A DNA stretch of 64,000 nucleotides, taken from positions 64,001 through 128,000 of the IMG/VR virus record IMGVR_UViG_2724679183_000002. The stretch is one strand, 5' to 3'. Of the stretch, positions 1 to 64,000 are shown piece after piece. The position numbers and the translations under genes are program-made. Origin of the DNA: a virus (lineage: Duplodnaviria > Caudoviricetes). The notes under the pieces were generated by a model. That model saw only the letters and a program-made list of their open reading frames with translations. It was not told the DNA's origin and did not search any database. The first letter of the stretch is position 1. The number at the start of each line of letters is the position of its first letter.

Positions 1-1046
1 AGGGTGAAACGCTCTATAAACTGGACTCATTACACAAACATTTAGCGGATAACAATGATATTGTGACAACTCACGCTTTGTTCAGTATGGCTAATGAAAC
101 AACAAAAGAATTGATTTATTCGGGGAATTATACGCTTGTACTTGATGAAACAATGGAAGTAGTAAAGAAATTAAATATATCTAAAGATGATTTGGATATG
201 CTGTTTCAAAATGAATGGATTAAGAATCAAAACGGAATAATCATATGGAATGATGATCAAGAAAAGAATCTTAATAGGGAGTATAGAGGAGAATTCCAAA
301 CGCTTAAACAGTTAGCCAAGAGTAATAATTTAATTCTGCACAATGATTCTGTACTTTTTTGGCAATTCCCAGCTGACATTTTTACTCAATTTAAGCAAGT
401 ATACAACCTTACATATTTGTTTGATGCGCAGATACAGAAATATTATTATGATATTCATGGATTTGAATATGAACTTTATGCCGTAGTTAAAGACAATCAC
501 AGCTACAAATTGATGCGGCACAAGAAGCAGTTTGATAAAGCAAAGAAGGATAAACTTAAGAATAAAATTAGAATATATGAAGGTGATTTAAATAAAATCG
601 GTGATGACTATTACGCATTATCAAAAACGTGGTTTGAAAAACGGTCAGTGTTACATAAAAGACTAAAGAATAACATACTTAATTATTATCAAAACATCAT
701 TAAATCAAAGTCTAAGGACAATCTATGGACAACGTTTAAATCACATAAGAGCAAGCTAAGTGGTAAAGGATATACAAAAGGGTTTTTAGCCTGTAACATC
801 AAGGCAACAAACGAATACAGCCATAAGAAAACATTAGTTTATTCAATAAATAGGTTTGTCAATCCTGCAATTGACGATTACTTTAGATCAAAGGGAATTG
901 ATATTAACGAAGATAATTTTGCACTTTCTGAAATGATTCAATGGATATGGAGATCAGCAATAAGAAATGGTCAAAATATCGACATTTATGTTCCTTCATC
1001 ACGAATGAGAAAGCTGTTAAAAGATTGGCTTGAAAACAAGATATAA
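1..1046 (+). CDS. yonV: YonV-like helicase/replication-initiator-type protein, 5' end outside the window
   Basis: Frame is open from the window start; THALF...YTLVLDE (Walker B-like) and SEMIQWIWRSAIR motifs resemble recalled SPbeta YonV. Confidence 0.7.
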   Translation, partial: GETLYKLDSLHKHLADNNDIVTTHALFSMANETTKELIYSGNYTLVLDETMEVVKKLNISKDDLDMLFQNEWIKNQNGIIIWNDDQEKNLNREYRGEFQTLKQLAKSNNLILHNDSVLFWQFPADIFTQFKQVYNLTYLFDAQIQKYYYDIHGFEYELYAVVKDNHSYKLMRHKKQFDKAKKDKLKNKIRIYEGDLNKIGDDYYALSKTWFEKRSVLHKRLKNNILNYYQNIIKSKSKDNLWTTFKSHKSKLSGKGYTKGFLACNIKATNEYSHKKTLVYSINRFVNPAIDDYFRSKGIDINEDNFALSEMIQWIWRSAIRNGQNIDIYVPSSRMRKLLKDWLENKI

Positions 1047-1084
1047 ATAAGGCGTATGAAAAAAAAAGCAATAAATCGTTTTTG

Positions 1085-1234
1085 AAACCCTTGATACATA
1101 AGGGTTTGAAGGGGGTCTCTCGTAGAAGAAAAGAGGTAAATAATTTAATAAATAAAATAAGAGAATGGGGGTGCTGCTAATTGTTCAAAACGGTTCGTAC
1201 CTCACCTGAACAATTTTTGCTCACACCACCCCCA
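1085..1234. repeat. Structured non-coding element: AAACCCTT-N7-AAGGGTTT and nested inverted repeats TGGGGGTG/CACCCCCA and ATTGTTCA/TGAACAAT
   Basis: IR arms at 1085-1092/1100-1107, 1166-1173/1227-1234 and 1180-1187/1207-1214. Confidence 0.7.
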
Positions 1235-1323
1235 AACCCCCTCATGAGCAATCATATTTAATCATATAAAAATAAAAAATATGTATATAATTTGTTGAAT
1301 TATTAAAGTGATCAGTATATAAT

Positions 1324-2226
1324 GTGATTATAAAATATAAAAAATATAAATTAAAGAGGAGAATACATAACATGAAGAATACCAATCTATATTTAATCAA
1401 GGAAAGTGAAAGAGAGCAGTACATGGATCGAATTGATGTCTTGAACAAAGTGAAAAAGTTAAAGATGCTAGGTGACAAAAAACATACTTCAATAAAATTC
1501 TTGTCAGAGTATTTCGGAATGAAAGTTCCTACATTAACTACATACATCCACAGAAATAATGAGGTTTTGGTTGAAGATGGACTAAAGAAACTAGAAGGAT
1601 TAGAGCTTGAAGGGTTTAAGCATAAATATAATATGCCTGGGAAGTTCATTAAGCTATATATCGTTCCTAAAAGAGCAGTCTTAAGATTGGCAATGATCCT
1701 TAAGAATTCAGATACAGCCATTAAGGTAAGAAAAGAACTCACAGACCAGGAGGAAGGTGATCAACAAGAAATTGTTCCAGCAGTTTTTCATGGAAGAAAA
1801 GAAGTTGTTGCGCCTCCTTCAAATACAAATGTGATTAAGGAAATGATGAAGTCGAACAATATGCAAATTCTACATGAAGTGAAGAATTTGTTAACACCGA
1901 TCTTTAATATGCAGCAATCTGTGCAAAACATGACAGAAACCTCAACAAAAGAAATCTTTGATCTTAAAAACGAAATTTTGTCTTTGAAACATGAAAAGAC
2001 CGGAACGAACAAACTGTTAGCTGATAAAGACGACAAGATCAATAAACTTAGCAACAAAGTAAAAAGCCAGAAGAAAAGAATAGACAAGCTTCAAGAGCTT
2101 ATAGCAAGTGAGTTGATTGATCATGATGAAGATGGTTCCAAATCAACAAAAGCGAAAAAAGAGGACAACCCTTTAAAAAACATAAAACTAAAAATGGATC
2201 GAAATGGTAATTTAGAAAGGATGTAA
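1324..2226 (+). CDS. Phage DNA-binding/antirepressor-like protein with coiled-coil C-terminus
   Basis: 300-aa ORF; an RBS (GAGGAG) precedes the internal Met (MKNTNL), the likelier start; N-terminal HTH-like region, heptad-rich C-terminus. Confidence 0.6.
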   Translation: MIIKYKKYKLKRRIHNMKNTNLYLIKESEREQYMDRIDVLNKVKKLKMLGDKKHTSIKFLSEYFGMKVPTLTTYIHRNNEVLVEDGLKKLEGLELEGFKHKYNMPGKFIKLYIVPKRAVLRLAMILKNSDTAIKVRKELTDQEEGDQQEIVPAVFHGRKEVVAPPSNTNVIKEMMKSNNMQILHEVKNLLTPIFNMQQSVQNMTETSTKEIFDLKNEILSLKHEKTGTNKLLADKDDKINKLSNKVKSQKKRIDKLQELIASELIDHDEDGSKSTKAKKEDNPLKNIKLKMDRNGNLERM

Positions 2227-2231
2227 AGACA

Positions 2232-3158
2232 ATGGCAAACGAATTATTAACAGAGTTCAAATATGATTTAGTCGATCAATCAACAGCTGATTTCCTTAAA
2301 CAAAAAGAATTTAACATGCGTGAGATTGTCGGTAAAGCTTATACCAAGCTAGGAAGGGAACTGAAGGAAGCCCAGGAGCATTTAGCAAGTCACAACAAAT
2401 ATCAAGGGGTTTTTGAAAAGTGGTTTAGATCTATCGGGTTAAAAAGGGATGCCGTTTGGCGATTAATTAACAGATATGATCTCATCGCAAATTGCGACAA
2501 CATCGAAAAAGGACTTCTTGAAGACCTGCCAGTATCTCTAACATATGAAATAGCTAAACCTTCATCAGAATCAACAGAGTCAAAGAAACAAGCTAAGAAA
2601 GCAGTCTTAAATGGAGAAGTCAAGACATTAAAGGAATACAAAGAGCTTGAAGCTAAATTGAGGAAAGCTGAAGAGGATAATAAGAATCTTAGTTATGAAT
2701 TAAGCCAAGAAAAGAAGAACAGGACAGTTGTTGAAAAAGTCATTGATAACACTGACTACAAACAAATAGATACATTAAAAAAAGAATTAGAGTATAAAAA
2801 CAAAAAATATGAAAACTTATCCAAACAAAAAATGATCTTAGAGCAACAACTTGAAAGGAGTGATGTGAAAGTAAAAGAATACGAGGAGCTGACTAACAAA
2901 TTAAAGGCTGTAACAAGAGAAAAGGATGATTTAGGGAGACAAGTTGAGGCTACTTCAGAGCTTTCTGAAATGGCTTGGGAGATTGAAAAAGTACTAAAAG
3001 ATAGCTTAGCGCCTGTAAAGTATGCAAAGGCCATTAGGGATATGAGTGACAATCAAATTATAATGAACAATCTTGATTCTGTAATCGGACATGTGGAATC
3101 ATGGTGCAAAGAAATGAGAAAAATTATGAATAAAAATAATATTATTGAGGTGGTTTAA
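2232..3158 (+). CDS. DUF3102-like coiled-coil phage protein
   Basis: LGRELKEAQEHL...GVFEKWF motif typical of DUF3102-type proteins. Confidence 0.55.
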   Translation: MANELLTEFKYDLVDQSTADFLKQKEFNMREIVGKAYTKLGRELKEAQEHLASHNKYQGVFEKWFRSIGLKRDAVWRLINRYDLIANCDNIEKGLLEDLPVSLTYEIAKPSSESTESKKQAKKAVLNGEVKTLKEYKELEAKLRKAEEDNKNLSYELSQEKKNRTVVEKVIDNTDYKQIDTLKKELEYKNKKYENLSKQKMILEQQLERSDVKVKEYEELTNKLKAVTREKDDLGRQVEATSELSEMAWEIEKVLKDSLAPVKYAKAIRDMSDNQIIMNNLDSVIGHVESWCKEMRKIMNKNNIIEVV

Positions 3159-3159
3159 T

Positions 3160-3762
3160 ATGGCGATTAATGAACTGGAATTGAACAAAATGTCAAACGG
3201 AGAAATTGATATGCTCATGGACAAGGTATTAAGTTTAAAAGTGAATAGATTAAGTGAAGATTTTATAAAAATGGCTGATAAACAAAAAGAGCTGGAGCTA
3301 CAAGTTGAGCAGTTGTCTTTAAAAGAAAGTGAAAATGCAGAAGAAATTTCAAAGATGGAAGGCAAATTTAAAGAATATGATGAAACATTCTTTACCTTCC
3401 AACATGATAAATCAGGAAAATTTATGGAGTTTAAAAATGCTGCTAAAAGTAGAGTGTTTGATTATGTAAAGCCAATTGGCAGTCCAGAGCACCTTTTATT
3501 TTATAGAGGGTTGTTGATGCAATGCTATGGAAAAGTATCTGAAGCTCTAAATGTACCTAATACTTCGAGTATTAACATTAACGACTTTGAAGCTGCTTTG
3601 AAAATTGTTAAAAGATGGACGCCGAGCAGAAAATATATTGACAAGAAAATTAACGAATACATAGCTATGCATGAAAATAATTCACTTCAACAAGAGAAAG
3701 TCAATGCTTTATTTACATATTTAGAAAAAACAGAAGAGGGAACAAAAGGGGGAATTATTTAG
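3160..3762 (+). CDS. ORF6C-like phage protein
   Basis: GAGGTGG RBS before ATG 3160; C-terminal ALNVPNT..I...DFEAALKIVKRWTP resembles the ORF6C domain. Confidence 0.5.
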   Translation: MAINELELNKMSNGEIDMLMDKVLSLKVNRLSEDFIKMADKQKELELQVEQLSLKESENAEEISKMEGKFKEYDETFFTFQHDKSGKFMEFKNAAKSRVFDYVKPIGSPEHLLFYRGLLMQCYGKVSEALNVPNTSSININDFEAALKIVKRWTPSRKYIDKKINEYIAMHENNSLQQEKVNALFTYLEKTEEGTKGGII

Positions 3763-3763
3763 A

Positions 3764-5560
3764 ATGACTTTAAAGTTTAACAAACAACAATTAGAAGCGA
3801 TTAATTTTTATAAAGGAGCTTGCGCAGTCATTGCAGGGGCAGGGAGCGGTAAAAGCACCGTTCTCCTTAACCGTGTTAAAACATTGGTGAGGGATTACGG
3901 TGAAGATCAAGAGGATATTTTAGCTATCAGTTTTACGCGTAATACTGCAAATGAGCTTAAGAAGAAATTACATAAGCAGAAATTAACTAGTGTGAATGTA
4001 GGTACATTTCATTCAGTATGCCGCAACATTCTTCTCAAAGAGGGAATTGAAATTAACGAGAAAAATACGATTAAAGAATGGCAGCGAGAAAACTGTTTTA
4101 AATCACTTGAAGAGAAACCAGACATTAAAGACATTACGAGTTTCATCAGCTACCAAAAGAACTTTTTAAGGGGGTACACAGACGAGTTTTTAATTAAAGA
4201 GAGTAAATATACTGAGGAGCAATTACGTCTCTTCTATAAGGAGTATGAGGCTTTTAAATCCAAAAACGGACTGTACGATTATGATGATTATTTATTGGAG
4301 TGTTACAAGGTGCTAAAAAACAATAAACATAAGTATACGTATGAATTTATTCTTGTAGACGAGCATCAAGATTCTAACTTAGTACAAAATCTCATTTTAA
4401 AAGAACTTTGCGCCTCTGGGAATATATTCTGCTTATTCGATTATAGACAAGCTATTTACACATTTAGAGGCGGTAATACTGAGTATTGTATGGAGTTTGA
4501 AAAGGATTGGGAAAACGCCACTGTTATTAACCTAGATACAAATTATAGATCAAATAAAAACATAGTTGATAACGCAAACAGTTTTATCAAGGAATACTAC
4601 GGTGACTATGAACATTACGCAGACTCCATCCCTAATATTCATAACAATGGCGAAATTCAGATACTAACGTATCAGGACAGAGAAGCAGAAGGTCTGAATA
4701 CAGCTGATAAAATTGAAACATTGCTTAAAGCCGGTGAAAAACCATCAGAAATTTGTGTCCTTTATAGATTAAACTCTCATTCTAGCTATGTTGAGAATGA
4801 ACTAAAAAGGCGTGAAATTGAATATGATATTACTAACAATGGGAGCTTTTTCAAGAGAAAAGAGGTAAAAGGAATTGTAGCTTATTTAAGATTAATTCGT
4901 GATCCACATGATGATGCAGCCTTTCGAGATATTTTCACACTAAGGAATGATCCATTTCGTTATTTTAGTAATAAGAATTTAAAAGATGTTGAGTCATTTG
5001 CCGGACAAACAAATATGTCCCTATATGAGGCCATGTTAAATTTGAGATTTGATCGTCCGACTCAAAACGATAATGTCTTGAAATTCCAAAGTATGATTAA
5101 TAAACTCCAAATGCAAGTGCTTAAAGGGATTGCCGTAGAAGAATTGATCGACAATGTAGTTAAAACTTTCAGAATGAATGATTACATAGAAGAGAAATAC
5201 CTCGATGAAGATGAGATAACTGACAGAAAAGAATCTCTCAATACCATGAAGAAATTTGTTAAGAATAATAACTTAGAGCAGTTCATTAATTTTGTATACG
5301 GCAGCAAGCCAAGTAAAAAGAAAAATGAAAATGCCGTACGATTAATGAGTATTCACGCAAGCAAGGGTCTAGAATTTAAACATGTGTTCTTAATTGGGAT
5401 TGAAGATGGTAAGTTTCCTCATAGAAAAAGCGATCTTTTAGACGAAGCAAGATTATTTTATGTCGGTGTAACAAGACCTAAGGAGAGCCTGTATCTTAGT
5501 CAAATTGGTCACTGTAATATGTTTTTTGATGAGTATAGGCAACAGGAGCTTGTTTGTTAA
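3764..5560 (+). CDS. UvrD/PcrA-family SF1 DNA helicase
   Basis: AGAGSGKS Walker A, LVDEHQD, QAIYTFRG, TNYRS, SIHASKGLEF, RLFYVGVTR. Confidence 0.95.
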   Translation: MTLKFNKQQLEAINFYKGACAVIAGAGSGKSTVLLNRVKTLVRDYGEDQEDILAISFTRNTANELKKKLHKQKLTSVNVGTFHSVCRNILLKEGIEINEKNTIKEWQRENCFKSLEEKPDIKDITSFISYQKNFLRGYTDEFLIKESKYTEEQLRLFYKEYEAFKSKNGLYDYDDYLLECYKVLKNNKHKYTYEFILVDEHQDSNLVQNLILKELCASGNIFCLFDYRQAIYTFRGGNTEYCMEFEKDWENATVINLDTNYRSNKNIVDNANSFIKEYYGDYEHYADSIPNIHNNGEIQILTYQDREAEGLNTADKIETLLKAGEKPSEICVLYRLNSHSSYVENELKRREIEYDITNNGSFFKRKEVKGIVAYLRLIRDPHDDAAFRDIFTLRNDPFRYFSNKNLKDVESFAGQTNMSLYEAMLNLRFDRPTQNDNVLKFQSMINKLQMQVLKGIAVEELIDNVVKTFRMNDYIEEKYLDEDEITDRKESLNTMKKFVKNNNLEQFINFVYGSKPSKKKNENAVRLMSIHASKGLEFKHVFLIGIEDGKFPHRKSDLLDEARLFYVGVTRPKESLYLSQIGHCNMFFDEYRQQELVC

Positions 5561-5612
5561 TAATCTAAGTGAAATGCATATTTTATCAAGCTTAAAAATG
5601 GGGGCAAGGAAA

Positions 5613-5870
5613 ATGAATAATAAAGAAACATTTCTAAAGATCGTTGATATTGCAAAAAGAGCAGAAGAAAAGAATTTACTAATGTTCGACAGAATGTCCT
5701 TAATTATGGATTTAAAATGTGTAAATGAAGAATTTAATCTAAGGCTCGAAGACCTATTGAACGCAGATGACTTCAATTTTTCTCATGATATACTCGGTAT
5801 TCAAAATAACCTCAATCGAGAAGAAAGAAAAATGGAAAATCTATTTGTGCCACGTTTTGCAACTTATTGA
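5613..5870 (+). CDS. Small phage protein (DUF6874-like)
   Basis: MDL...LRLEDLLNADDFNFSHDILGI...FVPRFA motif. Confidence 0.6.
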   Translation: MNNKETFLKIVDIAKRAEEKNLLMFDRMSLIMDLKCVNEEFNLRLEDLLNADDFNFSHDILGIQNNLNREERKMENLFVPRFATY

Positions 5871-6177
5871 TAACCTTGAAACAGTTCTTGGTGGGTTTGC
5901 TACTGCAAAAAGCCTAAACGATTTGTTGAGTTTGAACGGAAAAACAACTCTTAAACAGAATGGAGAGAATGAAATGAAAGCATCAAAGTTAGGAATGTAT
6001 CCATTTACGCTTTTTGCTTACTTACTAGATGATAAAGGTAGAGTGATAGAAGAGGTTGAATGGGGAGAATTTAATGATTTAAATGAAGCACATAGAGAAA
6101 TAAAGGAATATCAAAATGAAAAATTAAAATTTCAAATTGCATAACAACAAATATACACAGAACGGCGGCGGAAATAA

Positions 6178-6429
6178 ATGAAAAGATATACAGGTAAAAC
6201 AATGTTGGCTATGGTCTTCGGTTGGGATAATAGCGACATGGCAGAGTGTCAATATAAATCGGGTAGAACTGATAGGCCAGTATTCGTAATAAATGAAGAT
6301 TATTACTGTGCTGTTAAGATAGGACAGAAACCTGCAAAGAATTATGAAGGCATTGAATGGGATTGGGGGAAAGTGGAATCTTCCTTTGCAGAGTCGAATG
6401 GTTGGCAAGTTTGGAAAGCAAAAGGTTAA
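6178..6429 (+). CDS. Hypothetical phage protein
   Basis: 83-aa ORF with RBS-like GGCGG. Confidence 0.55.
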   Translation: MKRYTGKTMLAMVFGWDNSDMAECQYKSGRTDRPVFVINEDYYCAVKIGQKPAKNYEGIEWDWGKVESSFAESNGWQVWKAKG

Positions 6430-6453
6430 AAGATTTTATAGAAAGGAAGATTA

Positions 6454-6654
6454 TTGATGGGGAAAAATAAACTATTTAGTGAGGAAACCGTAACTGTTGA
6501 CAATTGCCAATGCGTATATTGTGGTCATGTATTCAATGGTCGTAACGCTTGCAACGCTAATATGGACGTGCATACTGTTACGTGTCCAGAATGCAAAAAG
6601 GATATGGATGTTTATCTATCTATAGAGTATATATGTAGACCGTCAGAGGATTAA
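6454..6654 (+). CDS. Small zinc-ribbon protein
   Basis: CVYC...CPEC, AAAGGA RBS. Confidence 0.6.
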   Translation: MMGKNKLFSEETVTVDNCQCVYCGHVFNGRNACNANMDVHTVTCPECKKDMDVYLSIEYICRPSED

Positions 6655-6738
6655 AAACCTAGTTCGTATATTTAAGATAAAACAACAATTTCAATTGAAT
6701 ATGATCAGATTATACTATGAAAAGGTGAGGAATTAAAC

Positions 6739-6984
6739 ATGACAAACATGAGAAATGATCAAATGAGAGAGAAAATTCGATATATGCTTCATGCTAAATA
6801 TGAAGATGGGGGAATACTTGAGTTTAACGAATTTGATAATTTGTTACATGATTTGTTGATTTCTGACTTGTTGGATTTGTTCCCAAAGAAGGCTCTTAAA
6901 GTACTCCTAGACTCTATTGAAGATATACACGAATCTATGGACTCTGGCTCTAGCATTGTTAGAAGATTTAACGATAAATATTGA
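6739..6984 (+). CDS. Hypothetical protein bounded by boundary sites 6678 and 6997
   Basis: 81-aa ORF, GAGG RBS. Confidence 0.6.
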   Translation: MTNMRNDQMREKIRYMLHAKYEDGGILEFNEFDNLLHDLLISDLLDLFPKKALKVLLDSIEDIHESMDSGSSIVRRFNDKY

Positions 6985-7023
6985 TATGAGTTCAAATAAA
7001 ACAGCGATTTTAAGGAGTGTTGA

Positions 7024-7323
7024 TTGGTGTATACAGTTGGATTATCGTACGATGTTCAAACAGAATTGATTTATTTAAAAAATTGGAACAGAGAAATTAA
7101 AGAAGCATTAGAAACAATTACTCTTTATGGTGATGAAAGTGTAGAGTTTGTTTTTAAAGGAAAACCGGTTGAAACTTTGTACGAATTTTCAAGTCTTAAA
7201 GATAAGCTTGATGACTTTGAAAAGAATGATTTGTTTAGCACTTACTTCTCGGAAGACCAAAAGGAATATGTTGAAAAGCTTTTCAAGCTTTTGAAAGAAA
7301 ATTTAATTGATGAAGAAATCTAA
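7024..7323 (+). CDS. Hypothetical phage protein
   Basis: AAGGAG RBS directly after site 6997. Confidence 0.6.
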   Translation: MVYTVGLSYDVQTELIYLKNWNREIKEALETITLYGDESVEFVFKGKPVETLYEFSSLKDKLDDFEKNDLFSTYFSEDQKEYVEKLFKLLKENLIDEEI

Positions 7324-7331
7324 ATAAAAAC

Positions 7332-7574
7332 ATGTCTTATAAAGTAATCTGGGGAGTGGTTAAGCAATTGAATACCATGGAAGATCAAATACACGACTGT
7401 TTCGTAGATGCTTATAGAAGAGTGCCAAATAAATCTGAAATACAAACTATTGCTAAGATTTTGCCTGTAGGAATTAAATCTCTTGCTGAAGAGTGGGGTT
7501 GGGATGATACAGAGGTGAGAGATGGTTTGTTTGGTTACATAAAGAAATTGAAAGCTGAGGAGGTTATAAAGTGA
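7332..7574 (+). CDS. Hypothetical phage protein
   Basis: 80-aa ORF (EEWGWDDTEVRD motif). Confidence 0.5.
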   Translation: MSYKVIWGVVKQLNTMEDQIHDCFVDAYRRVPNKSEIQTIAKILPVGIKSLAEEWGWDDTEVRDGLFGYIKKLKAEEVIK

Positions 7575-7789
7575 ACACAAAAGAACTTAGGGATTTTATG
7601 ATTGATGTTAGTGAAAATGGAATAGGGGAATTGGCCAAAAGTGCTGCGGAAAATGTTTTTAGAAGAGTAGACAAAACGAGTGAAGACGATTTAGTTATCA
7701 CAAGTGCAATAGCTAAGAAAGCGTTTGTTGATGCTTTTGATATCGAGTATGAAAGACTTTTTATAATGACCGATGCAGACAATAACTGA
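7571..7789 (+). CDS. Hypothetical phage protein
   Basis: GGAGG RBS, 4-nt overlap with the upstream gene. Confidence 0.55.
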   Translation: MNTKELRDFMIDVSENGIGELAKSAAENVFRRVDKTSEDDLVITSAIAKKAFVDAFDIEYERLFIMTDADNN

Positions 7790-7836
7790 GATAAGCTTTT
7801 GATAAACAAAGTGATTTACTTAAAATAAGATGGTAA

Positions 7837-8253
7837 GTGGAGTGGTTGTTTGGGAAATTGAGAAGGGAGTTAATATTGGTGATATTAAGATATCTGGTTG
7901 TACTAGCGCTGTCGGCCATATGCGCCACATTGGTATATGTTATCACCCTGAATCAAGCTGAATATGTTCCTTATCTTATAATTAGTGGGATCATGTTGAC
8001 ATGTTATTTAATTTTTGAATTGCCATTGCAGCTTATCTTAAACCGAAAACCTAGAAGGTTCAATTTTAAATATCTCTTAATATACACAGTCTCTTCATTT
8101 GTTGTATGGCTAATCATGGCCGTTCTCTTTGAACCCTATAATCCAATAGGGTCAATATTAGCGAGTTATGAGATATATTTATTCAGCGTATTATTTGCTC
8201 TGATCTTTTGGCTTTGGGACTCTATTCTTGTACAAAAAGTTGCGGTTAAGTAA
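7837..8253 (+). CDS. UPF0715/YopD-like four-helix membrane protein
   Basis: Hydrophobic helices, LPLQL..RK motif and FWLWDS C-terminus. Confidence 0.65.
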   Translation: MEWLFGKLRRELILVILRYLVVLALSAICATLVYVITLNQAEYVPYLIISGIMLTCYLIFELPLQLILNRKPRRFNFKYLLIYTVSSFVVWLIMAVLFEPYNPIGSILASYEIYLFSVLFALIFWLWDSILVQKVAVK

Positions 8254-8327
8254 CTGAGCACTCTGAATAAAAACACCATTTCATGAAAAGTGGGTTCGGG
8301 CTGCCTCATGAGAACAGCCCTTTGCCA

Positions 8328-9419
8328 TTAGCTCGCAATCTTCGTTTTGACTGGTTTGTTTGTCTTAATACTACGTAATCTAAGAGCTGGTTTTTCCACT
8401 AATCTGTATGAAAGTAAGGCGACAGCAGCAGTAGCAGCGATCAGAAATATGATCAGAGGGTAATCAGACAATGTTTTATTAATTCCGGTATACAAAAAGA
8501 CATTGGTCATTACCATATGCCATATGAAAATTCCCATACTGATATCGTCTAACCGGTTTAGCTGCCACAATATCTTCGGCCCATTGTACCCGAACCAGAC
8601 GATTGCATAGCTTAGAGGCACAAACCATAAAAAGCTCCATAATGTACTGTTTATTGAGCTGAGATGTAAGGGGTCGGTTTTAAAGAATGAAAATAAAATA
8701 ACAGAAAATAAAAATAGAACGGTATGCTGCGGTAACTTGTTCCATGCTTTAGCCCAGAAGATACCCAAAGTGAAATAAAACATTTGTGGTAGGAAAGAAT
8801 GTAGGTACAGGCTACCGGTTATACTGTCAGGCGAGTATTTCAAAATTACGAAAGAAATCAGCACACTGAAAGCGGAAATAGCAAAAGAACAAAGAATCAT
8901 TTTCTTGAATCCGAAACGTTTATAAGACCAATAAAGAGCGGGTAACACTAGGTAAAAGCTAATTTGAACAGGAATTGTCCAAAGTGAATCGTTAAGGCGA
9001 CCTACGCCAATATGATGGAATATGTCAGGGAAGTATTGAGGGTATAACACAAGATTGCTAAGAAGCCATATCCAGTACTCTTTAGTAGTGAATACTGTGA
9101 ATGAAAGAGCTCCTAGAACAATTAACAGTACTGTGGAGACAATAGCATAGGTGTATACAGCGGGTGCGATTCTGATAATTCTGCTCCAGTAAAAATCGGT
9201 AACATTTTGTCCTTTGAGCTTGGATCTCTCATAAGAAGTGAAAAGAAAAAATGCACTTAGAAAAAAGAATATTGATATTCCAGTGTGAAATATTGCCTTA
9301 CTCTCTGGGGTATAACCAAAGACAGAAATGTTTAGATCTCTTGTAGCATGACCAATTAGCACACAAAGAGCAGCAAACAGCCTGATAACAAAGAAACAAT
9401 TAGAGTGTTTTACGTACAT
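8328..9419 (-). CDS. Acyltransferase-3 (OafA/OatA-like) integral membrane O-acyltransferase
   Basis: IRLFAALCVLIGH, FFFLSAF, RIIRIAP, SLWTI, SYRLVEKP motifs; about 10 TM segments. Confidence 0.88.
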   Translation of the reverse strand: MYVKHSNCFFVIRLFAALCVLIGHATRDLNISVFGYTPESKAIFHTGISIFFFLSAFFLFTSYERSKLKGQNVTDFYWSRIIRIAPAVYTYAIVSTVLLIVLGALSFTVFTTKEYWIWLLSNLVLYPQYFPDIFHHIGVGRLNDSLWTIPVQISFYLVLPALYWSYKRFGFKKMILCSFAISAFSVLISFVILKYSPDSITGSLYLHSFLPQMFYFTLGIFWAKAWNKLPQHTVLFLFSVILFSFFKTDPLHLSSINSTLWSFLWFVPLSYAIVWFGYNGPKILWQLNRLDDISMGIFIWHMVMTNVFLYTGINKTLSDYPLIIFLIAATAAVALLSYRLVEKPALRLRSIKTNKPVKTKIAS

Positions 9420-9577
9420 TAAATGAACCTCTTTCCTATACCATATAGCAAATAAGCAGCAAAGCTACTTACAAGCAGTGATGATTATATCATAAAACTG
9501 GAAGAATTGTTCTTTAAAATGAACTAAAATAAATATTTTTGTTCTCTATAAAGGCTATTCGTGTAATTTAGGAGATT

Positions 9578-9626
9578 TAGATACTTATAAATACATGTAG
9601 ATACTTATAGATACATGTATATCTAG
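9578..9626. repeat. Four tandem 10-bp repeats (TAGATACTTA TAAATACATG TAGATACTTA TAGATACATG) in a divergent promoter region
   Basis: Read directly from the sequence. Confidence 0.8.
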
Positions 9627-9723
9627 CTATATCATGAAGAATACAGGCAATCGAGAAACTAATTGCCAGTTCGCTCTTCTTTATTCTCAAATGTTGTATA
9701 ATTTGGGAGAAGGGGGAGTGTAT

Positions 9724-10161
9724 ATGAAGAAGTTAGGTTTGAGTATTGCAACTGTTTTATTAACATGGTGTTTGAGTATCGGAACTGTTTCGGCCAAGAT
9801 TACAAAAGATGAGCATAAGGTCAGCTTTAAAATGACAGAGAATGAAACTGGTTTCTTTATGGCTGATAATACAAATGAGCGGTATTGGCCAACTAAGCTA
9901 GGATACAGGTTCACCATCTACAATGCAGAAGGATGTACATTGAATTTCAAACTTCAGAGAATTACGCTGGCTGGGTATGATTTTACCCTTAGTGAAAAGA
10001 ATTTCACGGGCAATCATTTAGACCTGAGCGCAATAGACAAGGTGGACGGTGATGCGAACAGAAACCATTACTTAAAGATAACAAAAGAATCCGGCTGCGG
10101 TGACGTATGGATTAAGGGTTTTTATGGATTTGAACATGACGAGCCGGATGAAGATTGGTAA
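9724..10161 (+). CDS. yoaW: Secreted YoaW-like protein
   Basis: Signal peptide MKKLGLSIATVLL...VSA; NAEGCT, FTGNH, GCGDV.IKG.YGFEH.EPD match recalled B. subtilis YoaW. Confidence 0.7.
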   Translation: MKKLGLSIATVLLTWCLSIGTVSAKITKDEHKVSFKMTENETGFFMADNTNERYWPTKLGYRFTIYNAEGCTLNFKLQRITLAGYDFTLSEKNFTGNHLDLSAIDKVDGDANRNHYLKITKESGCGDVWIKGFYGFEHDEPDEDW

Positions 10162-10254
10162 GCAGAATACATAGTCAAGGCATGTCCTTGACCTTTTTTA
10201 TGACAATGCTGATAATTATAAGTGATCATACTTAATGAATGCGAGGTAATAATA

Positions 10255-10476
10255 TTGATTAAATCAAATTTAAAGCCGATATTAGACGAAAGAAAGATTA
10301 GCATACGGCAGCTGTCTAATGATATTGACCATGGTTTTGCAACGGTTAGGAAGCTGTATCATGATGAAATGGAGCGATACCCAAGAGATCTTCTTGATAA
10401 GATCTGTACCTATTTAAATATTGAGCTGCATGAATTGCTGATCTACAAGAGAGATCAAAAAAGCACAAATGTCTAA
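10255..10476 (+). CDS. yopB: Xre/Cro HTH regulator
   Basis: [19 protein letters not shown]...[15 protein letters not shown] resembles recalled SPbeta YopB. Confidence 0.75.
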
Positions 10477-10523
10477 TATGCCATCCTATACATTCCTCAC
10501 TAAAAAATAAAGGGAGACTCTAA

Positions 10524-10739
10524 ATGATTGAATTCAAATTAAAGCAACTAGCTGAAGAAAAAGGAATAAGCGGTATAAGGGAACTATCAAGGATTCTTGA
10601 ACACGATTATAAAAGTGTGCGTTTGATGTGGCTTGGTGAAATAAAGCGAGTTCCAACAGATCTTATTGAAAAAGTGTGCTCCTATTTTGACGTCACAATT
10701 AATGAATTAATGGAATTTAAAAAAGATGAAAATAATTAG
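10524..10739 (+). CDS. Second Xre/Cro HTH regulator (YopB paralog)
   Basis: GISGIRELSR...DLIEKVCSYFDVTINELM. Confidence 0.75.
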   Translation: MIEFKLKQLAEEKGISGIRELSRILEHDYKSVRLMWLGEIKRVPTDLIEKVCSYFDVTINELMEFKKDENN

Positions 10740-10830
10740 AAAAAGTATTGATCCGTTTTAGGGATCATGATATACTAAAGTTACAAGTTAAGGAAACATT
10801 AAAAAAGAATGGAAGAGAGAGTGAGAGAGA

Positions 10831-11046
10831 ATGAATAACTTAGAACAACATTTAAAAGAGCAAACGGATGCCTTTTTAGCAGACTGCTTTAATGAATTAA
10901 AACAGTGGCGGGAAACCGGTGTCTTAGAGCAGGGGAAGGTTAGAAATTTACACGATACTTTTAATACGAATATCACTCAGCTACATATGATCAGTGAAGT
11001 AATTTACAGGGAGTTAGCATCAAGATTTGTTGAAAAAGTCAAGTAA
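10831..11046 (+). CDS. Hypothetical phage protein
   Basis: 71-aa ORF downstream of a TTGATC-N17-TATACT sigmaA-like promoter. Confidence 0.55.
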   Translation: MNNLEQHLKEQTDAFLADCFNELKQWRETGVLEQGKVRNLHDTFNTNITQLHMISEVIYRELASRFVEKVK

Positions 11047-11153
11047 ATCTAGAGTAAAATAAGTGAGAAGTTTACAGAGGCCTGCAATTACGTGGAGGAA
11101 ATTGCAGGCAATTTTTATAAAATCGTACTTTCATAAAGAATAGGAGAAAAGAG

Positions 11154-11468
11154 ATGTTGCCGACTTCTTTAAAAACAAAAGTTCAGCGAATTTTATTACA
11201 AGGTAGCTTTAAAAAATCTGAGAGCTCTAAAAGTAGAGTAAAAGGACTAAGCAATATTTCTGCGGGTTTTACTTTTGCCAAGACGTTTGACGACGATTAC
11301 TGCCTCTATTATACAGCCGGTAATATGGCTTTCCGGGGAATGCCTAACGAAGAAAAGGATAATCAAACAGAAAAAATGTATCAGTTCTTATTGGATCAGG
11401 GTCTTCAAAAAAACATTGAACTGATAGATTTTAGAAATCAAAAAGCAATTTTGTTGAAAGTGAAATAA
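11154..11468 (+). CDS. Hypothetical protein bounded by sites 11118 and 11494
   Basis: AGGAG RBS, 104 aa. Confidence 0.6.
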   Translation: MLPTSLKTKVQRILLQGSFKKSESSKSRVKGLSNISAGFTFAKTFDDDYCLYYTAGNMAFRGMPNEEKDNQTEKMYQFLLDQGLQKNIELIDFRNQKAILLKVK

Positions 11469-11530
11469 TTGCACTGCACTTTGAGAAACATCATAAAATC
11501 ACACTTTTGCAGGGAATAGGAGAGGTTATA

Positions 11531-11767
11531 ATGCAGAATACAGTAAAAGTAACTTTCAATGTAAATGGAGTAGAAATCAAAACAGATGGGCGTGTACCGC
11601 AAATGCCTAATGGCATTAATGCAGATAATATGATTGTTTTACATGCTAAAAGCAATTTGAAGAAAAATCTTGGGATTGATATTTATGAGGTCATGAACGC
11701 AGAGCACTATGATGACATTGAACATCTCGTAACTATTGACAAATCAGGCTATACTCAGGGTGTTTAA
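11531..11767 (+). CDS. Hypothetical protein bounded by sites 11494 and 11769
   Basis: GGAGAGG RBS then ATG 11531. Confidence 0.6.
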   Translation: MQNTVKVTFNVNGVEIKTDGRVPQMPNGINADNMIVLHAKSNLKKNLGIDIYEVMNAEHYDDIEHLVTIDKSGYTQGV

Positions 11768-11804
11768 ATAAAATCATTCTTTTATGAAGAGAGGGTTAAT
11801 CAAA

Positions 11805-12065
11805 ATGAAAAATGACTTTTTCGAAGAGCGAAACACAACAAATAAAAACGCGTTTGAAAATAATGAGGAAAATAACTCCGGTTGGTATGACAATGAAACA
11901 GATACATATTTTGAGATAGGCGATAAAGTTATCTGGTGGGGCGATGAAGAAGAAAGAATTGGTGTGATTAAATCCATCAAGGAAGAAACATTTGGGGTAT
12001 TGTGGTCGGATGAACAATATATTGAATATCCTGCGGATCACCAGGATGCAATTAAGAAGGCATAA
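11805..12065 (+). CDS. Small acidic SH3/KOW-like protein bounded by sites 11769 and 12068
   Basis: FEIGDKVIW...GVIK motif. Confidence 0.55.
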   Translation: MKNDFFEERNTTNKNAFENNEENNSGWYDNETDTYFEIGDKVIWWGDEEERIGVIKSIKEETFGVLWSDEQYIEYPADHQDAIKKA

Positions 12066-12088
12066 GATAAAACTACGATTTTAAGGAG

Positions 12089-12331
12089 ATGTATAATATG
12101 CCAAAGAAGTATAGCGACAGAGGCTTTGCAATTTATGAAGAATTAACTGACACTCAACAAACAACTGTTAAAGTTCAGAAAAGCTCTTTAGCTGAAGAAG
12201 AATGCGTATTTATTCTAGGAAATAACGATATAAGCAGTCACCCGGATAAGTATTTCCCACCTCATTTAAATGTGGAGCAAGCAAAGCGTGTTATTAAAGC
12301 ACTACAAGAGTTTGTAGGCGAAAACGAATAA
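12089..12331 (+). CDS. Hypothetical phage protein
   Basis: RGF...D......VQKSSLA...HLNVEQAK, a common phage small-protein pattern. Confidence 0.55.
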   Translation: MYNMPKKYSDRGFAIYEELTDTQQTTVKVQKSSLAEEECVFILGNNDISSHPDKYFPPHLNVEQAKRVIKALQEFVGENE

Positions 12332-12365
12332 ACAGAGTCTAAATATAACAACTCTTTTACAGGAC

Positions 12366-12788
12366 GTGAAGACAGGAGGTGCAGGCTTGGGGTTTAATAA
12401 AACGTTGATCAGTTGTGCTTATACATTGGCATTTTCAAGTTTGTCGTACGGTCTAATATTCGGACTTTATTTGTTTGTTTACTCTGGCTTTGTGCCAATT
12501 GCGTTAATCACTGTGGTTGTCATTGCTTTTTACGCATTAATCACTTACTTTGTATTTGCTCTTCCTTTGCAAATATGGCTGATAAGAAAGCGTAAAAAGT
12601 TTAGTTTAACTCATCTTTTTATTTATGCTGCAGTAGCCTTTTTAGCTGTGCTCTTGTTTTTGGGCATCGATAGCCCTCCTATTGATTTTACAGTTTTCAA
12701 GAGTTTAACTTATTACATAATGAGCATTGTTGCCGCGTTAATTTATTGGTTCTGGGACTCCATATTTTTAAAGGCTTATGACTCCTAG
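12366..12788 (+). CDS. yopD: UPF0715 membrane protein
   Basis: FALPLQIWL...YWFWDSIF; syntenic with SPbeta yopD. Confidence 0.65.
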   Translation: MKTGGAGLGFNKTLISCAYTLAFSSLSYGLIFGLYLFVYSGFVPIALITVVVIAFYALITYFVFALPLQIWLIRKRKKFSLTHLFIYAAVAFLAVLLFLGIDSPPIDFTVFKSLTYYIMSIVAALIYWFWDSIFLKAYDS

Positions 12789-12792
12789 ATCA

Positions 12793-13050
12793 CTAAACCA
12801 TGTACTTCACAACATTAACTACAAGCACAAAGGTAGCTGATCCAAACATTATATATCCAGGCCATTTATGATTGTTTATAAGTGATTCGACTCCTGCTAA
12901 AACCAAAAGTAGCACTAATAAAAATTGAAGAAACGACAATAGGAATTCACTCTGATTGAAAAAACTGTACACGCATAGGATCAGAGTTGCACAGGAAAGA
13001 ATTATTTTTGTTGCCTTAAGCAAAAAATCACTCCTTAAACACTTGAACAT
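12793..13050 (-). CDS. Small membrane protein
   Basis: Three hydrophobic segments; AAGGAG RBS before an internal TTG. Confidence 0.6.
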   Translation of the reverse strand: MFKCLRSDFLLKATKIILSCATLILCVYSFFNQSEFLLSFLQFLLVLLLVLAGVESLINNHKWPGYIMFGSATFVLVVNVVKYMV

Positions 13051-13135
13051 ATTGATGTTTACTGTATCATGTTTTTCTCTCTGTTTCGAGAGGCAATTGG
13101 ATCAAGAAGTATTTTACGGGAGGTAGGCGAGCGTT

Positions 13136-13360
13136 ATGATTAAGGTTTACACCATTGGACATGAGATACCCGAGAAAGTTAAATCGTATATCGATGAATG
13201 GAATTATTGGTTTTGGATTGCTGTTGCTAATACTCCTAAGAAAAATCGAGACGCCAAATTTTTAATTGATCAAATTCAACCTGATGAAGATAAAGAGAAT
13301 GTTTACAGAACTGATGATGGTATTGAGGTATATGTTAGCTATATGATGCCTGTGAAATAA
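13136..13360 (+). CDS. Hypothetical phage protein
   Basis: GGGAGG RBS, 74 aa. Confidence 0.55.
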   Translation: MIKVYTIGHEIPEKVKSYIDEWNYWFWIAVANTPKKNRDAKFLIDQIQPDEDKENVYRTDDGIEVYVSYMMPVK

Positions 13361-13380
13361 CCAAATAAAAAAGAGCATAA

Positions 13381-13563
13381 TTAAATGCTCTTCTTCATAC
13401 CACACCTACGACACTCACGCAAAAATACACCACTTTTCACTGAACTCTTGAACAGAGTGTAATCACAGTTGTCACAGCGACCATACTTAACATCAGGGTA
13501 CTCCTTATAATCGTAAACAATAGAAACATCGTACCCATTTGTCTCAAAATCTTTCTCTTCCAT
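13381..13563 (-). CDS. Small zinc-ribbon protein (YoyH-like)
   Basis: CDNC...CRRC. Confidence 0.6.
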   Translation of the reverse strand: MEEKDFETNGYDVSIVYDYKEYPDVKYGRCDNCDYTLFKSSVKSGVFLRECRRCGMKKSI

Positions 13564-13633
13564 TAAATTTCACCTACACAAAGTATTTAACACTACTATA
13601 ATACCAGACGATGTATATAAGGAGGGTTTTAAT

Positions 13634-13885
13634 TTGATTGGAATAGCATATTTCTTAATACTCTGGCTGGGTGTTGGCTTTCTAACAGGATTTAAGGCCT
13701 TATTCGTTGATCAAGTTTACGAGGAAGAATTTAAACAGGAACTTATTAACTCATTTTCACCAGGTATGGAGTAGAATATGATTGAACTATTCTTTAAAAA
13801 TAAAATAAATATCATGGTGTTTTACATACTGATTGGGTTCTTACCTTTAGCAATTAAAATCGTTGGGCTGCTGAAGAGGAGTTAG
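13634..13885 (+). pseudogene. yopE: yopE membrane protein with an in-frame TAG at 13772
   Basis: TTG start after AAGGAGG; read-through gives 83 codons MIGIAYFLILWLGVG...FVDQVYEEEFK resembling recalled YopE. Confidence 0.75.
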
Positions 13886-13887
13886 TT

Positions 13888-14103
13888 ATGCCGGTTATCG
13901 ATAGCTTTTTTGTTATTCAATTTGAAAATGATGATTACTTCAAGTCATTTAAATTAGACAATAGTGGTTATATAGTATCTCAGGGGCTTCATGGCGCTTC
14001 TAAGTTCACTACAATGTCAGAAGCTTTAGTGATCTCAAATGAGCTACATACACAGTTTAAAGCCACTTCTGCCATAAGACAAATTGAAGTTATTACTAGA
14101 TGA
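13888..14103 (+). CDS. yopF: YopF-like protein
   Basis: 71 aa, QFEN..YFKSFKLD.SGY, synteny. Confidence 0.7.
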   Translation: MPVIDSFFVIQFENDDYFKSFKLDNSGYIVSQGLHGASKFTTMSEALVISNELHTQFKATSAIRQIEVITR

Positions 14104-14114
14104 GGAGTGTTCAG

Positions 14115-14246
14115 GTGTATTGGATTGAATGGATAGAGAATGGGGAGAAGAAAAGTATCGTTGCTGAGGGTTGGGTTGAATGGGCTTCAATCCTGGAAGA
14201 CCTTTATCAGCAGCGATTTGAGTATGTAGAATGGAAACGGCTTTGA
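14115..14246 (+). CDS. yopG: YopG-like 43-aa protein (below the ORF-track cutoff)
   Basis: GAGGAG RBS; MYWIEWIENGEKKSIVAEGWVEWASILEDLYQQRFEYVEWKRL. Confidence 0.65.
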   Translation: MYWIEWIENGEKKSIVAEGWVEWASILEDLYQQRFEYVEWKRL

Positions 14247-14307
14247 ATAAAATAAGGTGTTTCAACTTTAAAAAATGGTTTTTGTTTTGCTGTTAGGCTA
14301 GAATTAA

Positions 14308-14931
14308 ATGAAAGGCGATGCTATCGTGAATCAAATAGTTTTAACATTAATAAATATATGGGATTGGTTTCTTTCCAATACAGGAAGTTTAGGAATGTTT
14401 GTATTAACAATTTTTATCGCATACTATTCTAAAAAATCTTCTAAGGCTAGCCTCGAGGCTGCAAAATTGGCTAAATATGAGTATGAAAGTAAAAAGGAAC
14501 CCGAAATAATAATCTATTTTGAGTTAAATGAGTTTAATCTGGATTTTAAAATGATGAACATTGGTTATGGTGTAGCGACAAATGTCACTGTCAATTTAGA
14601 AGAAAAGAGCGGCACTTTCCAAAAGAGCTATATGTACAAAATGAAAAATGGGATTTTTAACACCTGTATTCAGACATTTGCTCCAAATCAAGAAATCAAA
14701 GGGATTGCCGCTAGAGTTTCAGATATTAAAAATGATGATTCTGAATATCCTGTTTTTACTTGTAATATCACTTATTCCGATATGAATGGAAAACTATATA
14801 ATAAAAGGTATGACTTTGATTTGAATTATTTGGGGGGACTAGTTTGGACAGAAAAAGCAACCTTACATAATGTTGCTAATAGTCTAAAAGAAATTAAAGC
14901 AGAAATACAAAACCTTCATTCCAAGTCTTAA
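14308..14931 (+). CDS. Single-pass membrane protein of unknown function
   Basis: N-terminal TM helix; occupies the variable yopH/yopI slot. Confidence 0.6.
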   Translation: MKGDAIVNQIVLTLINIWDWFLSNTGSLGMFVLTIFIAYYSKKSSKASLEAAKLAKYEYESKKEPEIIIYFELNEFNLDFKMMNIGYGVATNVTVNLEEKSGTFQKSYMYKMKNGIFNTCIQTFAPNQEIKGIAARVSDIKNDDSEYPVFTCNITYSDMNGKLYNKRYDFDLNYLGGLVWTEKATLHNVANSLKEIKAEIQNLHSKS

Positions 14932-15012
14932 ATTATAATAAGGCTAACGAGAAACTTACGCTAAATTAATTTAAGGAAGATTAAATAAAAATAATTGTAT
15001 TAAGGAGAAGTT

Positions 15013-15429
15013 ATGAAACAAGTTTACCTACACATAAGATGGGAAGACCTTCACGGTGAAATTGGAGTGGATTCTTTTAATCTTTTGAGATTGATTTATT
15101 TGAATTTGAGCGAACAAGAATTAATAGAGGCAATTAAAGCATTGATATTTATTGAGCGGGAGGATATAGCTGCCAAATTTGATATTCACCTATCTGAGAA
15201 TAGCCCAGTTTTTAACGAACGGCAATATGTTGTTTACAAAGGAATTGCGGGAGAAATTAATTATAGAGACATGTTAATTTCATTGGCATCTACATTAGAA
15301 ATGAGTAATACATTAGACCATGTGCAGAATATCATGTCTTTAGCAAAATGTTTAAGAAGTTTTGATAGAGAGATTTTCGACAGATTTGCAAAGGATATCG
15401 CAGAAGAGGTGTATTATAGCCTTAAATAA
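15013..15429 (+). CDS. yopJ: YopJ-like protein
   Basis: 138 aa starting MKQVYLHIRWEDLHGEIG, directly upstream of aimR as in SPbeta. Confidence 0.75.
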   Translation: MKQVYLHIRWEDLHGEIGVDSFNLLRLIYLNLSEQELIEAIKALIFIEREDIAAKFDIHLSENSPVFNERQYVVYKGIAGEINYRDMLISLASTLEMSNTLDHVQNIMSLAKCLRSFDREIFDRFAKDIAEEVYYSLK

Positions 15430-15442
15430 GGTTATTTTTGGA

Positions 15443-15472
15443 GACGCAATGAGGCCTTTTCCTCATTGTGTC
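15443..15472 (+). terminator. Hairpin terminator upstream of aimR
   Basis: GACGCAATGAGG-cttt-CCTCATTGTGTC followed by TGTTT. Confidence 0.6.
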
Positions 15473-15500
15473 TGTTTAAAATACGAATTTTAATCATATA

Positions 15501-15554
15501 AAAATAAAAAATAAGTATAAAGTGATTGACTGAAAATTGTTTGTTCTGTATTAT
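15501..15554 (+). promoter_or_regulatory. aimR sigmaA promoter with an adjacent SPBRE-like repressor site
   Basis: AAAATAAAAAATAAGTATA at 15501-15519; TTGACT(15526)-N17-TATTAT(15549). Confidence 0.7.
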
Positions 15555-15595
15555 AAGAGTATAAACAACGGTACATATGAAAAGAGGGGAATCGA

Positions 15596-16756
15596 ATGGA
15601 GCTTATAAGAATAGCTATGCGAAAAGATTTGGAAAATGATAAATCTCTCATGAGTAAATGGGCTACGGTAGCTGGTCTTAAAAACCCAAACCCCCTTTAC
15701 GATTTCTTAAATCATGATGGGAAAACATTTAATGAATTCTCTTCTCTTGTTAATATTGTGAAAAGCCAGTACCCTGAACGCGAATACGAGCTAATGAAAG
15801 ACTATTGTGAGCATCTTGATCCTAATACTAAAGCAGCAAGAAGCGCATTAGAGTATGCAGATGCGAATAAATACTATGAAATTGAAGACAAATTGATTAG
15901 TTCAATGGTTGAAAGTAGCAATAATAAAAGCAAAGAATATGGAAAGGTATACGAGATACATAGAGAACTAACCCAAGAAAATATTAATGAGTTTGAGGCG
16001 ACAAAAAGACTCGGAAGATTGAATATTAAAACAGCCGAAATGAACAACTTTGCGCGCATTTCTTTGCTATACCATTATCTAGAGTCAGGTAACTTTGCTC
16101 CAATGGATAGATTGATAAAACAAGTTGACCTTTCTGAAGTTAAAGAAAATCTTTTTGTTAAAAACCTATATCAGACCCGAGTTTTTGTTTTACAATCGAA
16201 CATTAAACTGAATGAGAATAAATTAAGTGAATGCAGAGAGTATGCAAAGAAAGCAATTGACAGTACCAATATCCAGAGGTTTCAAGTCTTTAGCTATCTT
16301 ACTGCTGGTAATTCATTATTATTTACAGACTACCACAAAGCTAAAGACTATTTTCTAAAGGGGCTAAGTGCTTCAACTGACAGTAACATCTATCAAAGAA
16401 TATTGAGACAAGCTCTCTGTTTTTTAAACAACGTTTGGGAAAAAGAAAACGATTTTCTAAACACCGATTCTAAGGAGATAATAGATTTACAGGAATACGC
16501 ACATATGCTTATAAATAAAAAAAATACAGAAAGAGCAAAAAAAATTCTGGATCAATTAGATCAATTGGAACATAACGATAATGAGTTGGCCATGCATTAT
16601 TACTTAAAAGGAAAACTCAAAATGGACAAGCAGTGCTTTTATTCATCAATTGAGTACTTTAAAAAATCAAACGATAAGTTTCTTATCAGATTACCGTTAA
16701 TAATGTTAAAACAACTGGGAGAGAATGAAAAGCTTTTAAATCTCTTGGCGTTATAA
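15596..16756 (+). CDS. aimR: Arbitrium receptor AimR (HTH + TPR)
   Basis: 386 aa starting MELIRIAMRKDLENDKSLMSKWATVAGLKNPNPLYDFLNHDGK, close to recalled SPbeta AimR; followed by aimP. Confidence 0.97.
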   Translation: MELIRIAMRKDLENDKSLMSKWATVAGLKNPNPLYDFLNHDGKTFNEFSSLVNIVKSQYPEREYELMKDYCEHLDPNTKAARSALEYADANKYYEIEDKLISSMVESSNNKSKEYGKVYEIHRELTQENINEFEATKRLGRLNIKTAEMNNFARISLLYHYLESGNFAPMDRLIKQVDLSEVKENLFVKNLYQTRVFVLQSNIKLNENKLSECREYAKKAIDSTNIQRFQVFSYLTAGNSLLFTDYHKAKDYFLKGLSASTDSNIYQRILRQALCFLNNVWEKENDFLNTDSKEIIDLQEYAHMLINKKNTERAKKILDQLDQLEHNDNELAMHYYLKGKLKMDKQCFYSSIEYFKKSNDKFLIRLPLIMLKQLGENEKLLNLLAL

Positions 16757-16776
16757 ACTTGAAAGGGGGTGAGAAT

Positions 16777-16902
16777 ATGAAAAAAGTTGTTATGGCAGCA
16801 ATTATTTTAGGAGCACTTTTTGTCTCGTTTGCAGGAGTAAACACAGCCAGTCAACAAGCTTCTGGTAAATACGAAATAGCAGGAATGCCTCGGGGCGCAT
16901 AA
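16777..16902 (+). CDS. aimP: Arbitrium pre-pro-peptide AimP, mature peptide GMPRGA (missed by the ORF track)
   Basis: MKKVVMAAIILGALFVSFAGVNTASQQASGKYEIAGMPRGA*; signal peptide and AAAGGGGGTGA RBS. Confidence 0.97.
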   Translation: MKKVVMAAIILGALFVSFAGVNTASQQASGKYEIAGMPRGA

Positions 16903-16907
16903 AGAAC

Positions 16908-17003
16908 TTGACACATAATTGGGAAAATTATATTATTTACTTAATTAAATTAATTTGTGAAATCAAAAAGACGTTTGGCTCATTGAGCTAGGCGTCTTTT
17001 GTG
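16908..17003 (+). ncRNA. Short promoter-terminator unit at the aimX position
   Basis: TTGACA-N17-TATTAT, then hairpin AAAAGACGTTTGGCTC/GAGCTAGGCGTCTTTT; no ORF seen. Confidence 0.45.
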
Positions 17004-17254
17004 CTTTAAAGTTCACCACGAGATTAGTTCAATTTCGCATAACTAAGGGAAAATCGTCTAATTAAGGTAACTGGTGTACTTACATAACTCTAAAACCACT
17101 ATCAATAATTAAATACTGAAACAGCACATTCGAAAAAAGATTAAAAAGAATGTGCTATTTGTCGTTAAAACATCTTTACTTATTACGTTCAATGCATTAA
17201 AATGAATTTAGAAATCAAAAAGAAAAAATAAGTATTGTTTTAGGGGGAGGAATT

Positions 17255-17455
17255 ATGTCAGCTATAAAGTATTTACAAAGCAGCATGACATTACATAAAA
17301 CCATATATCAGAATAAGTTTGAAAATATTGCTCGTAACGATTTTTTTGCAAACGAAAAGAATTCAGAAAAAGAAAAAATAAAGAGAGGAGAATTCATCAG
17401 GAAGGAAATGACTAAAGGCTATTTGAAATTATTGAGTGCGTGTAAGGAGGGCTAG
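17255..17455 (+). CDS. yopM: Repression-operon protein SroA
   Basis: 66 aa, first gene after aimP, GGGGAGG RBS. Confidence 0.7.
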   Translation: MSAIKYLQSSMTLHKTIYQNKFENIARNDFFANEKNSEKEKIKRGEFIRKEMTKGYLKLLSACKEG

Positions 17456-17460
17456 TACCC

Positions 17461-17793
17461 ATGCAAGTAGTGGACTTAAATGCTACTAAAAAGAAAGTAA
17501 ACAGTACTAAGAGCATTGACGAAAACTTTACTAATATGGTTGTCGAAACATACCTGAATAGCATATTGGACATAAGAAAAATCATACTTAATGCAAAGAC
17601 TCAAAATGACCTATTTAATGCCAAAATGGAAGTGAAAGCGTTGCTCCAGGATATAGATCGTATTCTCAGAGGTGGTGACGTGCTGTCTAGAAACACCGAA
17701 TGCAATCCCCATTATGCTTCGCTAATAACTTTTATGAAACACTTAAAAGCACATATCTCAATTGAATTTGAGCAGTTTATTTATAAACCGTAG
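17461..17793 (+). CDS. yopN: SroB/YopN (lysogeny-promoting, MazEF-interacting family)
   Basis: Synteny and size. Confidence 0.6.
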   Translation: MQVVDLNATKKKVNSTKSIDENFTNMVVETYLNSILDIRKIILNAKTQNDLFNAKMEVKALLQDIDRILRGGDVLSRNTECNPHYASLITFMKHLKAHISIEFEQFIYKP

Positions 17794-17848
17794 CTCTAAA
17801 GGCGGGCATTTATCCTTATTATACATATGGCTTTGTAAGGAGGATTCT

Positions 17849-18070
17849 ATGTCAAAGCGAATTAAAAAGCTGATGGAAGAACGCAACATCACAATAGAAC
17901 AGATTGCAAAAGAAACAATGATTAATATTGAAAAACTCAAGAAAATCATTAATGAACCGCATGAGGGAGATGTAACTTCCGTTAAGCTGATCGCTTTGGT
18001 GCTGGATGTCTCCATTGATGATCTAATTTATGATAACGATTTTAAACGGGAAGGAGGAAAGGAACAATGA
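17849..18070 (+). CDS. yopO: Xre HTH regulator SroC
   Basis: AAGGAGG RBS, ATG 17849; IKKLMEERNITIEQIAKET...IALVLDVSIDDL. Confidence 0.8.
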   Translation: MSKRIKKLMEERNITIEQIAKETMINIEKLKKIINEPHEGDVTSVKLIALVLDVSIDDLIYDNDFKREGGKEQ

Positions 18071-19149
18071 GTGCAGAAATTAAACCTATTAAGGAATATA
18101 AAGTGTTTGATGACATTATGTCGTTTCTCTATAGCAAGGACATAGCCAGTAGCTCTGGGAACTCAAAGTATCAAACCAAGGACGCGCCTATGGTTTCTAA
18201 TACACGAAAAAATTATACAGGTGATATAAAGCAATTTTTCAGGATCTTAAAAGAAAAAGAAATCGAATATTTGTCTGAAAGTGATTTAACGATTACTAAA
18301 AGCGATCTGACAGGGTTTATTAAGTATCTTCAAAGTAAAGGGCTTGTAAACAAAACCATTAAAAGAAAATTAGCATCCCTAAAAATGCTTTATAAGTACC
18401 TTAGCTACGATTACAAAGAATTTATTGACTTAAGTGTTTTTGATTCTGTTGGAAAGTTGAAAACAGTTGAAAAAAACTGGGGAAGAACTAATAAAGAAGA
18501 AGCCGATCTTATCGCAGAAGACATGTATATTAACGAACGCCAAAAACCATTACTCAAAAAGCTTTGTGTGAAGGCAGCAGCAAGAACTTCTTTTCGTCTT
18601 AGTGCGTTATTAAGAATTAGATGGAGTGATTTTGAAATTGATTCAGCGACCGAGCATTATGTGGTTTCTGTTTTAGACAAGGGATCCAAAGTGGTGTCAA
18701 CGGGAATCAATAAATCTTTTTATGAAGAGCTTTTAGAACTAAAGAATAAAAATACAGTCGACACAGATTATGTTTTTAAAGGGCTTTCTGAGCAATCACT
18801 TAGACATTCTTTAAAACGTTCTAAAGAAAGGCTGGGTATTCCGCCAGAGAGGGACTTGAAATTTCACTCTTTTAAGGGAGTGGGTATTGACTATGTTTAT
18901 GAACACACTGGGCACGACATATTAGCTGCAAGAGAACAAGGAAATCATAGCAGTGTATCAACCACAGAACGCTATATGAGCAAAAGAAATGATATATCTA
19001 AAACTGCTGGTGTTATTATGGACGAGGAAATTGAAATAAACAAGCTTTATGAAGCTAAGAAAGAAGATTTTGTTTCTTTTTTTGAAAAAGCAGAGCCGGC
19101 TATACTGAATAAATTCATTAAATTCCTATCGGAATCTAATGGGTTCTAA
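18067..19149 (+). CDS. yopP: Tyrosine recombinase-family protein SroD
   Basis: SAM-like N-domain (TIKRKLASLK) and catalytic motifs TSFR, DKG, HSFK, GNHSSVSTTERY. Confidence 0.88.
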   Translation: MSAEIKPIKEYKVFDDIMSFLYSKDIASSSGNSKYQTKDAPMVSNTRKNYTGDIKQFFRILKEKEIEYLSESDLTITKSDLTGFIKYLQSKGLVNKTIKRKLASLKMLYKYLSYDYKEFIDLSVFDSVGKLKTVEKNWGRTNKEEADLIAEDMYINERQKPLLKKLCVKAAARTSFRLSALLRIRWSDFEIDSATEHYVVSVLDKGSKVVSTGINKSFYEELLELKNKNTVDTDYVFKGLSEQSLRHSLKRSKERLGIPPERDLKFHSFKGVGIDYVYEHTGHDILAAREQGNHSSVSTTERYMSKRNDISKTAGVIMDEEIEINKLYEAKKEDFVSFFEKAEPAILNKFIKFLSESNGF

Positions 19150-19227
19150 TTTTAATGATTATTATTTATTTTTCTCTTGATAATAAAGTTGCCCTTTGGT
19201 AACTTTATTTTAGCGACATAATATGAG

Positions 19228-20631
19228 GTGATACAAATAATGACGGTGATATTTGACCAAGCTGCAAATGAGAAATTGCTCAGCGAAATGAGAGATGTGT
19301 TCTCTAGAAAAAAACATATTCGCTCTTTTATAAATGATGTCCATACAGTTATGGCTGAGTTTAAAATATCTCCTGGCTCAACACAAAAAATAATTAATGA
19401 ATTAGAAAAACCTGAGTTAGACCTTTCGAAAGAATATATGTACTTCTTAGCTAAATGTCTATTCAAGATTCTTGAATCAGAGAGGTTTAATCCTGCTAAT
19501 TATTTTACAGAAGCAGATATGCAAGAAATTGAAACGCTTTGGGAAGGCGAAGTAGAAGAAGAAATTAAATTTCCTTACACTTTTAAAAATGCCGTTAAAT
19601 ACTCAGAAAGTAACTTAACGTTCCAAATTACGGCTGAAGATCTTTATCGCCTATTTGAAAACAAACTTCTTCATTATAATCCAAATGCACAAAGAACAAA
19701 TAAAACCAAGAAGCTTGAAGGAACTGATATTGAAATACCTGTACCAGAGTTAAACAAAAAATCGGTGGAAGAAATAAAAGAGCTTTTTAAAGACGGCAAG
19801 TTGATTAGCTCAATGTTTACTTTTAATGCACGTGTAGGAAGTGCAGATGAAGGAATTGAGTTAATATATGACGAAGAAAGTATGTCTTTAACTATAACAG
19901 AAGGTACGATATTGGATGTATTGGATGGGTATCATAGGCTTATAGGGATAACTGCTGCAATTAGGCAACATCCTGAGCTCAAGCACTTACTAAAACGTGT
20001 GTTTAAAGTGGATATTTACAACTACACTCAAAAGCAGGCGAGAGAGCATTTTGGACAACAGAACACTATAAACCCTGTGAAAAAGTCCAAGGTTGCTGAG
20101 ATGAGTCAACATCACTTTTCAAATAAGATTGTTAAGTTTATTCAAGACAACAGTCTTATTGGTGATTACATTAAGACCAACGGTGATTGGATTAACCGGG
20201 GCCAAAACCAGTTAATTACCTTTTCCGATTTCAAGAAAGCAATTGAACGTAGCTATTACAAAAAGGATTTTAGTAATCAAGCGGATATCTTGAAAACAGG
20301 AAGGTATTTAAGTGCATTTTTTGATGCAATAGCCAATATTTATATTGATGAATTTTTAGGAAGTATTGCAGATGAACGTAAGCGGTCTCTTGTAAACAGC
20401 AATTTGTTCTTTAACGGGTATGTTCTCTTAGCGAAACGATTCCAGGAGTTAAATGTTTCAATTGATGACTTAGAAAATAAAGTAAAAGAAGTACTAAAAC
20501 CAATTGATTTTGGAAAAGACAACGAGCTGTGGAAGGAACTTGGGATTATTGATAATAACGGTAATCCGAAAGCTCCTCAAAAGATATGTGACTTCTTCAG
20601 AGATATAGAGATAGAACAGCAATTTAATTAG
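19228..20631 (+). CDS. yopQ: SroE/YopQ (DndB/ParB-like fold)
   Basis: YNPNAQR and VLDGYHR motifs; synteny. Confidence 0.8.
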   Translation: MIQIMTVIFDQAANEKLLSEMRDVFSRKKHIRSFINDVHTVMAEFKISPGSTQKIINELEKPELDLSKEYMYFLAKCLFKILESERFNPANYFTEADMQEIETLWEGEVEEEIKFPYTFKNAVKYSESNLTFQITAEDLYRLFENKLLHYNPNAQRTNKTKKLEGTDIEIPVPELNKKSVEEIKELFKDGKLISSMFTFNARVGSADEGIELIYDEESMSLTITEGTILDVLDGYHRLIGITAAIRQHPELKHLLKRVFKVDIYNYTQKQAREHFGQQNTINPVKKSKVAEMSQHHFSNKIVKFIQDNSLIGDYIKTNGDWINRGQNQLITFSDFKKAIERSYYKKDFSNQADILKTGRYLSAFFDAIANIYIDEFLGSIADERKRSLVNSNLFFNGYVLLAKRFQELNVSIDDLENKVKEVLKPIDFGKDNELWKELGIIDNNGNPKAPQKICDFFRDIEIEQQFN

Positions 20632-20639
20632 CTTAGGAG

Positions 20640-21629
20640 ATGTTTGATGCAATGTTCAATAGTGATATTAAGGAAAAGTATTTGGATTCTGTTACAGAAG
20701 CAGTAGCCCATCAATTAAGGCCTCTATTCTCAAAATCAGAGATAACAGAAAATCTTTATAAAAAAGATATTTATGACTTCACTTCAGTGCAGATTTTAGA
20801 ATTAATACGATCATTCGACCAAACAACAATTGGGAGTGTAAAAAGAACATTATCATTATTGTCAACGTATATCGATTGGGCAACATCTTATAATTTGAGC
20901 AAAGGTGCTGTTAACTTAGCGAGAACGATATCGAACGATGAGCTTTATGAGTGCCTAGGTGATAAAAAATTATACATCTCATTTAGTGAACTGGAAGACA
21001 TGCAAGACAAATTACTCAATTATCAATCGAAAGCAGTGCTCAGATGTTTATTTGAGGGTATATCAGGCATGGCTCATTCTGAACTACTTAGTCTTTCAAG
21101 GCAACAAATAGAAGAAGCAATGCTAAACGGCAACGTACTGACACTACATGACATAAAGAATGGAGATCGAAAGTTAAAAGTGAGTAGCGACTGTCTTATT
21201 ATTGCTTTAAATGCTTCGAAAGAAAGTACGTACCAATTAAAAAATGGAAGAGCCGAAGGACGAGCAAAAGAAGTTTCTTTAGTGGACAATGACTTTGTAA
21301 TTAAAACTAAAAAAACCAGAGGTAAAAATGAAGGTCAAGCAGGTAGACATATAATAACGAACTTAATAACAGATATCTCTGAGTTCTTTAAAATAAACTT
21401 CCTGACACCTAATACAATTGTAAGATCAGGACATCTTTATCGTGCATATCAGCTTTATAAAGAACGAGGTGTTATTGATAACGCTGTTAGATACCAAATC
21501 ATTGATGAATTTAATTTGAACGTAAATAGAGTCAGGGCTGTTTACAGCATGAAAGATTACATTAATGAAGAAGAGATAAAAAAGCTCTATGCAGAAGAAT
21601 TAGGCTTGAAAGATGAAGAATTAATTTAA
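20640..21629 (+). CDS. yopR: Master repressor MrpR/SroF (recombinase fold, degenerate catalytic motifs)
   Basis: MFNSDIKEKYL, LFEGISG, LTPNTIVRSG; synteny. Confidence 0.85.
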   Translation: MFDAMFNSDIKEKYLDSVTEAVAHQLRPLFSKSEITENLYKKDIYDFTSVQILELIRSFDQTTIGSVKRTLSLLSTYIDWATSYNLSKGAVNLARTISNDELYECLGDKKLYISFSELEDMQDKLLNYQSKAVLRCLFEGISGMAHSELLSLSRQQIEEAMLNGNVLTLHDIKNGDRKLKVSSDCLIIALNASKESTYQLKNGRAEGRAKEVSLVDNDFVIKTKKTRGKNEGQAGRHIITNLITDISEFFKINFLTPNTIVRSGHLYRAYQLYKERGVIDNAVRYQIIDEFNLNVNRVRAVYSMKDYINEEEIKKLYAEELGLKDEELI

Positions 21630-21641
21630 ATAAGTATTCGC

Positions 21642-21672
21642 CACCCAGCAAAAATAAACTGGGTGTTTTTTC
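21642..21672 (+). terminator. Terminator of the sro operon
   Basis: CACCCAG...CTGGGTG followed by TTTTTT. Confidence 0.75.
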
Positions 21673-21855
21673 TCGCTTTAAAAACAAAATATAAGCACAT
21701 TAATAATAGTCGTTTAAAAAATTTTGATATTCGACAAAAATAGACATAATAAGTCAAAATAAGTTCTTTCCACCACTAGCAACATGTAGTAAAATAGTTG
21801 TGTAAACCATACGGTTTACTCAGGAGGAGACCAAGACATTTGTCTTAGTCGAAAT

Positions 21856-22080
21856 TCAATGCCTTTCAACCTTGAATTCATAGAGGTCTTCCACATTACA
21901 ATCTAATGCATCAGCGATTCTTATTGCTGTTCTAATTGTCATCTCGACTTTTTTCATCCGGTTATAATCGCTTAGTTGTTGCTTCTTTATTCCAGTTATT
22001 TCAGCAAGTTCATTGATTGTAATGTCTTTCTTTCTACAAAGTTCAGGTATCAAGCATTGCCCGATCTCAACTTTAATCAT
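21856..22080 (-). CDS. yopS: Xre HTH regulator
   Basis: 74 aa, ITINELAEITGIKKQQLSDY; reverse orientation as in SPbeta. Confidence 0.85.
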   Translation of the reverse strand: MIKVEIGQCLIPELCRKKDITINELAEITGIKKQQLSDYNRMKKVEMTIRTAIRIADALDCNVEDLYEFKVERH

Positions 22081-22202
22081 TATCGGACATCCTCCTGCTA
22101 GTTCTGTTATGGAAAGACATAATACATATCATACCATACGATGACTTCAAATAACCACTAGCGTTACACTCACAATAAATGTATAATGTTAATAAACAAA
22201 AC

Positions 22203-22216
22203 AGAACGCTTGTTCC
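22203..22216 (+). promoter_or_regulatory. LexA/DinR (SOS) box downstream of a TATAAT -10 element, upstream of yopT
   Basis: AGAAC-GCTT-GTTCC fits the Bacillus GAAC-N4-GTTC consensus. Confidence 0.7.
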
Positions 22217-22256
22217 CTTGTAAGGTTGTCAAAGAGAAAAAACATAGTATAGGAGA

Positions 22257-22478
22257 ATGAGGATGGCAGGTTATTTGAACAATGTATCATTAAATCTTGA
22301 AATAGTACTTAAAAACACAGCAAAAAATGAAGAGGTATCTCAAACTATTGCCGAAAGACTTTGTGAAAAATTAATGGTTACCAGGGAAGTAACTTTTTTG
22401 CAAGCAGATGGCACTGTTGAAAAATTTAAATTGAATGACATTGATTATGAGATATCTAATACTGAAGAAATACTTTAA
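22257..22478 (+). CDS. yopT: YopT-like protein
   Basis: MAGYLNNVSLNLEIVLKN; synteny. Confidence 0.75.
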   Translation: MRMAGYLNNVSLNLEIVLKNTAKNEEVSQTIAERLCEKLMVTREVTFLQADGTVEKFKLNDIDYEISNTEEIL

Positions 22479-22532
22479 ATAAAATAAATAGGAAGACTCC
22501 ATTGAACCACAGCACGAATTATTGCAGCGTAG

Positions 22533-22751
22533 TTGGAGCTTGTAGGTGAACACGTGAAATTATTTGTTGATCTTCAGGATTACAACACCATTAATCTCAA
22601 ACTAACTAAAAAGGTTTTAACATCTGAACAGTACCAATTCCTTTTGAACTTTAATGGAAAACAAGTAGACATTACGGTTTCAATAACGCCAGAAAATCTG
22701 GTGAAAATAAGAGATCATATCAATGAAATAATATTTAAATTTGCCGAATAA
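22533..22751 (+). CDS. YopU-like protein
   Basis: Synteny. Confidence 0.55.
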   Translation: MELVGEHVKLFVDLQDYNTINLKLTKKVLTSEQYQFLLNFNGKQVDITVSITPENLVKIRDHINEIIFKFAE

Positions 22752-22752
22752 A

Positions 22753-22795
22753 AATCAAATTCGATCATTTGGAAAAAATATGATCGAATTTGATT
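22753..22795. repeat. Perfect 16-bp inverted repeat overlapping a TTGACA -35 element
   Basis: AATCAAATTCGATCAT-N11-ATGATCGAATTTGATT. Confidence 0.85.
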
Positions 22796-22869
22796 GACAA
22801 AAACAATTTTGTGGGTTACCTTATAGTTAAATATAAAAAATAAGCATAAGGAGGATCGTAGATAAAGCG

Positions 22870-23049
22870 ATGTTGCTTGATGAAAAGCTGAATAAATTAA
22901 AAGGCGCATATGACACACTCCTCATTCATAAGAGTAAAAATGAAATGAGAAGAGTTGTAGGATTGTTTCACTCAATAATTGATTATGCGTATGAAGGCAT
23001 GTACATAGCTGAGGCACAAATCGACCAAGAAGGAGAGGCAAATGATTAG
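22870..23049 (+). CDS. YopV-like 59-aa protein (below the ORF-track cutoff)
   Basis: MLLDEKLNKLKGAYD...IIDYAYEGMYIAE; AAGGAGG upstream. Confidence 0.55.
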   Translation: MLLDEKLNKLKGAYDTLLIHKSKNEMRRVVGLFHSIIDYAYEGMYIAEAQIDQEGEAND

Positions 23050-23284
23050 TATAAAAAGTCCTAAGATTAATACAATTACACTAACTGACTCTAACAAAGC
23101 AAGTTTAGTTAGAAGAATTATAGAAAAAGAGAAACTCGGTTATGAATGCACTCATCCAATAACAGAGAAGTTCTTTGAGTTTGTTGCTACCGGTTCTGCT
23201 AAAAGGGGTAGCAAATACCGAAGGGAATACATAGGGTATACAAAATTTTTCACCAAAATGAAACTTATTAAAAATAAAATATAA
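23042..23284 (+). CDS. Hypothetical phage protein
   Basis: AGGAGAGG RBS. Confidence 0.55.
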   Translation: MISIKSPKINTITLTDSNKASLVRRIIEKEKLGYECTHPITEKFFEFVATGSAKRGSKYRREYIGYTKFFTKMKLIKNKI

Positions 23285-23354
23285 GTATGTAAAATGTAAG
23301 TTTTATCAAGATTGAAATAGGCCGGCAGGCGATAGTGAGGAGTGAAGTATTATT

Positions 23355-23591
23355 ATGAAGAATTTATGTTGTGAAACGTGTGGGTTGGATACCCATGAAA
23401 ATACAACGCCTATCTTTGAAAAGCCTTTAAGATTTGCTTTTCGATCAGATATCAAGCAGTTAGAACAAAATACTGACGACCATAGAAAACAAGAAAATAT
23501 CTGTTTAGACTGTTTCACTGCTGAATTGCAACAGGTTAGCAAGGATTGTAAAACACGGTGCAAATTTAAATCAAAGGAGAGCGGACAATGA
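23355..23591 (+). CDS. Small Cys-rich phage protein
   Basis: CETC...CLDC. Confidence 0.55.
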   Translation: MKNLCCETCGLDTHENTTPIFEKPLRFAFRSDIKQLEQNTDDHRKQENICLDCFTAELQQVSKDCKTRCKFKSKESGQ

Positions 23592-24256
23592 ATCTACAAA
23601 AAATGTTCGAAATGCAAAAGGTGCTGGATGATCGGATCATCAAAGAAAAGGGGCTTGAGGGGCGGGACTTGCTGCCGAACCTCATTCTTGCTCTACAGGT
23701 GGAGCTGGCCGAGTGTGCGAATGAATGGCGCGGCTTTAAGCATTGGAGTGATGACCGGGAGCCGCGTACGAAAATAGAGCATTTTTGTCCAACATGTGAT
23801 GGCACTGGCGATGAAAATCATGATATTAATTTGCAATATCTCGAAGAAGGGCATGCAGTTGAACCATATTCCGAATGCCAAGACTGCAACGGCTCTGGGA
23901 AGTTAGGTGAAACAAATCCTCTACTTGAGGAATACGTTGACTGCCTGCACTTTATTTTGAGTATTGGGAATCACATCAATTATAAAATCGTCTCTACAAA
24001 AGAATTACAAGCGTTCTTTTGTGAAATTAATCTGACGGAACAATTCGCCTCATTATTTGAGGAAATCGTATATATGGCACAAGCAACGAGAGGTCATTCT
24101 CCAGCGGAACAAGCGTTAGCAAAGTATAGGTATGTATCTCTATTTCAAATATTCATAGGCTTGGGAGTAATGCTCGATTTTACCACTGAACAAATCGAAG
24201 CCGCCTACATGGAGAAAAACGCCGTCAATCATCAGCGGCAGCAGGAGGGGTATTGA
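23588..24256 (+). CDS. Dimeric (all-alpha) dUTPase with an inserted CxxCxGxG zinc-finger
   Basis: ELAECANEWRGFKHW, LLEEYVDCLHF, KNAVNHQRQ..GY; insert CPTCDGTG...CQDCNGSG. Confidence 0.88.
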   Translation: MNLQKMFEMQKVLDDRIIKEKGLEGRDLLPNLILALQVELAECANEWRGFKHWSDDREPRTKIEHFCPTCDGTGDENHDINLQYLEEGHAVEPYSECQDCNGSGKLGETNPLLEEYVDCLHFILSIGNHINYKIVSTKELQAFFCEINLTEQFASLFEEIVYMAQATRGHSPAEQALAKYRYVSLFQIFIGLGVMLDFTTEQIEAAYMEKNAVNHQRQQEGY

Positions 24257-24639
24257 TGGAGAAATTTGATCTTAAATTAATCGGCGGACAGCTGGTAATT
24301 GATATGGGACAAACAGCAGATGACAGATTCAAGCATATAGGTTATAACGGCCAGCCTGCTATTTATGATTTTGATGAAATCTGTGTACCAATTATCGGCA
24401 CAGTGGAGTTAAGCGATGAGCAAATAAAGAAGATTGGGCTTGCTTATACAAACGGTGATAAATGTGATTACTGTGAAGAATACACGGACAAGGTGCGGCC
24501 CTCTCCTTTTATGGCCGATGCGGGTGCTTCAATGTGTAAAGAGTGTTGGGACGGAACAAAAGAAGAATATGCCACATCCACCGATGAGCATATTGGGGAT
24601 TTTGAGGATTACCCACACTGGAAGGAGGGCGCGGAATGA
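24253..24639 (+). CDS. Hypothetical zinc-binding protein
   Basis: CDYC...CKEC. Confidence 0.6.
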   Translation: MMEKFDLKLIGGQLVIDMGQTADDRFKHIGYNGQPAIYDFDEICVPIIGTVELSDEQIKKIGLAYTNGDKCDYCEEYTDKVRPSPFMADAGASMCKECWDGTKEEYATSTDEHIGDFEDYPHWKEGAE

Positions 24640-24833
24640 GAAGTCCAACAGAGAAACAATTGGGATTAATTCGAAACATGGAGCAATATATAAGTGCAAG
24701 ATTCACCGGTAATACAATAAGAGAAGCAAGCGAATTTATTACAAATCATATGGATGAATACCAAGAAGAGAAAGAAATGGCCGATGAATCAAAGGTTTTA
24801 TATGATGATGTTTACTATGAAGAAAGCTGGTAA
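24636..24833 (+). CDS. Hypothetical phage protein
   Basis: PTEKQL...EASEFI motif. Confidence 0.55.
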   Translation: MRSPTEKQLGLIRNMEQYISARFTGNTIREASEFITNHMDEYQEEKEMADESKVLYDDVYYEESW

Positions 24834-24951
24834 CCTTGCCTGAAGCATAGAGAATCTAAATAAAAGATGCATTTTAAAGAGATACCTTGTTTGGAGGAAT
24901 AAAACCATATAAACTTTAGTAGAGACAATTAAATACAAGGGAGAAAAATAT

Positions 24952-26373
24952 ATGAATAAAAAAGCCATAAAAAGACCAAAAGTGTTTATATCATATTGTT
25001 GGACTTCTGAACAACATGAAGAATGGGTTTTAGATCTAGCAATACGATTGTCTGAGGGGGATGGCATAGAGGTTATACTTGATAAGTGGGATTTAAAAGA
25101 AGGACAAGATAAATATGCATTCATGGAGAGTATGGTTACTTCTAAAGAAATAGATAGGGTATTAATCATTTGTGATTCTGGATATCAAAATAAAGCTGAT
25201 AATAGGACAGGTGGAGTAGGGGATGAAACTCAAATAATTACCCCGAATGTTTATTCGGATACAAAACAAGAAAAGTTTATTCCTATTATTGCAGAACGAG
25301 ATGAAAAAGGAAATGCTTTCATTCCTGCTTACGTTAAGAATAGAATTTATATTGAACTATCTAATGAAGAAACTTTTGAAGAAAATTATGAAAAATTGAT
25401 TAGAAATATAATGAAAGCACCAAAGTATAAAAAACCACCTCTGGGTGAACTACCATTATATTTATTTGATGAAGAAATAAACCACTTTAAAACTAAAAAC
25501 ATTATTAGAAAAATGAGAAACGCTCTTGAAAAAAATCCTTCAAGGATTAGTTTCCTTTCAGAAGAATTTATTGAAGCATTTGTTGAATCTTTAAAAGGGT
25601 TACAAATTCAAAATGAAAAAATTGAAAATAATCAAATCGACGATTTAATTAAAGAAGGAATTGATAAGTCATTGCCATTAAAAGATGACTTTATAAATTA
25701 TTTAAAAGTACTAATTGAGGCAGACAAGGTTGATTCGGATGCTTTGGCAGAGCTCTTTGAAAGAATATATGTTTTCACAGAAATACAAAAAGGAATGGAT
25801 CATTGTCATCCGGAACAATTTGATCACTTTAAGTTTATACTTCATGAAATCGTTATATACACCTTCACTCTACTGTTCAAGTATAAAATGTACAGCATTA
25901 TTGCTGACCTATTAGATATGGAATACAATTTGTCATTTAGGGGAAGTTCTGAAAACTTAACTGCATTCAGATTTTATATAACATCTCTAGATAAAAGAAA
26001 CAAGAAGCTTAAATTGAATAGGGTAAGTTATCATTCTGAATTATTGATGCAAAGATCGAACGACTTAAGAGACGAATTGATAGTAGCTGATGTCTTGCTT
26101 TTTCATTTACTAAGAATGAGAAGTGTAAACTTTGATTGGTTTCCAATCACATATATCCATAATCTTTTTCATTTAAACATTAAGTTTTTAAGTAAATTAA
26201 AGTCTGAAAAGTTTGCCCGAAAAAATTTAAGCGTATTTGGTGTTGACACTATTGAAGAATTAAAAAATAAGATTAAGAACTTTGGAAGGCCTGTATCATT
26301 TCAATCAACTTTTGACAGTGCTCCTATTCCAAGTCAATTTATAAAACCAGAAGATATTGCAACCAAGCCATAA
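24952..26373 (+). CDS. SEFIR/TIR-domain protein, putative anti-phage defence
   Basis: KVFISYCW...WVLDLA.RL..DGIEVILDKWDLKEGQD..FME, GGVGDE, KFIPII; own terminator at 26382-26413. Confidence 0.85.
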   Translation: MNKKAIKRPKVFISYCWTSEQHEEWVLDLAIRLSEGDGIEVILDKWDLKEGQDKYAFMESMVTSKEIDRVLIICDSGYQNKADNRTGGVGDETQIITPNVYSDTKQEKFIPIIAERDEKGNAFIPAYVKNRIYIELSNEETFEENYEKLIRNIMKAPKYKKPPLGELPLYLFDEEINHFKTKNIIRKMRNALEKNPSRISFLSEEFIEAFVESLKGLQIQNEKIENNQIDDLIKEGIDKSLPLKDDFINYLKVLIEADKVDSDALAELFERIYVFTEIQKGMDHCHPEQFDHFKFILHEIVIYTFTLLFKYKMYSIIADLLDMEYNLSFRGSSENLTAFRFYITSLDKRNKKLKLNRVSYHSELLMQRSNDLRDELIVADVLLFHLLRMRSVNFDWFPITYIHNLFHLNIKFLSKLKSEKFARKNLSVFGVDTIEELKNKIKNFGRPVSFQSTFDSAPIPSQFIKPEDIATKP

Positions 26374-26469
26374 TAGAATAAAGGCGTCAATACATATCAA
26401 TATAATGACGCCTTAAATATTTTTATATTTAATAAAAGGATTATTTCATCCGGAAGGGAAGAGAGCAAA

Positions 26470-26655
26470 GTGAATTGGTTGGACAATTATATTCAAAATA
26501 ACGAAACCGGTTATCTAGTTGGATCTGATGAAGAACTGTGGGTTGATATGAAAAACGGCTATGTTAGAAGCGCAACAGGTACAAAAGAGCCAGTAGGTTT
26601 AATCGAAATAACAAAGAATGAATTTATTAAAAAGTTAGTTGAAAGGGTGTCGTAG
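26470..26655 (+). CDS. Hypothetical phage protein
   Basis: 61-aa ORF after site 26433. Confidence 0.5.
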   Translation: MNWLDNYIQNNETGYLVGSDEELWVDMKNGYVRSATGTKEPVGLIEITKNEFIKKLVERVS

Positions 26656-26811
26656 GTATAGGCTACATTAAACACATAATTAAAACAGCCTGGTTTAACT
26701 TGGTTTGGTTTAAATGGCATCTTGGAGCTGACATAAGCGTATTTGACGGCTGCGGGTGGAATACATATAAATATCTAAAGGATAAAAATAAAATAAGCGG
26801 AGGTTATGTAA

Positions 26812-27027
26812 GTGCTAAAGACGAATCTGCATAGCAACCACGTTGATGAGATTATTGGAGAATATTACGCTGCTAAAGGATATTCAGTCCAGAGCATTGA
26901 ACGTCAGGAAAATGGACAGCTGATTGTTGTTACGGAGCGAGTAGCAGAAGAGCAGGAACCAGCAAAAGTTGATTTAGCATTTGATTTCATACATAAAAGA
27001 CCGCACAGAAAAAAATATCTTGCTTAA
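26812..27027 (+). CDS. Hypothetical SPbeta-type protein
   Basis: GGAGG RBS. Confidence 0.55.
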   Translation: MLKTNLHSNHVDEIIGEYYAAKGYSVQSIERQENGQLIVVTERVAEEQEPAKVDLAFDFIHKRPHRKKYLA

Positions 27028-27238
27028 AAGGAGATATAAAAATGGACAGAATGAAAGAGCTTATTAGGAAAAATCTGAGCTTGAAGAAGATGTTAGAAGC
27101 TAACGAAAAAGAGATACTTGAGGAAAAACGTAAAATAAGAATTCGAAAAATTTCACGAAAGTTAGTCGAAAGACAGCAAGAAAAAGCATTAGTCTAAATG
27201 AAATCGTGATTTTAAATAGATTAGGAGGAAAAAAGATT

Positions 27239-27649
27239 ATGAAATCAATTCAAGAAATTATTGCACAAGAGCCAGTATTTTTAAATGATTGGAGCAATAA
27301 AGAGGAAGTTTTATCTGATTTTGATGGTGAACAATGGAATTATTGCAGTGACAAAAAAGTTGACAGAGATGTAAATATCCTCTTCGCATCATACGGGCAT
27401 GCAAATTATAGCGGAAACGCTTGGGTGCTTTTTGAAAAAGACGGAGAGTTATACGAAGTAAATGGGAGTCATTGCTCTTGTTACGGATTAGAAGGTCAAT
27501 ATTCGCCAGAAGTTGTAGTATTGTCCGAATTGGAAAACAGACTTGTAAATGGGACGTTTGGAGAAGATGACTGGTCGGATAATAATTTCAAAAAAGAATT
27601 GTGTCACTTCTTAGATGTTGGATTTAAATTAAACAGAGAAGAATTTTAA
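27239..27649 (+). CDS. Conserved phage protein with an HCSC motif, bounded by sites 27199 and 27651
   Basis: AGGAGG RBS; YSG.AWVL..KDG.LYEVNGSHCSCYGLE. Confidence 0.65.
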   Translation: MKSIQEIIAQEPVFLNDWSNKEEVLSDFDGEQWNYCSDKKVDRDVNILFASYGHANYSGNAWVLFEKDGELYEVNGSHCSCYGLEGQYSPEVVVLSELENRLVNGTFGEDDWSDNNFKKELCHFLDVGFKLNREEF

Positions 27650-27688
27650 ATAAAAGATAGTTTTTAATCAGTTATAGGAGGAAATTGA

Positions 27689-28186
27689 ATGGACATAAAC
27701 ATAAACATTAAACGGTTATCACCAGATGTCGTGATTCCCAAATATGGACACGTCCTCGACGCAGGCTTCGATCTAGTAGCGTCAGAGGATGTAATTATCG
27801 AACCGGGTGAAACGAAGTTAGTTCCGACTGGACTCGCCCTCGATATCCCATATGGATACATTCTCGAAATTAGGCCACACTCAGGAATTACGTTAAAAAC
27901 GAGGTTGCGCGTTCAGCTTGGCATGGTCGATTCCGTCTATAACGGAGAAATCGGTGTAATCGTCGATAATATCTGGCGAGAAGAATGCGGATCAACGCCA
28001 AGATTGTGTATTCTAAATGGAAAGACAGAGTATCTTGACGGTATTTATTATCCGAAATTCACATACCTGATCCGCAAAGGTGATCGTATCGCCCAAGGCG
28101 TAATCAAGCCAATTGAGTATGCTGTGTTTACGGAAGCTGCTGCACTTGGCGATAGCGATCGAGGTACGAGTCAATTTAAAGTCTGA
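27689..28186 (+). CDS. dut: Trimeric dUTPase with degenerate motifs II and V
   Basis: AGFDL, PTGL, RPHSG (usually RxRSG), GMVDSVYNGEI, GDRIAQ; ends DRGTSQFKV without GFGSTG. Confidence 0.8.
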   Translation: MDININIKRLSPDVVIPKYGHVLDAGFDLVASEDVIIEPGETKLVPTGLALDIPYGYILEIRPHSGITLKTRLRVQLGMVDSVYNGEIGVIVDNIWREECGSTPRLCILNGKTEYLDGIYYPKFTYLIRKGDRIAQGVIKPIEYAVFTEAAALGDSDRGTSQFKV

Positions 28187-28328
28187 ATCGACGTTTTTCC
28201 TCAAAGTAATCGGGATACTTATTCTGTTTAGATTTTGATTTGTATACAAAGCAGATTACAGCAGCTAGGATATAGTCCATGACTTTATCAAAAGTCCAAT
28301 TTGCGAACAAATCCAGAAGAAATTTCAT
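28176..28328 (-). CDS. 50-aa small membrane protein overlapping the dut 3' end
   Basis: GGAGGTGA RBS; MKFLLDLFANWTFDKVMDYILAAVICFVYKSKSKQNKYPDYFEEKRRFRL. Confidence 0.55.
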   Translation of the reverse strand: MKFLLDLFANWTFDKVMDYILAAVICFVYKSKSKQNKYPDYFEEKRRFRL

Positions 28329-28468
28329 TAGATTTCACCTCCGAGACAAAACTGTCCAGTCTCTTTTATATGGCATGCGTATGACATGCCTTCATTAATA
28401 AAGAGTGAAATGTAATATGAAAATCTAAAAAGAATTGAAAAAAACATAAAAAAATAGAGGCGGTATAA

Positions 28469-29251
28469 ATGACTAAAATTAACGAAAAGATTCATGTGCT
28501 AACCGACGAAAGTTTAGGCAGAATCAAACGCGAATATGTAGAGGTCGATAGGAAGGCAGATGTGGGAGATCGAGTTGTTGCAGATGGAGACTATCGGGAG
28601 GTCGTAGCCATTTCTTCGAGGCGTGGCATTTGTTTAGACGGAGATATATGTCTAGGAATTCCCCATTCTTACCGTACTCTTGAACCGACCAGCATTGTCC
28701 ACATTGACGGTGAGCGCTATAAAATGGTCGACCGAAAGGCAAAAGTAGGCGAGAAAGTAATCATTACCGAGAGAGTAGATTTTTATATGGACGACATGAC
28801 TGTTGGAAAAGTATATGAAGTTATAAATATTAGTGGAGAAGAAGATGTTGAGGTAATGGATGACACCGAGGAAAAAGCGACTGCATCGAAGAGCGGTTAT
28901 CTAAGCCTCGTCTCACTGACTAAAGAAAATAAGCACCAAAAACCTAAAGCAAAGACAAGAGGATACAAAGAAGTCAAAAATCTTATACATCATGAATTAA
29001 GTATCACGAGGCAAGATATTCAAGAAATGATTAATGTTGCAGTAATAAATGAAATCAAGAAAATGTCCGAGGCAGGAGAGTTTTATAAAATAGCAAGCTC
29101 AAAAATTGACTCGATTATTAAAGATGGATTCAGTGACAGAGGGAATTTGCTATATGGATTTAAGGAGAGGGTGTCACAAACAATTTCTGATGAGGTAGGA
29201 AAACGTATCGCCAATAATTTAAACATAAATGTGGAATTGAAAAATCAATAA
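28469..29251 (+). CDS. Phage protein with a duplicated VDRKAxVG repeat
   Basis: YVEVDRKADVGD and YKMVDRKAKVGE. Confidence 0.6.
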   Translation: MTKINEKIHVLTDESLGRIKREYVEVDRKADVGDRVVADGDYREVVAISSRRGICLDGDICLGIPHSYRTLEPTSIVHIDGERYKMVDRKAKVGEKVIITERVDFYMDDMTVGKVYEVINISGEEDVEVMDDTEEKATASKSGYLSLVSLTKENKHQKPKAKTRGYKEVKNLIHHELSITRQDIQEMINVAVINEIKKMSEAGEFYKIASSKIDSIIKDGFSDRGNLLYGFKERVSQTISDEVGKRIANNLNINVELKNQ

Positions 29252-29264
29252 AATAGTTATTTTA

Positions 29265-29696
29265 TTGAAAGGGGCAATGAAAGTGCCTAATCAAAAGCAA
29301 ATAAAACGCATGAATGATATTAATGACCTGATAAAGCTTATTGCAAGTATAGACAGATGTACTTTCTACTGTAAGTCAAAGGATCGAATAGCGTATTTCA
29401 GATTTAGAACAAAGTTGTTTTTCGTTGATGATTACACAGGGGAAGACGTTTATCCATATGAATTAGGATACGGTCGTGCAAACGGCTTTTCACATGGAGG
29501 GAACATGTGGCAACTGGTCAACAGCTTTAGAAATTTCATCATAACAGGGAAATGCGGCGAGCTGAGGGATTATAAAGAAATATGGGCTTACAGTTATGAA
29601 GGGTGTACGAAAATCCGTCAGAAGGCAAAAGAAATAGGATTTATAGAGACTGTCGATTATCCTTATAGCTTCGATGAATGGATGAAAACTAATTGA
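29265..29696 (+). CDS. Conserved phage protein (YoqJ-like)
   Basis: FFVDDYTG...GFSHGG motif. Confidence 0.6.
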   Translation: MKGAMKVPNQKQIKRMNDINDLIKLIASIDRCTFYCKSKDRIAYFRFRTKLFFVDDYTGEDVYPYELGYGRANGFSHGGNMWQLVNSFRNFIITGKCGELRDYKEIWAYSYEGCTKIRQKAKEIGFIETVDYPYSFDEWMKTN

Positions 29697-29761
29697 TCCA
29701 TGTACAAAATTTTCATTAGATATTTAATGGCTTGGCGCTAAGGAGTTATGTAGCGGAGAGG

Positions 29762-30574
29762 TTAGACTCTCCAGGATTCGAAGGAAGGTATGCGGAGTTT
29801 ACCGTGTTTCGTCTTAAATCTGTGCTTCACATTACATAAGATGGGCTCTATAAATACATAATCGTCAGTTTCAGACCTTAATTGTTTCATAGAATGGAAC
29901 TTACTGCGTTCTGCATTCGGCATGAATTCCATAAATCCAGCTGCAGTTCCATCGGGGTAAGACAGAAGGAATTTTATATCCTTTTTGGTGTAGCCAGTTA
30001 TAAGTACATCTGTGTAATCGTAATTGATTACTTTCAGCCAGTTATGTGAACGCTTATTTATTTCATAAGGGGAGTTAGCTTTCTTTAATACGATTCCTTC
30101 AAGATTCTTTTCTTTGACCAGATTAAAGTAAGCTAATCCGTTTCCGTGTATGCCTTCAATAACAAAAACATTGAGATGGTCAATATTAAGGTCTAGAAGT
30201 ATGTTTTTACGCTCAGTGAGGGGCTTGTGAGAGATTGATTGTCCATCCCTATAGATAACGTCAAAGACACAGTAAACGACCTTGTGAGCCGATTTATTAG
30301 ACATAAAGCGTTCCATTACAGCTTCAAAGTCAGGAGAACCGCCTGGCGCAGCCACAATGATTTCACCATCAAGCACTGTTCCATTAGGAATATCTATATC
30401 TAAGAGCTCTGGGAACTTGCTTGTTACTTCGTTGTTGTGACGAGTGTAAAGCTTAATCTGATTATCAAATTTAGAAAGAATCAAACGGATTCCATCAAAT
30501 TTCAGCTCGGTAATATAACTATCGTCATCAAATGGTTCTTTGATTGAATGCAATAACATTGGCGATACAAACAA
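29762..30574 (-). CDS. ligB: ATP-dependent DNA ligase
   Basis: ELKFDGIR, LDGEI, VFDVI, EGIVLK, WLKVIN. Confidence 0.93.
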   Translation of the reverse strand: MFVSPMLLHSIKEPFDDDSYITELKFDGIRLILSKFDNQIKLYTRHNNEVTSKFPELLDIDIPNGTVLDGEIIVAAPGGSPDFEAVMERFMSNKSAHKVVYCVFDVIYRDGQSISHKPLTERKNILLDLNIDHLNVFVIEGIHGNGLAYFNLVKEKNLEGIVLKKANSPYEINKRSHNWLKVINYDYTDVLITGYTKKDIKFLLSYPDGTAAGFMEFMPNAERSKFHSMKQLRSETDDYVFIEPILCNVKHRFKTKHGKLRIPSFESWRV

Positions 30575-30643
30575 AATATCACCTCCTACTTAGAACATAA
30601 TAGCTAAGCGAAGGTGAGATATAAAGCAAAATGACTGTGGTAC

Positions 30644-31327
30644 TTAATGGGATTCTATAAGCTCCGGTGAGTTGTTTTTAGGCGAGTTAACTAAGGATGA
30701 AACTTGATAAGCTTCCATGTCGTTGGGATCGTATGGTAGCAGTAAGCTTTGTAGATAATCAGGATCAGTATTTTTAGGATTTAACCATTCCTTTTCGTTG
30801 TCATGCGTTAAGATAACAGGCATTCGATCATGTATGTCCTTCATAAGCTCATTGGGTTTTGTAGTAATAATTGTGCAGGTGTATAGTGGATTGCCTTCTG
30901 GTGTGTTCCACTTTTCATATAAGCCTGCAAAAGCAAAGAGATTGGATGATTTAAGCTTAATCCGCATGGGAATCTTAGTCTTTGGATCAAGACGTTTCCA
31001 TTCATAAAAACTGTCAGCCGGTATGATACAACGTTTGCTGACAAGCGGCTTTCTGAAGCTGGGTTTCTCGGCCAATGTTTCAGCACGGGCATTAATCATT
31101 TTATAGCCGATCTTTTCATCCTTAGCCCAGGGAGGAATAAGACCCCATCTAAGCTTACCCAGACGGTTGTTTGATCCATCATTAATGATTGTCAGGATAT
31201 TTTGTGAAGGGGCAATGTTATAACTTGGATGGTATTCGTCTTCGGACAAAAATTGATCTATATTAAACTGTTCGATGATGTCATCAAACTCAGAAAATAA
31301 AGTGAACCTGCCACACATGTTCATCAT
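30644..31327 (-). CDS. yoqW: SRAP/YedK abasic-site processing protein
   Basis: CGRF N-terminus, INARAET, FYEW, IHDRMPVIL. Confidence 0.93.
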   Translation of the reverse strand: MMNMCGRFTLFSEFDDIIEQFNIDQFLSEDEYHPSYNIAPSQNILTIINDGSNNRLGKLRWGLIPPWAKDEKIGYKMINARAETLAEKPSFRKPLVSKRCIIPADSFYEWKRLDPKTKIPMRIKLKSSNLFAFAGLYEKWNTPEGNPLYTCTIITTKPNELMKDIHDRMPVILTHDNEKEWLNPKNTDPDYLQSLLLPYDPNDMEAYQVSSLVNSPKNNSPELIESH

Positions 31328-31346
31328 CCTTTAGGGTTTTTGAATA

Positions 31347-31604
31347 TTGTACAGGCTTGATACACGAAAATCAAAAAGGAGGAATGTGATGCAGCAAACA
31401 GTTGAGGTTAAAGAAGTTGAAGTGTTGATTAGAGGGATATGGACAAAGAAGAAGTTCACGGATATCCAAAAGGGACAAACCTTTAAGATTGAGGAGAACG
31501 GAAGAGCAAAGAAATACATAGCAAGAACAGATCCTTATTGGGATGAGATGTATGAAACCTACATAATTGATTTATTGGATAAAAATAAAATAAGTATAGG
31601 GTGA
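31347..31604 (+). CDS. YoqX-like protein
   Basis: Synteny; AAGGAGG RBS before the internal start. Confidence 0.55.
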
Positions 31605-31936
31605 TGTTTCTGAATTTATTGAGAGATGCCCGGATATTAAGAAGAGAACTTCTTCCTGGAGCTTTAGCATTCGTGGGCATGAACTTGTTTGTATACTTTC
31701 TATTCGGTGGTTTAACAGCTACAGACTATCAGATCATGGTAACACGAAGGACAGCAATGGTTATTGTAAGTATTGGAATACCATGTTGTTTTGTTCTAAA
31801 GTACTTGATCGTTTGGAGACCGTTAATCCGAAAGGCAATGGAAGAGTTAAAGGAAGAAGATCAGAATGTACGTATACTCAAGAAATATGAATTTCTAAGA
31901 AGGAAATTTGATAAAACAGAGATTTTATCAGGATAA
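31601..31936 (+). CDS. Small two-TM membrane protein
   Basis: Two hydrophobic helices. Confidence 0.55.
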
Positions 31937-31961
31937 AAATAAAATGAAAAGGGGATTTTTA

Positions 31962-32849
31962 ATGAAGCTTATTGGTATTAAAACAAATAACTGTTTTCTG
32001 GTGTCTGACAATATTCAAGGCGATAGCTATTTTTACAGTCAACTAGATAATTTGCTTTTCGATGGGAAACGAGCAGCTAAAACGTATAAGTCTGACTGGT
32101 TCAAGCTAGATAAGGAACCAAGTGTTATTGAGAAGCAAATGCCAGCTCAAGAAATCAATCATAGATATGAATTAAAAGAAGGGTTCCAGGAAACTGACTT
32201 AACTCCAAAAGTAATTGATGTCTCTTACATAGATGAAGAAAGCGAATACTACGAAGTAAAAGGTCTATATGATTTGAAATTTGAAGAAGTCCCACAGCAG
32301 AATGAAAAGATTGAGTTTGAAATGAATGTAATTGAAGAATTTGACGGAGAACTTAAGTTGAAAAGTCATAATTTCAACTTGAAATATAACTTGCTGGATA
32401 GAATTCAAACGCATCCAATGCTTCTTGAAACAAAGCCGTGTTACCTGTCTCAAGAAGAAAGCTATAAAATTATCAGAAACCATATTAAAGCAAATATTAA
32501 CCCTAAATTTGCAAGAATCACAAGTGATTATGATTTCTGTTTAACTGTGGTCAAAGTTTTGGAACTCTACAAACCTTATGAGTATGTTGTTGATATTAAT
32601 GCAATGTACAAACGGAGAAAGCCTAAGCTTGAGAAAAGATTTCAGACAAAGCGGGAAGTTGAAATTTACAATGTTGCACCTAAAGCTTATCAGAACTACT
32701 CAATTGTAGAGCCATTTAGTGGAAATGACGTTGAAGATCTAAAGAGTAACATTAAGAAGTTTTTAGATGATTTGATGGCTAAAATCAACGAGCCATTAGT
32801 CGAATGTAAATGTTGCAAAGGAAGAGGGGTTATTTTAAATGAAAATTAA
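31962..32849 (+). CDS. gad1: Anti-Gabija protein Gad1
   Basis: 295 aa, MKLIGIKTNNCFLVSDNI...ARITSDYDFC...ECKCCKGRGVILNEN, near-identical to my recollection of phi3T Gad1. Confidence 0.85.
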   Translation: MKLIGIKTNNCFLVSDNIQGDSYFYSQLDNLLFDGKRAAKTYKSDWFKLDKEPSVIEKQMPAQEINHRYELKEGFQETDLTPKVIDVSYIDEESEYYEVKGLYDLKFEEVPQQNEKIEFEMNVIEEFDGELKLKSHNFNLKYNLLDRIQTHPMLLETKPCYLSQEESYKIIRNHIKANINPKFARITSDYDFCLTVVKVLELYKPYEYVVDINAMYKRRKPKLEKRFQTKREVEIYNVAPKAYQNYSIVEPFSGNDVEDLKSNIKKFLDDLMAKINEPLVECKCCKGRGVILNEN

Positions 32850-33111
32850 ATTGGATAAAGACTACATGATAAATCAATTGGAACTGCCGGAATCCTCAAT
32901 CCTAGAAGAAATCACTGGCATTTCTAGGTGGAGCGTTAACTATAGAATTGTGTTCCCATATCAAGGTCGCTTTTATGAAACTTTTTATAGCAGGGGAGCA
33001 ACTGAAATCCAAGATGAGAGCCCTTGGGAATATGATGATCAAGTGGAATGTTATGAAGTTGAATTAAAAGAGGTAAAGGTTAAGAAATGGGCACGGAAAG
33101 AATCTAAATAA
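32839..33111 (+). CDS. Small phage protein overlapping the gad1 3' end
   Basis: SRW...Y..GATE.QDESP motif. Confidence 0.65.
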   Translation: MKIKLDKDYMINQLELPESSILEEITGISRWSVNYRIVFPYQGRFYETFYSRGATEIQDESPWEYDDQVECYEVELKEVKVKKWARKESK

Positions 33112-33137
33112 AAACGATATTTTACGGAAAGAGGTTT

Positions 33138-33275
33138 ATGAAAATGTCTAATTACTTCTGCAATAAATGTAAAAAAGTCTGTGCAAAAGAGGAGGTTGAT
33201 TTAATAGAAGATGCATGGGAAGGCGATTGGCAGGAAGTGCATTCAACATGCGGCGAAAAAGTGACTTGGTTTTAA
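33138..33275 (+). CDS. 45-aa zinc-finger-like peptide between sites 33109 and 33310
   Basis: AGAGG RBS; CNKC...HSTC. Confidence 0.5.
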   Translation: MKMSNYFCNKCKKVCAKEEVDLIEDAWEGDWQEVHSTCGEKVTWF

Positions 33276-33395
33276 AATGGGAAGGTGTAAAGCATTGGCT
33301 GCAGCTGAATAAAAGTAATTTTTTATTTAAAGGAGGTGATAACAATGTAATTCATATGATTCTTTAAAAGTGAAATATAAGAAAGTGGGTGTTAT

Positions 33396-33755
33396 ATGTT
33401 TAGAGCTATAGAGTTAAAGAGGGAAAATTATTCTCACTGCATACTAATTCAATCACAAGAGTCCCTCCACAGTATGAAAGTTGATTTGGAAACGTTTGCT
33501 ACAAAAGAAAATATAGGAGGGAAAGTATTACTTGATACTTTGTTTCATTCGGAAAATACATAGGATCGTTTTTATGAGATAGAAATGGAACATGGAAAAT
33601 TTAATTGGTCGACGTTGAAGGCTGTGACTGTTGATAAACAAAGTGAAATTAGAAAAGAAGTTGGGAAATTTCTTATGAATAATCCTTGGTTAGTCGAATC
33701 ATCTACTTTGACTAATATCCAAAAACGGTTGTTGAGTAAAGGAATAGGAATATAA
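33396..33755 (+). pseudogene. RnlB/LsoB-family antitoxin-like gene with an in-frame TAG at 33561
   Basis: Read-through gives 119 codons: GKVLLDTLFHSENT*DRFYEIEMEHGKFNWSTL...LSKGIGI, resembling recalled LsoB (GDVFFDL..DRY...GEKF...KKGIPI). Confidence 0.6.
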
Positions 33756-33773
33756 AAAAGGAGTGATTATTAA

Positions 33774-34598
33774 TTGTTGAGGATTAAAAACAGAATAGAG
33801 GAACTGTTAAAAAAGATTAAAGGAGCAGAGTGGGTCAGCTTTGGGCGGCGTTCCCAACTCTGCATGCGTCGTATCGCTACGAAGCCATCTAAGTATAACA
33901 CAGTTAAGAAGACTTTTCCAATCTTGGTGACTGCTTTGGCTTCTTTCCTGAATCCAATAAGCATTTTAGCAGCAGACAAGTATAGGAACTTTGAAGAGCT
34001 TAAAGCGAATGAATCACCGTTCAACTTAAGCATGTTCTCAAAAGAACAAGGGACTGATGTATTGATTCTTGCTCCCCATGGAGGTGGTATAGAAGGGGGA
34101 ACAAGTGAGCTTGCAAAGGAATTAAGCGAATCTTACTCTACGTATCTGTTTGAAGCATTAAAGACTCCTGGAGCATTCGATTTGCATTTAACCAGTACGA
34201 ATTTTGATGAACCACAAGCACTTGAGATGTTGAAGGAACATGAGTTCACACTATCACTTCATGGCTACGCTAGTAATGAGGAACATGTTTTAGTTGGCGG
34301 CACAGATCGAGACAAAGCTGAAGCGATAACAAATTCTTTAAATAATGCCGGTTACTCTGCAGAGCTACTTGATGAGGGGACAAGGTTATCTGGTAGTAGC
34401 CCGAATAATATTGCCAATAAAAATAAAACAGGAAAGAGTATTCAACTTGAATTGAGCACTGGACTGCGAAAATCAATGTTTAACACATTTTCTCTAAAAG
34501 GGCGCTCAGGCACAAGAAATGAGACCTTTTATAACTTCATTGACACTCTGTCACGGTTTCTCAATGAAAATGTAGAAGGGAAGGGTTTGACAACATGA
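33774..34598 (+). CDS. pghZ: Poly-gamma-glutamate hydrolase
   Basis: APHGGGIEGGTSE, HLTSTNFDEP, SLHG, IQLELS; synteny with yoqZ. Confidence 0.9.
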   Translation: MLRIKNRIEELLKKIKGAEWVSFGRRSQLCMRRIATKPSKYNTVKKTFPILVTALASFLNPISILAADKYRNFEELKANESPFNLSMFSKEQGTDVLILAPHGGGIEGGTSELAKELSESYSTYLFEALKTPGAFDLHLTSTNFDEPQALEMLKEHEFTLSLHGYASNEEHVLVGGTDRDKAEAITNSLNNAGYSAELLDEGTRLSGSSPNNIANKNKTGKSIQLELSTGLRKSMFNTFSLKGRSGTRNETFYNFIDTLSRFLNENVEGKGLTT

Positions 34599-36337
34599 AC
34601 ATGCAACAGCCCTTATACTATTTTGTTGATGCTCTGGATTGGGGAATTGATGATAAAGGGTCAAATGCAATTGAAACAACAGAGGGCTTTAATAGAGCTT
34701 TAGAGTACGCTAGTTCCAATTCATTTTTTAGAGTTTACGTTCCAAAAGGTAAGTATTTAATCGATGCAGTTAATACAACAAAACGATTGCCTGAATTTGG
34801 CGGTGGAATATATGTTCCATCAAATATTGAGCTGATATTACATCCAGAAGCGGTATTTCACGTGTTGCCCAATGATTATCAGGGATACTCCTGCTTTTAT
34901 GTTGGTCAAGCGAGTAACGTTACAATTCGTGGGGGACAAATCATCGGAGATCGTTATGAGCACGATTATTCAAAAATTAATTCAACACAGGAAACTCATG
35001 AATGGGGATATGGAATACATATTCACGGAAGCAAAAACGTGTTAATAGAAAATGTAAGCATCTCAGACTGTATTGGCGATAACATTTGGATTGCTGCGTA
35101 TGGAATGATGAATACGTCAGGCACATATACACCTTCGAGAAATGTAACTGTAAGAAAGTGTACGTTAAAAAGAGGTAGGAGAAATAACCTTGCTACCAAT
35201 GGATGTGAAGGGTTTCTTGTAGATGACTGTGATATTGAGGAAGCGGGAGGGGATACAATTGGGCCACAACTAGGAATTGATTTAGAAGGCTTTGGTGAAA
35301 AAGGAATTAAGTATGATCACCCGTACAAATTAACTGTACGAAACTGTAGGTTTAAAAACAATGGACGCGGTTCGATTACTGCACATACAAGCGGTAAGGT
35401 AATCATTGATGGAAACTACTGCGACAATGTAATTTCGTATGGTTACAGTACGGATGTTAGCATCAAAAACAACAAGATTATTAATGAGGGCTCAGTTAAG
35501 ACATACGGAATTGATTCGGTGGGGGTTTCAACTACTGAGTCAGGAAATAGAGTACAAATTGATGGCAATACGGTAAGCGGATTTGAAGTAGGTATTTGTG
35601 CAAGAGGAAAAGGCGTAACGATATCAAATAATACCTTGGAAAGAATAAAAGCATGTCCTATTTCAACACATCAGGCAGAGGACGTATTAATCACAGATAA
35701 CAGAATGGAAAACAGCGATTGTATTCAAGTTCAGGTTCGGAACTCAAATGATGTAAGGGTTGTGAATAACAAGGGAAAAGGAACAACCACAGCATACGCT
35801 TCAAAGATAATGGATTCTACCCGAGTCAGTCTCATTAATAATGAGTTTGTTAATGTATATGGAGGAGTTTATTGCGAAAGGTCTCAGTCAGTTCGTTTAA
35901 AGGGGAATGACTTAATATTAAGCGGGAGTGGACACGGCATCTTTTGGGATAAGGACTCTTCCGTCTCATTGCATCGAAATGAAATTCATGAACCTAAAAA
36001 CGTTGCAATTAAAGGCACTCCTGAGAAGTACAGCTGTCAGATTAGTGAGAATCAGATTTATTTTTGTAAGTCATTAATCGCTATTCACCTGGTCGGTGGT
36101 TCAGAACACATACTAAAGGATAATGAGATCATGTTTAATCGTTCGTCAGACCAGGGATATGGAGTTTATTTGGAAAATACGAACAAAGCACGACTGGTAA
36201 GGAATGATGTGCATGGGATTGGAGGCAAGTTACTATCTCATCCTTATTGCACAGAAAAAGCAAAGAATACAACCTTAATTCATAACACTTACAATAGTGG
36301 CACGTTAAAGACTGCAGAAGGAGACACTATAGTTTAG
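34595..36337 (+). CDS. yorA: Right-handed beta-helix (pectate-lyase-like) protein
   Basis: VPKGKYLI, HEWGYGI, repeating PbH1-like pattern; synteny. Confidence 0.8.
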   Translation: MNMQQPLYYFVDALDWGIDDKGSNAIETTEGFNRALEYASSNSFFRVYVPKGKYLIDAVNTTKRLPEFGGGIYVPSNIELILHPEAVFHVLPNDYQGYSCFYVGQASNVTIRGGQIIGDRYEHDYSKINSTQETHEWGYGIHIHGSKNVLIENVSISDCIGDNIWIAAYGMMNTSGTYTPSRNVTVRKCTLKRGRRNNLATNGCEGFLVDDCDIEEAGGDTIGPQLGIDLEGFGEKGIKYDHPYKLTVRNCRFKNNGRGSITAHTSGKVIIDGNYCDNVISYGYSTDVSIKNNKIINEGSVKTYGIDSVGVSTTESGNRVQIDGNTVSGFEVGICARGKGVTISNNTLERIKACPISTHQAEDVLITDNRMENSDCIQVQVRNSNDVRVVNNKGKGTTTAYASKIMDSTRVSLINNEFVNVYGGVYCERSQSVRLKGNDLILSGSGHGIFWDKDSSVSLHRNEIHEPKNVAIKGTPEKYSCQISENQIYFCKSLIAIHLVGGSEHILKDNEIMFNRSSDQGYGVYLENTNKARLVRNDVHGIGGKLLSHPYCTEKAKNTTLIHNTYNSGTLKTAEGDTIV

Positions 36338-36360
36338 ATGAAATTGTAATTTTAACAAGA

Positions 36361-36753
36361 TTGGGAGATGGATTTATGGCCAATATTTTAAGCAAAGAAC
36401 AGGATGAAGCAATCCGGTATTTCAAGAACAAGCTGAACATATCTGAAAAATTGTACATATCCTTAATTAATTTTGAACTGCTTAGAGATAAGCATTATGA
36501 ATTTGCGGAAAGGTTATATGAGCTTTATAAGGCAGACCCTTATCTGTATATTAGAGCGCTTAAAGAAGGTTATGTGGTTGATCAGCCAATTGAATTTAAT
36601 GAAGCAATTGTGCGGTTCTATGATGGTGAAGATCTTGCTGTGATCCATATGACCACGGGGAAGAGATACAATGTAAATGTGAAAATGAAAAAGCTCCCTG
36701 ATGGTTTTACGTTGCAGACAATGAACATGTGGTCTTGGAGTGAGGTTATTTAA
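36361..36753 (+). CDS. yorC: YorC-like protein
   Basis: MANILSKEQDEAIRYFKNKLN. Confidence 0.65.
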   Translation: MGDGFMANILSKEQDEAIRYFKNKLNISEKLYISLINFELLRDKHYEFAERLYELYKADPYLYIRALKEGYVVDQPIEFNEAIVRFYDGEDLAVIHMTTGKRYNVNVKMKKLPDGFTLQTMNMWSWSEVI

Positions 36754-36819
36754 TCGTTTCATTATAATTGCAGGGTTTCGATAATTATCTGAAGCCTTGC
36801 AATTCCTCAACAAATATTA

Positions 36820-36874
36820 AAAATAAAAAATAAGTATAAAAACACTAGACGAATATAAAAAATAAGTATATAAT
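36820..36874 (+). promoter_or_regulatory. Replication-operon promoter overlapped by two SPBRE-like (MrpR) sites
   Basis: ATAAAAAATAAGTATA within 36820-36838 and at 36855-36870; TAGACG-N17-TATAAT. Confidence 0.7.
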
Positions 36875-36905
36875 GAAATCAAGTTAAAGGAAAGGAGGCG
36901 CAGAC

Positions 36906-37268
36906 ATGTCGGTACTGGGAATTACTGAAAAAGCTCTGGATCAATATCGGAAGACGGTCAAATATAATCACGCCACCACACCGGATCAAGTGTTATTAAA
37001 AATGATTCGAAATGTAACTCTTGTAAAAGAAACACATCCTAGTCGAGTGAAGAAACGTTTGTTTTACACAGAGTATGCATACGGCAATTTAGTCATTAAG
37101 GTTAACAGAAAGAAACAGGTCTTTAAAATTTTCAATAAGAAAGACCAAGAAGATGAGCAAGTGAATTGGAAATTTCCTAAAAGGAGATATATAGAGCTAA
37201 ATAAAGAACTCGGGATAAAAGATTGCAAGTTTAGCAAAAATACATATTCAAAGAAAAAACGATCATAA
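36906..37268 (+). CDS. yorE: YorE-like protein
   Basis: First gene of the replication operon. Confidence 0.55.
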   Translation: MSVLGITEKALDQYRKTVKYNHATTPDQVLLKMIRNVTLVKETHPSRVKKRLFYTEYAYGNLVIKVNRKKQVFKIFNKKDQEDEQVNWKFPKRRYIELNKELGIKDCKFSKNTYSKKKRS

Positions 37269-37283
37269 AAATAAAAATAGAGG

Positions 37284-38633
37284 ATGATTTGTTGGATGGC
37301 GAAGAAAAAAGATGAAATTAAAATTAACAAAAAACACGGTGGTAAAGAGTTTACCAATAGTTTCAGGTTTATTGGATTAGTGAAGCCGGTTAGAAAAAAA
37401 GACCCTGAAACAGACAGTTGGTATGATGTTGAAATTTATCAAACGACTGTAACACAGACTAAAAAAAATCGGAGAGTACTTCAATTTAGTATCGAAACTG
37501 CGCCTTATAATGAACTAAAAGTTGAGCTTTCTGGAATGGAACGTGATTTAGCTTATGCATATAGTTCTAAACATAAAAAAACAGTAGCAGTGCCGTGGGC
37601 AGATCGAAACGATAAAACAAAACTTCCTGATGAAACGTATCACGTGATTGCACCAGAATGGGATATGGCTGAACAATTTGCAAAAATCGTAAAGCCTGGT
37701 ATGTGGGTAGAAGTTCAAGGACAGTACGAATTTGATACTTTTGAAAACGACAACGGAGAAGAAATCAAACTAGTAAAACGAATTATTAATAGAGTTTATC
37801 CTTTGAAAAATGGAGAAGTTGAAGTTAAAGATGTCGAAGACGGAGTCCAGTTTAAAGTGTATGACTCAGATCAAGAGGGAATCCGGCTCGGTAGTGGAAA
37901 AGCGAAAGAAGGTGTGGCGAAAATTAAGGTAGGGTGGTTAGATCCTTCTGGAGGAGACCTATTTATCACTAAAGTTACGGACGACGGTGAGGGGGAACGT
38001 TTTAAAGTAAGTTACACTGACGGAGTTGTAGAGACGGACAAGATTAAGGTGTCAAATAATATTCAAAGTGAAGTAAGAGTACCAGAAGCAAACGGTAAAT
38101 ACAGTTATGTGCCTTATGTAAGAGACTTCGGGTCTGAAGATTTTAACGAATATAATAAATTTGAAATGCAGCTAGGGATTAAGAGTACATACCAAGACGA
38201 AGAAACAAAAGACACTAAGGTGAATGGAGTTTATCTTGATTACGGTAAAGAACGAAGTGTTCCAAAAGATGTTGATTTGGTTGTCTATTATAAGGAGCCA
38301 GAAGAAGGAAAAAAATCAATCGCGGATGCTTTTGGCGGTTTAGAGAGAGGTGCTTTTCTGGTTGTTGAAGGAATCGACAATAATAGAGCGCAATTTACAC
38401 AAGTCGAAGTTAAGGAGTCCGAGGATGAAAATCCTTTTGAAGATGTAGGGGAAAAAGTGACTTCCTTTGAGACCGTTTCTACGGGGACACGTAAGGGTTT
38501 AGAAATCCTCAAATACATTGTTGGTACTTATAAATGTGGACTATTGACAGAAGAAGAAATTTCAAATGAGAATACGTCGAATGAAGATCCATTCGCAGAA
38601 GTTGTTATCAGCGATGATGATCTGCCTTTCTAA
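37284..38633 (+). CDS. Putative single-stranded DNA-binding protein (YorF-like)
   Basis: OB-fold-like segments and acidic ISDDDLPF tail. Confidence 0.7.
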   Translation: MICWMAKKKDEIKINKKHGGKEFTNSFRFIGLVKPVRKKDPETDSWYDVEIYQTTVTQTKKNRRVLQFSIETAPYNELKVELSGMERDLAYAYSSKHKKTVAVPWADRNDKTKLPDETYHVIAPEWDMAEQFAKIVKPGMWVEVQGQYEFDTFENDNGEEIKLVKRIINRVYPLKNGEVEVKDVEDGVQFKVYDSDQEGIRLGSGKAKEGVAKIKVGWLDPSGGDLFITKVTDDGEGERFKVSYTDGVVETDKIKVSNNIQSEVRVPEANGKYSYVPYVRDFGSEDFNEYNKFEMQLGIKSTYQDEETKDTKVNGVYLDYGKERSVPKDVDLVVYYKEPEEGKKSIADAFGGLERGAFLVVEGIDNNRAQFTQVEVKESEDENPFEDVGEKVTSFETVSTGTRKGLEILKYIVGTYKCGLLTEEEISNENTSNEDPFAEVVISDDDLPF

Positions 38634-38679
38634 AAAAACAAAATTAGACTATTAAAATTTTAATAAAGGGAGAGATTAG

Positions 38680-39843
38680 ATGAGCTTTCGAAAAAAAACC
38701 AAAAATAACACGCCTAAAGTTGAACTGCAATCAATCATGACACTTGTAGCAGGAGGATATAAAACGGGTAAGACAAGACTTTGGAAAGAAGTAACTGAGA
38801 TGCATTACTCAAATCCTGAAGAAGCTCTACTATTGTCCTTTGAAGACGGGTATGAAACTTGGCAGCTGGACAACATTCTCCCTCTACATGAGGAAGGTAC
38901 GGACAAAAACCTTTGGAAGGTATGGGAATACTTCAAAAAAGTTGTGGTGCCTGAATTGGTTCAAGAGGCAAAAACAGGGAGAATCGTGAAGCTTATTGGA
39001 GTTGATACAGCAGATAGAGCTATTGATGCTTGTACAGCATGGATTTTGAATGATAGAAAAAGGCTTTATGGGAAAACATTCGAATCCCTTCAAGATATTT
39101 CTGAATCGACTAACGGTAAAGAAAATGGTTGGACAGCTCTTTATGAGGAACTTAAAAAGCCTTTTGATACATTGAAAAATGCAGGTTATGGATTAATGTT
39201 TCTTGCATGGACAAAAGAAAAAGAAACAACTCTTTATGATGGAATGAAGTACAACTCCATTCAACTTATGATGCCTAACTCAGGAAGAAAAGTCTTCGAA
39301 TCACAGGCAAGTCTTATCTGCTGCTTACATAACGAAGTTTCTGTATTGGATAAACAAGGTAATGAACTTGATGACAATATTAAAGATAAAAAAGGTCGGG
39401 ATAAAGCAAGTAACTTCCATGACACAAAAGTAATGATGTACTTCAGACCTTCTGAGTATGTTGAAATTGCTGGAGGACGGTATACTGAATTGCCAGAAAA
39501 GGTTGAGTACAGTGCTGAAAACTTCTTGAAAACCTTCGAGAACGCTGTACTCGGACAAATTACAAAGACTGACCGAACTGTTCAGGAGATTAAAAAAGAG
39601 GAAGAGTTACTTAGAGAGGAGAAGGTGCAGGAAGCTGCTGAAAAGGCTGAAAGTGATCCTCAGACTTATTTGGACGAAATCACTTCTTTAGTAGCCAGTC
39701 AAACACCGGCAGTAAAGCATCAATTAGCTGATGCTTATGCAGAAAAGTTTGGCGGGCAAAAGAATTATAAGCAATTAAGTTCAGTAGAAGATCTTAAAGA
39801 AGCCTTAAATATCACTAAAGAAATACTGAAGGTAGCTAACTAG
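38680..39843 (+). CDS. AAA_24/Sak4-like ATPase (YorG-like)
   Basis: GGYKTGKT Walker A, IGVDT Walker B, AGGR. Confidence 0.75.
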   Translation: MSFRKKTKNNTPKVELQSIMTLVAGGYKTGKTRLWKEVTEMHYSNPEEALLLSFEDGYETWQLDNILPLHEEGTDKNLWKVWEYFKKVVVPELVQEAKTGRIVKLIGVDTADRAIDACTAWILNDRKRLYGKTFESLQDISESTNGKENGWTALYEELKKPFDTLKNAGYGLMFLAWTKEKETTLYDGMKYNSIQLMMPNSGRKVFESQASLICCLHNEVSVLDKQGNELDDNIKDKKGRDKASNFHDTKVMMYFRPSEYVEIAGGRYTELPEKVEYSAENFLKTFENAVLGQITKTDRTVQEIKKEEELLREEKVQEAAEKAESDPQTYLDEITSLVASQTPAVKHQLADAYAEKFGGQKNYKQLSSVEDLKEALNITKEILKVAN

Positions 39844-39883
39844 GGGAGAGGTTTCTCTCCCTATTTAATAAAGGAGAACGCCT

Positions 39884-40495
39884 ATGAAAGAGGTAAAATG
39901 CCAGTGGTGTGGATCAAAAGGGGCTAAAAAAGAAATGTCCTGTGAAGCAAAACCGACTGGGAAACTCAATAAGAATGGATCCCAAAAATATATCAGGAAA
40001 TATTTTCATGACGATTGCTTTGAAGCATATAAGCAAGATAAGAAATTTAAAGAAAATGAAGCAGCAGAGTTTGATGAACTTTACAATTATTTATTAGATT
40101 TACATAGATTAGAGCGTTTAGACTCCCGCATGATTGAACGAATTCAGGATTTAAGGAACGGTACAGTTAAATACCAAAATCAAAAGGTTAAAAGGTATAA
40201 AGAGGGTGTTCCATTTAGAAAAATTTTAGATGCATATAAATTCTCTGAACAGCAGTTACGTAATGTCCACAACTATAAAACGCTTGAATCAAGTTGGCAG
40301 GAGTTTACTTATTTCCTGAGTATCGTAATCAGTAATATGAATGAGATGAAAGAAACGAACAGGCGTAGCAAGCAACAAGATGTTATCCGTACAAACATCA
40401 TTAACAAACAAATTCAAGTGCAAAGTGAAATCGATATTAAAATTAAACCTAAAAACATAAGAAAAGATGAATTAGATATCTCAAGTTTTTTATAG
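39884..40495 (+). CDS. Zinc-binding replication protein (YorH-like)
   Basis: VKCQWC...YFHDDC; synteny. Confidence 0.6.
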   Translation: MKEVKCQWCGSKGAKKEMSCEAKPTGKLNKNGSQKYIRKYFHDDCFEAYKQDKKFKENEAAEFDELYNYLLDLHRLERLDSRMIERIQDLRNGTVKYQNQKVKRYKEGVPFRKILDAYKFSEQQLRNVHNYKTLESSWQEFTYFLSIVISNMNEMKETNRRSKQQDVIRTNIINKQIQVQSEIDIKIKPKNIRKDELDISSFL

Positions 40496-40504
40496 GAGAG
40501 TGCC

Positions 40505-42016
40505 ATGAAGAAACGAAATTACATAGATGAATTTGTTGAACCCTCATACATTCATGAATCTCTTTTCGTTGGGTATTTGTGGTCTAACCCAATGCTGTAT
40601 CAAAGATATAGAACACATAAGATTACAAAAGAAACATTTACTGAGCCAATATGGTATTTCTATTTCACAGTTGGATCGCAGATGTTTGAAAACGGGATCA
40701 GAGATTTTGACGACAAAACCGTTTATTCATTCTTAGTATCAAGGCCTAAAGAAAAAAATAAAAAGAGCTATTTAGATGCTTACAATGACTTTGGTGGCTA
40801 TGAATCAGTTGAAGAACTTATGAATGAATGTAAGACGGATAGTCAGAATGAAGAATATCATTTTAATGAAATTCAAAAATATGAAAGCTTAAGAAAATTA
40901 CAAGATGCTTCATTGATTGATACTTCAGATGAGAAGTTAATTGAAAAGCTTACGATTATGACGCTTAAACAGTTGCAGTTGTATATGCAGTATAAGCATA
41001 AGGAAACATTCGCACACATCAACTCTGGTGATGTTATCGAACATGATCTCGTGGACGGGCTCAATGAGACAATTGAAGATCTTGATTCAGGTGAGTCTAT
41101 GGGATCTCCTTTACATGATTCGCCTCGATTAAATAGGAAAATTAAAGGTTGGAAAGATGGCTCTCTTTACTATTTAGTACTCTCCTCTGGTGTAGGGAAA
41201 AGCTCAATTGCGATGGAAAAGTTTATATTGAGCCTTTTCGAAAACCAAGAGAAGGCAATTCTGGCCATAAACGAGGAAAGTGTAAAGAAGTGGCGTTCAT
41301 TACTTCTTGCAACGATCTCATCTAAGATTCTAAAAAAGCCGATCAACAGAGAAAAGTTATATGAAGGTAATTTTAAGCAAGAAATGCTAAATAAATTAAA
41401 TGCAGCAAAAGATTGGGCTTGGGAGCGTGGTCAGGGGTTAATTAAAACACTTGAATTAAAAAAGTATCGAGTAGAAGACATTTTGAGTCGAGTTGAGCTT
41501 TATAGACCCAAAGGTTATAACAAGCTTATCATTGACACCTTTAAGCCCGATCGATCACAAAAAGATATGGCTCGGTGGGAAGCTTTTTCAAACTCAGCAC
41601 AAGAATTGCATGATTTGATCAAGGAAGACAACCAGAATGTCGGCACTTTAGCAACAGTGCAGCTGAAGTTAGGCAAAGAAACAAGATTCTTGGACTTAGA
41701 TTCGACGGGAAAGAGTATGGAGATAAACGAAGTAGCTGCTGTTGTAATGATGGGAAGGTTACTTTTCGCAGACGAGTACACAGGTTCTAAAACCAGATAT
41801 GAATTAAAGCCGTATAACTATAAAAAGGATGAGTTGGGGAACTGGTATGAAGAAGAATACGTGTTAGATCCTAAAAAGACTTATTTAGTCCTTTTTCTAG
41901 CCAAGAACCGTTTCGGAAGTGAAGAAGAGCAGATTATTTATGAAGTAAATTACAGTATTAACTCTTTCGAAGAAGTTGCTTATGTAAAGGTTCCAAGACT
42001 TGGAGGAGCATTCTAA
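40505..42016 (+). CDS. yorI: DnaB-like replicative helicase
   Basis: SGVGKS, IIDT, TVQL, LAKNRFG. Confidence 0.85.
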   Translation: MKKRNYIDEFVEPSYIHESLFVGYLWSNPMLYQRYRTHKITKETFTEPIWYFYFTVGSQMFENGIRDFDDKTVYSFLVSRPKEKNKKSYLDAYNDFGGYESVEELMNECKTDSQNEEYHFNEIQKYESLRKLQDASLIDTSDEKLIEKLTIMTLKQLQLYMQYKHKETFAHINSGDVIEHDLVDGLNETIEDLDSGESMGSPLHDSPRLNRKIKGWKDGSLYYLVLSSGVGKSSIAMEKFILSLFENQEKAILAINEESVKKWRSLLLATISSKILKKPINREKLYEGNFKQEMLNKLNAAKDWAWERGQGLIKTLELKKYRVEDILSRVELYRPKGYNKLIIDTFKPDRSQKDMARWEAFSNSAQELHDLIKEDNQNVGTLATVQLKLGKETRFLDLDSTGKSMEINEVAAVVMMGRLLFADEYTGSKTRYELKPYNYKKDELGNWYEEEYVLDPKKTYLVLFLAKNRFGSEEEQIIYEVNYSINSFEEVAYVKVPRLGGAF

Positions 42017-42030
42017 GAAGGTGGCGATAA

Positions 42031-43092
42031 ATGTCCGATCTACAAACCATTAGAGAAAGAATTTATAGAGAAGAAAAAATTCAAGAAGTATTAGAAGCAC
42101 TTGGCTGTTGGGCAATTAACACTGAACAAGGAGGTAAATTGTTTGTTGCAGGACTTCCTAACGGTGATAACGAGCGGAGTGTACAGGTCAAAAACACCTC
42201 CTCTTTAACTTCAAATATCAGAAGTAAGGGGATTACAGGATCAATCTTTGATGTTATATCTTACATACTTTATGAGGCTATAACTGAGGAAGAGAAAAAA
42301 GCATGCCTTTCCAAGAGCAAATTTTGGCTATGTAATGAACTTCAATACTTAGAGTACATAGATGAATTTTATAAATTAACTGCAGAAAAAGAAAAACCAC
42401 AACCAAATAAATGGTTACATAAGCTTCAGAAAAAACGAAATAAAGAAGATCGACAAGCAGTTGAGAACACAATACTATCAGAAAGTGTTTTAGATCAATA
42501 CGGGAATATTCCGTATAAAGGTTGGTATGATGATGGACTGTCATTAAGCACACAAAAGCTTTTTGGTATAGGGATTGATGTAAGATCTGAGCGGGCTACT
42601 TTTCCAGTACATAATAGAGATGGTCAATTAATTGGGGTTAAAGGGCGTTATATCGGAAAAGACGAAGTTATAAAAGATAAATATAAGTATATATACATAC
42701 AACCGTGTAATAAGTCAATTGAGTTTTACAATTTACATAGAGCTCTACCTCATATAAAAAGCTTAAACGAGGCAATAATTGTTGAAGGCGCTAAAACAAC
42801 GTGGTTTTTGACCCAATGGGGATATAAAAATTGTATTTCCATAGAGGGAGACAGTATGTCTGATGAGCAAATAAGAATACTTAAAGAATTAGGGATTGGA
42901 ATTAAATTTGTTTTTGCCTATGACAAAGACAAAGATCCCAAGTTCATTGTAAATGAAGTATCAAGGCTTACAGGCAGAATACGTTATGGAATTTATGATA
43001 AGGAAAATCTTTTATCTGATAAAGACTCACCGACAGATAAAGGATACAAGGTTTGGGCTTCCTTATATGAAAATAAATATAAAGTAAACTGA
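42031..43092 (+). CDS. yorJ: DnaG-type primase (TOPRIM)
   Basis: FPVHN..GQLIGVKGR, IIVEG, AYDKD. Confidence 0.85.
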   Translation: MSDLQTIRERIYREEKIQEVLEALGCWAINTEQGGKLFVAGLPNGDNERSVQVKNTSSLTSNIRSKGITGSIFDVISYILYEAITEEEKKACLSKSKFWLCNELQYLEYIDEFYKLTAEKEKPQPNKWLHKLQKKRNKEDRQAVENTILSESVLDQYGNIPYKGWYDDGLSLSTQKLFGIGIDVRSERATFPVHNRDGQLIGVKGRYIGKDEVIKDKYKYIYIQPCNKSIEFYNLHRALPHIKSLNEAIIVEGAKTTWFLTQWGYKNCISIEGDSMSDEQIRILKELGIGIKFVFAYDKDKDPKFIVNEVSRLTGRIRYGIYDKENLLSDKDSPTDKGYKVWASLYENKYKVN

Positions 43093-43103
43093 TTGGGGGA
43101 GAG

Positions 43104-44795
43104 TTGTTGATTTATAAACTTATAGGGGAGAACGATTATAAATATCCTATTAATACAATAATTAAAAATAGAAATATTGATGATGACATATTCTTCAATT
43201 TAAATAAATCGGTTATAAATCACTATTCATTGTTAAATAACATGGATAAAGGAATTGATTGCTTATTAAGACACATTAAATCGAAGAACAATATTTTTAT
43301 CCAGGTTGATTCAGATTGCGATGGCTACTTATCAAGTGCAATTCTCATTAATTACTTAAATCAAGTATTTCCTGATCTCGAAGTAAAGTGGAGGCTTCAT
43401 GATAAAAAAGATCATGGAGCTTCACTAGAAACAATACCAGAAGACACACATTTATTAATTATTCCTGATGCCGGGAGTAATCAATACGAATTACATGAAG
43501 AGTTAAAAGAGCGGGGAATAGACACATTGGTACTTGATCATCACGAATGTGAAAAGGAATCGAACTTTGCAATCGTTATTAACAACCAGCTTTCAAGCAA
43601 TTACCAAAACAAAAGATTTTCTGGTGTAGGCATTGTTTATAAATTCTGCAAAGCTTTAGATGACAAATTAGGGTTAGACGTTGCAGACGATTCCTTAGAT
43701 TTAGTCGCTATTGGGAATATCGGCGATGTAATGGATTTAAGAGAACCAGAAACACGCTATTATGTGAAGAAGGGGTTAAAACAAATAAAAAACCCACTAA
43801 TTCAGGAAATCGTGGATAGGCAATCATTTTTCTTAGATGGAAATATTAATATACACTTTACGGGGTTCTCCATTGTCCCATTCATAAATGCAGCTATACG
43901 CTACGCAACAATGGAAGAAAAGACAGACATGATGAAGGCTTTGTTGGGGAGTCAAGAAGTTGTTTATTATCCAAGAAAGAAGATATACGAACCTATTGTA
44001 AAGTCAGTTGCCAGAAGAATTGCTAATACGAAGAATAGGCAGAAAAAATCACTTGAAAAACCAGTTAAAGCTTTAATTGAACAGGTTTATGAAGAAAATA
44101 AAACAAATGATAAAGTTATAGTGTTAGATGTTACTGGTGAATTAAATTCCTCTTTTACAGGACTTGTAGCTACCCAATTAGCAAAGAAGTTTAAGCGGCC
44201 TGTTATCTTAGGAAGGAAAACAAAGGAAGGGAAATTTGGAGGGTCTGCAAGGGGATATGAGAAATGTGGAGTCAAAGACTTTAAACAAGTATTAACTGAC
44301 TCAGAACTATTTAACTTTTGTCAAGGACATGCGAATGCATTTGGATTTGAAATAGAACCTGAACGCTTCGGTGACCTAAGCACTCAACTAAACAGTTTGA
44401 TAGACGCAGAGGTTTTATTAGAGGATGTTCATGAAGTAGACTTTATTATTCCAGCCTCAGAGATGGATACTTCTATAATTAAATCTATACATAAACATAG
44501 AGATGATTGGGGATCGACTCTTGAGGAACCTTTAATAGCAATTGAAGGTATACAAATAAACAGATCAGATGTGAACGTGTATAAAAATAGAACGTCCACG
44601 TTTGTTATTAATGTTGGAGATTATAAACTTACCAAACCGTATTACAAAGGTGATTTTGATGAATTGTTTGATAATGGAGATGAAACATTTTATTTGAACG
44701 TTGTAGGCAAATGTAAGGTTAATAAATATGAAAATAAATCAGCTCCTACAGTTGAGATTGTAGATATTGAGATAACAGACAGCTTTTTATTTTAA
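43104..44795 (+). CDS. yorK: RecJ-like DHH exonuclease
   Basis: DSDCDG, LDHH, GSARG, QGHANAFG. Confidence 0.88.
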   Translation: MLIYKLIGENDYKYPINTIIKNRNIDDDIFFNLNKSVINHYSLLNNMDKGIDCLLRHIKSKNNIFIQVDSDCDGYLSSAILINYLNQVFPDLEVKWRLHDKKDHGASLETIPEDTHLLIIPDAGSNQYELHEELKERGIDTLVLDHHECEKESNFAIVINNQLSSNYQNKRFSGVGIVYKFCKALDDKLGLDVADDSLDLVAIGNIGDVMDLREPETRYYVKKGLKQIKNPLIQEIVDRQSFFLDGNINIHFTGFSIVPFINAAIRYATMEEKTDMMKALLGSQEVVYYPRKKIYEPIVKSVARRIANTKNRQKKSLEKPVKALIEQVYEENKTNDKVIVLDVTGELNSSFTGLVATQLAKKFKRPVILGRKTKEGKFGGSARGYEKCGVKDFKQVLTDSELFNFCQGHANAFGFEIEPERFGDLSTQLNSLIDAEVLLEDVHEVDFIIPASEMDTSIIKSIHKHRDDWGSTLEEPLIAIEGIQINRSDVNVYKNRTSTFVINVGDYKLTKPYYKGDFDELFDNGDETFYLNVVGKCKVNKYENKSAPTVEIVDIEITDSFLF

Positions 44796-44812
44796 GGAAA
44801 TGAGGTGATGCG

Positions 44813-47800
44813 GTGATTATAAAACCCAAGTTAGAAACAGAAGTCACAGAAAAATATGAGAAGCACTGGGTAGAGGATTTTGAGCAAATAGAGTGTTTAT
44901 TTCTCAAGGATAGCCCCAAATTATGTGTGCTTGATTCGGAGACAACTGGATTACACATAATTAAGGATCGTCCGTTTATGTGGGTTTTTAGTTGGTTGCT
45001 ACCCAGGGATAAAAGAACAGCGCAATTAAAGGGGCGGAGTTTTGCATTTAATTCTGATAAGGACATGTTATTAAAAGTAATTAATCTTACTAAGAGATGC
45101 ATGATGACTGTAGGCCATAACGTAAAATATGATCTACACATGCTAATTAACGGAGGAGTTAACGAAGAGATTGTGTATGGCTTGAGAAACATTGTCGATA
45201 CTATGGGGCTATGCAGGTTAAGTTTCGATGCTGTTTCTGCAAGAGATGGTGGCGATGTATTAGGACTAAAAAAAGTTTCGGAGAAGTACATTGATCCAAG
45301 GGCAGCTGAATTTGAAAAAGAGGTAAAAAAAGAGCTTAGAAAAATAAATGATGAGAAACGAAACGTTTTAAAGGAATTGTTAAAGCCTTATAAGGGTTGG
45401 GGACTAGGAAAAATTAAGGAAGCATATAAAGTTAAGAAGCGTAATGAAATGGATTACTTTACTACAGAGAAAAAACAACGTTGGCTAAAGGTTCCTGAAG
45501 AGATTGAGAAGGTCTATTTTAAGTGGATGGAAGAGAATCCATTTGCTGATTATTCTGAGGTAGACAGAAATGTGATGATGGAATATGTGCACGGTGATGG
45601 TATATATACCTTAGAGTTAGTTGAGCTTACTTACCCGACAGTTCTGAAAAGAAAACAAAAGTCAATTCTTGAACAAGAGAATAAACTGATTATTGAATTA
45701 TTGAAGATGGAACGTGTGGGTTTGAAGGTAGATATGAAATATTTAAATATTTGTTTTCAAAAGTGTGAAGATGAGATACAGAAACTTTATGAAGAATTAT
45801 GGAGCATTGTTGGAGACCATTTCACTGTTTCTCAAGGTACGGTCATTGCTGATTATTTTGAAAGAAAATTGGGCGAACGCCCAGAAACCACAGATAAATC
45901 ATTTCTAAAGAAACATAAAGATGACCGTGTTTCACAATTGATTACCAGACTTAGACGACTTGAAAAGTGGCAGTCCACCTATATCTCTAGAATTATTGAA
46001 GTTGCCCAGTACGATGACCATTTTTATACTCAGTATGGGCAGTTTAACACGGTATCTGGAAGGCTTGGCTCTGATGCACAACAATTCCCAAAGGAAAGAA
46101 TCCTAACTGAAGAAGGAGAACTTTATGAGAAGAAATATGGAGAAGGGAAAGCACCTATAGAATACGAAATTTTCTCTCCAAGACGTGCTTTTATAGTGGA
46201 GGGAGGAAATTATAATAAGATTGCTTATTTTGACTTATCCCAAATTGAATTGAGGGCACAGGCAAATTACACGGTGCTTTTAAAGAGACCTGATTTAAAT
46301 TTATGCCGAGCGTATATGCCGTTTAAATGCACCCATTACATAACTGGAGAAGAGTATCAATTTGATACCAAAGAAGAAAGGGCAAGGTGGTCAGAAAAGC
46401 AAGACAACGGAAACTCTGTGTGGTTATTGGAGAATGGAGAAAGTTGGACACCTACAGACGTACACAGTGAAACTTCGCATAATACATTAATTGCTTTAGC
46501 ATTTAAATGCGTTGAGAAGTACAAGCAATACGAACATGATAAAGAGTCGCCAGTTGACGAAAAATCGTTCAAAAAGTTTTGGAGATACATAGGGAAGATG
46601 TTTAATTTCATGCGTTATCGAGTAGCGCATATAAAACCACTCTAATTCATGGGAAGCCCTAACGTAAAGTCGAGGGTAATCATGAGCGAAGCCCATTTGG
46701 GAACGTGCAACGACTAGCCGAAAGGCGTACACTGCAAGCGATCGGTAGTGGAAACGGGTGGATTGCTAAGGGAATACTTAAAAAGGAGAGATGCTATGGC
46801 GAGAGCAAACAGATGGACAATTAATGAGTCAAATGAATTAATAAAGTTATGGGGTCAAAATGATGTAGAGAAAATTTCAGAGTTGATGGGTAGACATAGA
46901 TTAACTATTCTACAAAAGGCAAGAGAGCTCGGATTACGAAAAGCCAGGTCTAAAAAGTGGTCTGAAGGGGAATTAAGCTTTCTAAAAGAGAATTACGATT
47001 CTAAGCATTCATGTTCAAGAATAGCTACCAAATTAAAAAGAACTGAACGATCTGTTTATACAATGGCTGAGAGATTAGGGCTAAAAGTTACTTGGGATTA
47101 TAGAAGGATCGATAAAGATGGATACATTGAAATAATACTTGGTAGCTCAAAGAAAACTAAAGAACATCGGATGGTTTATGAAAAAGAAACAGGAATAAAA
47201 CAAAAACCTTCTGATCACATTCATCACTTAGATGAAGATAAGAAAAATAATAAAATAGAAAATCTAATTTTATTGAACCCATCTAATCATAATCGACTCC
47301 ATTTCTTAATAAATAAGAATGACTTAAAAGGGTTACGAGAATTTACCGAAGTCCTCCAAGAACATGATAAAAGAAAATATTTAAAATGGTTAGAATCCCT
47401 TAGCAATGTGATATAGTCTGACCTCATGGGAAACCATGAGCTGCATAAGCGGTATCGAAGTAGCGACTCGATATGAACATAAGTGAACTATGGCGGCGGT
47501 GCCAAAAAAGCTTCAGAGGCTCTTGAAGTTTCTATGGAGATTGCTAATGCATTGGTATCGGGGTGGTCAAATACATTTCCTGAAGTATCTCATTATCAGA
47601 AACAGGTTGCTAGTAAAGTGCAAAGCAATAACTACGCTACGAATATGTATGGAAGGGTTTATTTCCTCACAAATACCGATAAAGCATATAAGGTTGGAAA
47701 TTATCTTGTTCAAGGTTCTTGTGCCGATATGTTAAAAGGCTATTTAATTAGGATTGGAGAATTCTTAAAGACAAATAACTGTAAGACGCAACCTTTAGCC

Positions 47801-47974
47801 AATATTCACGATGAGCTGCAGTTTTTAGTGCATGACGGAGAAGAATGGATATTTCCTCATATTAAAAGGATTATGGAAGATGTGGAGTGGATGCAAGTGC
47901 CCGTTGTGGTTGATTTAGAGATAACAGAAACTACGTGGGCTGATAAAAAAGAAATAGAAATACAAGCATCATAA
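44813..47974 (+). CDS. Family A DNA polymerase with 3'-5' exonuclease, spliced from exons 44813-46615 and 47486-47974 (763 aa)
   Basis: DSETTG (ExoI), GHNVKYD, TVSGRL, DLSQIELR (motif A), KMFNFMR|NYG (motif B), VQGSCAD, IHDEL (motif C). Confidence 0.92.
46616..47485 (+). mobile_element. Group I intron (870 nt) in polymerase motif B
   Basis: P1 ATGCGT|T..AGCGCAT with U.G at the splice site; GCAACGACTA and GATATAGTC (P7); terminal G at 47485; removal restores the frame. Confidence 0.92.
46796..47416 (+). CDS. Intron-encoded HNH homing endonuclease with two N-terminal Myb/HTH-like repeats
   Basis: RWT..E and KWS..E repeats; EHR.VYE, IHHLDEDKKNN..ENL; lies in the P8 loop (ATTGCTAAGGGA/TCCCTTAGCAAT). 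Confidence 0.85.
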   Translation: MARANRWTINESNELIKLWGQNDVEKISELMGRHRLTILQKARELGLRKARSKKWSEGELSFLKENYDSKHSCSRIATKLKRTERSVYTMAERLGLKVTWDYRRIDKDGYIEIILGSSKKTKEHRMVYEKETGIKQKPSDHIHHLDEDKKNNKIENLILLNPSNHNRLHFLINKNDLKGLREFTEVLQEHDKRKYLKWLESLSNVI

Positions 47975-47987
47975 ATAATATTCGGAA

Positions 47988-48734
47988 GTGATGAAAATTT
48001 TCAAAAAACTTATAGACAAATATAAAAAATATGTATATTATAATATTACAAATATAACCCTTGTTGCAAGTATTACTCTCTTATTAGCTGGGGCTGTTCT
48101 CAGTATTAAAAATTTTAATAGGGAGGACGAAGAAAGCGTTAAGGCTCCTGTAAAATGGTCATTTTATAAGAATCAAAAAGAAGCGATTGTTGAGAAATTC
48201 ACACATGGACAGGAAAGAAAGTTTGAACTCCCTAGGCTGAAAAGCAACCTAGAAAAGCGTGAAGAGAGTCAAAAAAAGTTTATCTATGAAAAGATTGAGT
48301 ATCCTAAGGTGCAAAAGTCAAAAAAGCCACAGAGATTAATTTATTCAAATACAAAAAATAAGCATTATAAAAAGGGGAGGAGAAGTACAGTACAAAAAGA
48401 AAAGGCTCAGGGTTACTCAAAATCCTTAAATGTTGTAGCAACTGCATATACTGCCTTTTGTTCAACTGGTTGTATTGGTAAAACTAAGACAGGCTATGAC
48501 GTAACAAGTACCTCATCCTACAGAGGAAAAAGGATTATCGCTGTTGATCCAAATATTATACCTTTGTATTCATTGGTTGAAGTAAGGTACAAAGGCGGTA
48601 GCTTTCAAGCGTATGCTATTGATACTGGGGGCGATATAAAAAGTAACCGAATCGATATTCTAATGAACACAAAAAGTGAAGCAAAATTATTTGGCAGACA
48701 GCAAGTGAATATCAGAATACTTGAAAATAACTAG
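47988..48734 (+). CDS. yorM: Membrane-anchored 3D-domain (lytic transglycosylase-like) protein
   Basis: ATAYT, IAVDP..IP, AIDTGGDIK.NRIDI. Confidence 0.85.
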   Translation: MMKIFKKLIDKYKKYVYYNITNITLVASITLLLAGAVLSIKNFNREDEESVKAPVKWSFYKNQKEAIVEKFTHGQERKFELPRLKSNLEKREESQKKFIYEKIEYPKVQKSKKPQRLIYSNTKNKHYKKGRRSTVQKEKAQGYSKSLNVVATAYTAFCSTGCIGKTKTGYDVTSTSSYRGKRIIAVDPNIIPLYSLVEVRYKGGSFQAYAIDTGGDIKSNRIDILMNTKSEAKLFGRQQVNIRILENN

Positions 48735-48832
48735 AAAAAATGTGGTGAATACGACCAATTGACAAAATGCTATTAACATTTTGAAAACACGAACGATGCA
48801 ATACATACATAGACAATTATTACATAGAGAGA

Positions 48833-49021
48833 GTGATTTGGATGATCATATTAGATCAGGAAGTCTTTGTGAAATCAACTGGTGAACCTGGTATTGTTGT
48901 AGCCATTTATCCTGAAACAAACAGTATCGAACTTTGCTATTATGATGGTACATATGATGAGAGAAGAATGGACGATATTCTAGGAGGTGACCAGCTAGTG
49001 GCTTCCTATAATAAAAAATAA
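48833..49021 (+). CDS. Small SH3-like hypothetical protein
   Basis: 62-aa ORF. Confidence 0.5.
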   Translation: MIWMIILDQEVFVKSTGEPGIVVAIYPETNSIELCYYDGTYDERRMDDILGGDQLVASYNKK

Positions 49022-49029
49022 AATATAAG

Positions 49030-49239
49030 GTGATTATGATGGAAAATAATATTAAGATTGAAGTGTCGTTTACTGATGAATTCGATCAGGCTTCAAGAAT
49101 GCAAAAATCGTTTGATTCAGACACTTTAGATGAGCATTGTGATGGCTGTTTGGGACTGCTTTTAGATGAATTTAAGAAGTTTTTATATATTATGGGACAT
49201 AACGAGAAAGAGATCAGTAGAATTCAACTGAAAGATTAA
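49030..49239 (+). CDS. Hypothetical protein (YorO-like position)
   Basis: AAGGTGA RBS; synteny. Confidence 0.55.
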   Translation: MIMMENNIKIEVSFTDEFDQASRMQKSFDSDTLDEHCDGCLGLLLDEFKKFLYIMGHNEKEISRIQLKD

Positions 49240-49267
49240 TTTTTTGCAAAGGAAAGGAGGTGATTGA

Positions 49268-49471
49268 TTGCCAAAGTTTTGGTCATATCCATTAGGTCTA
49301 AAAGTCATCATCAATGAGAATGCAAAGAAAGCTTGTCCTAGTCATGTTGGACGGGAAGGGAAAATTATTGAGTTGCTTCAGTCTGCTACATATGATTACG
49401 CGGTCAGTGATGAAACAGGTGATATCACATTCTTCAAGGAACATGAGTTAAATCCGGCTAAAGGAGGTTAA
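49268..49471 (+). CDS. yorP: YorP family protein
   Basis: MPKFWSYPLGLKVIINENAK..CP.HVGR. Confidence 0.75.
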   Translation: MPKFWSYPLGLKVIINENAKKACPSHVGREGKIIELLQSATYDYAVSDETGDITFFKEHELNPAKGG

Positions 49472-49475
49472 TTGT

Positions 49476-49634
49476 ATGTTTAAAAAGGGAGAGAAGGTGA
49501 CTGTTGGCTTCACAGAAGAGGTTGGAGTTGTTGCGCAAGTTGATAAGGGTTATGAGCAATTAGAAGTCGAGTATCCAGATGGCTCATTTAAAGTAATTGG
49601 CTTCAACAATGTAAGAAGGGTGGAAGATAAATGA
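49476..49634 (+). CDS. YorQ-like 52-aa protein
   Basis: AAAGGAGG RBS; MFKKGEKVTVGFTEEVGVV. Confidence 0.55.
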   Translation: MFKKGEKVTVGFTEEVGVVAQVDKGYEQLEVEYPDGSFKVIGFNNVRRVEDK

Positions 49635-50128
49635 CCAGGATTATTTTAGAAGGTGCTGACTGCTGCTACAAATCAACAGTGGCAGATAAACTCAGCAAAG
49701 AACTGGGTTATCCGGTAATAAAGGGATCCAGCTTTGAATTGGCCACGAGCGGAAATGAGAAGCTGTTCGATCACTTTAACAGGCTGGCTGATGAGGACAA
49801 TATAATTATTGATCGATACATATATTCAAACTTGGTTTATGCGAGGAAATTCAAGGATTATTCAATCTTAACAGAAGATCAGCAAAGGGCGATCGAGAAG
49901 AAGATTAGACATAAAGCCAAGGTAATTTACTTACATGCTGATCCAGAGGTAATTAAGCAGCGTTTACGTGAACGTGGTGACGAATACATAGAAGGAAAAG
50001 ATATTGATACGATTTTAGAGTTATACAGAGAAGTAATTTGCAATGCTGGTTTGCATACTTATTCATGGGATACAGGACAATGGGATAGTGATGAGATTGC
50101 TCAGGGTATTGTTTATTTATTGGAGTAG
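49631..50128 (+). CDS. yorR: Deoxynucleotide monophosphate kinase-like protein
   Basis: ILEGADCCYKST P-loop, IIDRY. Confidence 0.85.
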   Translation: MTRIILEGADCCYKSTVADKLSKELGYPVIKGSSFELATSGNEKLFDHFNRLADEDNIIIDRYIYSNLVYARKFKDYSILTEDQQRAIEKKIRHKAKVIYLHADPEVIKQRLRERGDEYIEGKDIDTILELYREVICNAGLHTYSWDTGQWDSDEIAQGIVYLLE

Positions 50129-50137
50129 GGGGATTTA

Positions 50138-50656
50138 ATGATTAAAGTAATTGCAATTGACATGGATCAGGTTTTGGCAGACTTACTAAGTGATTGGGTA
50201 TCTTACATAAACACACACGATGATCCTTTGCTGAATGAGGAAGACATATTGTGTTGGAATATTAAAAAATATGTAAATACCAAAAACAATGTTTATAGAC
50301 ATTTGGATTACGATCTATTTAGAAACCTTAATGTCATAGAAGGTAGCCAAAGAGTTGTTAAAGAGCTTATGAAGAAGTATGAAGTGTATGTAGTCACAAC
50401 AGCCACAAATCATCCTGAGTCTTTAAAAGCAAAGCTAGAATGGCTGGCAGAGCATTTTCCGTTTATCTCGCATAGTAATGTTGTACTATGTGGCAATAAA
50501 AACATAATTAAAGCAGACATAATGATTGATGACGGAATACATAACTTAGAAACATTTGATGGGATAAAGATACTATTCGACGCACCCCATAACAGGAATG
50601 AAGACAGATTTATTCGTGTAAGAGATTGGGAAGAGATCGAACAAAAATTACTTTAA
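50138..50656 (+). CDS. yorS: 5'(3')-deoxyribonucleotidase (HAD)
   Basis: IDMDQVLAD, IDDG..NL, PHN. Confidence 0.9.
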   Translation: MIKVIAIDMDQVLADLLSDWVSYINTHDDPLLNEEDILCWNIKKYVNTKNNVYRHLDYDLFRNLNVIEGSQRVVKELMKKYEVYVVTTATNHPESLKAKLEWLAEHFPFISHSNVVLCGNKNIIKADIMIDDGIHNLETFDGIKILFDAPHNRNEDRFIRVRDWEEIEQKLL

Positions 50657-50695
50657 AATATCTCTTTTAAAAGAATAAAATTAAATTAAATCGAG

Positions 50696-50923
50696 GTGGA
50701 TTCGATGGGGAACTATCCAGAAAGCTTGAAAAAAGAAACAGAGAAAATAAAACAAGAAGTAAGAAGCGGAAAGTTTACCGAAGAAAAAATAAGAGAGATT
50801 GCTAAATCTGCAGTTGAATATTTGCGGTCTGAAGAAAAAAGTCACGTATATTGTGCAAAAGTTGCTGGAGCAATGGCTGATAACTTAAATGAATTCTTCA
50901 AACCTTATCTAAACGGGGAATAA
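50696..50923 (+). CDS. Hypothetical phage protein
   Basis: 75-aa ORF after site 50654. Confidence 0.55.
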   Translation: MDSMGNYPESLKKETEKIKQEVRSGKFTEEKIREIAKSAVEYLRSEEKSHVYCAKVAGAMADNLNEFFKPYLNGE

Positions 50924-50960
50924 TACAACAGGATAAAAAGAAAGGATAAAGGGATGTTTA

Positions 50961-51188
50961 TTGAAAAGGTACTATGTTAGATGTAAAGATCACAAAGGCG
51001 AAAACGCTTCTTTGGTAATTGAAGCAACGTCTGCAGAAGAGGCTAGACGAAAGGTATTAGATATACATAAAGTGAAAGTTGTCTATAACGTAAGCCTTGA
51101 AGAAGGTATGGCGGGAAATTATCTTCAGAGAAAACATTCACCGTACATAAAGAATGACAATGGTAAAGCTATATTCATATTCTCGTAG
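50961..51188 (+). CDS. Hypothetical phage protein
   Basis: 75-aa ORF. Confidence 0.55.
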   Translation: MKRYYVRCKDHKGENASLVIEATSAEEARRKVLDIHKVKVVYNVSLEEGMAGNYLQRKHSPYIKNDNGKAIFIFS

Positions 51189-51389
51189 GAGGTAGTAGCT
51201 ATCAAAGAAATCAGAAATGATTTGATCGGCAATGACATTGATAATATTGAATCATTGCTAGACAGGTTATATGTCTATTTGGAGAACAATATCCGGTATG
51301 AGGATAAACGCGTATGGGACACAACAGAGAAGACACTATTACAAGTATTTGTAGCCTTAAAAAATATTAAAGAAATGCAATAAAAACAG

Positions 51390-51418
51390 TAGACAAAAAT
51401 AAAAAATAAGTATAAAAT
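51390..51418 (+). promoter_or_regulatory. sigmaA promoter with an SPBRE-like site in the spacer
   Basis: TAGACA-N17-TAAAAT overlapping AAAATAAAAAATAAGTATA (51396-51414). Confidence 0.65.
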
Positions 51419-51450
51419 AAAATCAAATAAGAAGGGCGAGGAGAGGATAA

Positions 51451-51657
51451 ATGAATCGTGTATGTGATATCTGTAAGGAATACATAGAAGGCCAAATCAT
51501 ATGCCTCAGAGTAAGTGACTTGAAGACTTATGTAGACTTCAATTGTTGCAATGATTGCGCTCAAGAACAATCAAAACGTATTAAGAATGAATGCAGTGAA
51601 ATGACCGTTTCAAAAACTTTGGAACACTTAAATTTAAAAAGTGAAATAAGAGCATAA
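51451..51657 (+). CDS. Small Cys-rich protein
   Basis: CDIC...CCNDC. Confidence 0.6.
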   Translation: MNRVCDICKEYIEGQIICLRVSDLKTYVDFNCCNDCAQEQSKRIKNECSEMTVSKTLEHLNLKSEIRA

Positions 51658-51770
51658 AATATTCCTTTTATCTAGAATTATTTTTCAAATGTAAAAAACG
51701 CCATAAAACTTCTATGGCGTCTGACCAAAAATGGAGGTAATACTAACATGGCGTTTGATAAGGAGAGGTT

Positions 51771-51851
51771 TTAATAGCCACCAAAGAAAGATGTTCCAAC
51801 GATGACTAGTAAGATAAACAGCACCACAATTAATGCGAAGGAGCCGCCCAT
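51771..51851 (-). CDS. yosA: YjcZ/SscA-family sporulation peptide (26 aa, missed by the ORF track)
   Basis: GGGAGGTGA RBS; MGGSFALIVVLFILLVIVGTSFFGGY. Confidence 0.8.
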   Translation of the reverse strand: MGGSFALIVVLFILLVIVGTSFFGGY

Positions 51852-52101
51852 ATACTCACCTCCCTTAAAAGAGGATAGTACATGATATGCTGAATGAGCA
51901 AATTCGAGAGGGATGCTAGTCTAGTTGATCTTAAAATGATTGTTTAGCCTTGGAAATAGTAACTTTTAATGGTTTTAGATTAGGGAGCCAGCCTGGAAGT
52001 ATAGCTCCAATCAGAGCTAAATTATATATATCTGTTGATTATAATTTCCCGGGCAAGCGCAGTATACGACAAATCAAAACAAATAATGAGGAGAAATAAA
52101 T

Positions 52102-52305
52102 ATGAAAAACGAAAAATGGGTAGTTGAGGTCTATGCAGGAGAGCAATACGTTGGAAAAATGTCTTTGCCGAATACAAAAGTGGAAGTTTTTGATCACAGG
52201 GAACAAGCAATTACTGAGGCACAGAAACTGAAGGCAAAAGGCAGCATAGGAATCTGGTGTAAAGTAGTGCCGCATATGGAGGAGCTTGATGCAACTAGCC
52301 ATTAA
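52102..52305 (+). CDS. Hypothetical phage protein
   Basis: GAGGAG RBS. Confidence 0.55.
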   Translation: MKNEKWVVEVYAGEQYVGKMSLPNTKVEVFDHREQAITEAQKLKAKGSIGIWCKVVPHMEELDATSH

Positions 52306-52465
52306 TATTCTTGAGCTTGTAGGACTTCTGTTAATTGGATTTGTATCAATAGATACATATGGATCGAAAAGGAGACTAAAACCTCAAATTGCTTTAGGGT
52401 TGCTGTTTGTGGCAGGAATACTATTCGTAAGTGGAGCAATCTTATTGATTCTCAACAATATCTAA
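52289..52465 (+). CDS. 58-aa membrane protein (YosB-like)
   Basis: GGAGGAG RBS; MQLAINILELVGLLLIGF. Confidence 0.55.
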   Translation: MQLAINILELVGLLLIGFVSIDTYGSKRRLKPQIALGLLFVAGILFVSGAILLILNNI

Positions 52466-52496
52466 ATGAAATTCAATTTTTATATGGAAACGAGGA

Positions 52497-52955
52497 ATGA
52501 ACATGAAGCTCAAAAAAGCAGATTGGACTATTGTCCAAGAAGCGGAAGAACAAGGCTTAATGGTTGGTATGACGGGACTTATTGAAAGAAAGCGAACTGA
52601 TTTAAACAATGAATTGAGTGATTATTTTAGAAAGCAACTTCCCGCCTATACTGGTAGTTTTGATGAAAATGAAGGGGAAGAAATCCTGTATTCAATTAAC
52701 GAATACATAACAGAAAACAATATTGATATGTACCCTTTAGACTTTCCAATTACAGATGGAACAGACGTTCATTTGATTCCTATAACCGAAAATATTCAAT
52801 TGAAAGTAATTGTGGCAGATGAATATCATGGTGGTGGTGACTATTCAAAATATGTTATGGCAGATTTCTTCTTGATCAATGACAAGGCAACTACGAAAGA
52901 CGTTGCCGTACTAATTGATTTTGTTAAAAAACATCTTTTGCAAGGGAGTAAATAA
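52497..52955 (+). CDS. Hypothetical phage protein
   Basis: 152-aa ORF after site 52467. Confidence 0.6.
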   Translation: MNMKLKKADWTIVQEAEEQGLMVGMTGLIERKRTDLNNELSDYFRKQLPAYTGSFDENEGEEILYSINEYITENNIDMYPLDFPITDGTDVHLIPITENIQLKVIVADEYHGGGDYSKYVMADFFLINDKATTKDVAVLIDFVKKHLLQGSK

Positions 52956-53080
52956 TATATGAAAGAAAAGTTGAGTTTAGCAGTTAACTTTATCGAGAAC
53001 AATAGAGATGAAATGGGAAATAAAAAATCGCTGGATATGCTTTTGAAAGCTTTGAAGAAAATCATCAACGAGGGAGAAAA

Positions 53081-53401
53081 ATGAGGTTTCACATACTTGA
53101 AGAGAAACAAATGAGGGATATCGGTTTTACTGACCATGTGAAATCAAAATGGTACTTCGTAAAGACAATTCAGCCTAACATAACCTTTAATTTAACAATA
53201 AATAAAAACAGTCTCAAAGGTGAAATTGACGTATTAGATGAAAGATACTTGCAACCGTATGACTATCAGTACTATATGAATGTTTATACAAGGAAAAAGC
53301 TTGAATTTCCACACGTTACACATGAAAAAGTGCAAGAGCTCATGGCTAGCTTTATTGAAAAAGGCATCATTACAGAATATACAATGGGGAGCTACATTTA
53401 A
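53081..53401 (+). CDS. Hypothetical phage protein
   Basis: IDVLDE.YLQPYDYQ motif. Confidence 0.6.
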   Translation: MRFHILEEKQMRDIGFTDHVKSKWYFVKTIQPNITFNLTINKNSLKGEIDVLDERYLQPYDYQYYMNVYTRKKLEFPHVTHEKVQELMASFIEKGIITEYTMGSYI

Positions 53402-53413
53402 GGAGGTGAATAA

Positions 53414-53839
53414 GTGGGAAGACACAAAGCAAAGTTTGAAGGATTGGTAATGAAAGAAAGTTATTACGCTCACCGTGCACCAGGTACAGATAGGTGGATT
53501 ACTCATCCAGTGACCAAAGTTTGTCGTACTGAATCAATCTTTGAGGGGCATATAGATATTGAGCCTATAGAAATTGGAGGTAAAGTTTATATCCCTGGAC
53601 TTAATGAATATGTCATAGTGACTGACAGGCAACGAAACATACATAACGAATGGACATATCAAACTGACAGAGTGATTAAGACAATTGTAGATGAAAAAAG
53701 CTTGAAGGAATCCGAGGAACTCAATGAGGAGCACCATGTATCTTTAAAGCAAAATCCTCATAATAGGTCTTGGTGCAACAGACTCCGAAACATTTTCCAA
53801 GAAACGAAAAATAAAATAATAGAAAGGAGTAAGGGGTGA
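53414..53839 (+). CDS. YosD-like protein
   Basis: MGRHKAKFEG, AAGGAGG RBS. Confidence 0.55.
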   Translation: MGRHKAKFEGLVMKESYYAHRAPGTDRWITHPVTKVCRTESIFEGHIDIEPIEIGGKVYIPGLNEYVIVTDRQRNIHNEWTYQTDRVIKTIVDEKSLKESEELNEEHHVSLKQNPHNRSWCNRLRNIFQETKNKIIERSKG

Positions 53840-54118
53840 TTGGCTAAACTTTTAATAGAATATGAAGGTGCCTTCGAGCTTACAGAAAATGTATGCGGAA
53901 ATAAAATAATGTCTGGTACGACTTTAGTGCGAGACTTAGGGGATTTTATTACTTATGACTTAGTACTCAATGAGAAACCTAAGGTCAATATTAAAAGGGT
54001 TAATGATAAAGGGGAAATTATTCAAGAAATAAGTGGAGTGAAATTGTCAATTTCCGAAAACGAAAATAAGCAAAAAATTTTAGAAAACTTAACAACCTTG
54101 CTAAAAAAATCACTTTAA
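53840..54118 (+). CDS. Hypothetical phage protein
   Basis: 92-aa ORF whose stop codon is part of site 54116. Confidence 0.55.
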   Translation: MAKLLIEYEGAFELTENVCGNKIMSGTTLVRDLGDFITYDLVLNEKPKVNIKRVNDKGEIIQEISGVKLSISENENKQKILENLTTLLKKSL

Positions 54119-54155
54119 AAGTTTTATTTTATATAAACAGAAGAGGAGTTTTAAT

Positions 54156-54482
54156 ATGACAAACGTTAACATTACCTTTTATACGGAAAAGGTAAATAAA
54201 TATCTGGCAAATGAGTATGGATTAATAACAGAGGTAGACGCAGAAGCTAAAGAAGAAAATGGTGAACTTGTTCTTTTTAGAGTTTCTGAAACGGATTTAG
54301 AAAAATTAGAAGACCATCTGGAGAGCGGTAAACGGGTCATTCTTAAACTTAAAGACGATAATGAATATGAAAAATGGTTCAAACTAGATGATATAAAATT
54401 AAAGTCCTTAGATTTAATCAACTGTAAAGCGTTCTTGAAACTAGAAGAAATCTTGGAATTACAAATTGAAATAAAAGGATGA
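54156..54482 (+). CDS. Hypothetical protein bounded by sites 54116 and 54472
   Basis: GAGGAG RBS. Confidence 0.6.
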   Translation: MTNVNITFYTEKVNKYLANEYGLITEVDAEAKEENGELVLFRVSETDLEKLEDHLESGKRVILKLKDDNEYEKWFKLDDIKLKSLDLINCKAFLKLEEILELQIEIKG

Positions 54483-54512
54483 TTTTAAGTAGACAGAAAG
54501 GAAGAGATTGCC

Positions 54513-54704
54513 TTGGCATATGAAGAAAACAGTGGCAAACTGATTAATCCTACAATTAACGATGTCATTAAGGTATTACAAGAGTAGCTTGAATTTAACG
54601 GGGATACTCCTTTTAGATGCATAATTGAAGGAGAAGACACTGAAAATGAAATTCAGGTGGACTTTTATAAAAATGCTTTATTGTTTCACTTAGAGGAAGC
54701 TTAA
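54513..54704 (+). pseudogene. Small gene with an in-frame TAG at 54585 (YosJ-like)
   Basis: MAYEENSGKLINPTINDVIKVLQE*LEFNGDTPFRC...FHLEEA. Confidence 0.55.
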
Positions 54705-54719
54705 ATAAGGAGGAAAGGG

Positions 54720-55098
54720 ATGTACTTTATAACAGAACCGAATAACCTTATTGGTAAAGAAATTGGGTTCATTCATGCAAACCAATTCTGTGATCATACT
54801 ACAATTGTAACCAAAGACGGTGGAGTGTTGATTGTAAAACAGGTTTTCGACTTAGACGAAGGGCAAACAAACACCATTGTATTTAATGAATATCGGGCAA
54901 AAAAAGAGCTGTATGAGAACAAATACGCTAAACACGAACTTAATAAACTTAAAATCATTACGAAAAAAAGACTGGGCTGATTATGAACTGCAGCTTAAAA
55001 AAGCTGAAGAAGCTCGTCAAATTGAATACCAGAAGAAAAAAGAAGAGCGGGAAAGATTAGAATATGAACGACTAAAACTGAAATTTGAGGGGCAATAA
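54720..55098 (+). pseudogene. Frameshifted gene (YosG-like); extra A in the A7 run at 54963-54969
   Basis: ORFs 54720-54980 and 54877-55098 join as ...KIITKKDWADYE... if one A is removed. Confidence 0.6.
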
Positions 55099-55104
55099 AT
55101 TCAA

Positions 55105-55317
55105 ATGGATACATACGAAGTAGTTGGTTGCTGGTTTAGACATTATAAAGGCGGTCTGTATAAGGTTATTGGAGAGGTCATTCACACTGAAACAGAAGAA
55201 AAGCTGGTTACATATGAAGACCAAGACGGTGTTCTTTGGGCAAGACCTAAAGAAATGTTCTTTGGAAATGTGGCTATTGATGGTAAAGAGATTAAGAGAT
55301 TCACAAAAATAAAATAA
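55105..55317 (+). CDS. DUF1653-domain protein
   Basis: RHYKGGLYKVI...HTETEE.LV.Y...WARP..MF. Confidence 0.85.
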   Translation: MDTYEVVGCWFRHYKGGLYKVIGEVIHTETEEKLVTYEDQDGVLWARPKEMFFGNVAIDGKEIKRFTKIK

Positions 55318-55382
55318 AAGGGTGATGAAACCTGGAGTATATTAAGCATGGTAAATACGTAAAGGGATACATCGACTATAAT

Positions 55383-55691
55383 TTGCACTTTGATTCAAAC
55401 GATGAAGAAAGTAGTTATATTGAACAAAGAATATTCAATAATTCAAATGAGCTGTTTGAACATATGCAACCGAGTTTCTTAGAAGAGCTTAAAGATGCGC
55501 ATGGTGCTAATGATATTGAGGTCTTTGGTGTTACGTTTATAGCCGAAGAAAAGGGGATTGAATCAGTAATTACTATGTATGATACAAGCTCACAATTTAG
55601 AGTCTCAACCGAGTTAGATGTTAGTGATTTAGACAGTGAATATAAGCAAACATTACAAAACATTAAAAGCATTGTAGATAAAAAACTGTAA
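55383..55691 (+). CDS. Hypothetical phage protein
   Basis: ORF track; start uncertain. Confidence 0.5.
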   Translation: MHFDSNDEESSYIEQRIFNNSNELFEHMQPSFLEELKDAHGANDIEVFGVTFIAEEKGIESVITMYDTSSQFRVSTELDVSDLDSEYKQTLQNIKSIVDKKL

Positions 55692-55706
55692 GAGTAAAGG
55701 GAAAGG

Positions 55707-56072
55707 ATGATGAAAATGGACATTAGAGAGTTTATTGCTGAGCAGAGAAAAGACGAAAAATTCTTGGGTTTGAGATCAAAATTAAGGGAACTAATTGAAC
55801 ACAGAAGACTAGGACTTGTTGAAATGCTTGGTCATAAAATCGATAGCCTGAATCAAGAGCAACTTATGGAATTCAAACATAAATTCAGTGAATTAACTGC
55901 ATTTAAAGAAAAGGTGAGCAATGATCCTTTCAGCATTAGCCTGGATGAACTTGGCGAACTCCTATGTTTCCAAAAAAATAAGGAAGGTAGATACAAAACT
56001 CTGGAAGATGTTCTGAGTAAAACGATTGATCCATACATTGATAAACCAAAACAGACCACATTTATTTATTAA
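55707..56072 (+). CDS. Hypothetical phage protein
   Basis: 121-aa ORF. Confidence 0.55.
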   Translation: MMKMDIREFIAEQRKDEKFLGLRSKLRELIEHRRLGLVEMLGHKIDSLNQEQLMEFKHKFSELTAFKEKVSNDPFSISLDELGELLCFQKNKEGRYKTLEDVLSKTIDPYIDKPKQTTFIY

Positions 56073-56284
56073 TATTTCTAGATAAAATCACAGTTTCATA
56101 GAAAGGGGAAGTTCAATTGAGCGCAGCAAGAAAGTGGAGAGATCTAAGAAGCAAATTAATTGGATATAAGGCCTTCGGTAAGTTCAGTGATGTTGTTATT
56201 GACCATATTCTCAATGATATGGATGAGTTAGACGTAAGACATGAAAAAGATAAAAACAAAAAATAAAGAAAAGGGAGTTGTGGA

Positions 56285-56635
56285 ATGGGAGCTGCTAAAC
56301 AGTTATACGTTAAGCGCAGTCACTTTGTAACCTTGGATGAAGCAAAAGAAAATACGCAAGTACATATGAAGAATGGCGGTTCTTACACTGCTTTAAAAGG
56401 AGAACTGATTGCAACCAACCTAGAAGGGGATCAAATGGTTATCACACAAGAGCAGAAGGATAATTATATCCCAGTACCAATGACCGAGCTATCAGATTAT
56501 AAAGCTCAAATGGCTAAAGGCTATGCTGAGATGGCTGAGATTAATTTAGAAATGTCTGAAGCATTCCGCCATGCTGAAAATGAAGCAGAAACAACTACGA
56601 ACAGCTTAGTTAACGGAGCATATAAAGAATTTTGA
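56285..56635 (+). CDS. yosL: YosL, MazE(EndoAI)-mimic MazF inhibitor
   Basis: C-terminal MAKGYAEMAEINLEMSE.F.HAENEAETT resembles the B. subtilis MazE C-terminus; upstream of nrdI as in SPbeta. Confidence 0.8.
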   Translation: MGAAKQLYVKRSHFVTLDEAKENTQVHMKNGGSYTALKGELIATNLEGDQMVITQEQKDNYIPVPMTELSDYKAQMAKGYAEMAEINLEMSEAFRHAENEAETTTNSLVNGAYKEF

Positions 56636-56997
56636 TTATTACATATGAAAGCAAGACAGGTAACGTGAAAAGATTTGCTCAAGCAGTACAAAGGAAGTTA
56701 AACTTCGACACCATTGAAATTACAGATGGCTTAATTGTCGAGGAAGAATTCATACATATTACATATACGATAGGCTTTGGGGAAGTGCCTGAAAAGACTT
56801 TGAATTTCATTAATAAGAATAAAAATAAAATAAAGGGAGTTGCTGTGAGTGGAAACAAAGTTTGGGGTGATAACTATGGTTTAGCTGGAGACAAGCTTTC
56901 AACAATGTTCCAAGTACCATTGTTATTAAAGTTTGAACTAAGTGGAACAAAACAAGACGTGCAGAAGATTACTCAGGAGGTACAACTTATTGACTAA
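56632..56997 (+). CDS. nrdI: Class Ib RNR flavodoxin NrdI
   Basis: YESKTGNVKRF, TYTIGFGEVP, SGNKVWG, FELSGT. Confidence 0.95.
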   Translation: MIITYESKTGNVKRFAQAVQRKLNFDTIEITDGLIVEEEFIHITYTIGFGEVPEKTLNFINKNKNKIKGVAVSGNKVWGDNYGLAGDKLSTMFQVPLLLKFELSGTKQDVQKITQEVQLID

Positions 56998-59336
56998 CAG
57001 TATTCCAAAGTGGATCAGGCTTAATAATGAGATCGTTATTCAGAAAGATGGGAAGTTTCAATTCGAGAAGGATAGGGAGGCAGTACACAGTTACTTTGTT
57101 GATTACATTAATCAAAACACCGTCTTTTTCCATGACTTAAAAGAGAAGCTGGACTATTTAATTAAAAATGATTATTACGAAGAAGAATTTTTAAACGAAT
57201 ATACATTTGAGCAGATTAAATCAATTTATAAAATTGCTTACAGTTACAAATTTAGATTCCCTTCCTTCATGAGTGCCTTTAAGTTCTACAATGATTATGC
57301 ATTGAAGACAAACGACAAAACAAAGATTCTGGAAAGGTATGAGGATCGTGTCTCAATTGTAGCCTTATATTGTGCAGATGGTGATTTTGAGAAAGCAGTT
57401 CAGAATGTACACACGATGATGAAACAAGAGTACCAACCAGCTACACCTACTTTCCTTAATGCAGGCCGTAAGCGACGAGGAGAAATGGTTAGCTGCTTCC
57501 TACTCGAAGTAGGAGACAGTTTGAATGATATTTCACGCGCAATTGACATTTCAATGCAGCTGTCTAAATTAGGCGGTGGTGTTGCATTAAATCTAAACAA
57601 GTTAAGAGCCAAAGGCGAAGCGATTAAAGACGTAGAGAATGCAACTAAAGGTGTCGTAGGCGTTATGAAGCTATTGGATAATGCTTTTAGATATGCAGAC
57701 CAAATGGGTTGATTTGGCCCCTTTCGTCAGTAATGGCGATCGAAAACCTCTTTAATTCATGGGAACTCCTACAGGGACAATCATGAGCGAAGCCCATTTG
57801 GGAACGTGCAACGACTAGCCGAAAGGCGTACACTGCAAGCGATCGGTAGTGGAAACGGGAGGCATCCTACAGGGATGAAGATATAGTCTAACCTTCATGG
57901 CAACATGAAGCAGTCATAAGGCGGGGCGTGCTTAGCGAACATGTCTGAATGGTCTGCAAAGACAGGGATCAGGAGCTGCTTATCTCAGTGTTTTTCACCC
58001 AGACATTGTCGACTTCTTAGATGTCAAAAAAATAAGTGCTGATGAAGATGTCCGGGTTAAAACATTGTCTATTGGTGTAGTTGTTCCTGATAAATTTATT
58101 GAATTGGCAAGAGAAGATAAGGACTTCTACATGTTCTATCCTCATTCTGTTTACAAAGAATACGGACAGTATCTTGATGAGATGAACATTAATGAAATGT
58201 ATGACGAGCTTGTTGAAAACCCTAGAGTTAGAAAAGCGAAAGGAAATGCTCGAAAGCTGTTTCAGCAATTAGCAATTCTAAGAAGCGAATCAGGCTATCC
58301 GTATATTATGTTTGCTGACAATGTAAATAAAGTACATCCAAATGAACATATTTCAAAAGTGAAATTTTCTAACCTCTGTAGCGAGGTACTCCAATCTTCA
58401 CAAGTATCAGTTTATACGGATTACAATCAGGAAGATGAAATCGGATTAGATATCTCATGTAATCTTGGATCGATGAACATTGCAAATGTAATGAGTAATC
58501 AATCAATTGCTTCCACAGTAAAGACAGCTATTGATTCCCTAACAACTGTGACAAGAAAAACAAACATTGTAAATGCACCAGCTGTTGCGAGAGCAAATAT
58601 GTTAATGAGATCAATTGGGCTAGGACAGATGAACCTTCATGGTTTTTTGGCTCAAAATAAAATTTCTTATGAAAGTGAAGAAGCTAAGGATTTTGTAAAT
58701 ACATACTTTATGATGGTTAACTTCTACTCCCTCCAACGTTCAATGGAAATTGCGAGAGAAACAGGGGAGACATACTACAAGTTTGATGGATCAACTTACA
58801 AATCAGGCGAGTATTTCGATAAGTACGTGACAAATGATTATAGCCCTCAGTATGAAAAGGTTAAAAAGCTGTTTGGAGATCAACATATTCCTAACATTGA
58901 AGATTGGAAGAAGCTTAAAGAAGATGTGATGAAATATGGCTTGTATCATTCTTATAGACAGGCTGTAGCTCCAACTGGAAGCATCTCATATGTTCAATCA
59001 TCCACTGCAGGTGTAATGCCGATTATGGAGAGAATTGAGGAACGTACATACGGAAACAGCAAAACATATTATCCAATGCCAGGCTTATCAGCTCAGAATT
59101 GGTTCTTTTATAAGGAAGCGTACGACATGGACATGTTTAAAGTTGTTGATCTTATTGCAACAATTCAGCAGCACGTCGACCAAGGGATTTCATTCACGCT
59201 CTTCTTGAAGGACACGATGACAACGAGAGACCTAAACAGAATTGACTTATATGCGCATCACAGAGGCATAAAAACACTGTACTATGCCCGGACGAAGGAT
59301 ACAGGTCAGGAAGGTTGCTTGTCCTGCGTTGTTTAA
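56990..59336 (+). CDS. nrdE: Class Ib ribonucleotide reductase alpha subunit, spliced from exons 56990-57709 and 57957-59336 (699 aa), no intein
   Basis: PATPTFLNAG, SCFL, YADQMG|QRQGSGA, SNLCSE, APTGSIS, C-terminal CLSC. Confidence 0.95.
57710..57956 (+). mobile_element. ORF-less group I intron (247 nt) in nrdE
   Basis: 5' exon ends in U (GGT) pairing with GGCCC; GCAACGACTA/GATATAGTC P7; terminal G; frame restored. Confidence 0.92.
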
Positions 59337-59355
59337 ACGAAGAGGAGGCGGAGAA

Positions 59356-59658
59356 ATGAAGTTTTATTATGAATTCAGAGAAAACGAATATTACGCGTTG
59401 GTTGTTGTAAGTGTTGAGGATAACGATCTTTATACAAAATCGCACGTAAAAGCGGCAGAACTTTATTTAGAGTGCGTTGGAGGCGAGAGTGTAGCCGGAA
59501 TTTTAGAAGAGGCTCATCCAATCTTGATAACCGAAGAGCTTGCATTTTTACGCGTTGCTCAGGATAAAAGCGCTCATGATATCTGCGTAGGGGACTTACT
59601 GAAGCAGTTTCAAGCATCAACAGACGTAGTTCTGCTAATTGATGGTTCGCTACTTTAA
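59356..59658 (+). CDS. Hypothetical 100-aa protein between nrdE and nrdF
   Basis: GAGGAGG RBS, MKFYYEFRENEYYAL. Confidence 0.6.
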   Translation: MKFYYEFRENEYYALVVVSVEDNDLYTKSHVKAAELYLECVGGESVAGILEEAHPILITEELAFLRVAQDKSAHDICVGDLLKQFQASTDVVLLIDGSLL

Positions 59659-59676
59659 ATAAGGGAGGACAAATAA

Positions 59677-61650
59677 TTGACAAAAATTTATGACGCAGCA
59701 AACTGGTCAAAGCATGAAGATGATTTCACCCAAATGTTTTACAACCAAAATGTGAAGCAGTTCTGGCTTCCGGAAGAGATCGCATTAAACGGCGATCTCC
59801 TCACTTGGAAATACTTAGGAAAAAATGAGCAGGACACGTACATGAAGGTGCTTGCCGGCCTGACGCTGCTTGATACAGAGCAGGGAAACACGGGCATGCC
59901 GATTGTGGCCGAACATGTAGAAGGCCACCAGCGCAAAGCTGTGCTTAATTTTATGGCGATGATGGAAAACGCGGTGCATGCAAAGTCATACTCGAATATC
60001 TTTCTAACATTAGCCCCGACTGAAACAATCAATGAAGTCTTCGAATGGGTTAAAAACAATAAGTTTCTGCAAAAGAAAGCAAGAACAATTGTTTCAATCT
60101 ATAGATCAATTGAGAAAAACGATGACATTTCATTATTTAAAGCAATGGTTGCATCTGTGTTTCTGGAGAGCTTCTTGTTTTACTCAGGGTTTTACTATCC
60201 ACTCTACTTTTATGGACAAGGAAAGCTCATGCAAAGTGGTGAAATCATCAACTTGATTATACGTGATGAAGCCATTAAGTGCTAGTGGCATTTAGCAGTA
60301 ATGTTAAATGAAAACCTATCTAAAAAGGGGAAGTCTTATTTGATAAGATAATCCTTTGCTAAATTCTAATCATCATTTAATTATATTTTTAGGAGTGTTG
60401 CCTTGTATTATGTCTATATGATAATGAATAAGCAAAATAAGAAGATTTATATCGGTTTAACAAAAAACGTTAACAACGCTGACGATAGATTTAAACAGCA
60501 TATGCGCTATTTAAAGGGGAACTACCATCATAATCATAAAATGCAAAGAGACTTTAATTTGCATAAATGCTCGGATATTTACACACATCGCTTATTATGC
60601 AAATGTTCTAGCATCAAACTTGCTGAAAATATGGAGAGGTTTTTCATTTCATTTTATAACAGTAAATATTGTGGATTTAATCTAAATGATGGAGGACTCT
60701 CTAATAGAGGTTACAAGCAATCTGATTATGCAAAAAAGGTTGCAAGTGAAGTTCACTCTAAGCTAATTGGTGAAAAGAATCCTTTCTTTGGAAGACGTCA
60801 TTCTGAGAAAACGAAAATGATCATTTCTAAAAAGAATAAAGGAAGAAACAAAGGTATCCCTAAGAGCGATAGTCATATAAAGAAAATGATTGAAAATCAT
60901 GCTAGAGCAAAAAAAGTCTTTGTTAGCGGTCAAATTTACAGCAGTTGTTCGCAAGCTCAATTACATACAGGTATAGATAGAAAGAAAATATCAAAGCTTG
61001 CAACAGATGATTCAGTAACAAACATATACTTTGTAAAATAAAAATGAATGATGATTAGATAAATGCTCAACGACTATTCCATTGGCGGTGGAATTCCGCA
61101 ACAGAAGTAGGGCGCAAGTGATTGGCGTGGGTGAAAACCCCTTAAATCGAAACGGTAGGAATCCTAAATTAGGATTGTGATATAGTCTGCTCTGCATGGT
61201 GACATGTAGCTGTGGTTAGTCCACGCTTTAAGTATAGCGAACTTAAAGGAACATCAAGGACACGGCGTTTACATCGGTTTATTAGCTCAGGAGGTTTATA
61301 AAAATCAAACACCAGAGAAGCAAAAAGAACTGTATGTATGGGCTTTAAGCTTGCTGCAGGAGCTTTATGAAAATGAATTAGAGTATACAGAAGATGTTTA
61401 TGATCAGGTCGGCTTAGCTACAGATGTAAAGAAATTCATCAGATACAACGCAAATAAAGCTTTAAATAACCTGGGATTTGATCATCTGTTTGGGGAAGAG
61501 GATGTTAATCCGATTGTTATTAATGGGCTGAGTACTAAGACCAAGTCCTTTGATTTCTTTTCATTAAAGGGGAATGGATACAAAAAAGCAACTGTTGAGC
61601 CATTAAAGGATTCTGATTTCATTTTCGATAACAAAGGAGCTATTTCATGA
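59677..61650 (+). CDS. nrdF: Class Ib ribonucleotide reductase beta subunit, spliced from exons 59677-60275 and 61260-61650 (329 aa)
   Basis: [24 protein letters not shown]; RDEAIHGVY restored across the junction (GCC AT|A CAC). Confidence 0.95.
60276..61259 (+). mobile_element. Group I intron (984 nt) in nrdF
   Basis: P1 GCCAT|...GTGGC with U.G; CAACGACTA/GATATAGTC; terminal G at 61259. Confidence 0.9.
60403..61041 (+). CDS. Intron-encoded GIY-YIG homing endonuclease with NUMOD3 repeats
   Basis: YVYMIMN...[28 protein letters not shown]. Confidence 0.88.
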   Translation: MYYVYMIMNKQNKKIYIGLTKNVNNADDRFKQHMRYLKGNYHHNHKMQRDFNLHKCSDIYTHRLLCKCSSIKLAENMERFFISFYNSKYCGFNLNDGGLSNRGYKQSDYAKKVASEVHSKLIGEKNPFFGRRHSEKTKMIISKKNKGRNKGIPKSDSHIKKMIENHARAKKVFVSGQIYSSCSQAQLHTGIDRKKISKLATDDSVTNIYFVK

Positions 61651-61889
61651 AACTAATTAAATTAGAGCAACCGAATTGTAACCCCTGCAAAATGGTATCC
61701 AATTACTTAAATCAGGCAGGAGTTGAATATGAGACAGTTGATGTTACACAGAATCCTGATGTAGGGGCGCAATTTGAGGTGATGGGAGTGCCAGTAACTA
61801 TCTTACTTAATGAGCAAGGGGAGGAAATAAAACGAAGTATTGGTTTTAAACCTGAAGAACTTGATGAGTTGTTAAAGGAATTACAATAA
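61647..61889 (+). CDS. yosR: NrdH/thioredoxin-like redoxin
   Basis: CNPC active site, VPV, GFKP. Confidence 0.9.
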
Positions 61890-62120
61890 AAGGAGGGCTA
61901 AGCATATTCGGTTGGAGTTTTAACGGGCTTTTATGGCGGAAGTACATTTTGTTGTTAATTTTTTTAGTTACTATAATACCCTTATTGGTATTTGATTGGA
62001 TAACCTTTTTTAAGATAAAGCATATAGACAGGATTATTCAACGGTATTCAGATTGGGCAGTATATTTAATTTTTGGATAGAAGATGTTTTACATATTAAA
62101 AACAAAAGGAGCTAATACAT

Positions 62121-62555
62121 ATGACAATGCAAATTAAAATTAAATACGCAGATGAAACACAAACCAGAATTAGCAAAATTGAACAGGGTGATTGGATTGA
62201 TCTACGGGTAGCTGAAGATGTAACAATTAAAAAAGATGAGTTCAAACTTATTCCGCTAGGAGTTGCGATGGAGCTACCAGAAGGCTATGAAGCCCATGTT
62301 TTGCCGCGTTCAAGTACATTCAAAAACTTTGGCATCATTGAAACAAACTCAATGGGAGTTATTGATGAATCATATAAAGGAGACAATGATTTCTGGTTCT
62401 TTCCTGCTTATGCATTACGTGATACAGAAGTTAAAAAAGGGGAGCGTATCTGTCAGTTCAGAATCATGAAGAAGATGCCAGCAGTTGAATTGATTGAGGT
62501 AGATCATCTAGGCAACGATAACCGAGGTGGTCACGGATCGACTGGAACTAAGTAA
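62121..62555 (+). CDS. yosS: Trimeric dUTPase (intact)
   Basis: [30 protein letters not shown]. Confidence 0.93.
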
Positions 62556-62822
62556 TACAAGCCCTGGCTTTGATCTTGATGTGAAACTGTCCAGTGAAGG
62601 GTCACAGCCAGGGTACAACTTAAAATACTCGAAAATTTTAACAAATATACCTGCAAAGGACTTGCTTGATGAAAAAAAGATTACGTAAAAAGGCGTGGAA
62701 GACAGGGAATACGAAACATGGTGAATTCATGTTTAATGTAGTTGATAAAGTAAGTGCAGATGGCAATGTGTATTATCCAAAAGGACACTATCATGTTGAC
62801 AGGAAAGGGGATATGTACAAGT

Positions 62823-62984
62823 TTAAAATTTAGAAAAAAGCGAAATTGTGATGGCTAAAGTTGACAAAGAACTTAAGGATATCAAAGAAATCATTTTTCG
62901 GTTACTTTGCTTTTTTGAAGGTTTACTTAGTTCATGGATGACTGCACCCCATAAAAGCATGGATGCTAAAATGATAATACTCAT
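62823..62984 (-). CDS. 53-aa small membrane protein
   Basis: AAAGGAG RBS; MSIIILASMLLWGAVIHELSKPSKKQ. Confidence 0.45.
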   Translation of the reverse strand: MSIIILASMLLWGAVIHELSKPSKKQSNRKMISLISLSSLSTLAITISLFSKF

Positions 62985-63327
62985 ATCTAACGATACTCCT
63001 TTACTTGTTTTTTTAAAACTTTACCACATATAGGATAGAGATGTCGATGAAATGAACATCTCTATAAAAGAAGACTTTTATCTAAAACAATAAGGAGGAA
63101 AAAGATCATAAACAATAACAGTTATAAAGATTTGCAAGCAAAATATGACGACATGCTCTTCAGGAATGGTCTGTGTTTAGGATTTATTCAAAAACATGGG
63201 CTTGAAGATGTGTTTTTGGAGCATATGAAACAAGTTGCAGCTTATGAAGAAGACCAAAGGTATAGAGTTGCAGCAGTTAATTTTTTGAGTTTATTAGAAT
63301 CAAATTAAAACAAAAAGGGGTAAAAAT

Positions 63328-63594
63328 ATGGAGAATACTTATCGTTATTATAAATTAAACAAAGAACTACAGGCTGTAAAAGTTGTCTCTGGATTGCTTC
63401 CCAAAGAAAGCGAAGCTTATAGAGAACTGATTAAAATTGAAATTGGAATTTTAGAGGAAAAGAGAGATATTCTTAATGGCAAAGAAAAAATGAACAAACT
63501 GGATCAGGAACAAACAACAGACCTGGGAAGACAGCTAACAGATAAGTTCGCTGAAGTTTTAGAAATTGTTGAAAGGATTAGCCATCATGGATAA
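63328..63594 (+). CDS. Hypothetical phage protein
   Basis: AAGGGG RBS. Confidence 0.55.
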   Translation: MENTYRYYKLNKELQAVKVVSGLLPKESEAYRELIKIEIGILEEKRDILNGKEKMNKLDQEQTTDLGRQLTDKFAEVLEIVERISHHG

Positions 63595-63886
63595 ACACAT
63601 AGAGAAAATAAAAGCTCATCTAAAAGGAATAAACGACCTTCAACAGGGTCTCAAACTTTTCAATGAAGATGAAGAAGAATATATAAGCTTATTAGCTAAG
63701 ATTCAGGAGCAGTTTTATTTTATATCCGACGAAGCAATGGAGGTCTTTAAAGAACTAACATTACAAATAAGAAATACAGGTCAGAAAAGAATTAAACGGG
63801 GAATTGATCAGCTGCCTCACACAATCAAAGAAAGTGTAAGTGAAGAAATCAAAAACATGAAGAGAGCCGGAGAGTTGTTTGATTAG
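63566..63886 (+). CDS. Hypothetical coiled-coil phage protein
   Basis: ORF track. Confidence 0.55.
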   Translation: MLKGLAIMDKHIEKIKAHLKGINDLQQGLKLFNEDEEEYISLLAKIQEQFYFISDEAMEVFKELTLQIRNTGQKRIKRGIDQLPHTIKESVSEEIKNMKRAGELFD

Positions 63887-64000
63887 TTATAATTATTTAT
63901 AGAATAAAAATAAAATAAGGAGATGTATTAGGATTACATACTTTACGTTATTACTTGCAGCATACTTATTTGCACTAAACATTAATGAAATTAGATTAAC

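Follow-up and report, generated by a model that had tools for sequence, protein, structure and literature searches.

About one third of the gene junctions of SPbeta-like phages carry a palindrome, in the space from the stop codon to the next ribosome-binding site, and related phages have repeatedly replaced, in register, the genes between two of these joints by unrelated ones. Each copy of the palindrome has its own centre and its own place in the order of the genome, and homology between relatives breaks at or inside its central 16-mer. This description is at the least highly secure.

A palindrome with a strict 6-bp spacer

In the window, i.e. the whole 64-kb stretch of viral DNA analysed, the pattern TRAAA-N6-TTTYA (TRAAANNNNNNTTTYA) has 28 exact matches, whereas 100 dinucleotide-preserving shuffles contain 3.05 on average (sd 1.91, maximum 8) and none of them reaches 28. 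The preliminary description had counted 25 copies; the strong excess that it reported is real, the true count is 28, and the ten cores that it listed are all found where it placed them. With spacers from N0 to N14, the window holds 3, 4, 4, 2, 3, 2, 28, 2, 4, 0, 5, 4, 5, 3 and 2 matches, N6 being the sole enriched length (0-5 for the remaining ones), and this peak is absent from reverse-order and direct-repeat control patterns. The annotated SPBc2 genome served as a composition-matched control. Its 117 junction zones (14,226 nt) give 1, 0, 0, 1, 24, 3, 0, 2 and 2 matches for N2 to N10, and the rest of the coding sequence of its early arm gives 0, 1, 3, 1, 5, 2, 0, 3 and 3. The checks proposed earlier (shuffled sequence, spacer length, intergenic versus coding position) came out in favour of the motif, with N6 alone enriched in both the window and the SPBc2 junction zones. 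At whole-genome scale, 40 copies are present in the provirus (G000, 140,932 bp), 36 in SPBc2 (other spacers 0-10) and 34 in phi3Ts.

An A/T-rich stop-codon and leader context might be thought to yield such a pattern by chance. Intergenic DNA is A/T-rich here, the stop codon occupies part of the motif, and a few matches are plain coincidences (one overlap with a ribosome-binding site and three coding matches). The probability of this explanation is nevertheless negligible, as it is refuted by the spacer profile: N6 alone is enriched, also within junction zones (24 versus 0-3), and no shuffle reaches the observed count. Moreover, a 4.8-Mb Bacillus genome displays no excess (165 versus 151 for the control pattern), which also eliminates a host-wide motif.

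Over 76 contexts, the 16-mer proves to be the middle part of a longer palindrome of 28 bp, TYTnnA-TAAAA-N6-TTTTA-TnnARA, with an 11-6-11 layout. Its left outer arm has T, Y and T at positions -6 to -4 in 51, 61 and 50 contexts, with the stop codon at -4 to -2, and its right outer arm has A, R and A at +19 to +21 in 58, 71 and 68. A published description of this element was not found in the literature.

Read by hand, 25 of the 28 copies lie at gene junctions, either between a stop and the next start or overlapping the stop, and three (48151, 51597 and 63438) within ORFs. The genes that the motif separates in this Bacillus phage are small. As previously claimed, the site contains the stop codon at 29249, 33109, 50654, 51655 and 54116 (at 54472, the stop falls in the core), whereas the sites at 11769, 12068, 27199, 27651, 36339 and 52467, said to start 2-3 nt past the stop, begin 1-2 nt after its last base. 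Exact copies are indeed lacking around the sro operon (between 15477 and 23290), yorE-pol (36339 to 48151) and nrd (56083 to 63065). Among the single-gene brackets proposed, 11494-11784 has an exact right site and, as left end, a near-copy with one mismatch. One bracketed cassette, 24952-26370, encodes a TIR/SEFIR protein, in agreement with the suggestion of defence-gene cassettes. In G000, the match at 45568 overlaps a ribosome-binding site and is a coincidence. The motif forms no stable RNA hairpin (mean -2.2 kcal/mol), and promoters show no excess at the sites (38 found versus 52.7 expected); a role as promoter or RNA hairpin is ruled out by these two values. The matches in the window, all without strand, are the following (n with left x right flank clusters, where determined).

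5570..5585: junction site, core TGCATA, 10 nt after the stop of ORF 3764..5560; collinear same core in SPBc2 (69424) and phi3Ts (62423)
6678..6693: junction site, core CAACAA; collinear core in phi3Ts (63395), both flanks <50% identical
6997..7012: junction site, core CAGCGA; exact match
8268..8283: junction site, core ACACCA; closes a series of + strand genes, and the ORF that follows is convergent (- strand)
11118..11133: junction site, core TCGTAC, directly after a hairpin; collinear core in phi3Ts (65259)
11494..11509: near-copy TAAAA-TCACAC-TTTTG, one mismatch; the bracket end mentioned above
11769..11784: junction site, core TCATTC; identical 16-mer in G003 and G004
12068..12083: junction site, core CTACGA; exact match
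15477..15492: junction site, core TACGAA, flanked by a terminator hairpin and by the aimR-side promoter region; SPBc2 has a site with a different core at the matching place (76171)
23290..23305: junction site, address TGTAAG; n=35, 6 x 16, four-gamete true
24861..24876: junction site, address GATGCA; n=43, 11 x 18, 33 combinations; identical 16-mer in SPBc2 (86074), flanks unalignable
26433..26448: junction site, address GGATTA; n=25, 10 x 6
27199..27214: junction site, address TCGTGA; n=28, 7 x 11
27651..27666: junction site, address GATAGT; n=31, 11 x 16; identical in SPBc2 (92394)
29249..29264: junction site, address TAGTTA, holds stop codon; n=18, 8 x 6; a blastn match to SPBc2 begins here
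31912..31927: junction site, address CAGAGA; n=24, 6 x 10
33109..33124: junction site, address ACGATA, holds stop codon; n=38, 8 x 11
33310..33325: junction site, address GTAATT; n=19, 5 x 6
36339..36354: junction site, core TTGTAA, 1 nt after the stop of ORF 34595..36337
48151..48166: pattern match within ORF 47988..48734 that is no joint; its related copies in other phages have a single flank on each side
50654..50669: junction site, address TATCTC; the window lacks two SPBc2 slots here (yorT, mtbP), the left part matching the SPBc2 site after yorS and the right flank that after mtbP
51597..51612: pattern match within ORF 51451..51657, probably chance
51655..51670: junction site, address TATTCC, holds stop codon; n=20, 4 x 7
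52467..52482: junction site, address TTCAAT; TAAAA form n=20, 4 x 5, four gametes
54116..54131: junction site, address GTTTTA, holds stop codon; n=20, 9 x 14
54472..54487: junction site, address GGATGA, stop TGA in core; n=21, 12 x 10
56083..56098: junction site, address TCACAG; n=10, 7 x 3
63065..63080: junction site, core GAAGAC; a blastn match to SPBc2 begins here; identical 16-mer in G004
63438..63453: pattern match within ORF 63328..63594, probably chance

Labelled joints and in-register gene replacement

The claim that the 6-bp core differs in every copy holds for the whole provirus (40/40 unique in G000), as well as for SPBc2 (36/36) and phi3Ts (34/34). Between genomes, the same centres recur. 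G000 and SPBc2 have identical cores in 16 of 1440 site pairs (1.14 expected), 15 of which are collinear, with both 60-nt flanks below 50% identity in 14 of these 15. Identical cores are likewise found in 16 pairs between G000 and phi3Ts (1.08 expected) and in 23 between SPBc2 and phi3Ts (0.97 expected), the latter two genomes keeping the same order of centres despite unalignable flanking DNA. The cores are no less conserved than the arms (1.5-2.5% versus 2.6% per base), and the arms are the same in SPbeta and phi3T.

A single 16-mer is bordered by up to 14 left and 18 right unrelated flanks, which occur in all combinations (27 and 45 related phage loci). Left and right flank clusters, defined by ungapped comparison of 30-40 nt among related and hence non-independent proviruses, number 12 x 10 at GGATGA, 9 x 14 at GTTTTA and 11 x 6 at GATCAA (27 loci and two genomes), and four-gamete combinations occur at all nine window addresses from 23 to 34 kb (45 loci and two genomes). 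Between SPBc2 and phi3Ts, identity falls from 100% to random precisely at the 16-mer edge; one switch lies inside the right arm, the arm variant travelling with its own flank. Over 186 unique pairs, divergence sets in at +16 to +18 in 43/96 and at -1/-2 in 55/90, i.e. at most 2-3 nt from the edge in 98. Breakpoints affect 16/22 junctions with a site versus 19/61 without in a first comparison (p=0.001), and 17/19 versus 24/54 in a second (p=0.0009).

These breaks at or inside the 16-mer bear out what the preliminary description expected of related phages, and its view that accessory genes are replaced between relatives at the sites stands. Its integron-like part does not. Cassette families are confined to one slot (e.g. 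13/13 in GATCAA>TTTGTC), their order is fixed, site identity belongs to the position rather than to the cassette, and exchange between different addresses, which have the arms alone in common, is rare. As gene families keep their own slot, exchange is in register and the integron-like reading fails; the score with the integron-integrase model is 18 bits, far below its cut-off of 265.

Possible routes of exchange

The mechanism that we prefer, tentatively and at not far below an even chance, is a tyrosine-recombinase-type exchange between equal centres. A dimeric protein would bind the two 11-bp arms, and exchange across the 6-bp centre would work only between equal centres, so that crossover between two phage genomes in one cell, or between a phage and a prophage, would occur at the same joint only. 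Whole genes would be traded and none broken, and nature would have its own version of the cassette exchange engineered with heterospecific lox/FRT sites. The enzymes that we infer as candidates are host Xer recombinases or the conserved XerH/Cre-like SroD/YopP.

18067..19149, + strand: SroD/YopP-like two-domain tyrosine recombinase, inferred candidate enzyme

SroD/YopP matches the Pfam SAM-like and Phage_integrase domains and, weakly, XerC/XerD models, its best fold matches being XerH-difH and Cre-loxP. Such a protein was found in 5/5 motif-bearing genomes checked, and R177, K205, H267, H294 and Y303 (the tyrosine, Arg-I, the lysine and both histidines) are invariant in 10 homologues. The enrichment and strict N6 spacing, the 11-6-11 dyad, the unique cores and their recurrence between genomes, the core conservation, the many-flank joints, the sharp breaks, the excess of breakpoints at junctions with a site, the in-register exchange and this candidate enzyme count for the tyrosine-recombinase reading. 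Against it count the description of SroD as an auxiliary repressor, reportedly by Brady et al. (2023), the lysine that stands for the second catalytic arginine in 4/5 phages and the divergence of SroD/YopP, 34-63% identical between phages with identical arms. Five of six distant SroD-like records were counted whole: the motif is present in two (13 versus 1, 39 versus 7) and missing from three (0 versus 1, 7 versus 5, 6 versus 2), which also weighs against it, and the N6 peak is absent from the 21-kb locus representing the sixth. Further counterpoints are that a second tyrosine recombinase slot, yomM, is not universal, that junctions without a site also break, and that laboratory phi3Ts x SPbeta hybrids change from one parent to the other within long stretches of identity (1.4-18 kb) or short shared late-region stretches, no switch requiring a site. 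A point in favour is that in the XerH half-site as printed in the excerpted source (PMC5357621), the ATGAAAA end adjoins the central region.

Short-homology recombination at a conserved protein-binding palindrome, whose primary job would be architectural or regulatory, would dispense with a dedicated site-specific recombinase, and we regard it as a real possibility, though short of an even chance. Sak4-like YorG, RecJ-like YorK or template switching would use the palindrome as a landing pad because every relative retains the same 16-28 bp at a given joint. Such a route would resemble the way PeSLs shuffle T4-type phages, a precedent for shuffling through repeats that is already in print (PMC2839356, in part). 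The SPBc2 annotation includes an annealing protein (Sak4-like), an exonuclease (RecJ-like) and a Holliday-junction resolvase. The laboratory hybrids arise by homologous exchange, including over shared stretches of ~39 and ~87 bp, breakpoints also occur at site-less junctions, and all crossover mapping fits this reading equally well. However, 16 identical bases are very short for homologous exchange, and a second function, which is not that of a promoter, terminator or stable RNA hairpin, would be needed to account for the dyad symmetry and for a spacer held strictly at N6. The rarity of exchange between different addresses also speaks against it, although it is expected under short homology too.

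A pure regulator or architectural binding site without any role in recombination (e.g. for the HU-like YonN or an HTH protein), an alternative already named in the preliminary description, is unlikely. Breaks would then cluster at the sites because selection keeps the site and discards gene-cutting recombinants. Palindromes whose half-sites are centred, as here, roughly one helical turn from each other are typical of dimeric DNA-binding proteins, and the HU-like protein is conserved in 4/4 other motif-bearing genomes (58-93% identity). Nevertheless, a regulator making no spacer contact does not explain why slot-specific centres should be conserved to the same degree as the arms, nor why the same centre persists when both neighbours are replaced, and selection-filtered random breaks should scatter over the intergenic spacer, whereas more than half start no further than 2-3 nt from the 16-mer edge (98/186). 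Besides, the sites lie between cistrons and not at promoters, and MrpR ChAP-seq peaks are reported, in the excerpted source, at SPBRE promoters only (PMC10516654).

Related elements and significance

According to excerpts of Arbiol et al. (2010, PMC2839356), PeSLs are likewise short repeated intergenic elements among small non-essential genes, and they form the end points of insertions, deletions and replacements that set related phages apart. They combine a strong promoter with a terminator hairpin and recombine with one another, with mini-circles, whereas the SPbeta-like element shows neither promoter excess nor stable hairpin and is a 28-bp palindrome with its own centre per copy, exchanged between equal copies of different genomes. 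The many pdif sites and dif modules of Acinetobacter plasmids also flank accessory genes, host XerC/XerD acting on them (Mindlin et al. 2019, PMC6449649, in part), and Xer/dif sites share the 11-6-11 layout, the partial dyad symmetry and the 6-bp central region (PMC5357621, in part). Dif modules move between plasmids as units, whereas here cassettes are single-slot and the site stays with the slot.

In both the SPbeta-like pattern and engineered heterospecific lox/FRT exchange, the segment between two different sites is swapped in register. The engineered arms are identical and spacer variants recombine only with their like, but that design is a laboratory one with a known enzyme, whereas the phage pattern is natural, with ~35-40 different centres per genome. 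Integron attC/IntI arrays similarly associate promoterless single genes with an imperfect palindrome and a tyrosine recombinase encoded nearby. However, an attC site moves together with its cassette, has a much greater length and is used as a folded single strand, and the cassettes may stand in any order; the SPbeta-like site is tied to its position, with fixed order, a negligible hairpin and an integrase score far below cut-off. The linkers of Botstein (1980) and the lambdoid boundary sequences of Clark et al. (2001) are reportedly short conserved sequences between exchangeable modules, said to have been proposed as guides of recombination to module borders. Those are module-scale and sequence-heterogeneous, whereas one strict motif, labelled per joint, here separates single genes at dozens of joints.

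SPBRE, from which the motif had rightly been held distinct, is another repeated intergenic element of the same phages. In the portions of the sources available, it is the MrpR/SroF operator, a 15-bp motif without symmetry (24-26 bp box) that is recognised by a monomer of tyrosine-recombinase fold, is phage-specific and is present at ~10 promoters (PMC10516654; bioRxiv 10.1101/2025.11.27.690993). The junction palindrome, in contrast, is symmetric and lies between cistrons in 34-40 copies per genome, with arms that SPbeta and phi3T share.

The symmetric motif thus marks fixed, individually labelled points of repeated neighbour-gene swaps between related phages, and the old idea of phage genome shuffling becomes testable in a laboratory phage.

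A spaced palindrome at gene junctions

The window spans bases 64001 to 128000 in the provirus of an SPbeta-like phage, a record of 140,932 bp. Of 18 public sequencing runs listed, all kept as contigs, a single one contains at least half of the window's words and may be its source sample. Its conserved parts are 82-88% identical to Goe11/12/14, SPBc2, phi3T and their relatives (coverage 12-34% of a 20-kb query), and nearly all window genes are carried by the + strand. The 16-mer TRAAA-N6-TTTYA, whose 6-bp centre is hereafter called its address, is real and strongly non-random, with 28 exact copies in the window compared with 3.05 ± 1.91 in shuffled sequences (maximum 8; 0 of 100 shuffles reach 28). 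A preliminary description of the motif had counted only 25 exact copies. When the spacer is varied from N0 to N14, the window counts are 3, 4, 4, 2, 3, 2, 28, 2, 4, 0, 5, 4, 5, 3 and 2, and three control arrangements display no such peak. Shuffling and a scan of spacer lengths had both been proposed in that description. In the scan N6 alone is enriched, and this is also the case within junction zones. Indeed, the 117 early-arm junction zones of SPBc2 taken alone contain 1, 0, 0, 1, 24, 3, 0, 2 and 2 matches for N2 to N10, and the A/T-rich composition of intergenic DNA therefore fails to explain the peak. The whole provirus carries 40 copies (9 within the first 64 kb, 31 beyond), SPBc2 36 (0-10 for other spacers) and phi3Ts 34. 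A motif spread over the host was rejected, as a 4.8-Mb Bacillus genome, a single one that is maybe not the host, includes 165 matches versus 151 for a control pattern.

The copies are mostly located between genes. In the window, 25 of the 28 sit at gene junctions and, according to the SPBc2 annotation read by hand, 31 of 36 copies are intergenic or overlap a stop codon, the other 5 lying within genes. The placement on stop codons and the operons devoid of sites, both pointed out in the preliminary description, are borne out in the window, while the bracketing site reported at 11494 turns out to be a near-copy with one mismatch rather than an exact one.

Alignment of 76 distinct site contexts from the provirus and SPBc2 along the direction of transcription reveals a longer element. 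On the left, outward symmetry includes T, Y and T at positions -6 to -4 and A at -1, mirrored on the right by T/A at +16, then A, R and A at +19 to +21. Since the symmetry extends beyond the 16-mer, the element is a 28-bp palindrome made of two 11-bp arms and a 6-bp centre, for which position counts over the 76 contexts give TYTnnATAAAA-N6-TTTTATnnARA. Within the centre, a bias is seen at both ends (T/G first, A/C last), and composition is nearly random at the four inner positions. Positions -4 to -2 are mostly taken up by the stop codon of the gene upstream, whose last sense codon is then limited to NTY, so that the motif is imposed on the coding sequence.

Conventional roles were considered for this element. 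A terminator or RNA hairpin was discarded, the 32-nt contexts having a mean folding energy of -2.2 kcal/mol versus -1.3 for shuffles, with 2 of 28 at or below -5 (RNA parameters). A promoter was discarded as well, because sigma-70-like matches between 22 and 37 kb number 38 versus 52.7 expected and only 2 of them use a site arm as -10; the element coincides with neither promoter-like nor terminator-like matches. Stem-loops and two further palindromes are annotated in the SPBc2 record, but no member of this class. SPBRE, the MrpR/SroF operator, is a 15-bp motif (24-26 bp box) found in about ten promoter regions, whose asymmetric long box is read by an MrpR monomer, as stated in PMC10516654 and bioRxiv 10.1101/2025.11.27.690993. 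The palindrome, with 36 copies in SPBc2 and 31 of them at gene ends, is set apart from it by number, symmetry and place. A word search of PMC10516654 gave no description of the palindrome, nor did one of the preprint of Kohm et al., in which the terms 'palindrom' and 'mosaic' each occur 0 times. More widely, none was found in the SPbeta-phage literature searched, a set without the SPBc2 genome paper of 1999, Brady et al. 2023 or supplementary files, which might contain lists of binding sites.

Exchange between equal addresses

As SPBc2 and phi3Ts are identical across long blocks, recent exchanges between them are visible as sharp steps. At SPBc2 sites 83688, 92753, 113664, 129297 and 131162, the left sides are unrelated until 1-6 nt before the 16-mer, and the sequences are identical from the 16-mer rightwards. 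At 86886, identity comes from the left, passes through the centre and stops within the right arm, where a TTTTA/TTTCA variant travels with the right flank. The same limits emerge from 186 unique context pairs having one flank at least 94% identical and the other at most 42%. Sustained divergence begins at +16 to +18 in 43 of 96 pairs diverging on the right (within the right arm in 12) and at -1/-2 in 55 of 90 pairs diverging on the left (within the left arm in 4). Several blastn matches between the provirus and SPBc2 also start or stop on a site. One indel is fully resolved: downstream of yorS, SPBc2 displays the succession site-yorT-site-mtbP-site, where the provirus has only one site, which matches the first SPBc2 site in its left part and centre and the third in its right flank.

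Breakpoints are enriched at the sites. A site with at most one mismatch is borne by 35 of the 119 early-arm junctions of SPBc2. Once junctions without a DNA match on either side are excluded (13+23 for phi3Ts, 16+30 for the provirus), breakpoints versus phi3Ts are found at 16 of 22 informative site junctions and 19 of 61 site-free ones (Fisher p=0.001), and versus the provirus at 17 of 19 and 24 of 54, respectively (p=0.0009). Breakpoints thus arise at site-free junctions too. These alignments bear out the idea, proposed for testing in the preliminary description, that breakpoints of gene presence and absence lie at the site. The end of one deletion, that of the cassette lying between addresses GATCAA and TTTGTC (GATCAA>TTTGTC) in L008 compared with L010 and L012, three loci fetched from IMG/VR, is ambiguous between the site and the adjoining A-rich leader.

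Inside each genome, all centres are distinct (40/40 in the provirus, 36/36 in SPBc2, 34/34 in phi3Ts), and they recur between genomes in the same order, far above chance. The provirus and SPBc2 share 16 identical centres among 1440 site pairs (1.14 expected), 15 being collinear; the provirus and phi3Ts share 16 (1.08 expected), and SPBc2 and phi3Ts 23 (0.97 expected). In 14 of the 15 collinear pairs of the provirus and SPBc2, both 60-nt flanks have less than 50% ungapped identity and are unrelated by eye.

This pattern was followed in IMG/VR loci fetched around a YorS-like gene (32 loci) and a YoqW-like gene (45 loci), which together cover 15 of the 25 junction sites of the window. Among the former, 27 show the N6 peak with 2-10 copies each, and L028, L029 and L033-L035, without the peak, were excluded; the latter total 24, 53, 25, 437, 32, 13 and 34 matches for N3 to N9. 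Flanks were clustered by ungapped comparison over 30-40 nt. Around the same 16-mer, 11 left and 6 right flank clusters are observed for GATCAA (n=25), 12 and 10 for GGATGA (n=21), 9 and 14 for GTTTTA (n=20), and 11 and 18 for GATGCA (n=43), n counting copies rather than independent events because the proviruses behind these loci are related; what is robust in these data is how many distinct flanks occur. For all four addresses, cases exist where two left and two right flanks are found in all four combinations. Copies within conserved genes have a single left and a single right flank. Centres deviate from the majority at a per-base rate of 1.5-2.5%, which does not exceed that of the arms (2.6%, a figure bounded by the one-mismatch search). 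Recurrent exchange inside the 16-mer, between equal addresses, is shown.

Clustering of 439 inter-site segments yields 252 families, and those with at least two members almost always retain the same left and right addresses, as in 13 of 13 cases for GATCAA>TTTGTC and 9 of 9 for TTTGTC>TATTCC. A single slot may host unrelated families: at least 6 in TATTCC>TTCAAT, 5 in TATCTC>GATCAA and 3 in GTTTTA>GGATGA. The few families with a different left address are cases of missing upstream slots. Exchange is therefore in register, and the motif marks addressed joints for it. The integron-like label of the preliminary description does not fit, as the site stays with the position and cassette families keep their slot. 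A cassette-borne site of the integron kind, with free cassette order, is contradicted by the up to 12 left and 18 right unrelated neighbours of a same 16-mer and by families that keep one slot. An attC-like single-strand hairpin was rejected on the same mean energy over 32-nt contexts (RNA parameters), and an IntI-type integrase on the score of the SroD/YopP-like protein described below versus TIGR02249 (18.2 bits, cut-off 265).

Some slots of the window deserve description for their contents:

Window 24952-26373 (+): single-gene cassette between sites 24861 and 26433, whose 473-aa product bears a TIR/SEFIR domain at its N terminus (Pfam E 1.5e-19 and 2.5e-16; phrog_11745)
Window 27239-27649 (+): 136-aa ORF in slot TCGTGA>GATAGT, matching phrog_21421 'integrase' (E 8.6e-57)
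Window ~33326-33350: good RBS (AAAGGAGG) after site 33310, then an ATG-TAA start-stop mini-ORF

The TIR/SEFIR gene may be a defence or counter-defence gene; after the same address, GATGCA (window site 24861), SPBc2 carries the antirepressor gene yoqD. The 'integrase' label of the 136-aa ORF looks doubtful, given its lack of any Pfam domain and a length well below that of a recombinase. An A-rich word (TAAAAATAAAAT, at most one mismatch) is present 6-8 nt past some junction sites, 2-3 times per genome (window 15499 and 31934; SPBc2 113687, 116439 and 132770; phi3Ts 104655 and 124540), as a shared leader ahead of unrelated genes. In L009, L010, L012 and L013 (around locus positions 11000-12700), slot GATCAA>TTTGTC is occupied in some phages by a cassette of the methyltransferase type (mtbP in SPBc2); the absence of this slot from the window, L008 and L009 is an example of whole-slot loss.

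Candidate enzymes and rival explanations

Two recombinase-like genes and a neighbouring gene are listed here:

Window 18067-19149 (+): SroD/YopP-like protein, a two-domain tyrosine recombinase and candidate enzyme
Window 19228-20631 (+): SroE/YopQ-like gene adjoining the recombinase-like genes, with a DndB match (PF14072, E 1.1e-13) and a match to a DGQHR domain model below cut-off
Provirus record G000:C1:34987-36003 (-), outside the window: tyrosine recombinase in the yomM slot, 24% identical to YomM

The SroD/YopP-like protein is found in all 5 motif-bearing genomes checked. Across 10 homologues, the most distant at 24% identity, R177, K205, H267, H294 and Y303 do not vary. They were taken as Arg-I, Lys, the two His and the Tyr nucleophile of the catalytic set (R-K-H-R-H/W-Y), roles assigned by eye from known motifs rather than by structure superposition. 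Its predicted model (mean pLDDT 79.1) is closest to XerH on difH and Cre on loxP, with XerH-difH as best fold match (E 7.7e-10), and its scores versus the XerC and XerD models are weak (42.5 bits for a cut-off of 335 and 34.3 bits for one of 330). Several observations count against its candidacy. In 4 of 5 phages a K replaces the second arginine, which phi3Ts retains; identity is 34-63% among phages whose arms are identical, and SroD is reportedly an auxiliary repressor. Among records with distant SroD-like genes, 2 of the 5 counted whole have the motif and 3 lack it; a sixth, available as a 21-kb locus only, has no N6 peak.

The recombinase of the yomM slot looks canonical, with an HDLRH box, a C-terminal Tyr and a PF00589 score of 79 bits. 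Its stop codon abuts the junction site 34970-34985, the recombinase gene being itself an exchangeable cassette. YomM was rejected as the universal enzyme since SPBc2 YomM has no tblastn match in the provirus and since two other motif-bearing records, G003 and G004 (31 and 42 sites), have no recombinase in this slot. The phyletic profile is uninformative, with 43 genes conserved in no other genomes than the motif-bearing ones, the motif-free comparison being G001 and G002, which share about 6-12 genes with the provirus. These virus records of 151 and 160 kb (L068-L084) contain 1 copy of the motif each, and their genes common with the window concern nucleotide metabolism only (nrd, yorS-type). 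They also include 12-15 copies of a G+C-rich palindrome, GGGTTGA(CA)...(TG)TCAACCC, whose full form with 9-bp arms and a 3-bp centre occurs in 7 copies, in G001 only.

In tyrosine-recombinase sites, an overlap of 6-8 bp must match. The dif sites have an 11-6-11 layout, as given in PMC5357621. The element follows the logic of tyrosine-recombinase sites in its strict spacing, its dyad symmetry, its 11-6-11 architecture and its requirement for equal centres. Tyrosine-recombinase-type exchange across the 6-bp centre, operating between equal centres only, would account for the joints, and site-specific exchange is a strong possibility, if still short of probable. The main rival, only slightly more doubtful, is short-homology recombination at a palindrome retained for another reason; all mapping data fit it equally well, and the phage encodes Sak4-like and RecJ-like proteins that speak in its favour. 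The laboratory hybrids Hyb1-3 of phi3Ts and SPbeta switch parents within long identical stretches (1.4-18 kb) or, in the late region, within short shared ones, so that they neither require nor exclude the sites and cannot separate the models, even if the ends of the blocks identical between their parents coincide with sites. A site serving a regulator only is improbable, and chance, at which the window count was never reached by shuffling, is practically negligible.

Site-specific exchange could be given a more precise form, in which recombinase-mediated cassette exchange would occur naturally in SPbeta-like phages, effected by SroD/YopP or a hijacked host Xer; this is rather unlikely as it stands. 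The XerH/Cre-like candidate SroD/YopP of the phage, or host Xer, would act on about 35-40 heterospecific 11-6-11 sites per genome, the 6-bp centres would serve as addresses, and co-resident phages could swap accessory genes one at a time and strictly in register, among them genes of defence and counter-defence.

Related systems and genome mosaicism

Engineered cassette exchange with heterospecific sites is the closest known system by logic. By effect, the closest published analogue is PeSL of T4-type phages, where insertions, deletions and replacements between relatives stop at the element, as they do here; according to PMC2839356, PeSL combines a strong sigma-70-type promoter with a terminator stem-loop, and exchange between nearby elements yields mini-circles, whereas here promoter matches fall below expectation and hairpins are weak. 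By site architecture, the pdif/dif sites of host XerC/XerD (CodV/RipX) come closest, with two 11-bp arms, partial dyad symmetry and a 6-bp central region according to PMC5357621 and PMC6449649, the same layout as in the 76 contexts with their strict N6. The element belongs to none of these three systems.

Phage genomes are mosaics, and the reason why their joints fall at gene borders has been disputed since 1980 between guided exchange at conserved linkers and random breaks sorted by selection. The SPbeta-like phages constitute a model family in this respect, as they offer dozens of single-gene joints sharing one strict motif, each with its own conserved label, and crossovers at labelled joints are located to a few bases. 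SPbeta and phi3T being genetically tractable in Bacillus subtilis, the question is directly testable by experiment. If an enzyme is involved, cassette exchange at multiple sites would exist in nature, and the system might serve as a tool. The mechanism may also bear on the speed at which accessory genes re-assort because the slots carry such genes, one of them with a TIR/SEFIR domain. Should cassette exchange prove true, it would be a device dedicated to evolvability and would give direct support to linkers of the Botstein type.

Follow-up and report, generated by a model that had tools for sequence, protein, structure and literature searches.

The closest described counterpart of the protein analyzed here is SroD/YopP of phages SPbeta and phi3T, a product of the sro operon yopMNOPQR (PMC8612738), in which the same gene occurs with the same neighbors in the same order. 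In these phages, YopP is annotated as containing an XerC-superfamily integrase domain or as a "site-specific integrase", and the protein has been published as part of a repressor module; its neighbor SroF (MrpR/YopR) is a textbook recombinase turned repressor. YopP and SroF share the fold class and the operon, and each of them binds, or is thought to bind, several sites in the phage genome. SroF acts as a monomer on a long asymmetric box (PMC10516654; bioRxiv 2025.11.27.690993); SroF has lost Arg-I, His-II and His-III, whereas YopP keeps the whole catalytic set.

Among the Xer systems, XerH/difH of Helicobacter (PMC5241119) and XerS/difSL of streptococci consist of a single recombinase, ~350-360 amino acids long like YopP, and a nearly symmetric site, and XerH is the best structural match of the predicted YopP model. 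As given in PMC5357621, both difH (arms AGTTATGAAAA / AAAAGTTTGA) and difSL (arms TTTCCGAAAA / TTTTCTTGAAA) have GAAAA / TTTTC abutting the center, and Xer systems are described as FtsK-dependent, with one chromosomal site adjoining the recombinase gene. These inner arms resemble the TRAAA / TTTYA that surrounds 6 bp in the genome studied here. Unlike the Xer systems with their single adjacent dif, however, this genome contains about 40 sites with differing centers, none of them beside yopP. YopP might work like an Xer protein, without being filed as one.

Cre of P1 is, like YopP, a tyrosine recombinase carried by a headful-packaging phage and is among the top fold matches of the YopP model. 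Cre circularizes the P1 genome after injection, and P1 carries a single loxP with 13-8-13 geometry. Heterospecific lox and FRT sites, which are used for cassette exchange, do not cross-react when their centers differ, and, similarly, the palindromes with different centers found here would not be expected to do so. The integron integrase IntI4 is both a profile and a fold match of YopP, and short genes separated by imperfect palindromes give the locus an integron-like appearance. This likeness is superficial: unlike attC sites, which are longer, folded single strands, the sites here are 16-28 bp long and of fixed sequence, with half-sites that do not co-vary, and, unlike in integrons, neither an attI nor a Pc arrangement is present, and YopP does not head the array.

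YopP in the sro locus

The window, that is, the entire 64,000-nucleotide stretch of an SPbeta-like provirus analyzed here, contains the sro locus on the plus strand. It includes aimR, the arbitrium receptor gene (15596..16756; Pfam AimR, 1.6e-98), in the place of SPbeta yopK, and a translated small aimP-like ORF of 41 amino acids with the C-terminus GMPRGA (16777..16902), in the place of yopL/aimP. Further downstream are a yopO/sroC-like Xre-type HTH gene (17849..18070; Pfam HTH_26/HTH_3 and synteny with SPbeta yopO), the yopP/sroD orthologue encoding 360 amino acids (18067..19149; ORF list, Pfam and alignment to SPbeta yopP), the yopQ/sroE orthologue encoding a DndB/ParB-like protein (19228..20631; Pfam DndB, 1.1e-13; phrog_5732, 3.2e-145; synteny), and the yopR/mrpR/sroF orthologue, which encodes the recombinase-fold master repressor without the catalytic set (20640..21629; Pfam MrpR_N_CB and MrpR_C_cat, 2.5e-110). 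A yopS-like HTH gene on the minus strand is divergent from the operon (21856..22080; Pfam HTH_26, 6.2e-15; ~83% DNA identity to SPbeta yopS). The 3' end of the yopO/sroC-like gene, whose start codon was picked by eye, overlaps the yopP start by 4 bases, and the true start of yopQ/sroE is probably the ATG 12 bases in.

The gene order aimR, aimP, yopM-N-O-P-Q-R, yopS(-) matches SPbeta and phi3T, with sroE and sroF directly downstream of yopP within aimR-aimP-sroABCDEF. The association of yopP with an arbitrium-linked sro operon, proposed in the sequence-only reading, therefore holds for this locus but not as a general rule. The yopP-sroE-sroF trio is also present in Geobacillus virus E3 and in 49 of the 74 related loci, whereas in 25 of the 74, the YopP gene has no sroE-sroF within 5 kb. 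These unlinked genes sit beside replication genes, namely, those for a RecD2-like helicase, primase, and DnaD/HTH_36-like proteins, and a YonO-like polymerase gene often adjoins yopP.

Sequence similarity over the full length identifies the ORF of this SPbeta-like provirus as an orthologue of YopP/SroD, with 62.6% identity to SPbeta yopP (100% of the query covered) and 34% identity to the phi3T protein (92% coverage). It is a diverged allele, with megablast similarity to SPbeta confined to the yopS stretch (~83%). A large serine recombinase resembling SprA is encoded by the provirus itself near the right end, outside the window (G000:137447-139141), so that integration does not require YopP. 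Of the 32 records examined, 10, SPbeta and phi3T among them, have no PF00589 match other than YopP.

The YopR of the window is 75% identical to SPbeta MrpR; the residues that it carries at the positions tabulated by Kohm et al. (Table 3) are I/S, E, K, N, V/R, V and Y. The earlier statement that YopR lacks recognizable equivalents of the catalytic residues is correct for Arg-I, His-II and His-III, which are missing, but not for the Lys and Tyr, which are kept. MrpR itself retains the Tyr and Lys yet is no recombinase, and its Y304F mutation is destabilizing (PMC10516654). An hhalign comparison of the YopP family with the window's YopR detected no significant similarity (probability 1.5). The sequence-only reading had also considered YopP to be without a known substrate, which requires a qualifier because SroD is reportedly called an auxiliary repressor in the abstract of Brady et al. 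2023. Our literature search, with the full text of that study outside its scope, returned no text describing SroD activity. In an SPbeta study (bioRxiv 2021.11.22.469490), one data set out of three shows yopP among the SPbeta genes that lysogens transcribe.

Conservation of the YopP active site

In YopP, Pfam recognizes Phage_int_SAM_1 (PF02899, 6.1e-10) and Phage_integrase (PF00589, 1.4e-9), both exceeding the curated cut-offs, and PHROGs assign it to phrog_1, "integrase" (5.6e-25). The protein consists of a SAM-like core-binding domain, a tyrosine-recombinase catalytic domain and a ~55 amino acid tail past the Tyr that is conserved in the family alignment. The AlphaFold2 model (mean pLDDT 92.1, pTM 0.82) best matches the XerH-difH complexes 5jk0 and 5jjv in the PDB (E ~1e-9, TM 0.58-0.63), followed by XerA and then Cre-loxP; the full-length matches include XerH, Cre, lambda Int and IntI4, and, together with Pfam and the model, they reveal the two-domain clamp of tyrosine recombinases. 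At the sequence level, phmmer with the single YopP protein gave only chance-level matches to PDB chains, and only the family profile reaches XerA and XerD.

Aligned to the profile of 148 relatives, the TSxR, DKGxK, HSxK/R and GNHSxxxTTxxxY motifs line up with the R, K, HxxR and H...Y motifs of XerA (E = 5.7e-23) and XerD (E = 5.7e-18), and, because of this alignment, the correspondence of the catalytic positions is tested rather than guessed. Arg-I is R177 in TSFR (residues 174-177; codon 18595..18597, counted from the start of the ORF, on the plus strand like the others); it aligns with the "TGLRVSE"-type motif of XerD/XerA at its Arg. The beta-hairpin Lys is K205 in DKG (residues 204-206; codon 18679..18681), aligned to the Lys of XerD "GKGNKE". 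The HxxR box is H267-S-F-K270 (codons 18865..18876), aligned to "HVLRH" of XerD/XerA, and His-III and the nucleophile Tyr are H294 and Y303 in GNHSSVSTTERY (residues 292-303; codons from H294 to Y303 at 18946..18975), aligned to XerD "GHSDLSTTQ-IY". Among the 148 family representatives over which conservation was counted, R177 and H267 are kept in all 148, K205 and Y303 in 147 each, and H294 in 143, whereas position 270 is always basic, with Lys in 82 and Arg in 66. The homologues from 76 loci, including the virulent-type Lactococcus phage AM5 and Geobacillus phage E3, all have the R-K-H-(R/K)-H-Y set, with the Tyr found in every one when a one-column alignment shift is taken into account.

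The claim that YopP has a near-complete tyrosine-recombinase active site, with R, K, H-x-x-K, H and the Tyr, is thus borne out by the ORF translation, the profile alignment and the conservation of these residues; the family-wide count and the K/R alternation are what the present sequence analysis adds. Given this alternation across the whole family, K270 is not a lesion of this copy but one of two states, and the departure from Arg-II is a conservative one rather than a loss. In other recombinases, mutant studies indicate that Lys at Arg-II may lower activity. Judging from the alignments and the model, YopP is a Xer/Cre-fold tyrosine recombinase in which the six catalytic positions have workable residues, R-K-H-K-H-Y, and the family-wide conservation of these residues indicates that, unlike that of YopR/MrpR, its active site is under selection. 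A departure absent from the sequence-only reading is the replacement by Ala of the acidic residue 3 positions past Arg-I (Ala in 95 and Glu in 27 of the 148 representatives).

The TRAAA-N6-TTTYA palindrome

The TRAAA-N6-TTTYA palindrome is real and spacing-specific. A motif scan of the window found 28 copies compared to 3.05 expected, a number reached in 0 of 100 shuffles. With no strand assigned, the copies span 5570..63453 and start at 5570, 6678, 6997, 8268, 11118, 11769, 12068, 15477, 23290, 24861, 26433, 27199, 27651, 29249, 31912, 33109, 33310, 36339, 48151, 50654, 51597, 51655, 52467, 54116, 54472, 56083, 63065 and 63438. The whole provirus contains 40 palindromes at spacing 6 but only 2-8 at the other spacings tried (0-14), and an unbiased 5-mer dyad scan ranked the palindrome at the top in the provirus, in G001-G003, SPbeta (36 copies), phi3T (34 copies) and E3. 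The early arm is favored, given that the 64 kb of the window contain 28 copies and the initial 64 kb of the provirus only 9, and, with our ORF set, 32 of the 40 copies in the provirus and 23 of the 28 in the window are intergenic. No palindrome was found by the motif scan within the sro operon, yopP included (17255-21629). The nearest copies are TAAAATACGAATTTTA ahead of aimR (15477..15492), which has an orthologous site at the equivalent place in SPbeta, and TAAAATGTAAGTTTTA downstream of the sro region (23290..23305), so that yopP, located mid-genome, is 2.6 kb and 4.1 kb away from the nearest palindromes.

An outer TCT...AGA symmetry extends the palindrome to about 11-6-11. The 6-bp centers are individual to each site and kept between phages at orthologous sites. 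The half-sites vary independently, with 5 A/C and 5 G/T combinations among the 28 copies, a pattern more in keeping with two protein molecules bound to double-stranded DNA than with a hairpin. A DNA or RNA hairpin was ruled out because the arms are fixed and 10 of the 28 sites pair G with T or A with C at the variable position. The SroF operator-like repeat is another, asymmetric sequence, present here in 8 copies resembling AAAAATAAAAAATAAGTATA, all on one strand, which is shared by the aimR and yopM promoters and parallels the AAAAAATATGTATA repeat of SPbeta; the palindrome is, therefore, not the box of the master repressor SroF/MrpR. The host ComK AT-box and CodY box do not fit in spacing and order, given that enrichment is seen at spacing 6 only. 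A promoter for YonO was rejected as well because most palindromes are located in the early arm, whereas YonO is reported to start one late operon (PMC5467207). The palindromes lie 0-30 nt upstream of ribosome-binding sites, a placement that is also compatible with a role in the control of transcription or translation.

The form of the palindrome, with inverted arms and a center within the 6-8 bp range, is that of a tyrosine-recombinase site, present in about 40 copies, and what ties it to YopP is co-occurrence. We defined contigs as palindrome-rich if TAAAA-N6-TTTTA occurred at least 10 times and no less than 3 times as often as the reversed-pattern control. This was the case for 42 of the 50 IMG/VR contigs carrying a YopP relative and for none of the five unrelated phages of Firmicutes in which no YopP-family match was present and which had 0, 4, 0, 0 and 9 sites compared to 0, 4, 1, 0 and 10 in the controls. 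Among the carriers, G044 (164 kb, 90% complete) encodes an intact YopP with R-K-H-R-H-Y, yet has 5 sites compared to 4 in the control, and a scan of this contig for another private dyad found no other strong one. G041 has 12 sites compared to 5 in the control, the six further carrier contigs below the threshold are 23-57% complete, and Lactococcus phage AM5 is weak, with 10 sites at TAAAA-N6 compared to 2.4 at other spacings. The co-occurrence is not independent, however, because the carriers all belong to one lineage of phages, mostly of 90-220 kb, that also bear SroE and SroF: among 30 records checked, a DndB-like SroE is present in 25 and an MrpR-like SroF in 23. The reader of the palindrome could thus be any protein specific to the lineage, for instance, a small one of the HTH type.

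A module consisting of a recombinase and an adjacent site was considered and rejected, given that no palindrome or other conserved site was found next to yopP in the 25 loci unlinked from sroE-sroF. Overall, the proposal that YopP acts on TRAAA-N6-TTTYA gains from the site geometry, the resemblance to the difH and difSL inner arms, the records with YopP as the sole PF00589 match and the co-occurrence; the G044 exception, the shared lineage and the lack of a palindrome beside yopP are neutral or count against it. The palindrome is a plausible best candidate target of YopP, with a circumstantial link between the two.

Possible functions of YopP

Combining the sequence comparisons with the structural model, we tentatively favor, with somewhat less than even confidence, the interpretation of YopP as a sequence-specific binder able to cleave and rejoin DNA, with the palindrome as its best candidate target. 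Under this interpretation, YopP would still bind a specific DNA sequence and may cleave and rejoin it, probably binding as a pair to a two-fold symmetric site, and the candidate target would be the TRAAA-N6-TTTYA copies between small early genes. In SPbeta-like phages, the protein is made from the sro lysogeny operon and reportedly aids repression. This protein is of interest because its catalytic set is kept in 148 relatives, some carriers look non-temperate, and it is the sole intact tyrosine recombinase in SPbeta and phi3T. If SroD binds and cuts the palindrome, SPbeta would have a second site-specific recombination system, which would bear on accessory-gene exchange in large temperate phages and would yield a natural set of mutually orthogonal sites for recombination. 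Otherwise, a reader for the palindrome would still have to be found, and the retention of the active site in SroD would still call for an explanation.

A real possibility, although a doubtful one, is that SroD/YopP is only a DNA-binding auxiliary repressor like SroF, in which the catalytic residues serve DNA contact or folding, without strand exchange, and the palindromes are optional. The location of yopP in a repressor operon (sro), preceded by the HTH gene and followed by sroE-sroF, its transcription in lysogens and the auxiliary role reportedly assigned to SroD are all consistent with such a function, as are the Tyr and Lys retained by the non-recombinase MrpR and the destabilizing effect of Y304F noted above, and the numerous early-region palindromes would suit a silencing roadblock. 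A pure binder, however, should drift as SroF has, whereas in YopP, five catalytic positions are kept in 143-148 of the 148 representatives and the sixth is always basic. Furthermore, the residues are kept in AM5, G038, G039, G041 and G050, which look virulent or have terminal repeats and, accordingly, need no lysogeny repressor, and the 25 loci of the 74 that lack sroE-sroF, with their adjoining replication genes, also argue against repression alone.

It is unlikely that YopP is a Xer/Cre-like housekeeping recombinase for multimer resolution or for circularization of the injected, terminally redundant headful genome, acting on one unrecognized site or on a palindrome present twice, in which case the palindromes may belong to another protein. 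The nearest relatives of YopP by sequence and fold are the single-recombinase Xer enzymes XerA, XerD and XerH, plus Cre, and the family, restricted to large phage genomes, is common to temperate and virulent-type members, where it occurs alongside replication and packaging genes; outside SPbeta-like phages, the replication-gene neighbors point the same way. SPbeta-like phages, as described in bioRxiv 2021.11.22.469490, use P1-like headful packaging from concatemers, with circular permutation. Nevertheless, no single conserved site was found beside yopP, and the distribution of the palindromes between the window and the first 64 kb is uneven for a circularization aid.

A further reading, which we consider quite unlikely, is that large SPbeta-like phages have a recombination system of many sites, in which all of the ~40 Xer-like palindromes of a genome, each with its own 6-bp center, are read by the single enzyme YopP/SroD. 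Exchange would be completed only between identical centers, so that YopP would never delete genes within one genome. Orthologous sites of a phage and a related prophage could then recombine, with the genes between them swapped, and two copies of a site in the terminal redundancy could be joined, circularizing the permuted headful genome without host RecA. The reported repressor role would correspond to DNA-bound, non-reacting YopP.

Most improbable is the proposal of the sequence-only reading that YopP relocates or exchanges cassettes of genes at the palindromes and thereby links the turnover of accessory genes to the arbitrium/sro operon; such shuffling is not supported in this genome. The surroundings of the palindromes are indeed variable: two-sided homology to the relative G001 is seen at 3 of the 27 palindrome junctions but at 60 of the 118 other junctions (p = 1.6e-4), with a similar result against G002, G003 and SPbeta, although not a significant one against phi3T. 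The individual centers kept across phages at orthologous sites would allow exchange between genomes while not allowing deletion within one. However, one-sided homology is not enriched at palindromes (p 0.11-0.64), block ends against five relatives coincide with palindromes in 4-8 of 64-96 cases compared to 7-11 expected from gene junctions, and a block end falls in 12 of the 32 palindrome gaps compared to 43 of the 190 other gaps (p = 0.08). Because no block of at least 97% identity was found between this genome and the relatives compared, sharp edges could not be scored here. Small accessory genes vary regardless of their flanks, a conserved word of 16-28 bp at the ends of genes is able to guide exchange by homology or microhomology when no site-specific enzyme is involved, and the sro linkage of YopP is not general.

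Other comparisons are more favorable to such exchange. Of 70 ends of blocks with at least 95% identity, 12 are no more than 12 bp away from a palindrome, compared to 5.0 under the intergenic-gap null, with the counts coming from ordered, non-independent pairs; between phi3T and SPbeta, the figures are 5 of 22 compared to 1.6, a value reached in 19 of 1000 draws. In laboratory phi3Ts x SPbeta hybrids, several edges of the parental identity blocks that hold the crossovers are located 2-8 bp away from a palindrome. One hybrid junction, however, is pinned to 40 bp without a palindrome, and the remaining junctions lie in stretches of 1.4-18 kb over which the parents are identical, as expected from homologous recombination, the process to which the authors attribute the exchanges.

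YopP/SroD and its active site

The ORF under study (18067..19149, + strand, 360 aa; Pfam Phage_int_SAM_1, 6.1e-10, and Phage_integrase, 1.4e-9) lies in the middle part (bases 64001-128000) of an IMG/VR provirus of 140,932 bases. It is preceded by aimR (15596-16756; Pfam AimR), a 41-aa AimP-like ORF (16777-16902) whose translation has the C-terminal sequence GMPRGA, the SPbeta arbitrium peptide, two small ORFs without a Pfam family, and an Xre-type HTH gene (Pfam), the 3' end of which overlaps the yopP start. It is followed by a DndB-like gene (19228-20631; Pfam), a gene with both MrpR domains (20640-21629; Pfam, 2.5e-110) and, last in the block, a divergent HTH gene (Pfam). This order, yopK/aimR, yopL/aimP, yopM-N-O-P-Q-R and yopS(-), is that of the Bacillus phages SPbeta and phi3T. 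The protein is 62.6% identical to SPbeta YopP over the full length and 34% identical to the phi3T homologue, and, at the DNA level, megablast similarity to SPbeta is limited to the yopS stretch (~83%). Judging from the shared gene order, the protein identity and the scant DNA-level similarity, the provirus belongs to a diverged SPbeta-like phage and its ORF is the YopP/SroD orthologue, a known gene. Apart from the AimP-like peptide, protein identity to SPbeta in the sro region is only ~60-75%. SroD was reportedly called an "auxiliary repressor" by Brady et al. in 2023; our literature search found no description of its activity or DNA targets. PMC10769878 and bioRxiv 2025.11.27.690993 are the sources for the sro nomenclature and for what SroF and SroE do, and PMC8612738 assigns YopP an "XerC superfamily integrase domain".

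The sequence-only reading had credited YopP with a near-complete tyrosine-recombinase active site, and the motifs that it quoted are all present in the translation (TSFR, 174-177; DKG, 204-206; HSFK, 267-270; GNHSSVSTTERY, 292-303). The single sequence gave no significant match in the PDB. An exhaustive HMMER search yielded 665 representatives at E <=0.001, including 319 at E <=1e-10, and a 148-sequence profile (the query, 144 of the 150 matches listed and three matches from another search) matched XerA (5.7e-23) and a second archaeal Xer, along with XerD (5.7e-18), IntI4 and XerH. In these alignments, the family TSxR coincides with the Arg-I motif, DKGxK with the Lys hairpin, HSxK/R with HxxR, and GNHSxxxTTxxxY with the His-III to Tyr segment. 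Among solved structures, the AlphaFold2 model made from this alignment (mean pLDDT 92.1) is closest to the XerH-difH synaptic complexes, with XerA and numerous Cre-loxP entries coming next. Among the 148 sequences, R177 is kept in 148, K205 in 147, H267 in 148, H294 in 143 and Y303 in 147. At position 270, 82 sequences have Lys and 66 have Arg; the Lys of the window's protein is thus a family-wide alternative state of an always-basic position. A recount on 77 sequences, 76 of them taken straight from their loci (72 of the 74 IMG/VR loci with a match, SPbeta, phi3T, Geobacillus virus E3, Lactococcus phage AM5 and the window's own YopP) gave R-K-H-R-H-Y in 48 and R-K-H-K-H-Y in 24; the other 5 seemingly lack the Tyr owing solely to a one-column alignment shift. 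One departure had gone unmentioned: the acidic residue three positions past Arg-I is replaced by Ala in the window's YopP and in 95 of the 148. The active-site observation is confirmed and extended.

The neighbor YopR, 75% identical to SPbeta MrpR, had been said to lack recognizable equivalents of these residues. Alignment to SPbeta MrpR at the positions of Kohm et al. bears this out for Arg-I and the two His residues, whereas Lys and Tyr do have equivalents: the window's YopR has I/S, E, K, N, V/R, V and Y, against V137/S138, E144, K169, N254, V257/R258, V291 and Y304 in MrpR, which has lost recombinase function according to that paper (PMC10516654). The YopP family profile showed no significant similarity to the window's YopR sequence (probability 1.5). 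At MrpR residue 136, the SPBc2 record (L001, AF020713; 8590-9567) has Glu, the heat-sensitive c2 substitution known from the literature; at the aligned position, YopR of the window (20640-21629) has the wild-type Gly.

Two further recombinases are encoded in the provirus outside the window. A 565-aa frame with the Recombinase domain of large serine recombinases (G000:137447-139141 of the whole provirus record, + strand; Pfam 9.3e-20) near the right end fits the SprA arrangement and is likely the provirus integrase. A second, more canonical tyrosine recombinase (338-aa frame, about G000:34990-36000, - strand; PF00589, 2.6e-23) is encoded in the late region, with a copy of the TRAAA-N6-TTTYA palindrome just past the gene end (G000:34970-34985); SPbeta and phi3T lack this recombinase by Pfam search. 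YopP is the sole PF00589 match in 10 of the 32 records examined (SPbeta, phi3T and eight others).

The TRAAA-N6-TTTYA palindrome

The window contains 28 palindromes against 3.05 expected, a count reached in 0 of 100 shuffles. Across the provirus as a whole, spacing 6 accounts for 40 sites and each of the other spacings between 0 and 14 for 2-8; neither the reversed arrangement nor direct repeats give a peak. By a crude ORF set, the provirus is 90% coding, and 32 of the 40 palindromes are intergenic, usually a few bases past a stop codon and 0-30 bases ahead of the next start. The flanks lengthen the symmetry to ~11-6-11 (TCTAAA-TAAAA-N6-TTTTA-TnnAGA). At the two variable positions (n=28), the combinations are A/T 17, G/C 1, G/T 5 and A/C 5; this lack of co-variation between the halves argues for a site that would be read by a protein pair on duplex DNA rather than for a hairpin. 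In an unbiased scan covering all 5-mer dyads, TAAAA-N6-TTTTA is the top dyad of SPbeta, phi3T, E3, the provirus and the three IMG/VR relatives of the provirus; in AM5, it is weak (10 vs 2.4). Flank preference varies with lineage, with GTAAAA-N6-TTTTAC in record G034 (12 of 64 sites) and at the few AM5 sites, and ATAAAA-N6-TTTTAT in SPbeta-like phages and E3.

That the palindrome might be the SroF box was ruled out, the repeat common to the aimR and yopM promoter regions being an asymmetric AAAAATAAAAAATAAGTATA-like word. Its 8 copies, all on the + strand, have 10-base cores starting at 15508, 17225, 31587, 36827, 36859 and 51403 in the window and at G000:63014 and G000:129726 outside it; among them are copies ahead of aimR and ahead of the yopM-like gene, where SPbeta carries AAAAAATATGTATA. 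This repeat looks like the window phage's version of the SPBRE/MrpR operator, paralleling both the SPbeta repeat and the SPBRE/MrpR relation described in the literature. SPbeta also has a perfect 16-bp palindrome, TTGTAATGCATTACAA, annotated upstream of yopM (L001 5166-5181; SPbeta 77856-77871); the window retains only part of it, at about 17190-17210 (...TTCAATGCATTAAAA...).

The palindrome bears a likeness to Xer sites that is suggestive only. According to the review PMC5357621, difH has arms AGTTATGAAAA and AAAAGTTTGA with a 6-10 bp center, and difSL has arms TTTCCGAAAA and TTTTCTTGAAA; next to the center, both pairs read GAAAA / TTTTC, close to TRAAA / TTTYA, and XerH is the best fold match of the YopP model. 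Xer sites, however, are single and adjoin the gene; the sro operon contains no palindrome, and none stands beside yopP in the unlinked loci.

Association of YopP with the palindrome

YopP relatives were found at 74 IMG/VR loci, and TAAAA-N6-TTTTA was counted in 50 of these 74 records, with near-duplicates dropped. In 42 of the 50, the sites number 10 or more and are at least three times as many as in the reversed-pattern control; of the other 8, 6 are only 23-57% complete, and the near-complete two are G041 (12 vs 5 control) and G044 (5 vs 4). The five Firmicute phages SPO1, K, A511, phi105 and AR9, which are unrelated, showed neither a YopP-family match, with a profile that does match in the provirus itself, nor palindrome enrichment. 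The proposed co-occurrence of yopP and motif is seen in most carriers but not in G044, which has an intact YopP (R-K-H-R-H-Y) without enrichment and in which no other strong dyad was found. In G041, another dyad, ATTTA-N5-TAAAT, is enriched as well (21 vs 2.9). The association is real but confounded by descent; among 30 records checked, MrpR_C_cat is also matched in 23 and DndB in 25.

The arbitrium-linked sro context proposed for yopP holds in the window's block but not at 25 of the 74 loci, which have no sroE or sroF within 5 kb; in the records checked, the sroE-sroF pair lies tens of kb from the YopP gene. Flanking ORFs were scanned at 11 of these 25 loci and at the AM5 locus, and the observations on neighbors outside SPbeta-like phages draw on L062, L079, L115, L126, L133 and L004, and on L077, L098, L102, L106, L127 and L130. 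A RecD2-like helicase gene adjoins the YopP-family gene at six loci (L062, L079, L115, L126, L133 and AM5), with a primase-like gene also present at L126; an HTH_36/DnaD-like gene is the neighbor at three (L098, L102 and L079). Most scanned loci also have a divergent gene of 850-930 aa; one of the copies has a Pfam RdRP match, which would be expected of a YonO-like RNA polymerase. At L062, a GIY-YIG plus Phage_integrase fusion is encoded directly 3' of the YopP-family gene. In AM5, tblastn with the provirus proteins found YopP and not SroE or SroF; packaging and replication genes are also shared. Overall, it is reasonable that YopP reads the palindrome, and binding may be tentatively proposed; catalysis at the site appears less probable than binding.

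Homology-block ends and cassette shuffling

Cassette shuffling by YopP, the further suggestion of the sequence-only reading, found no support in this genome. In comparisons with five relatives, 4-8 of 64-96 homology-block ends lie <=30 bp from a palindrome, against 1.1-1.7 expected for random positions and 7-11 for random gene junctions; thus, block ends at palindromes exceed the former and show no enrichment over junctions. One-sided homology at palindromes was likewise not enriched (p 0.11-0.64), and no relative in the set examined has a block of at least 97% identity with the provirus. Gaps holding a block end make up 12/32 of palindrome-bearing gaps vs 43/190 of the others (p = 0.08). Both flanks are homologous to the relative G001 at 3/27 palindrome junctions vs 60/118 other junctions (p = 1.6e-4); palindrome junctions lie in variable DNA, which could merely reflect small accessory genes carrying the motif. 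Sharp edges <=12 bp from a palindrome number 12/70 vs 5.0 expected under an intergenic null, the ordered pairs not being independent; for phi3T vs SPbeta, the count is 5/22 vs 1.6 (reached in 19/1000 draws) and, in the reverse direction, 3/22 vs 1.4. Shuffling by YopP is possible, unsupported in this genome, and rather unlikely.

In three laboratory phi3Ts x SPbeta hybrids, attributed by their authors to homologous recombination (bioRxiv 2020.05.06.055103), crossovers fall where the parents are identical over 40 bp to 18 kb. A 40-bp stretch lacking a palindrome encloses one junction, and several edges of the crossover stretches lie 2-8 bp from a palindrome; identity stretches with edges near palindromes are 104630-106035 and 114170-119066 in Hyb2 (MT366947) and 31969-50205 in Hyb1.
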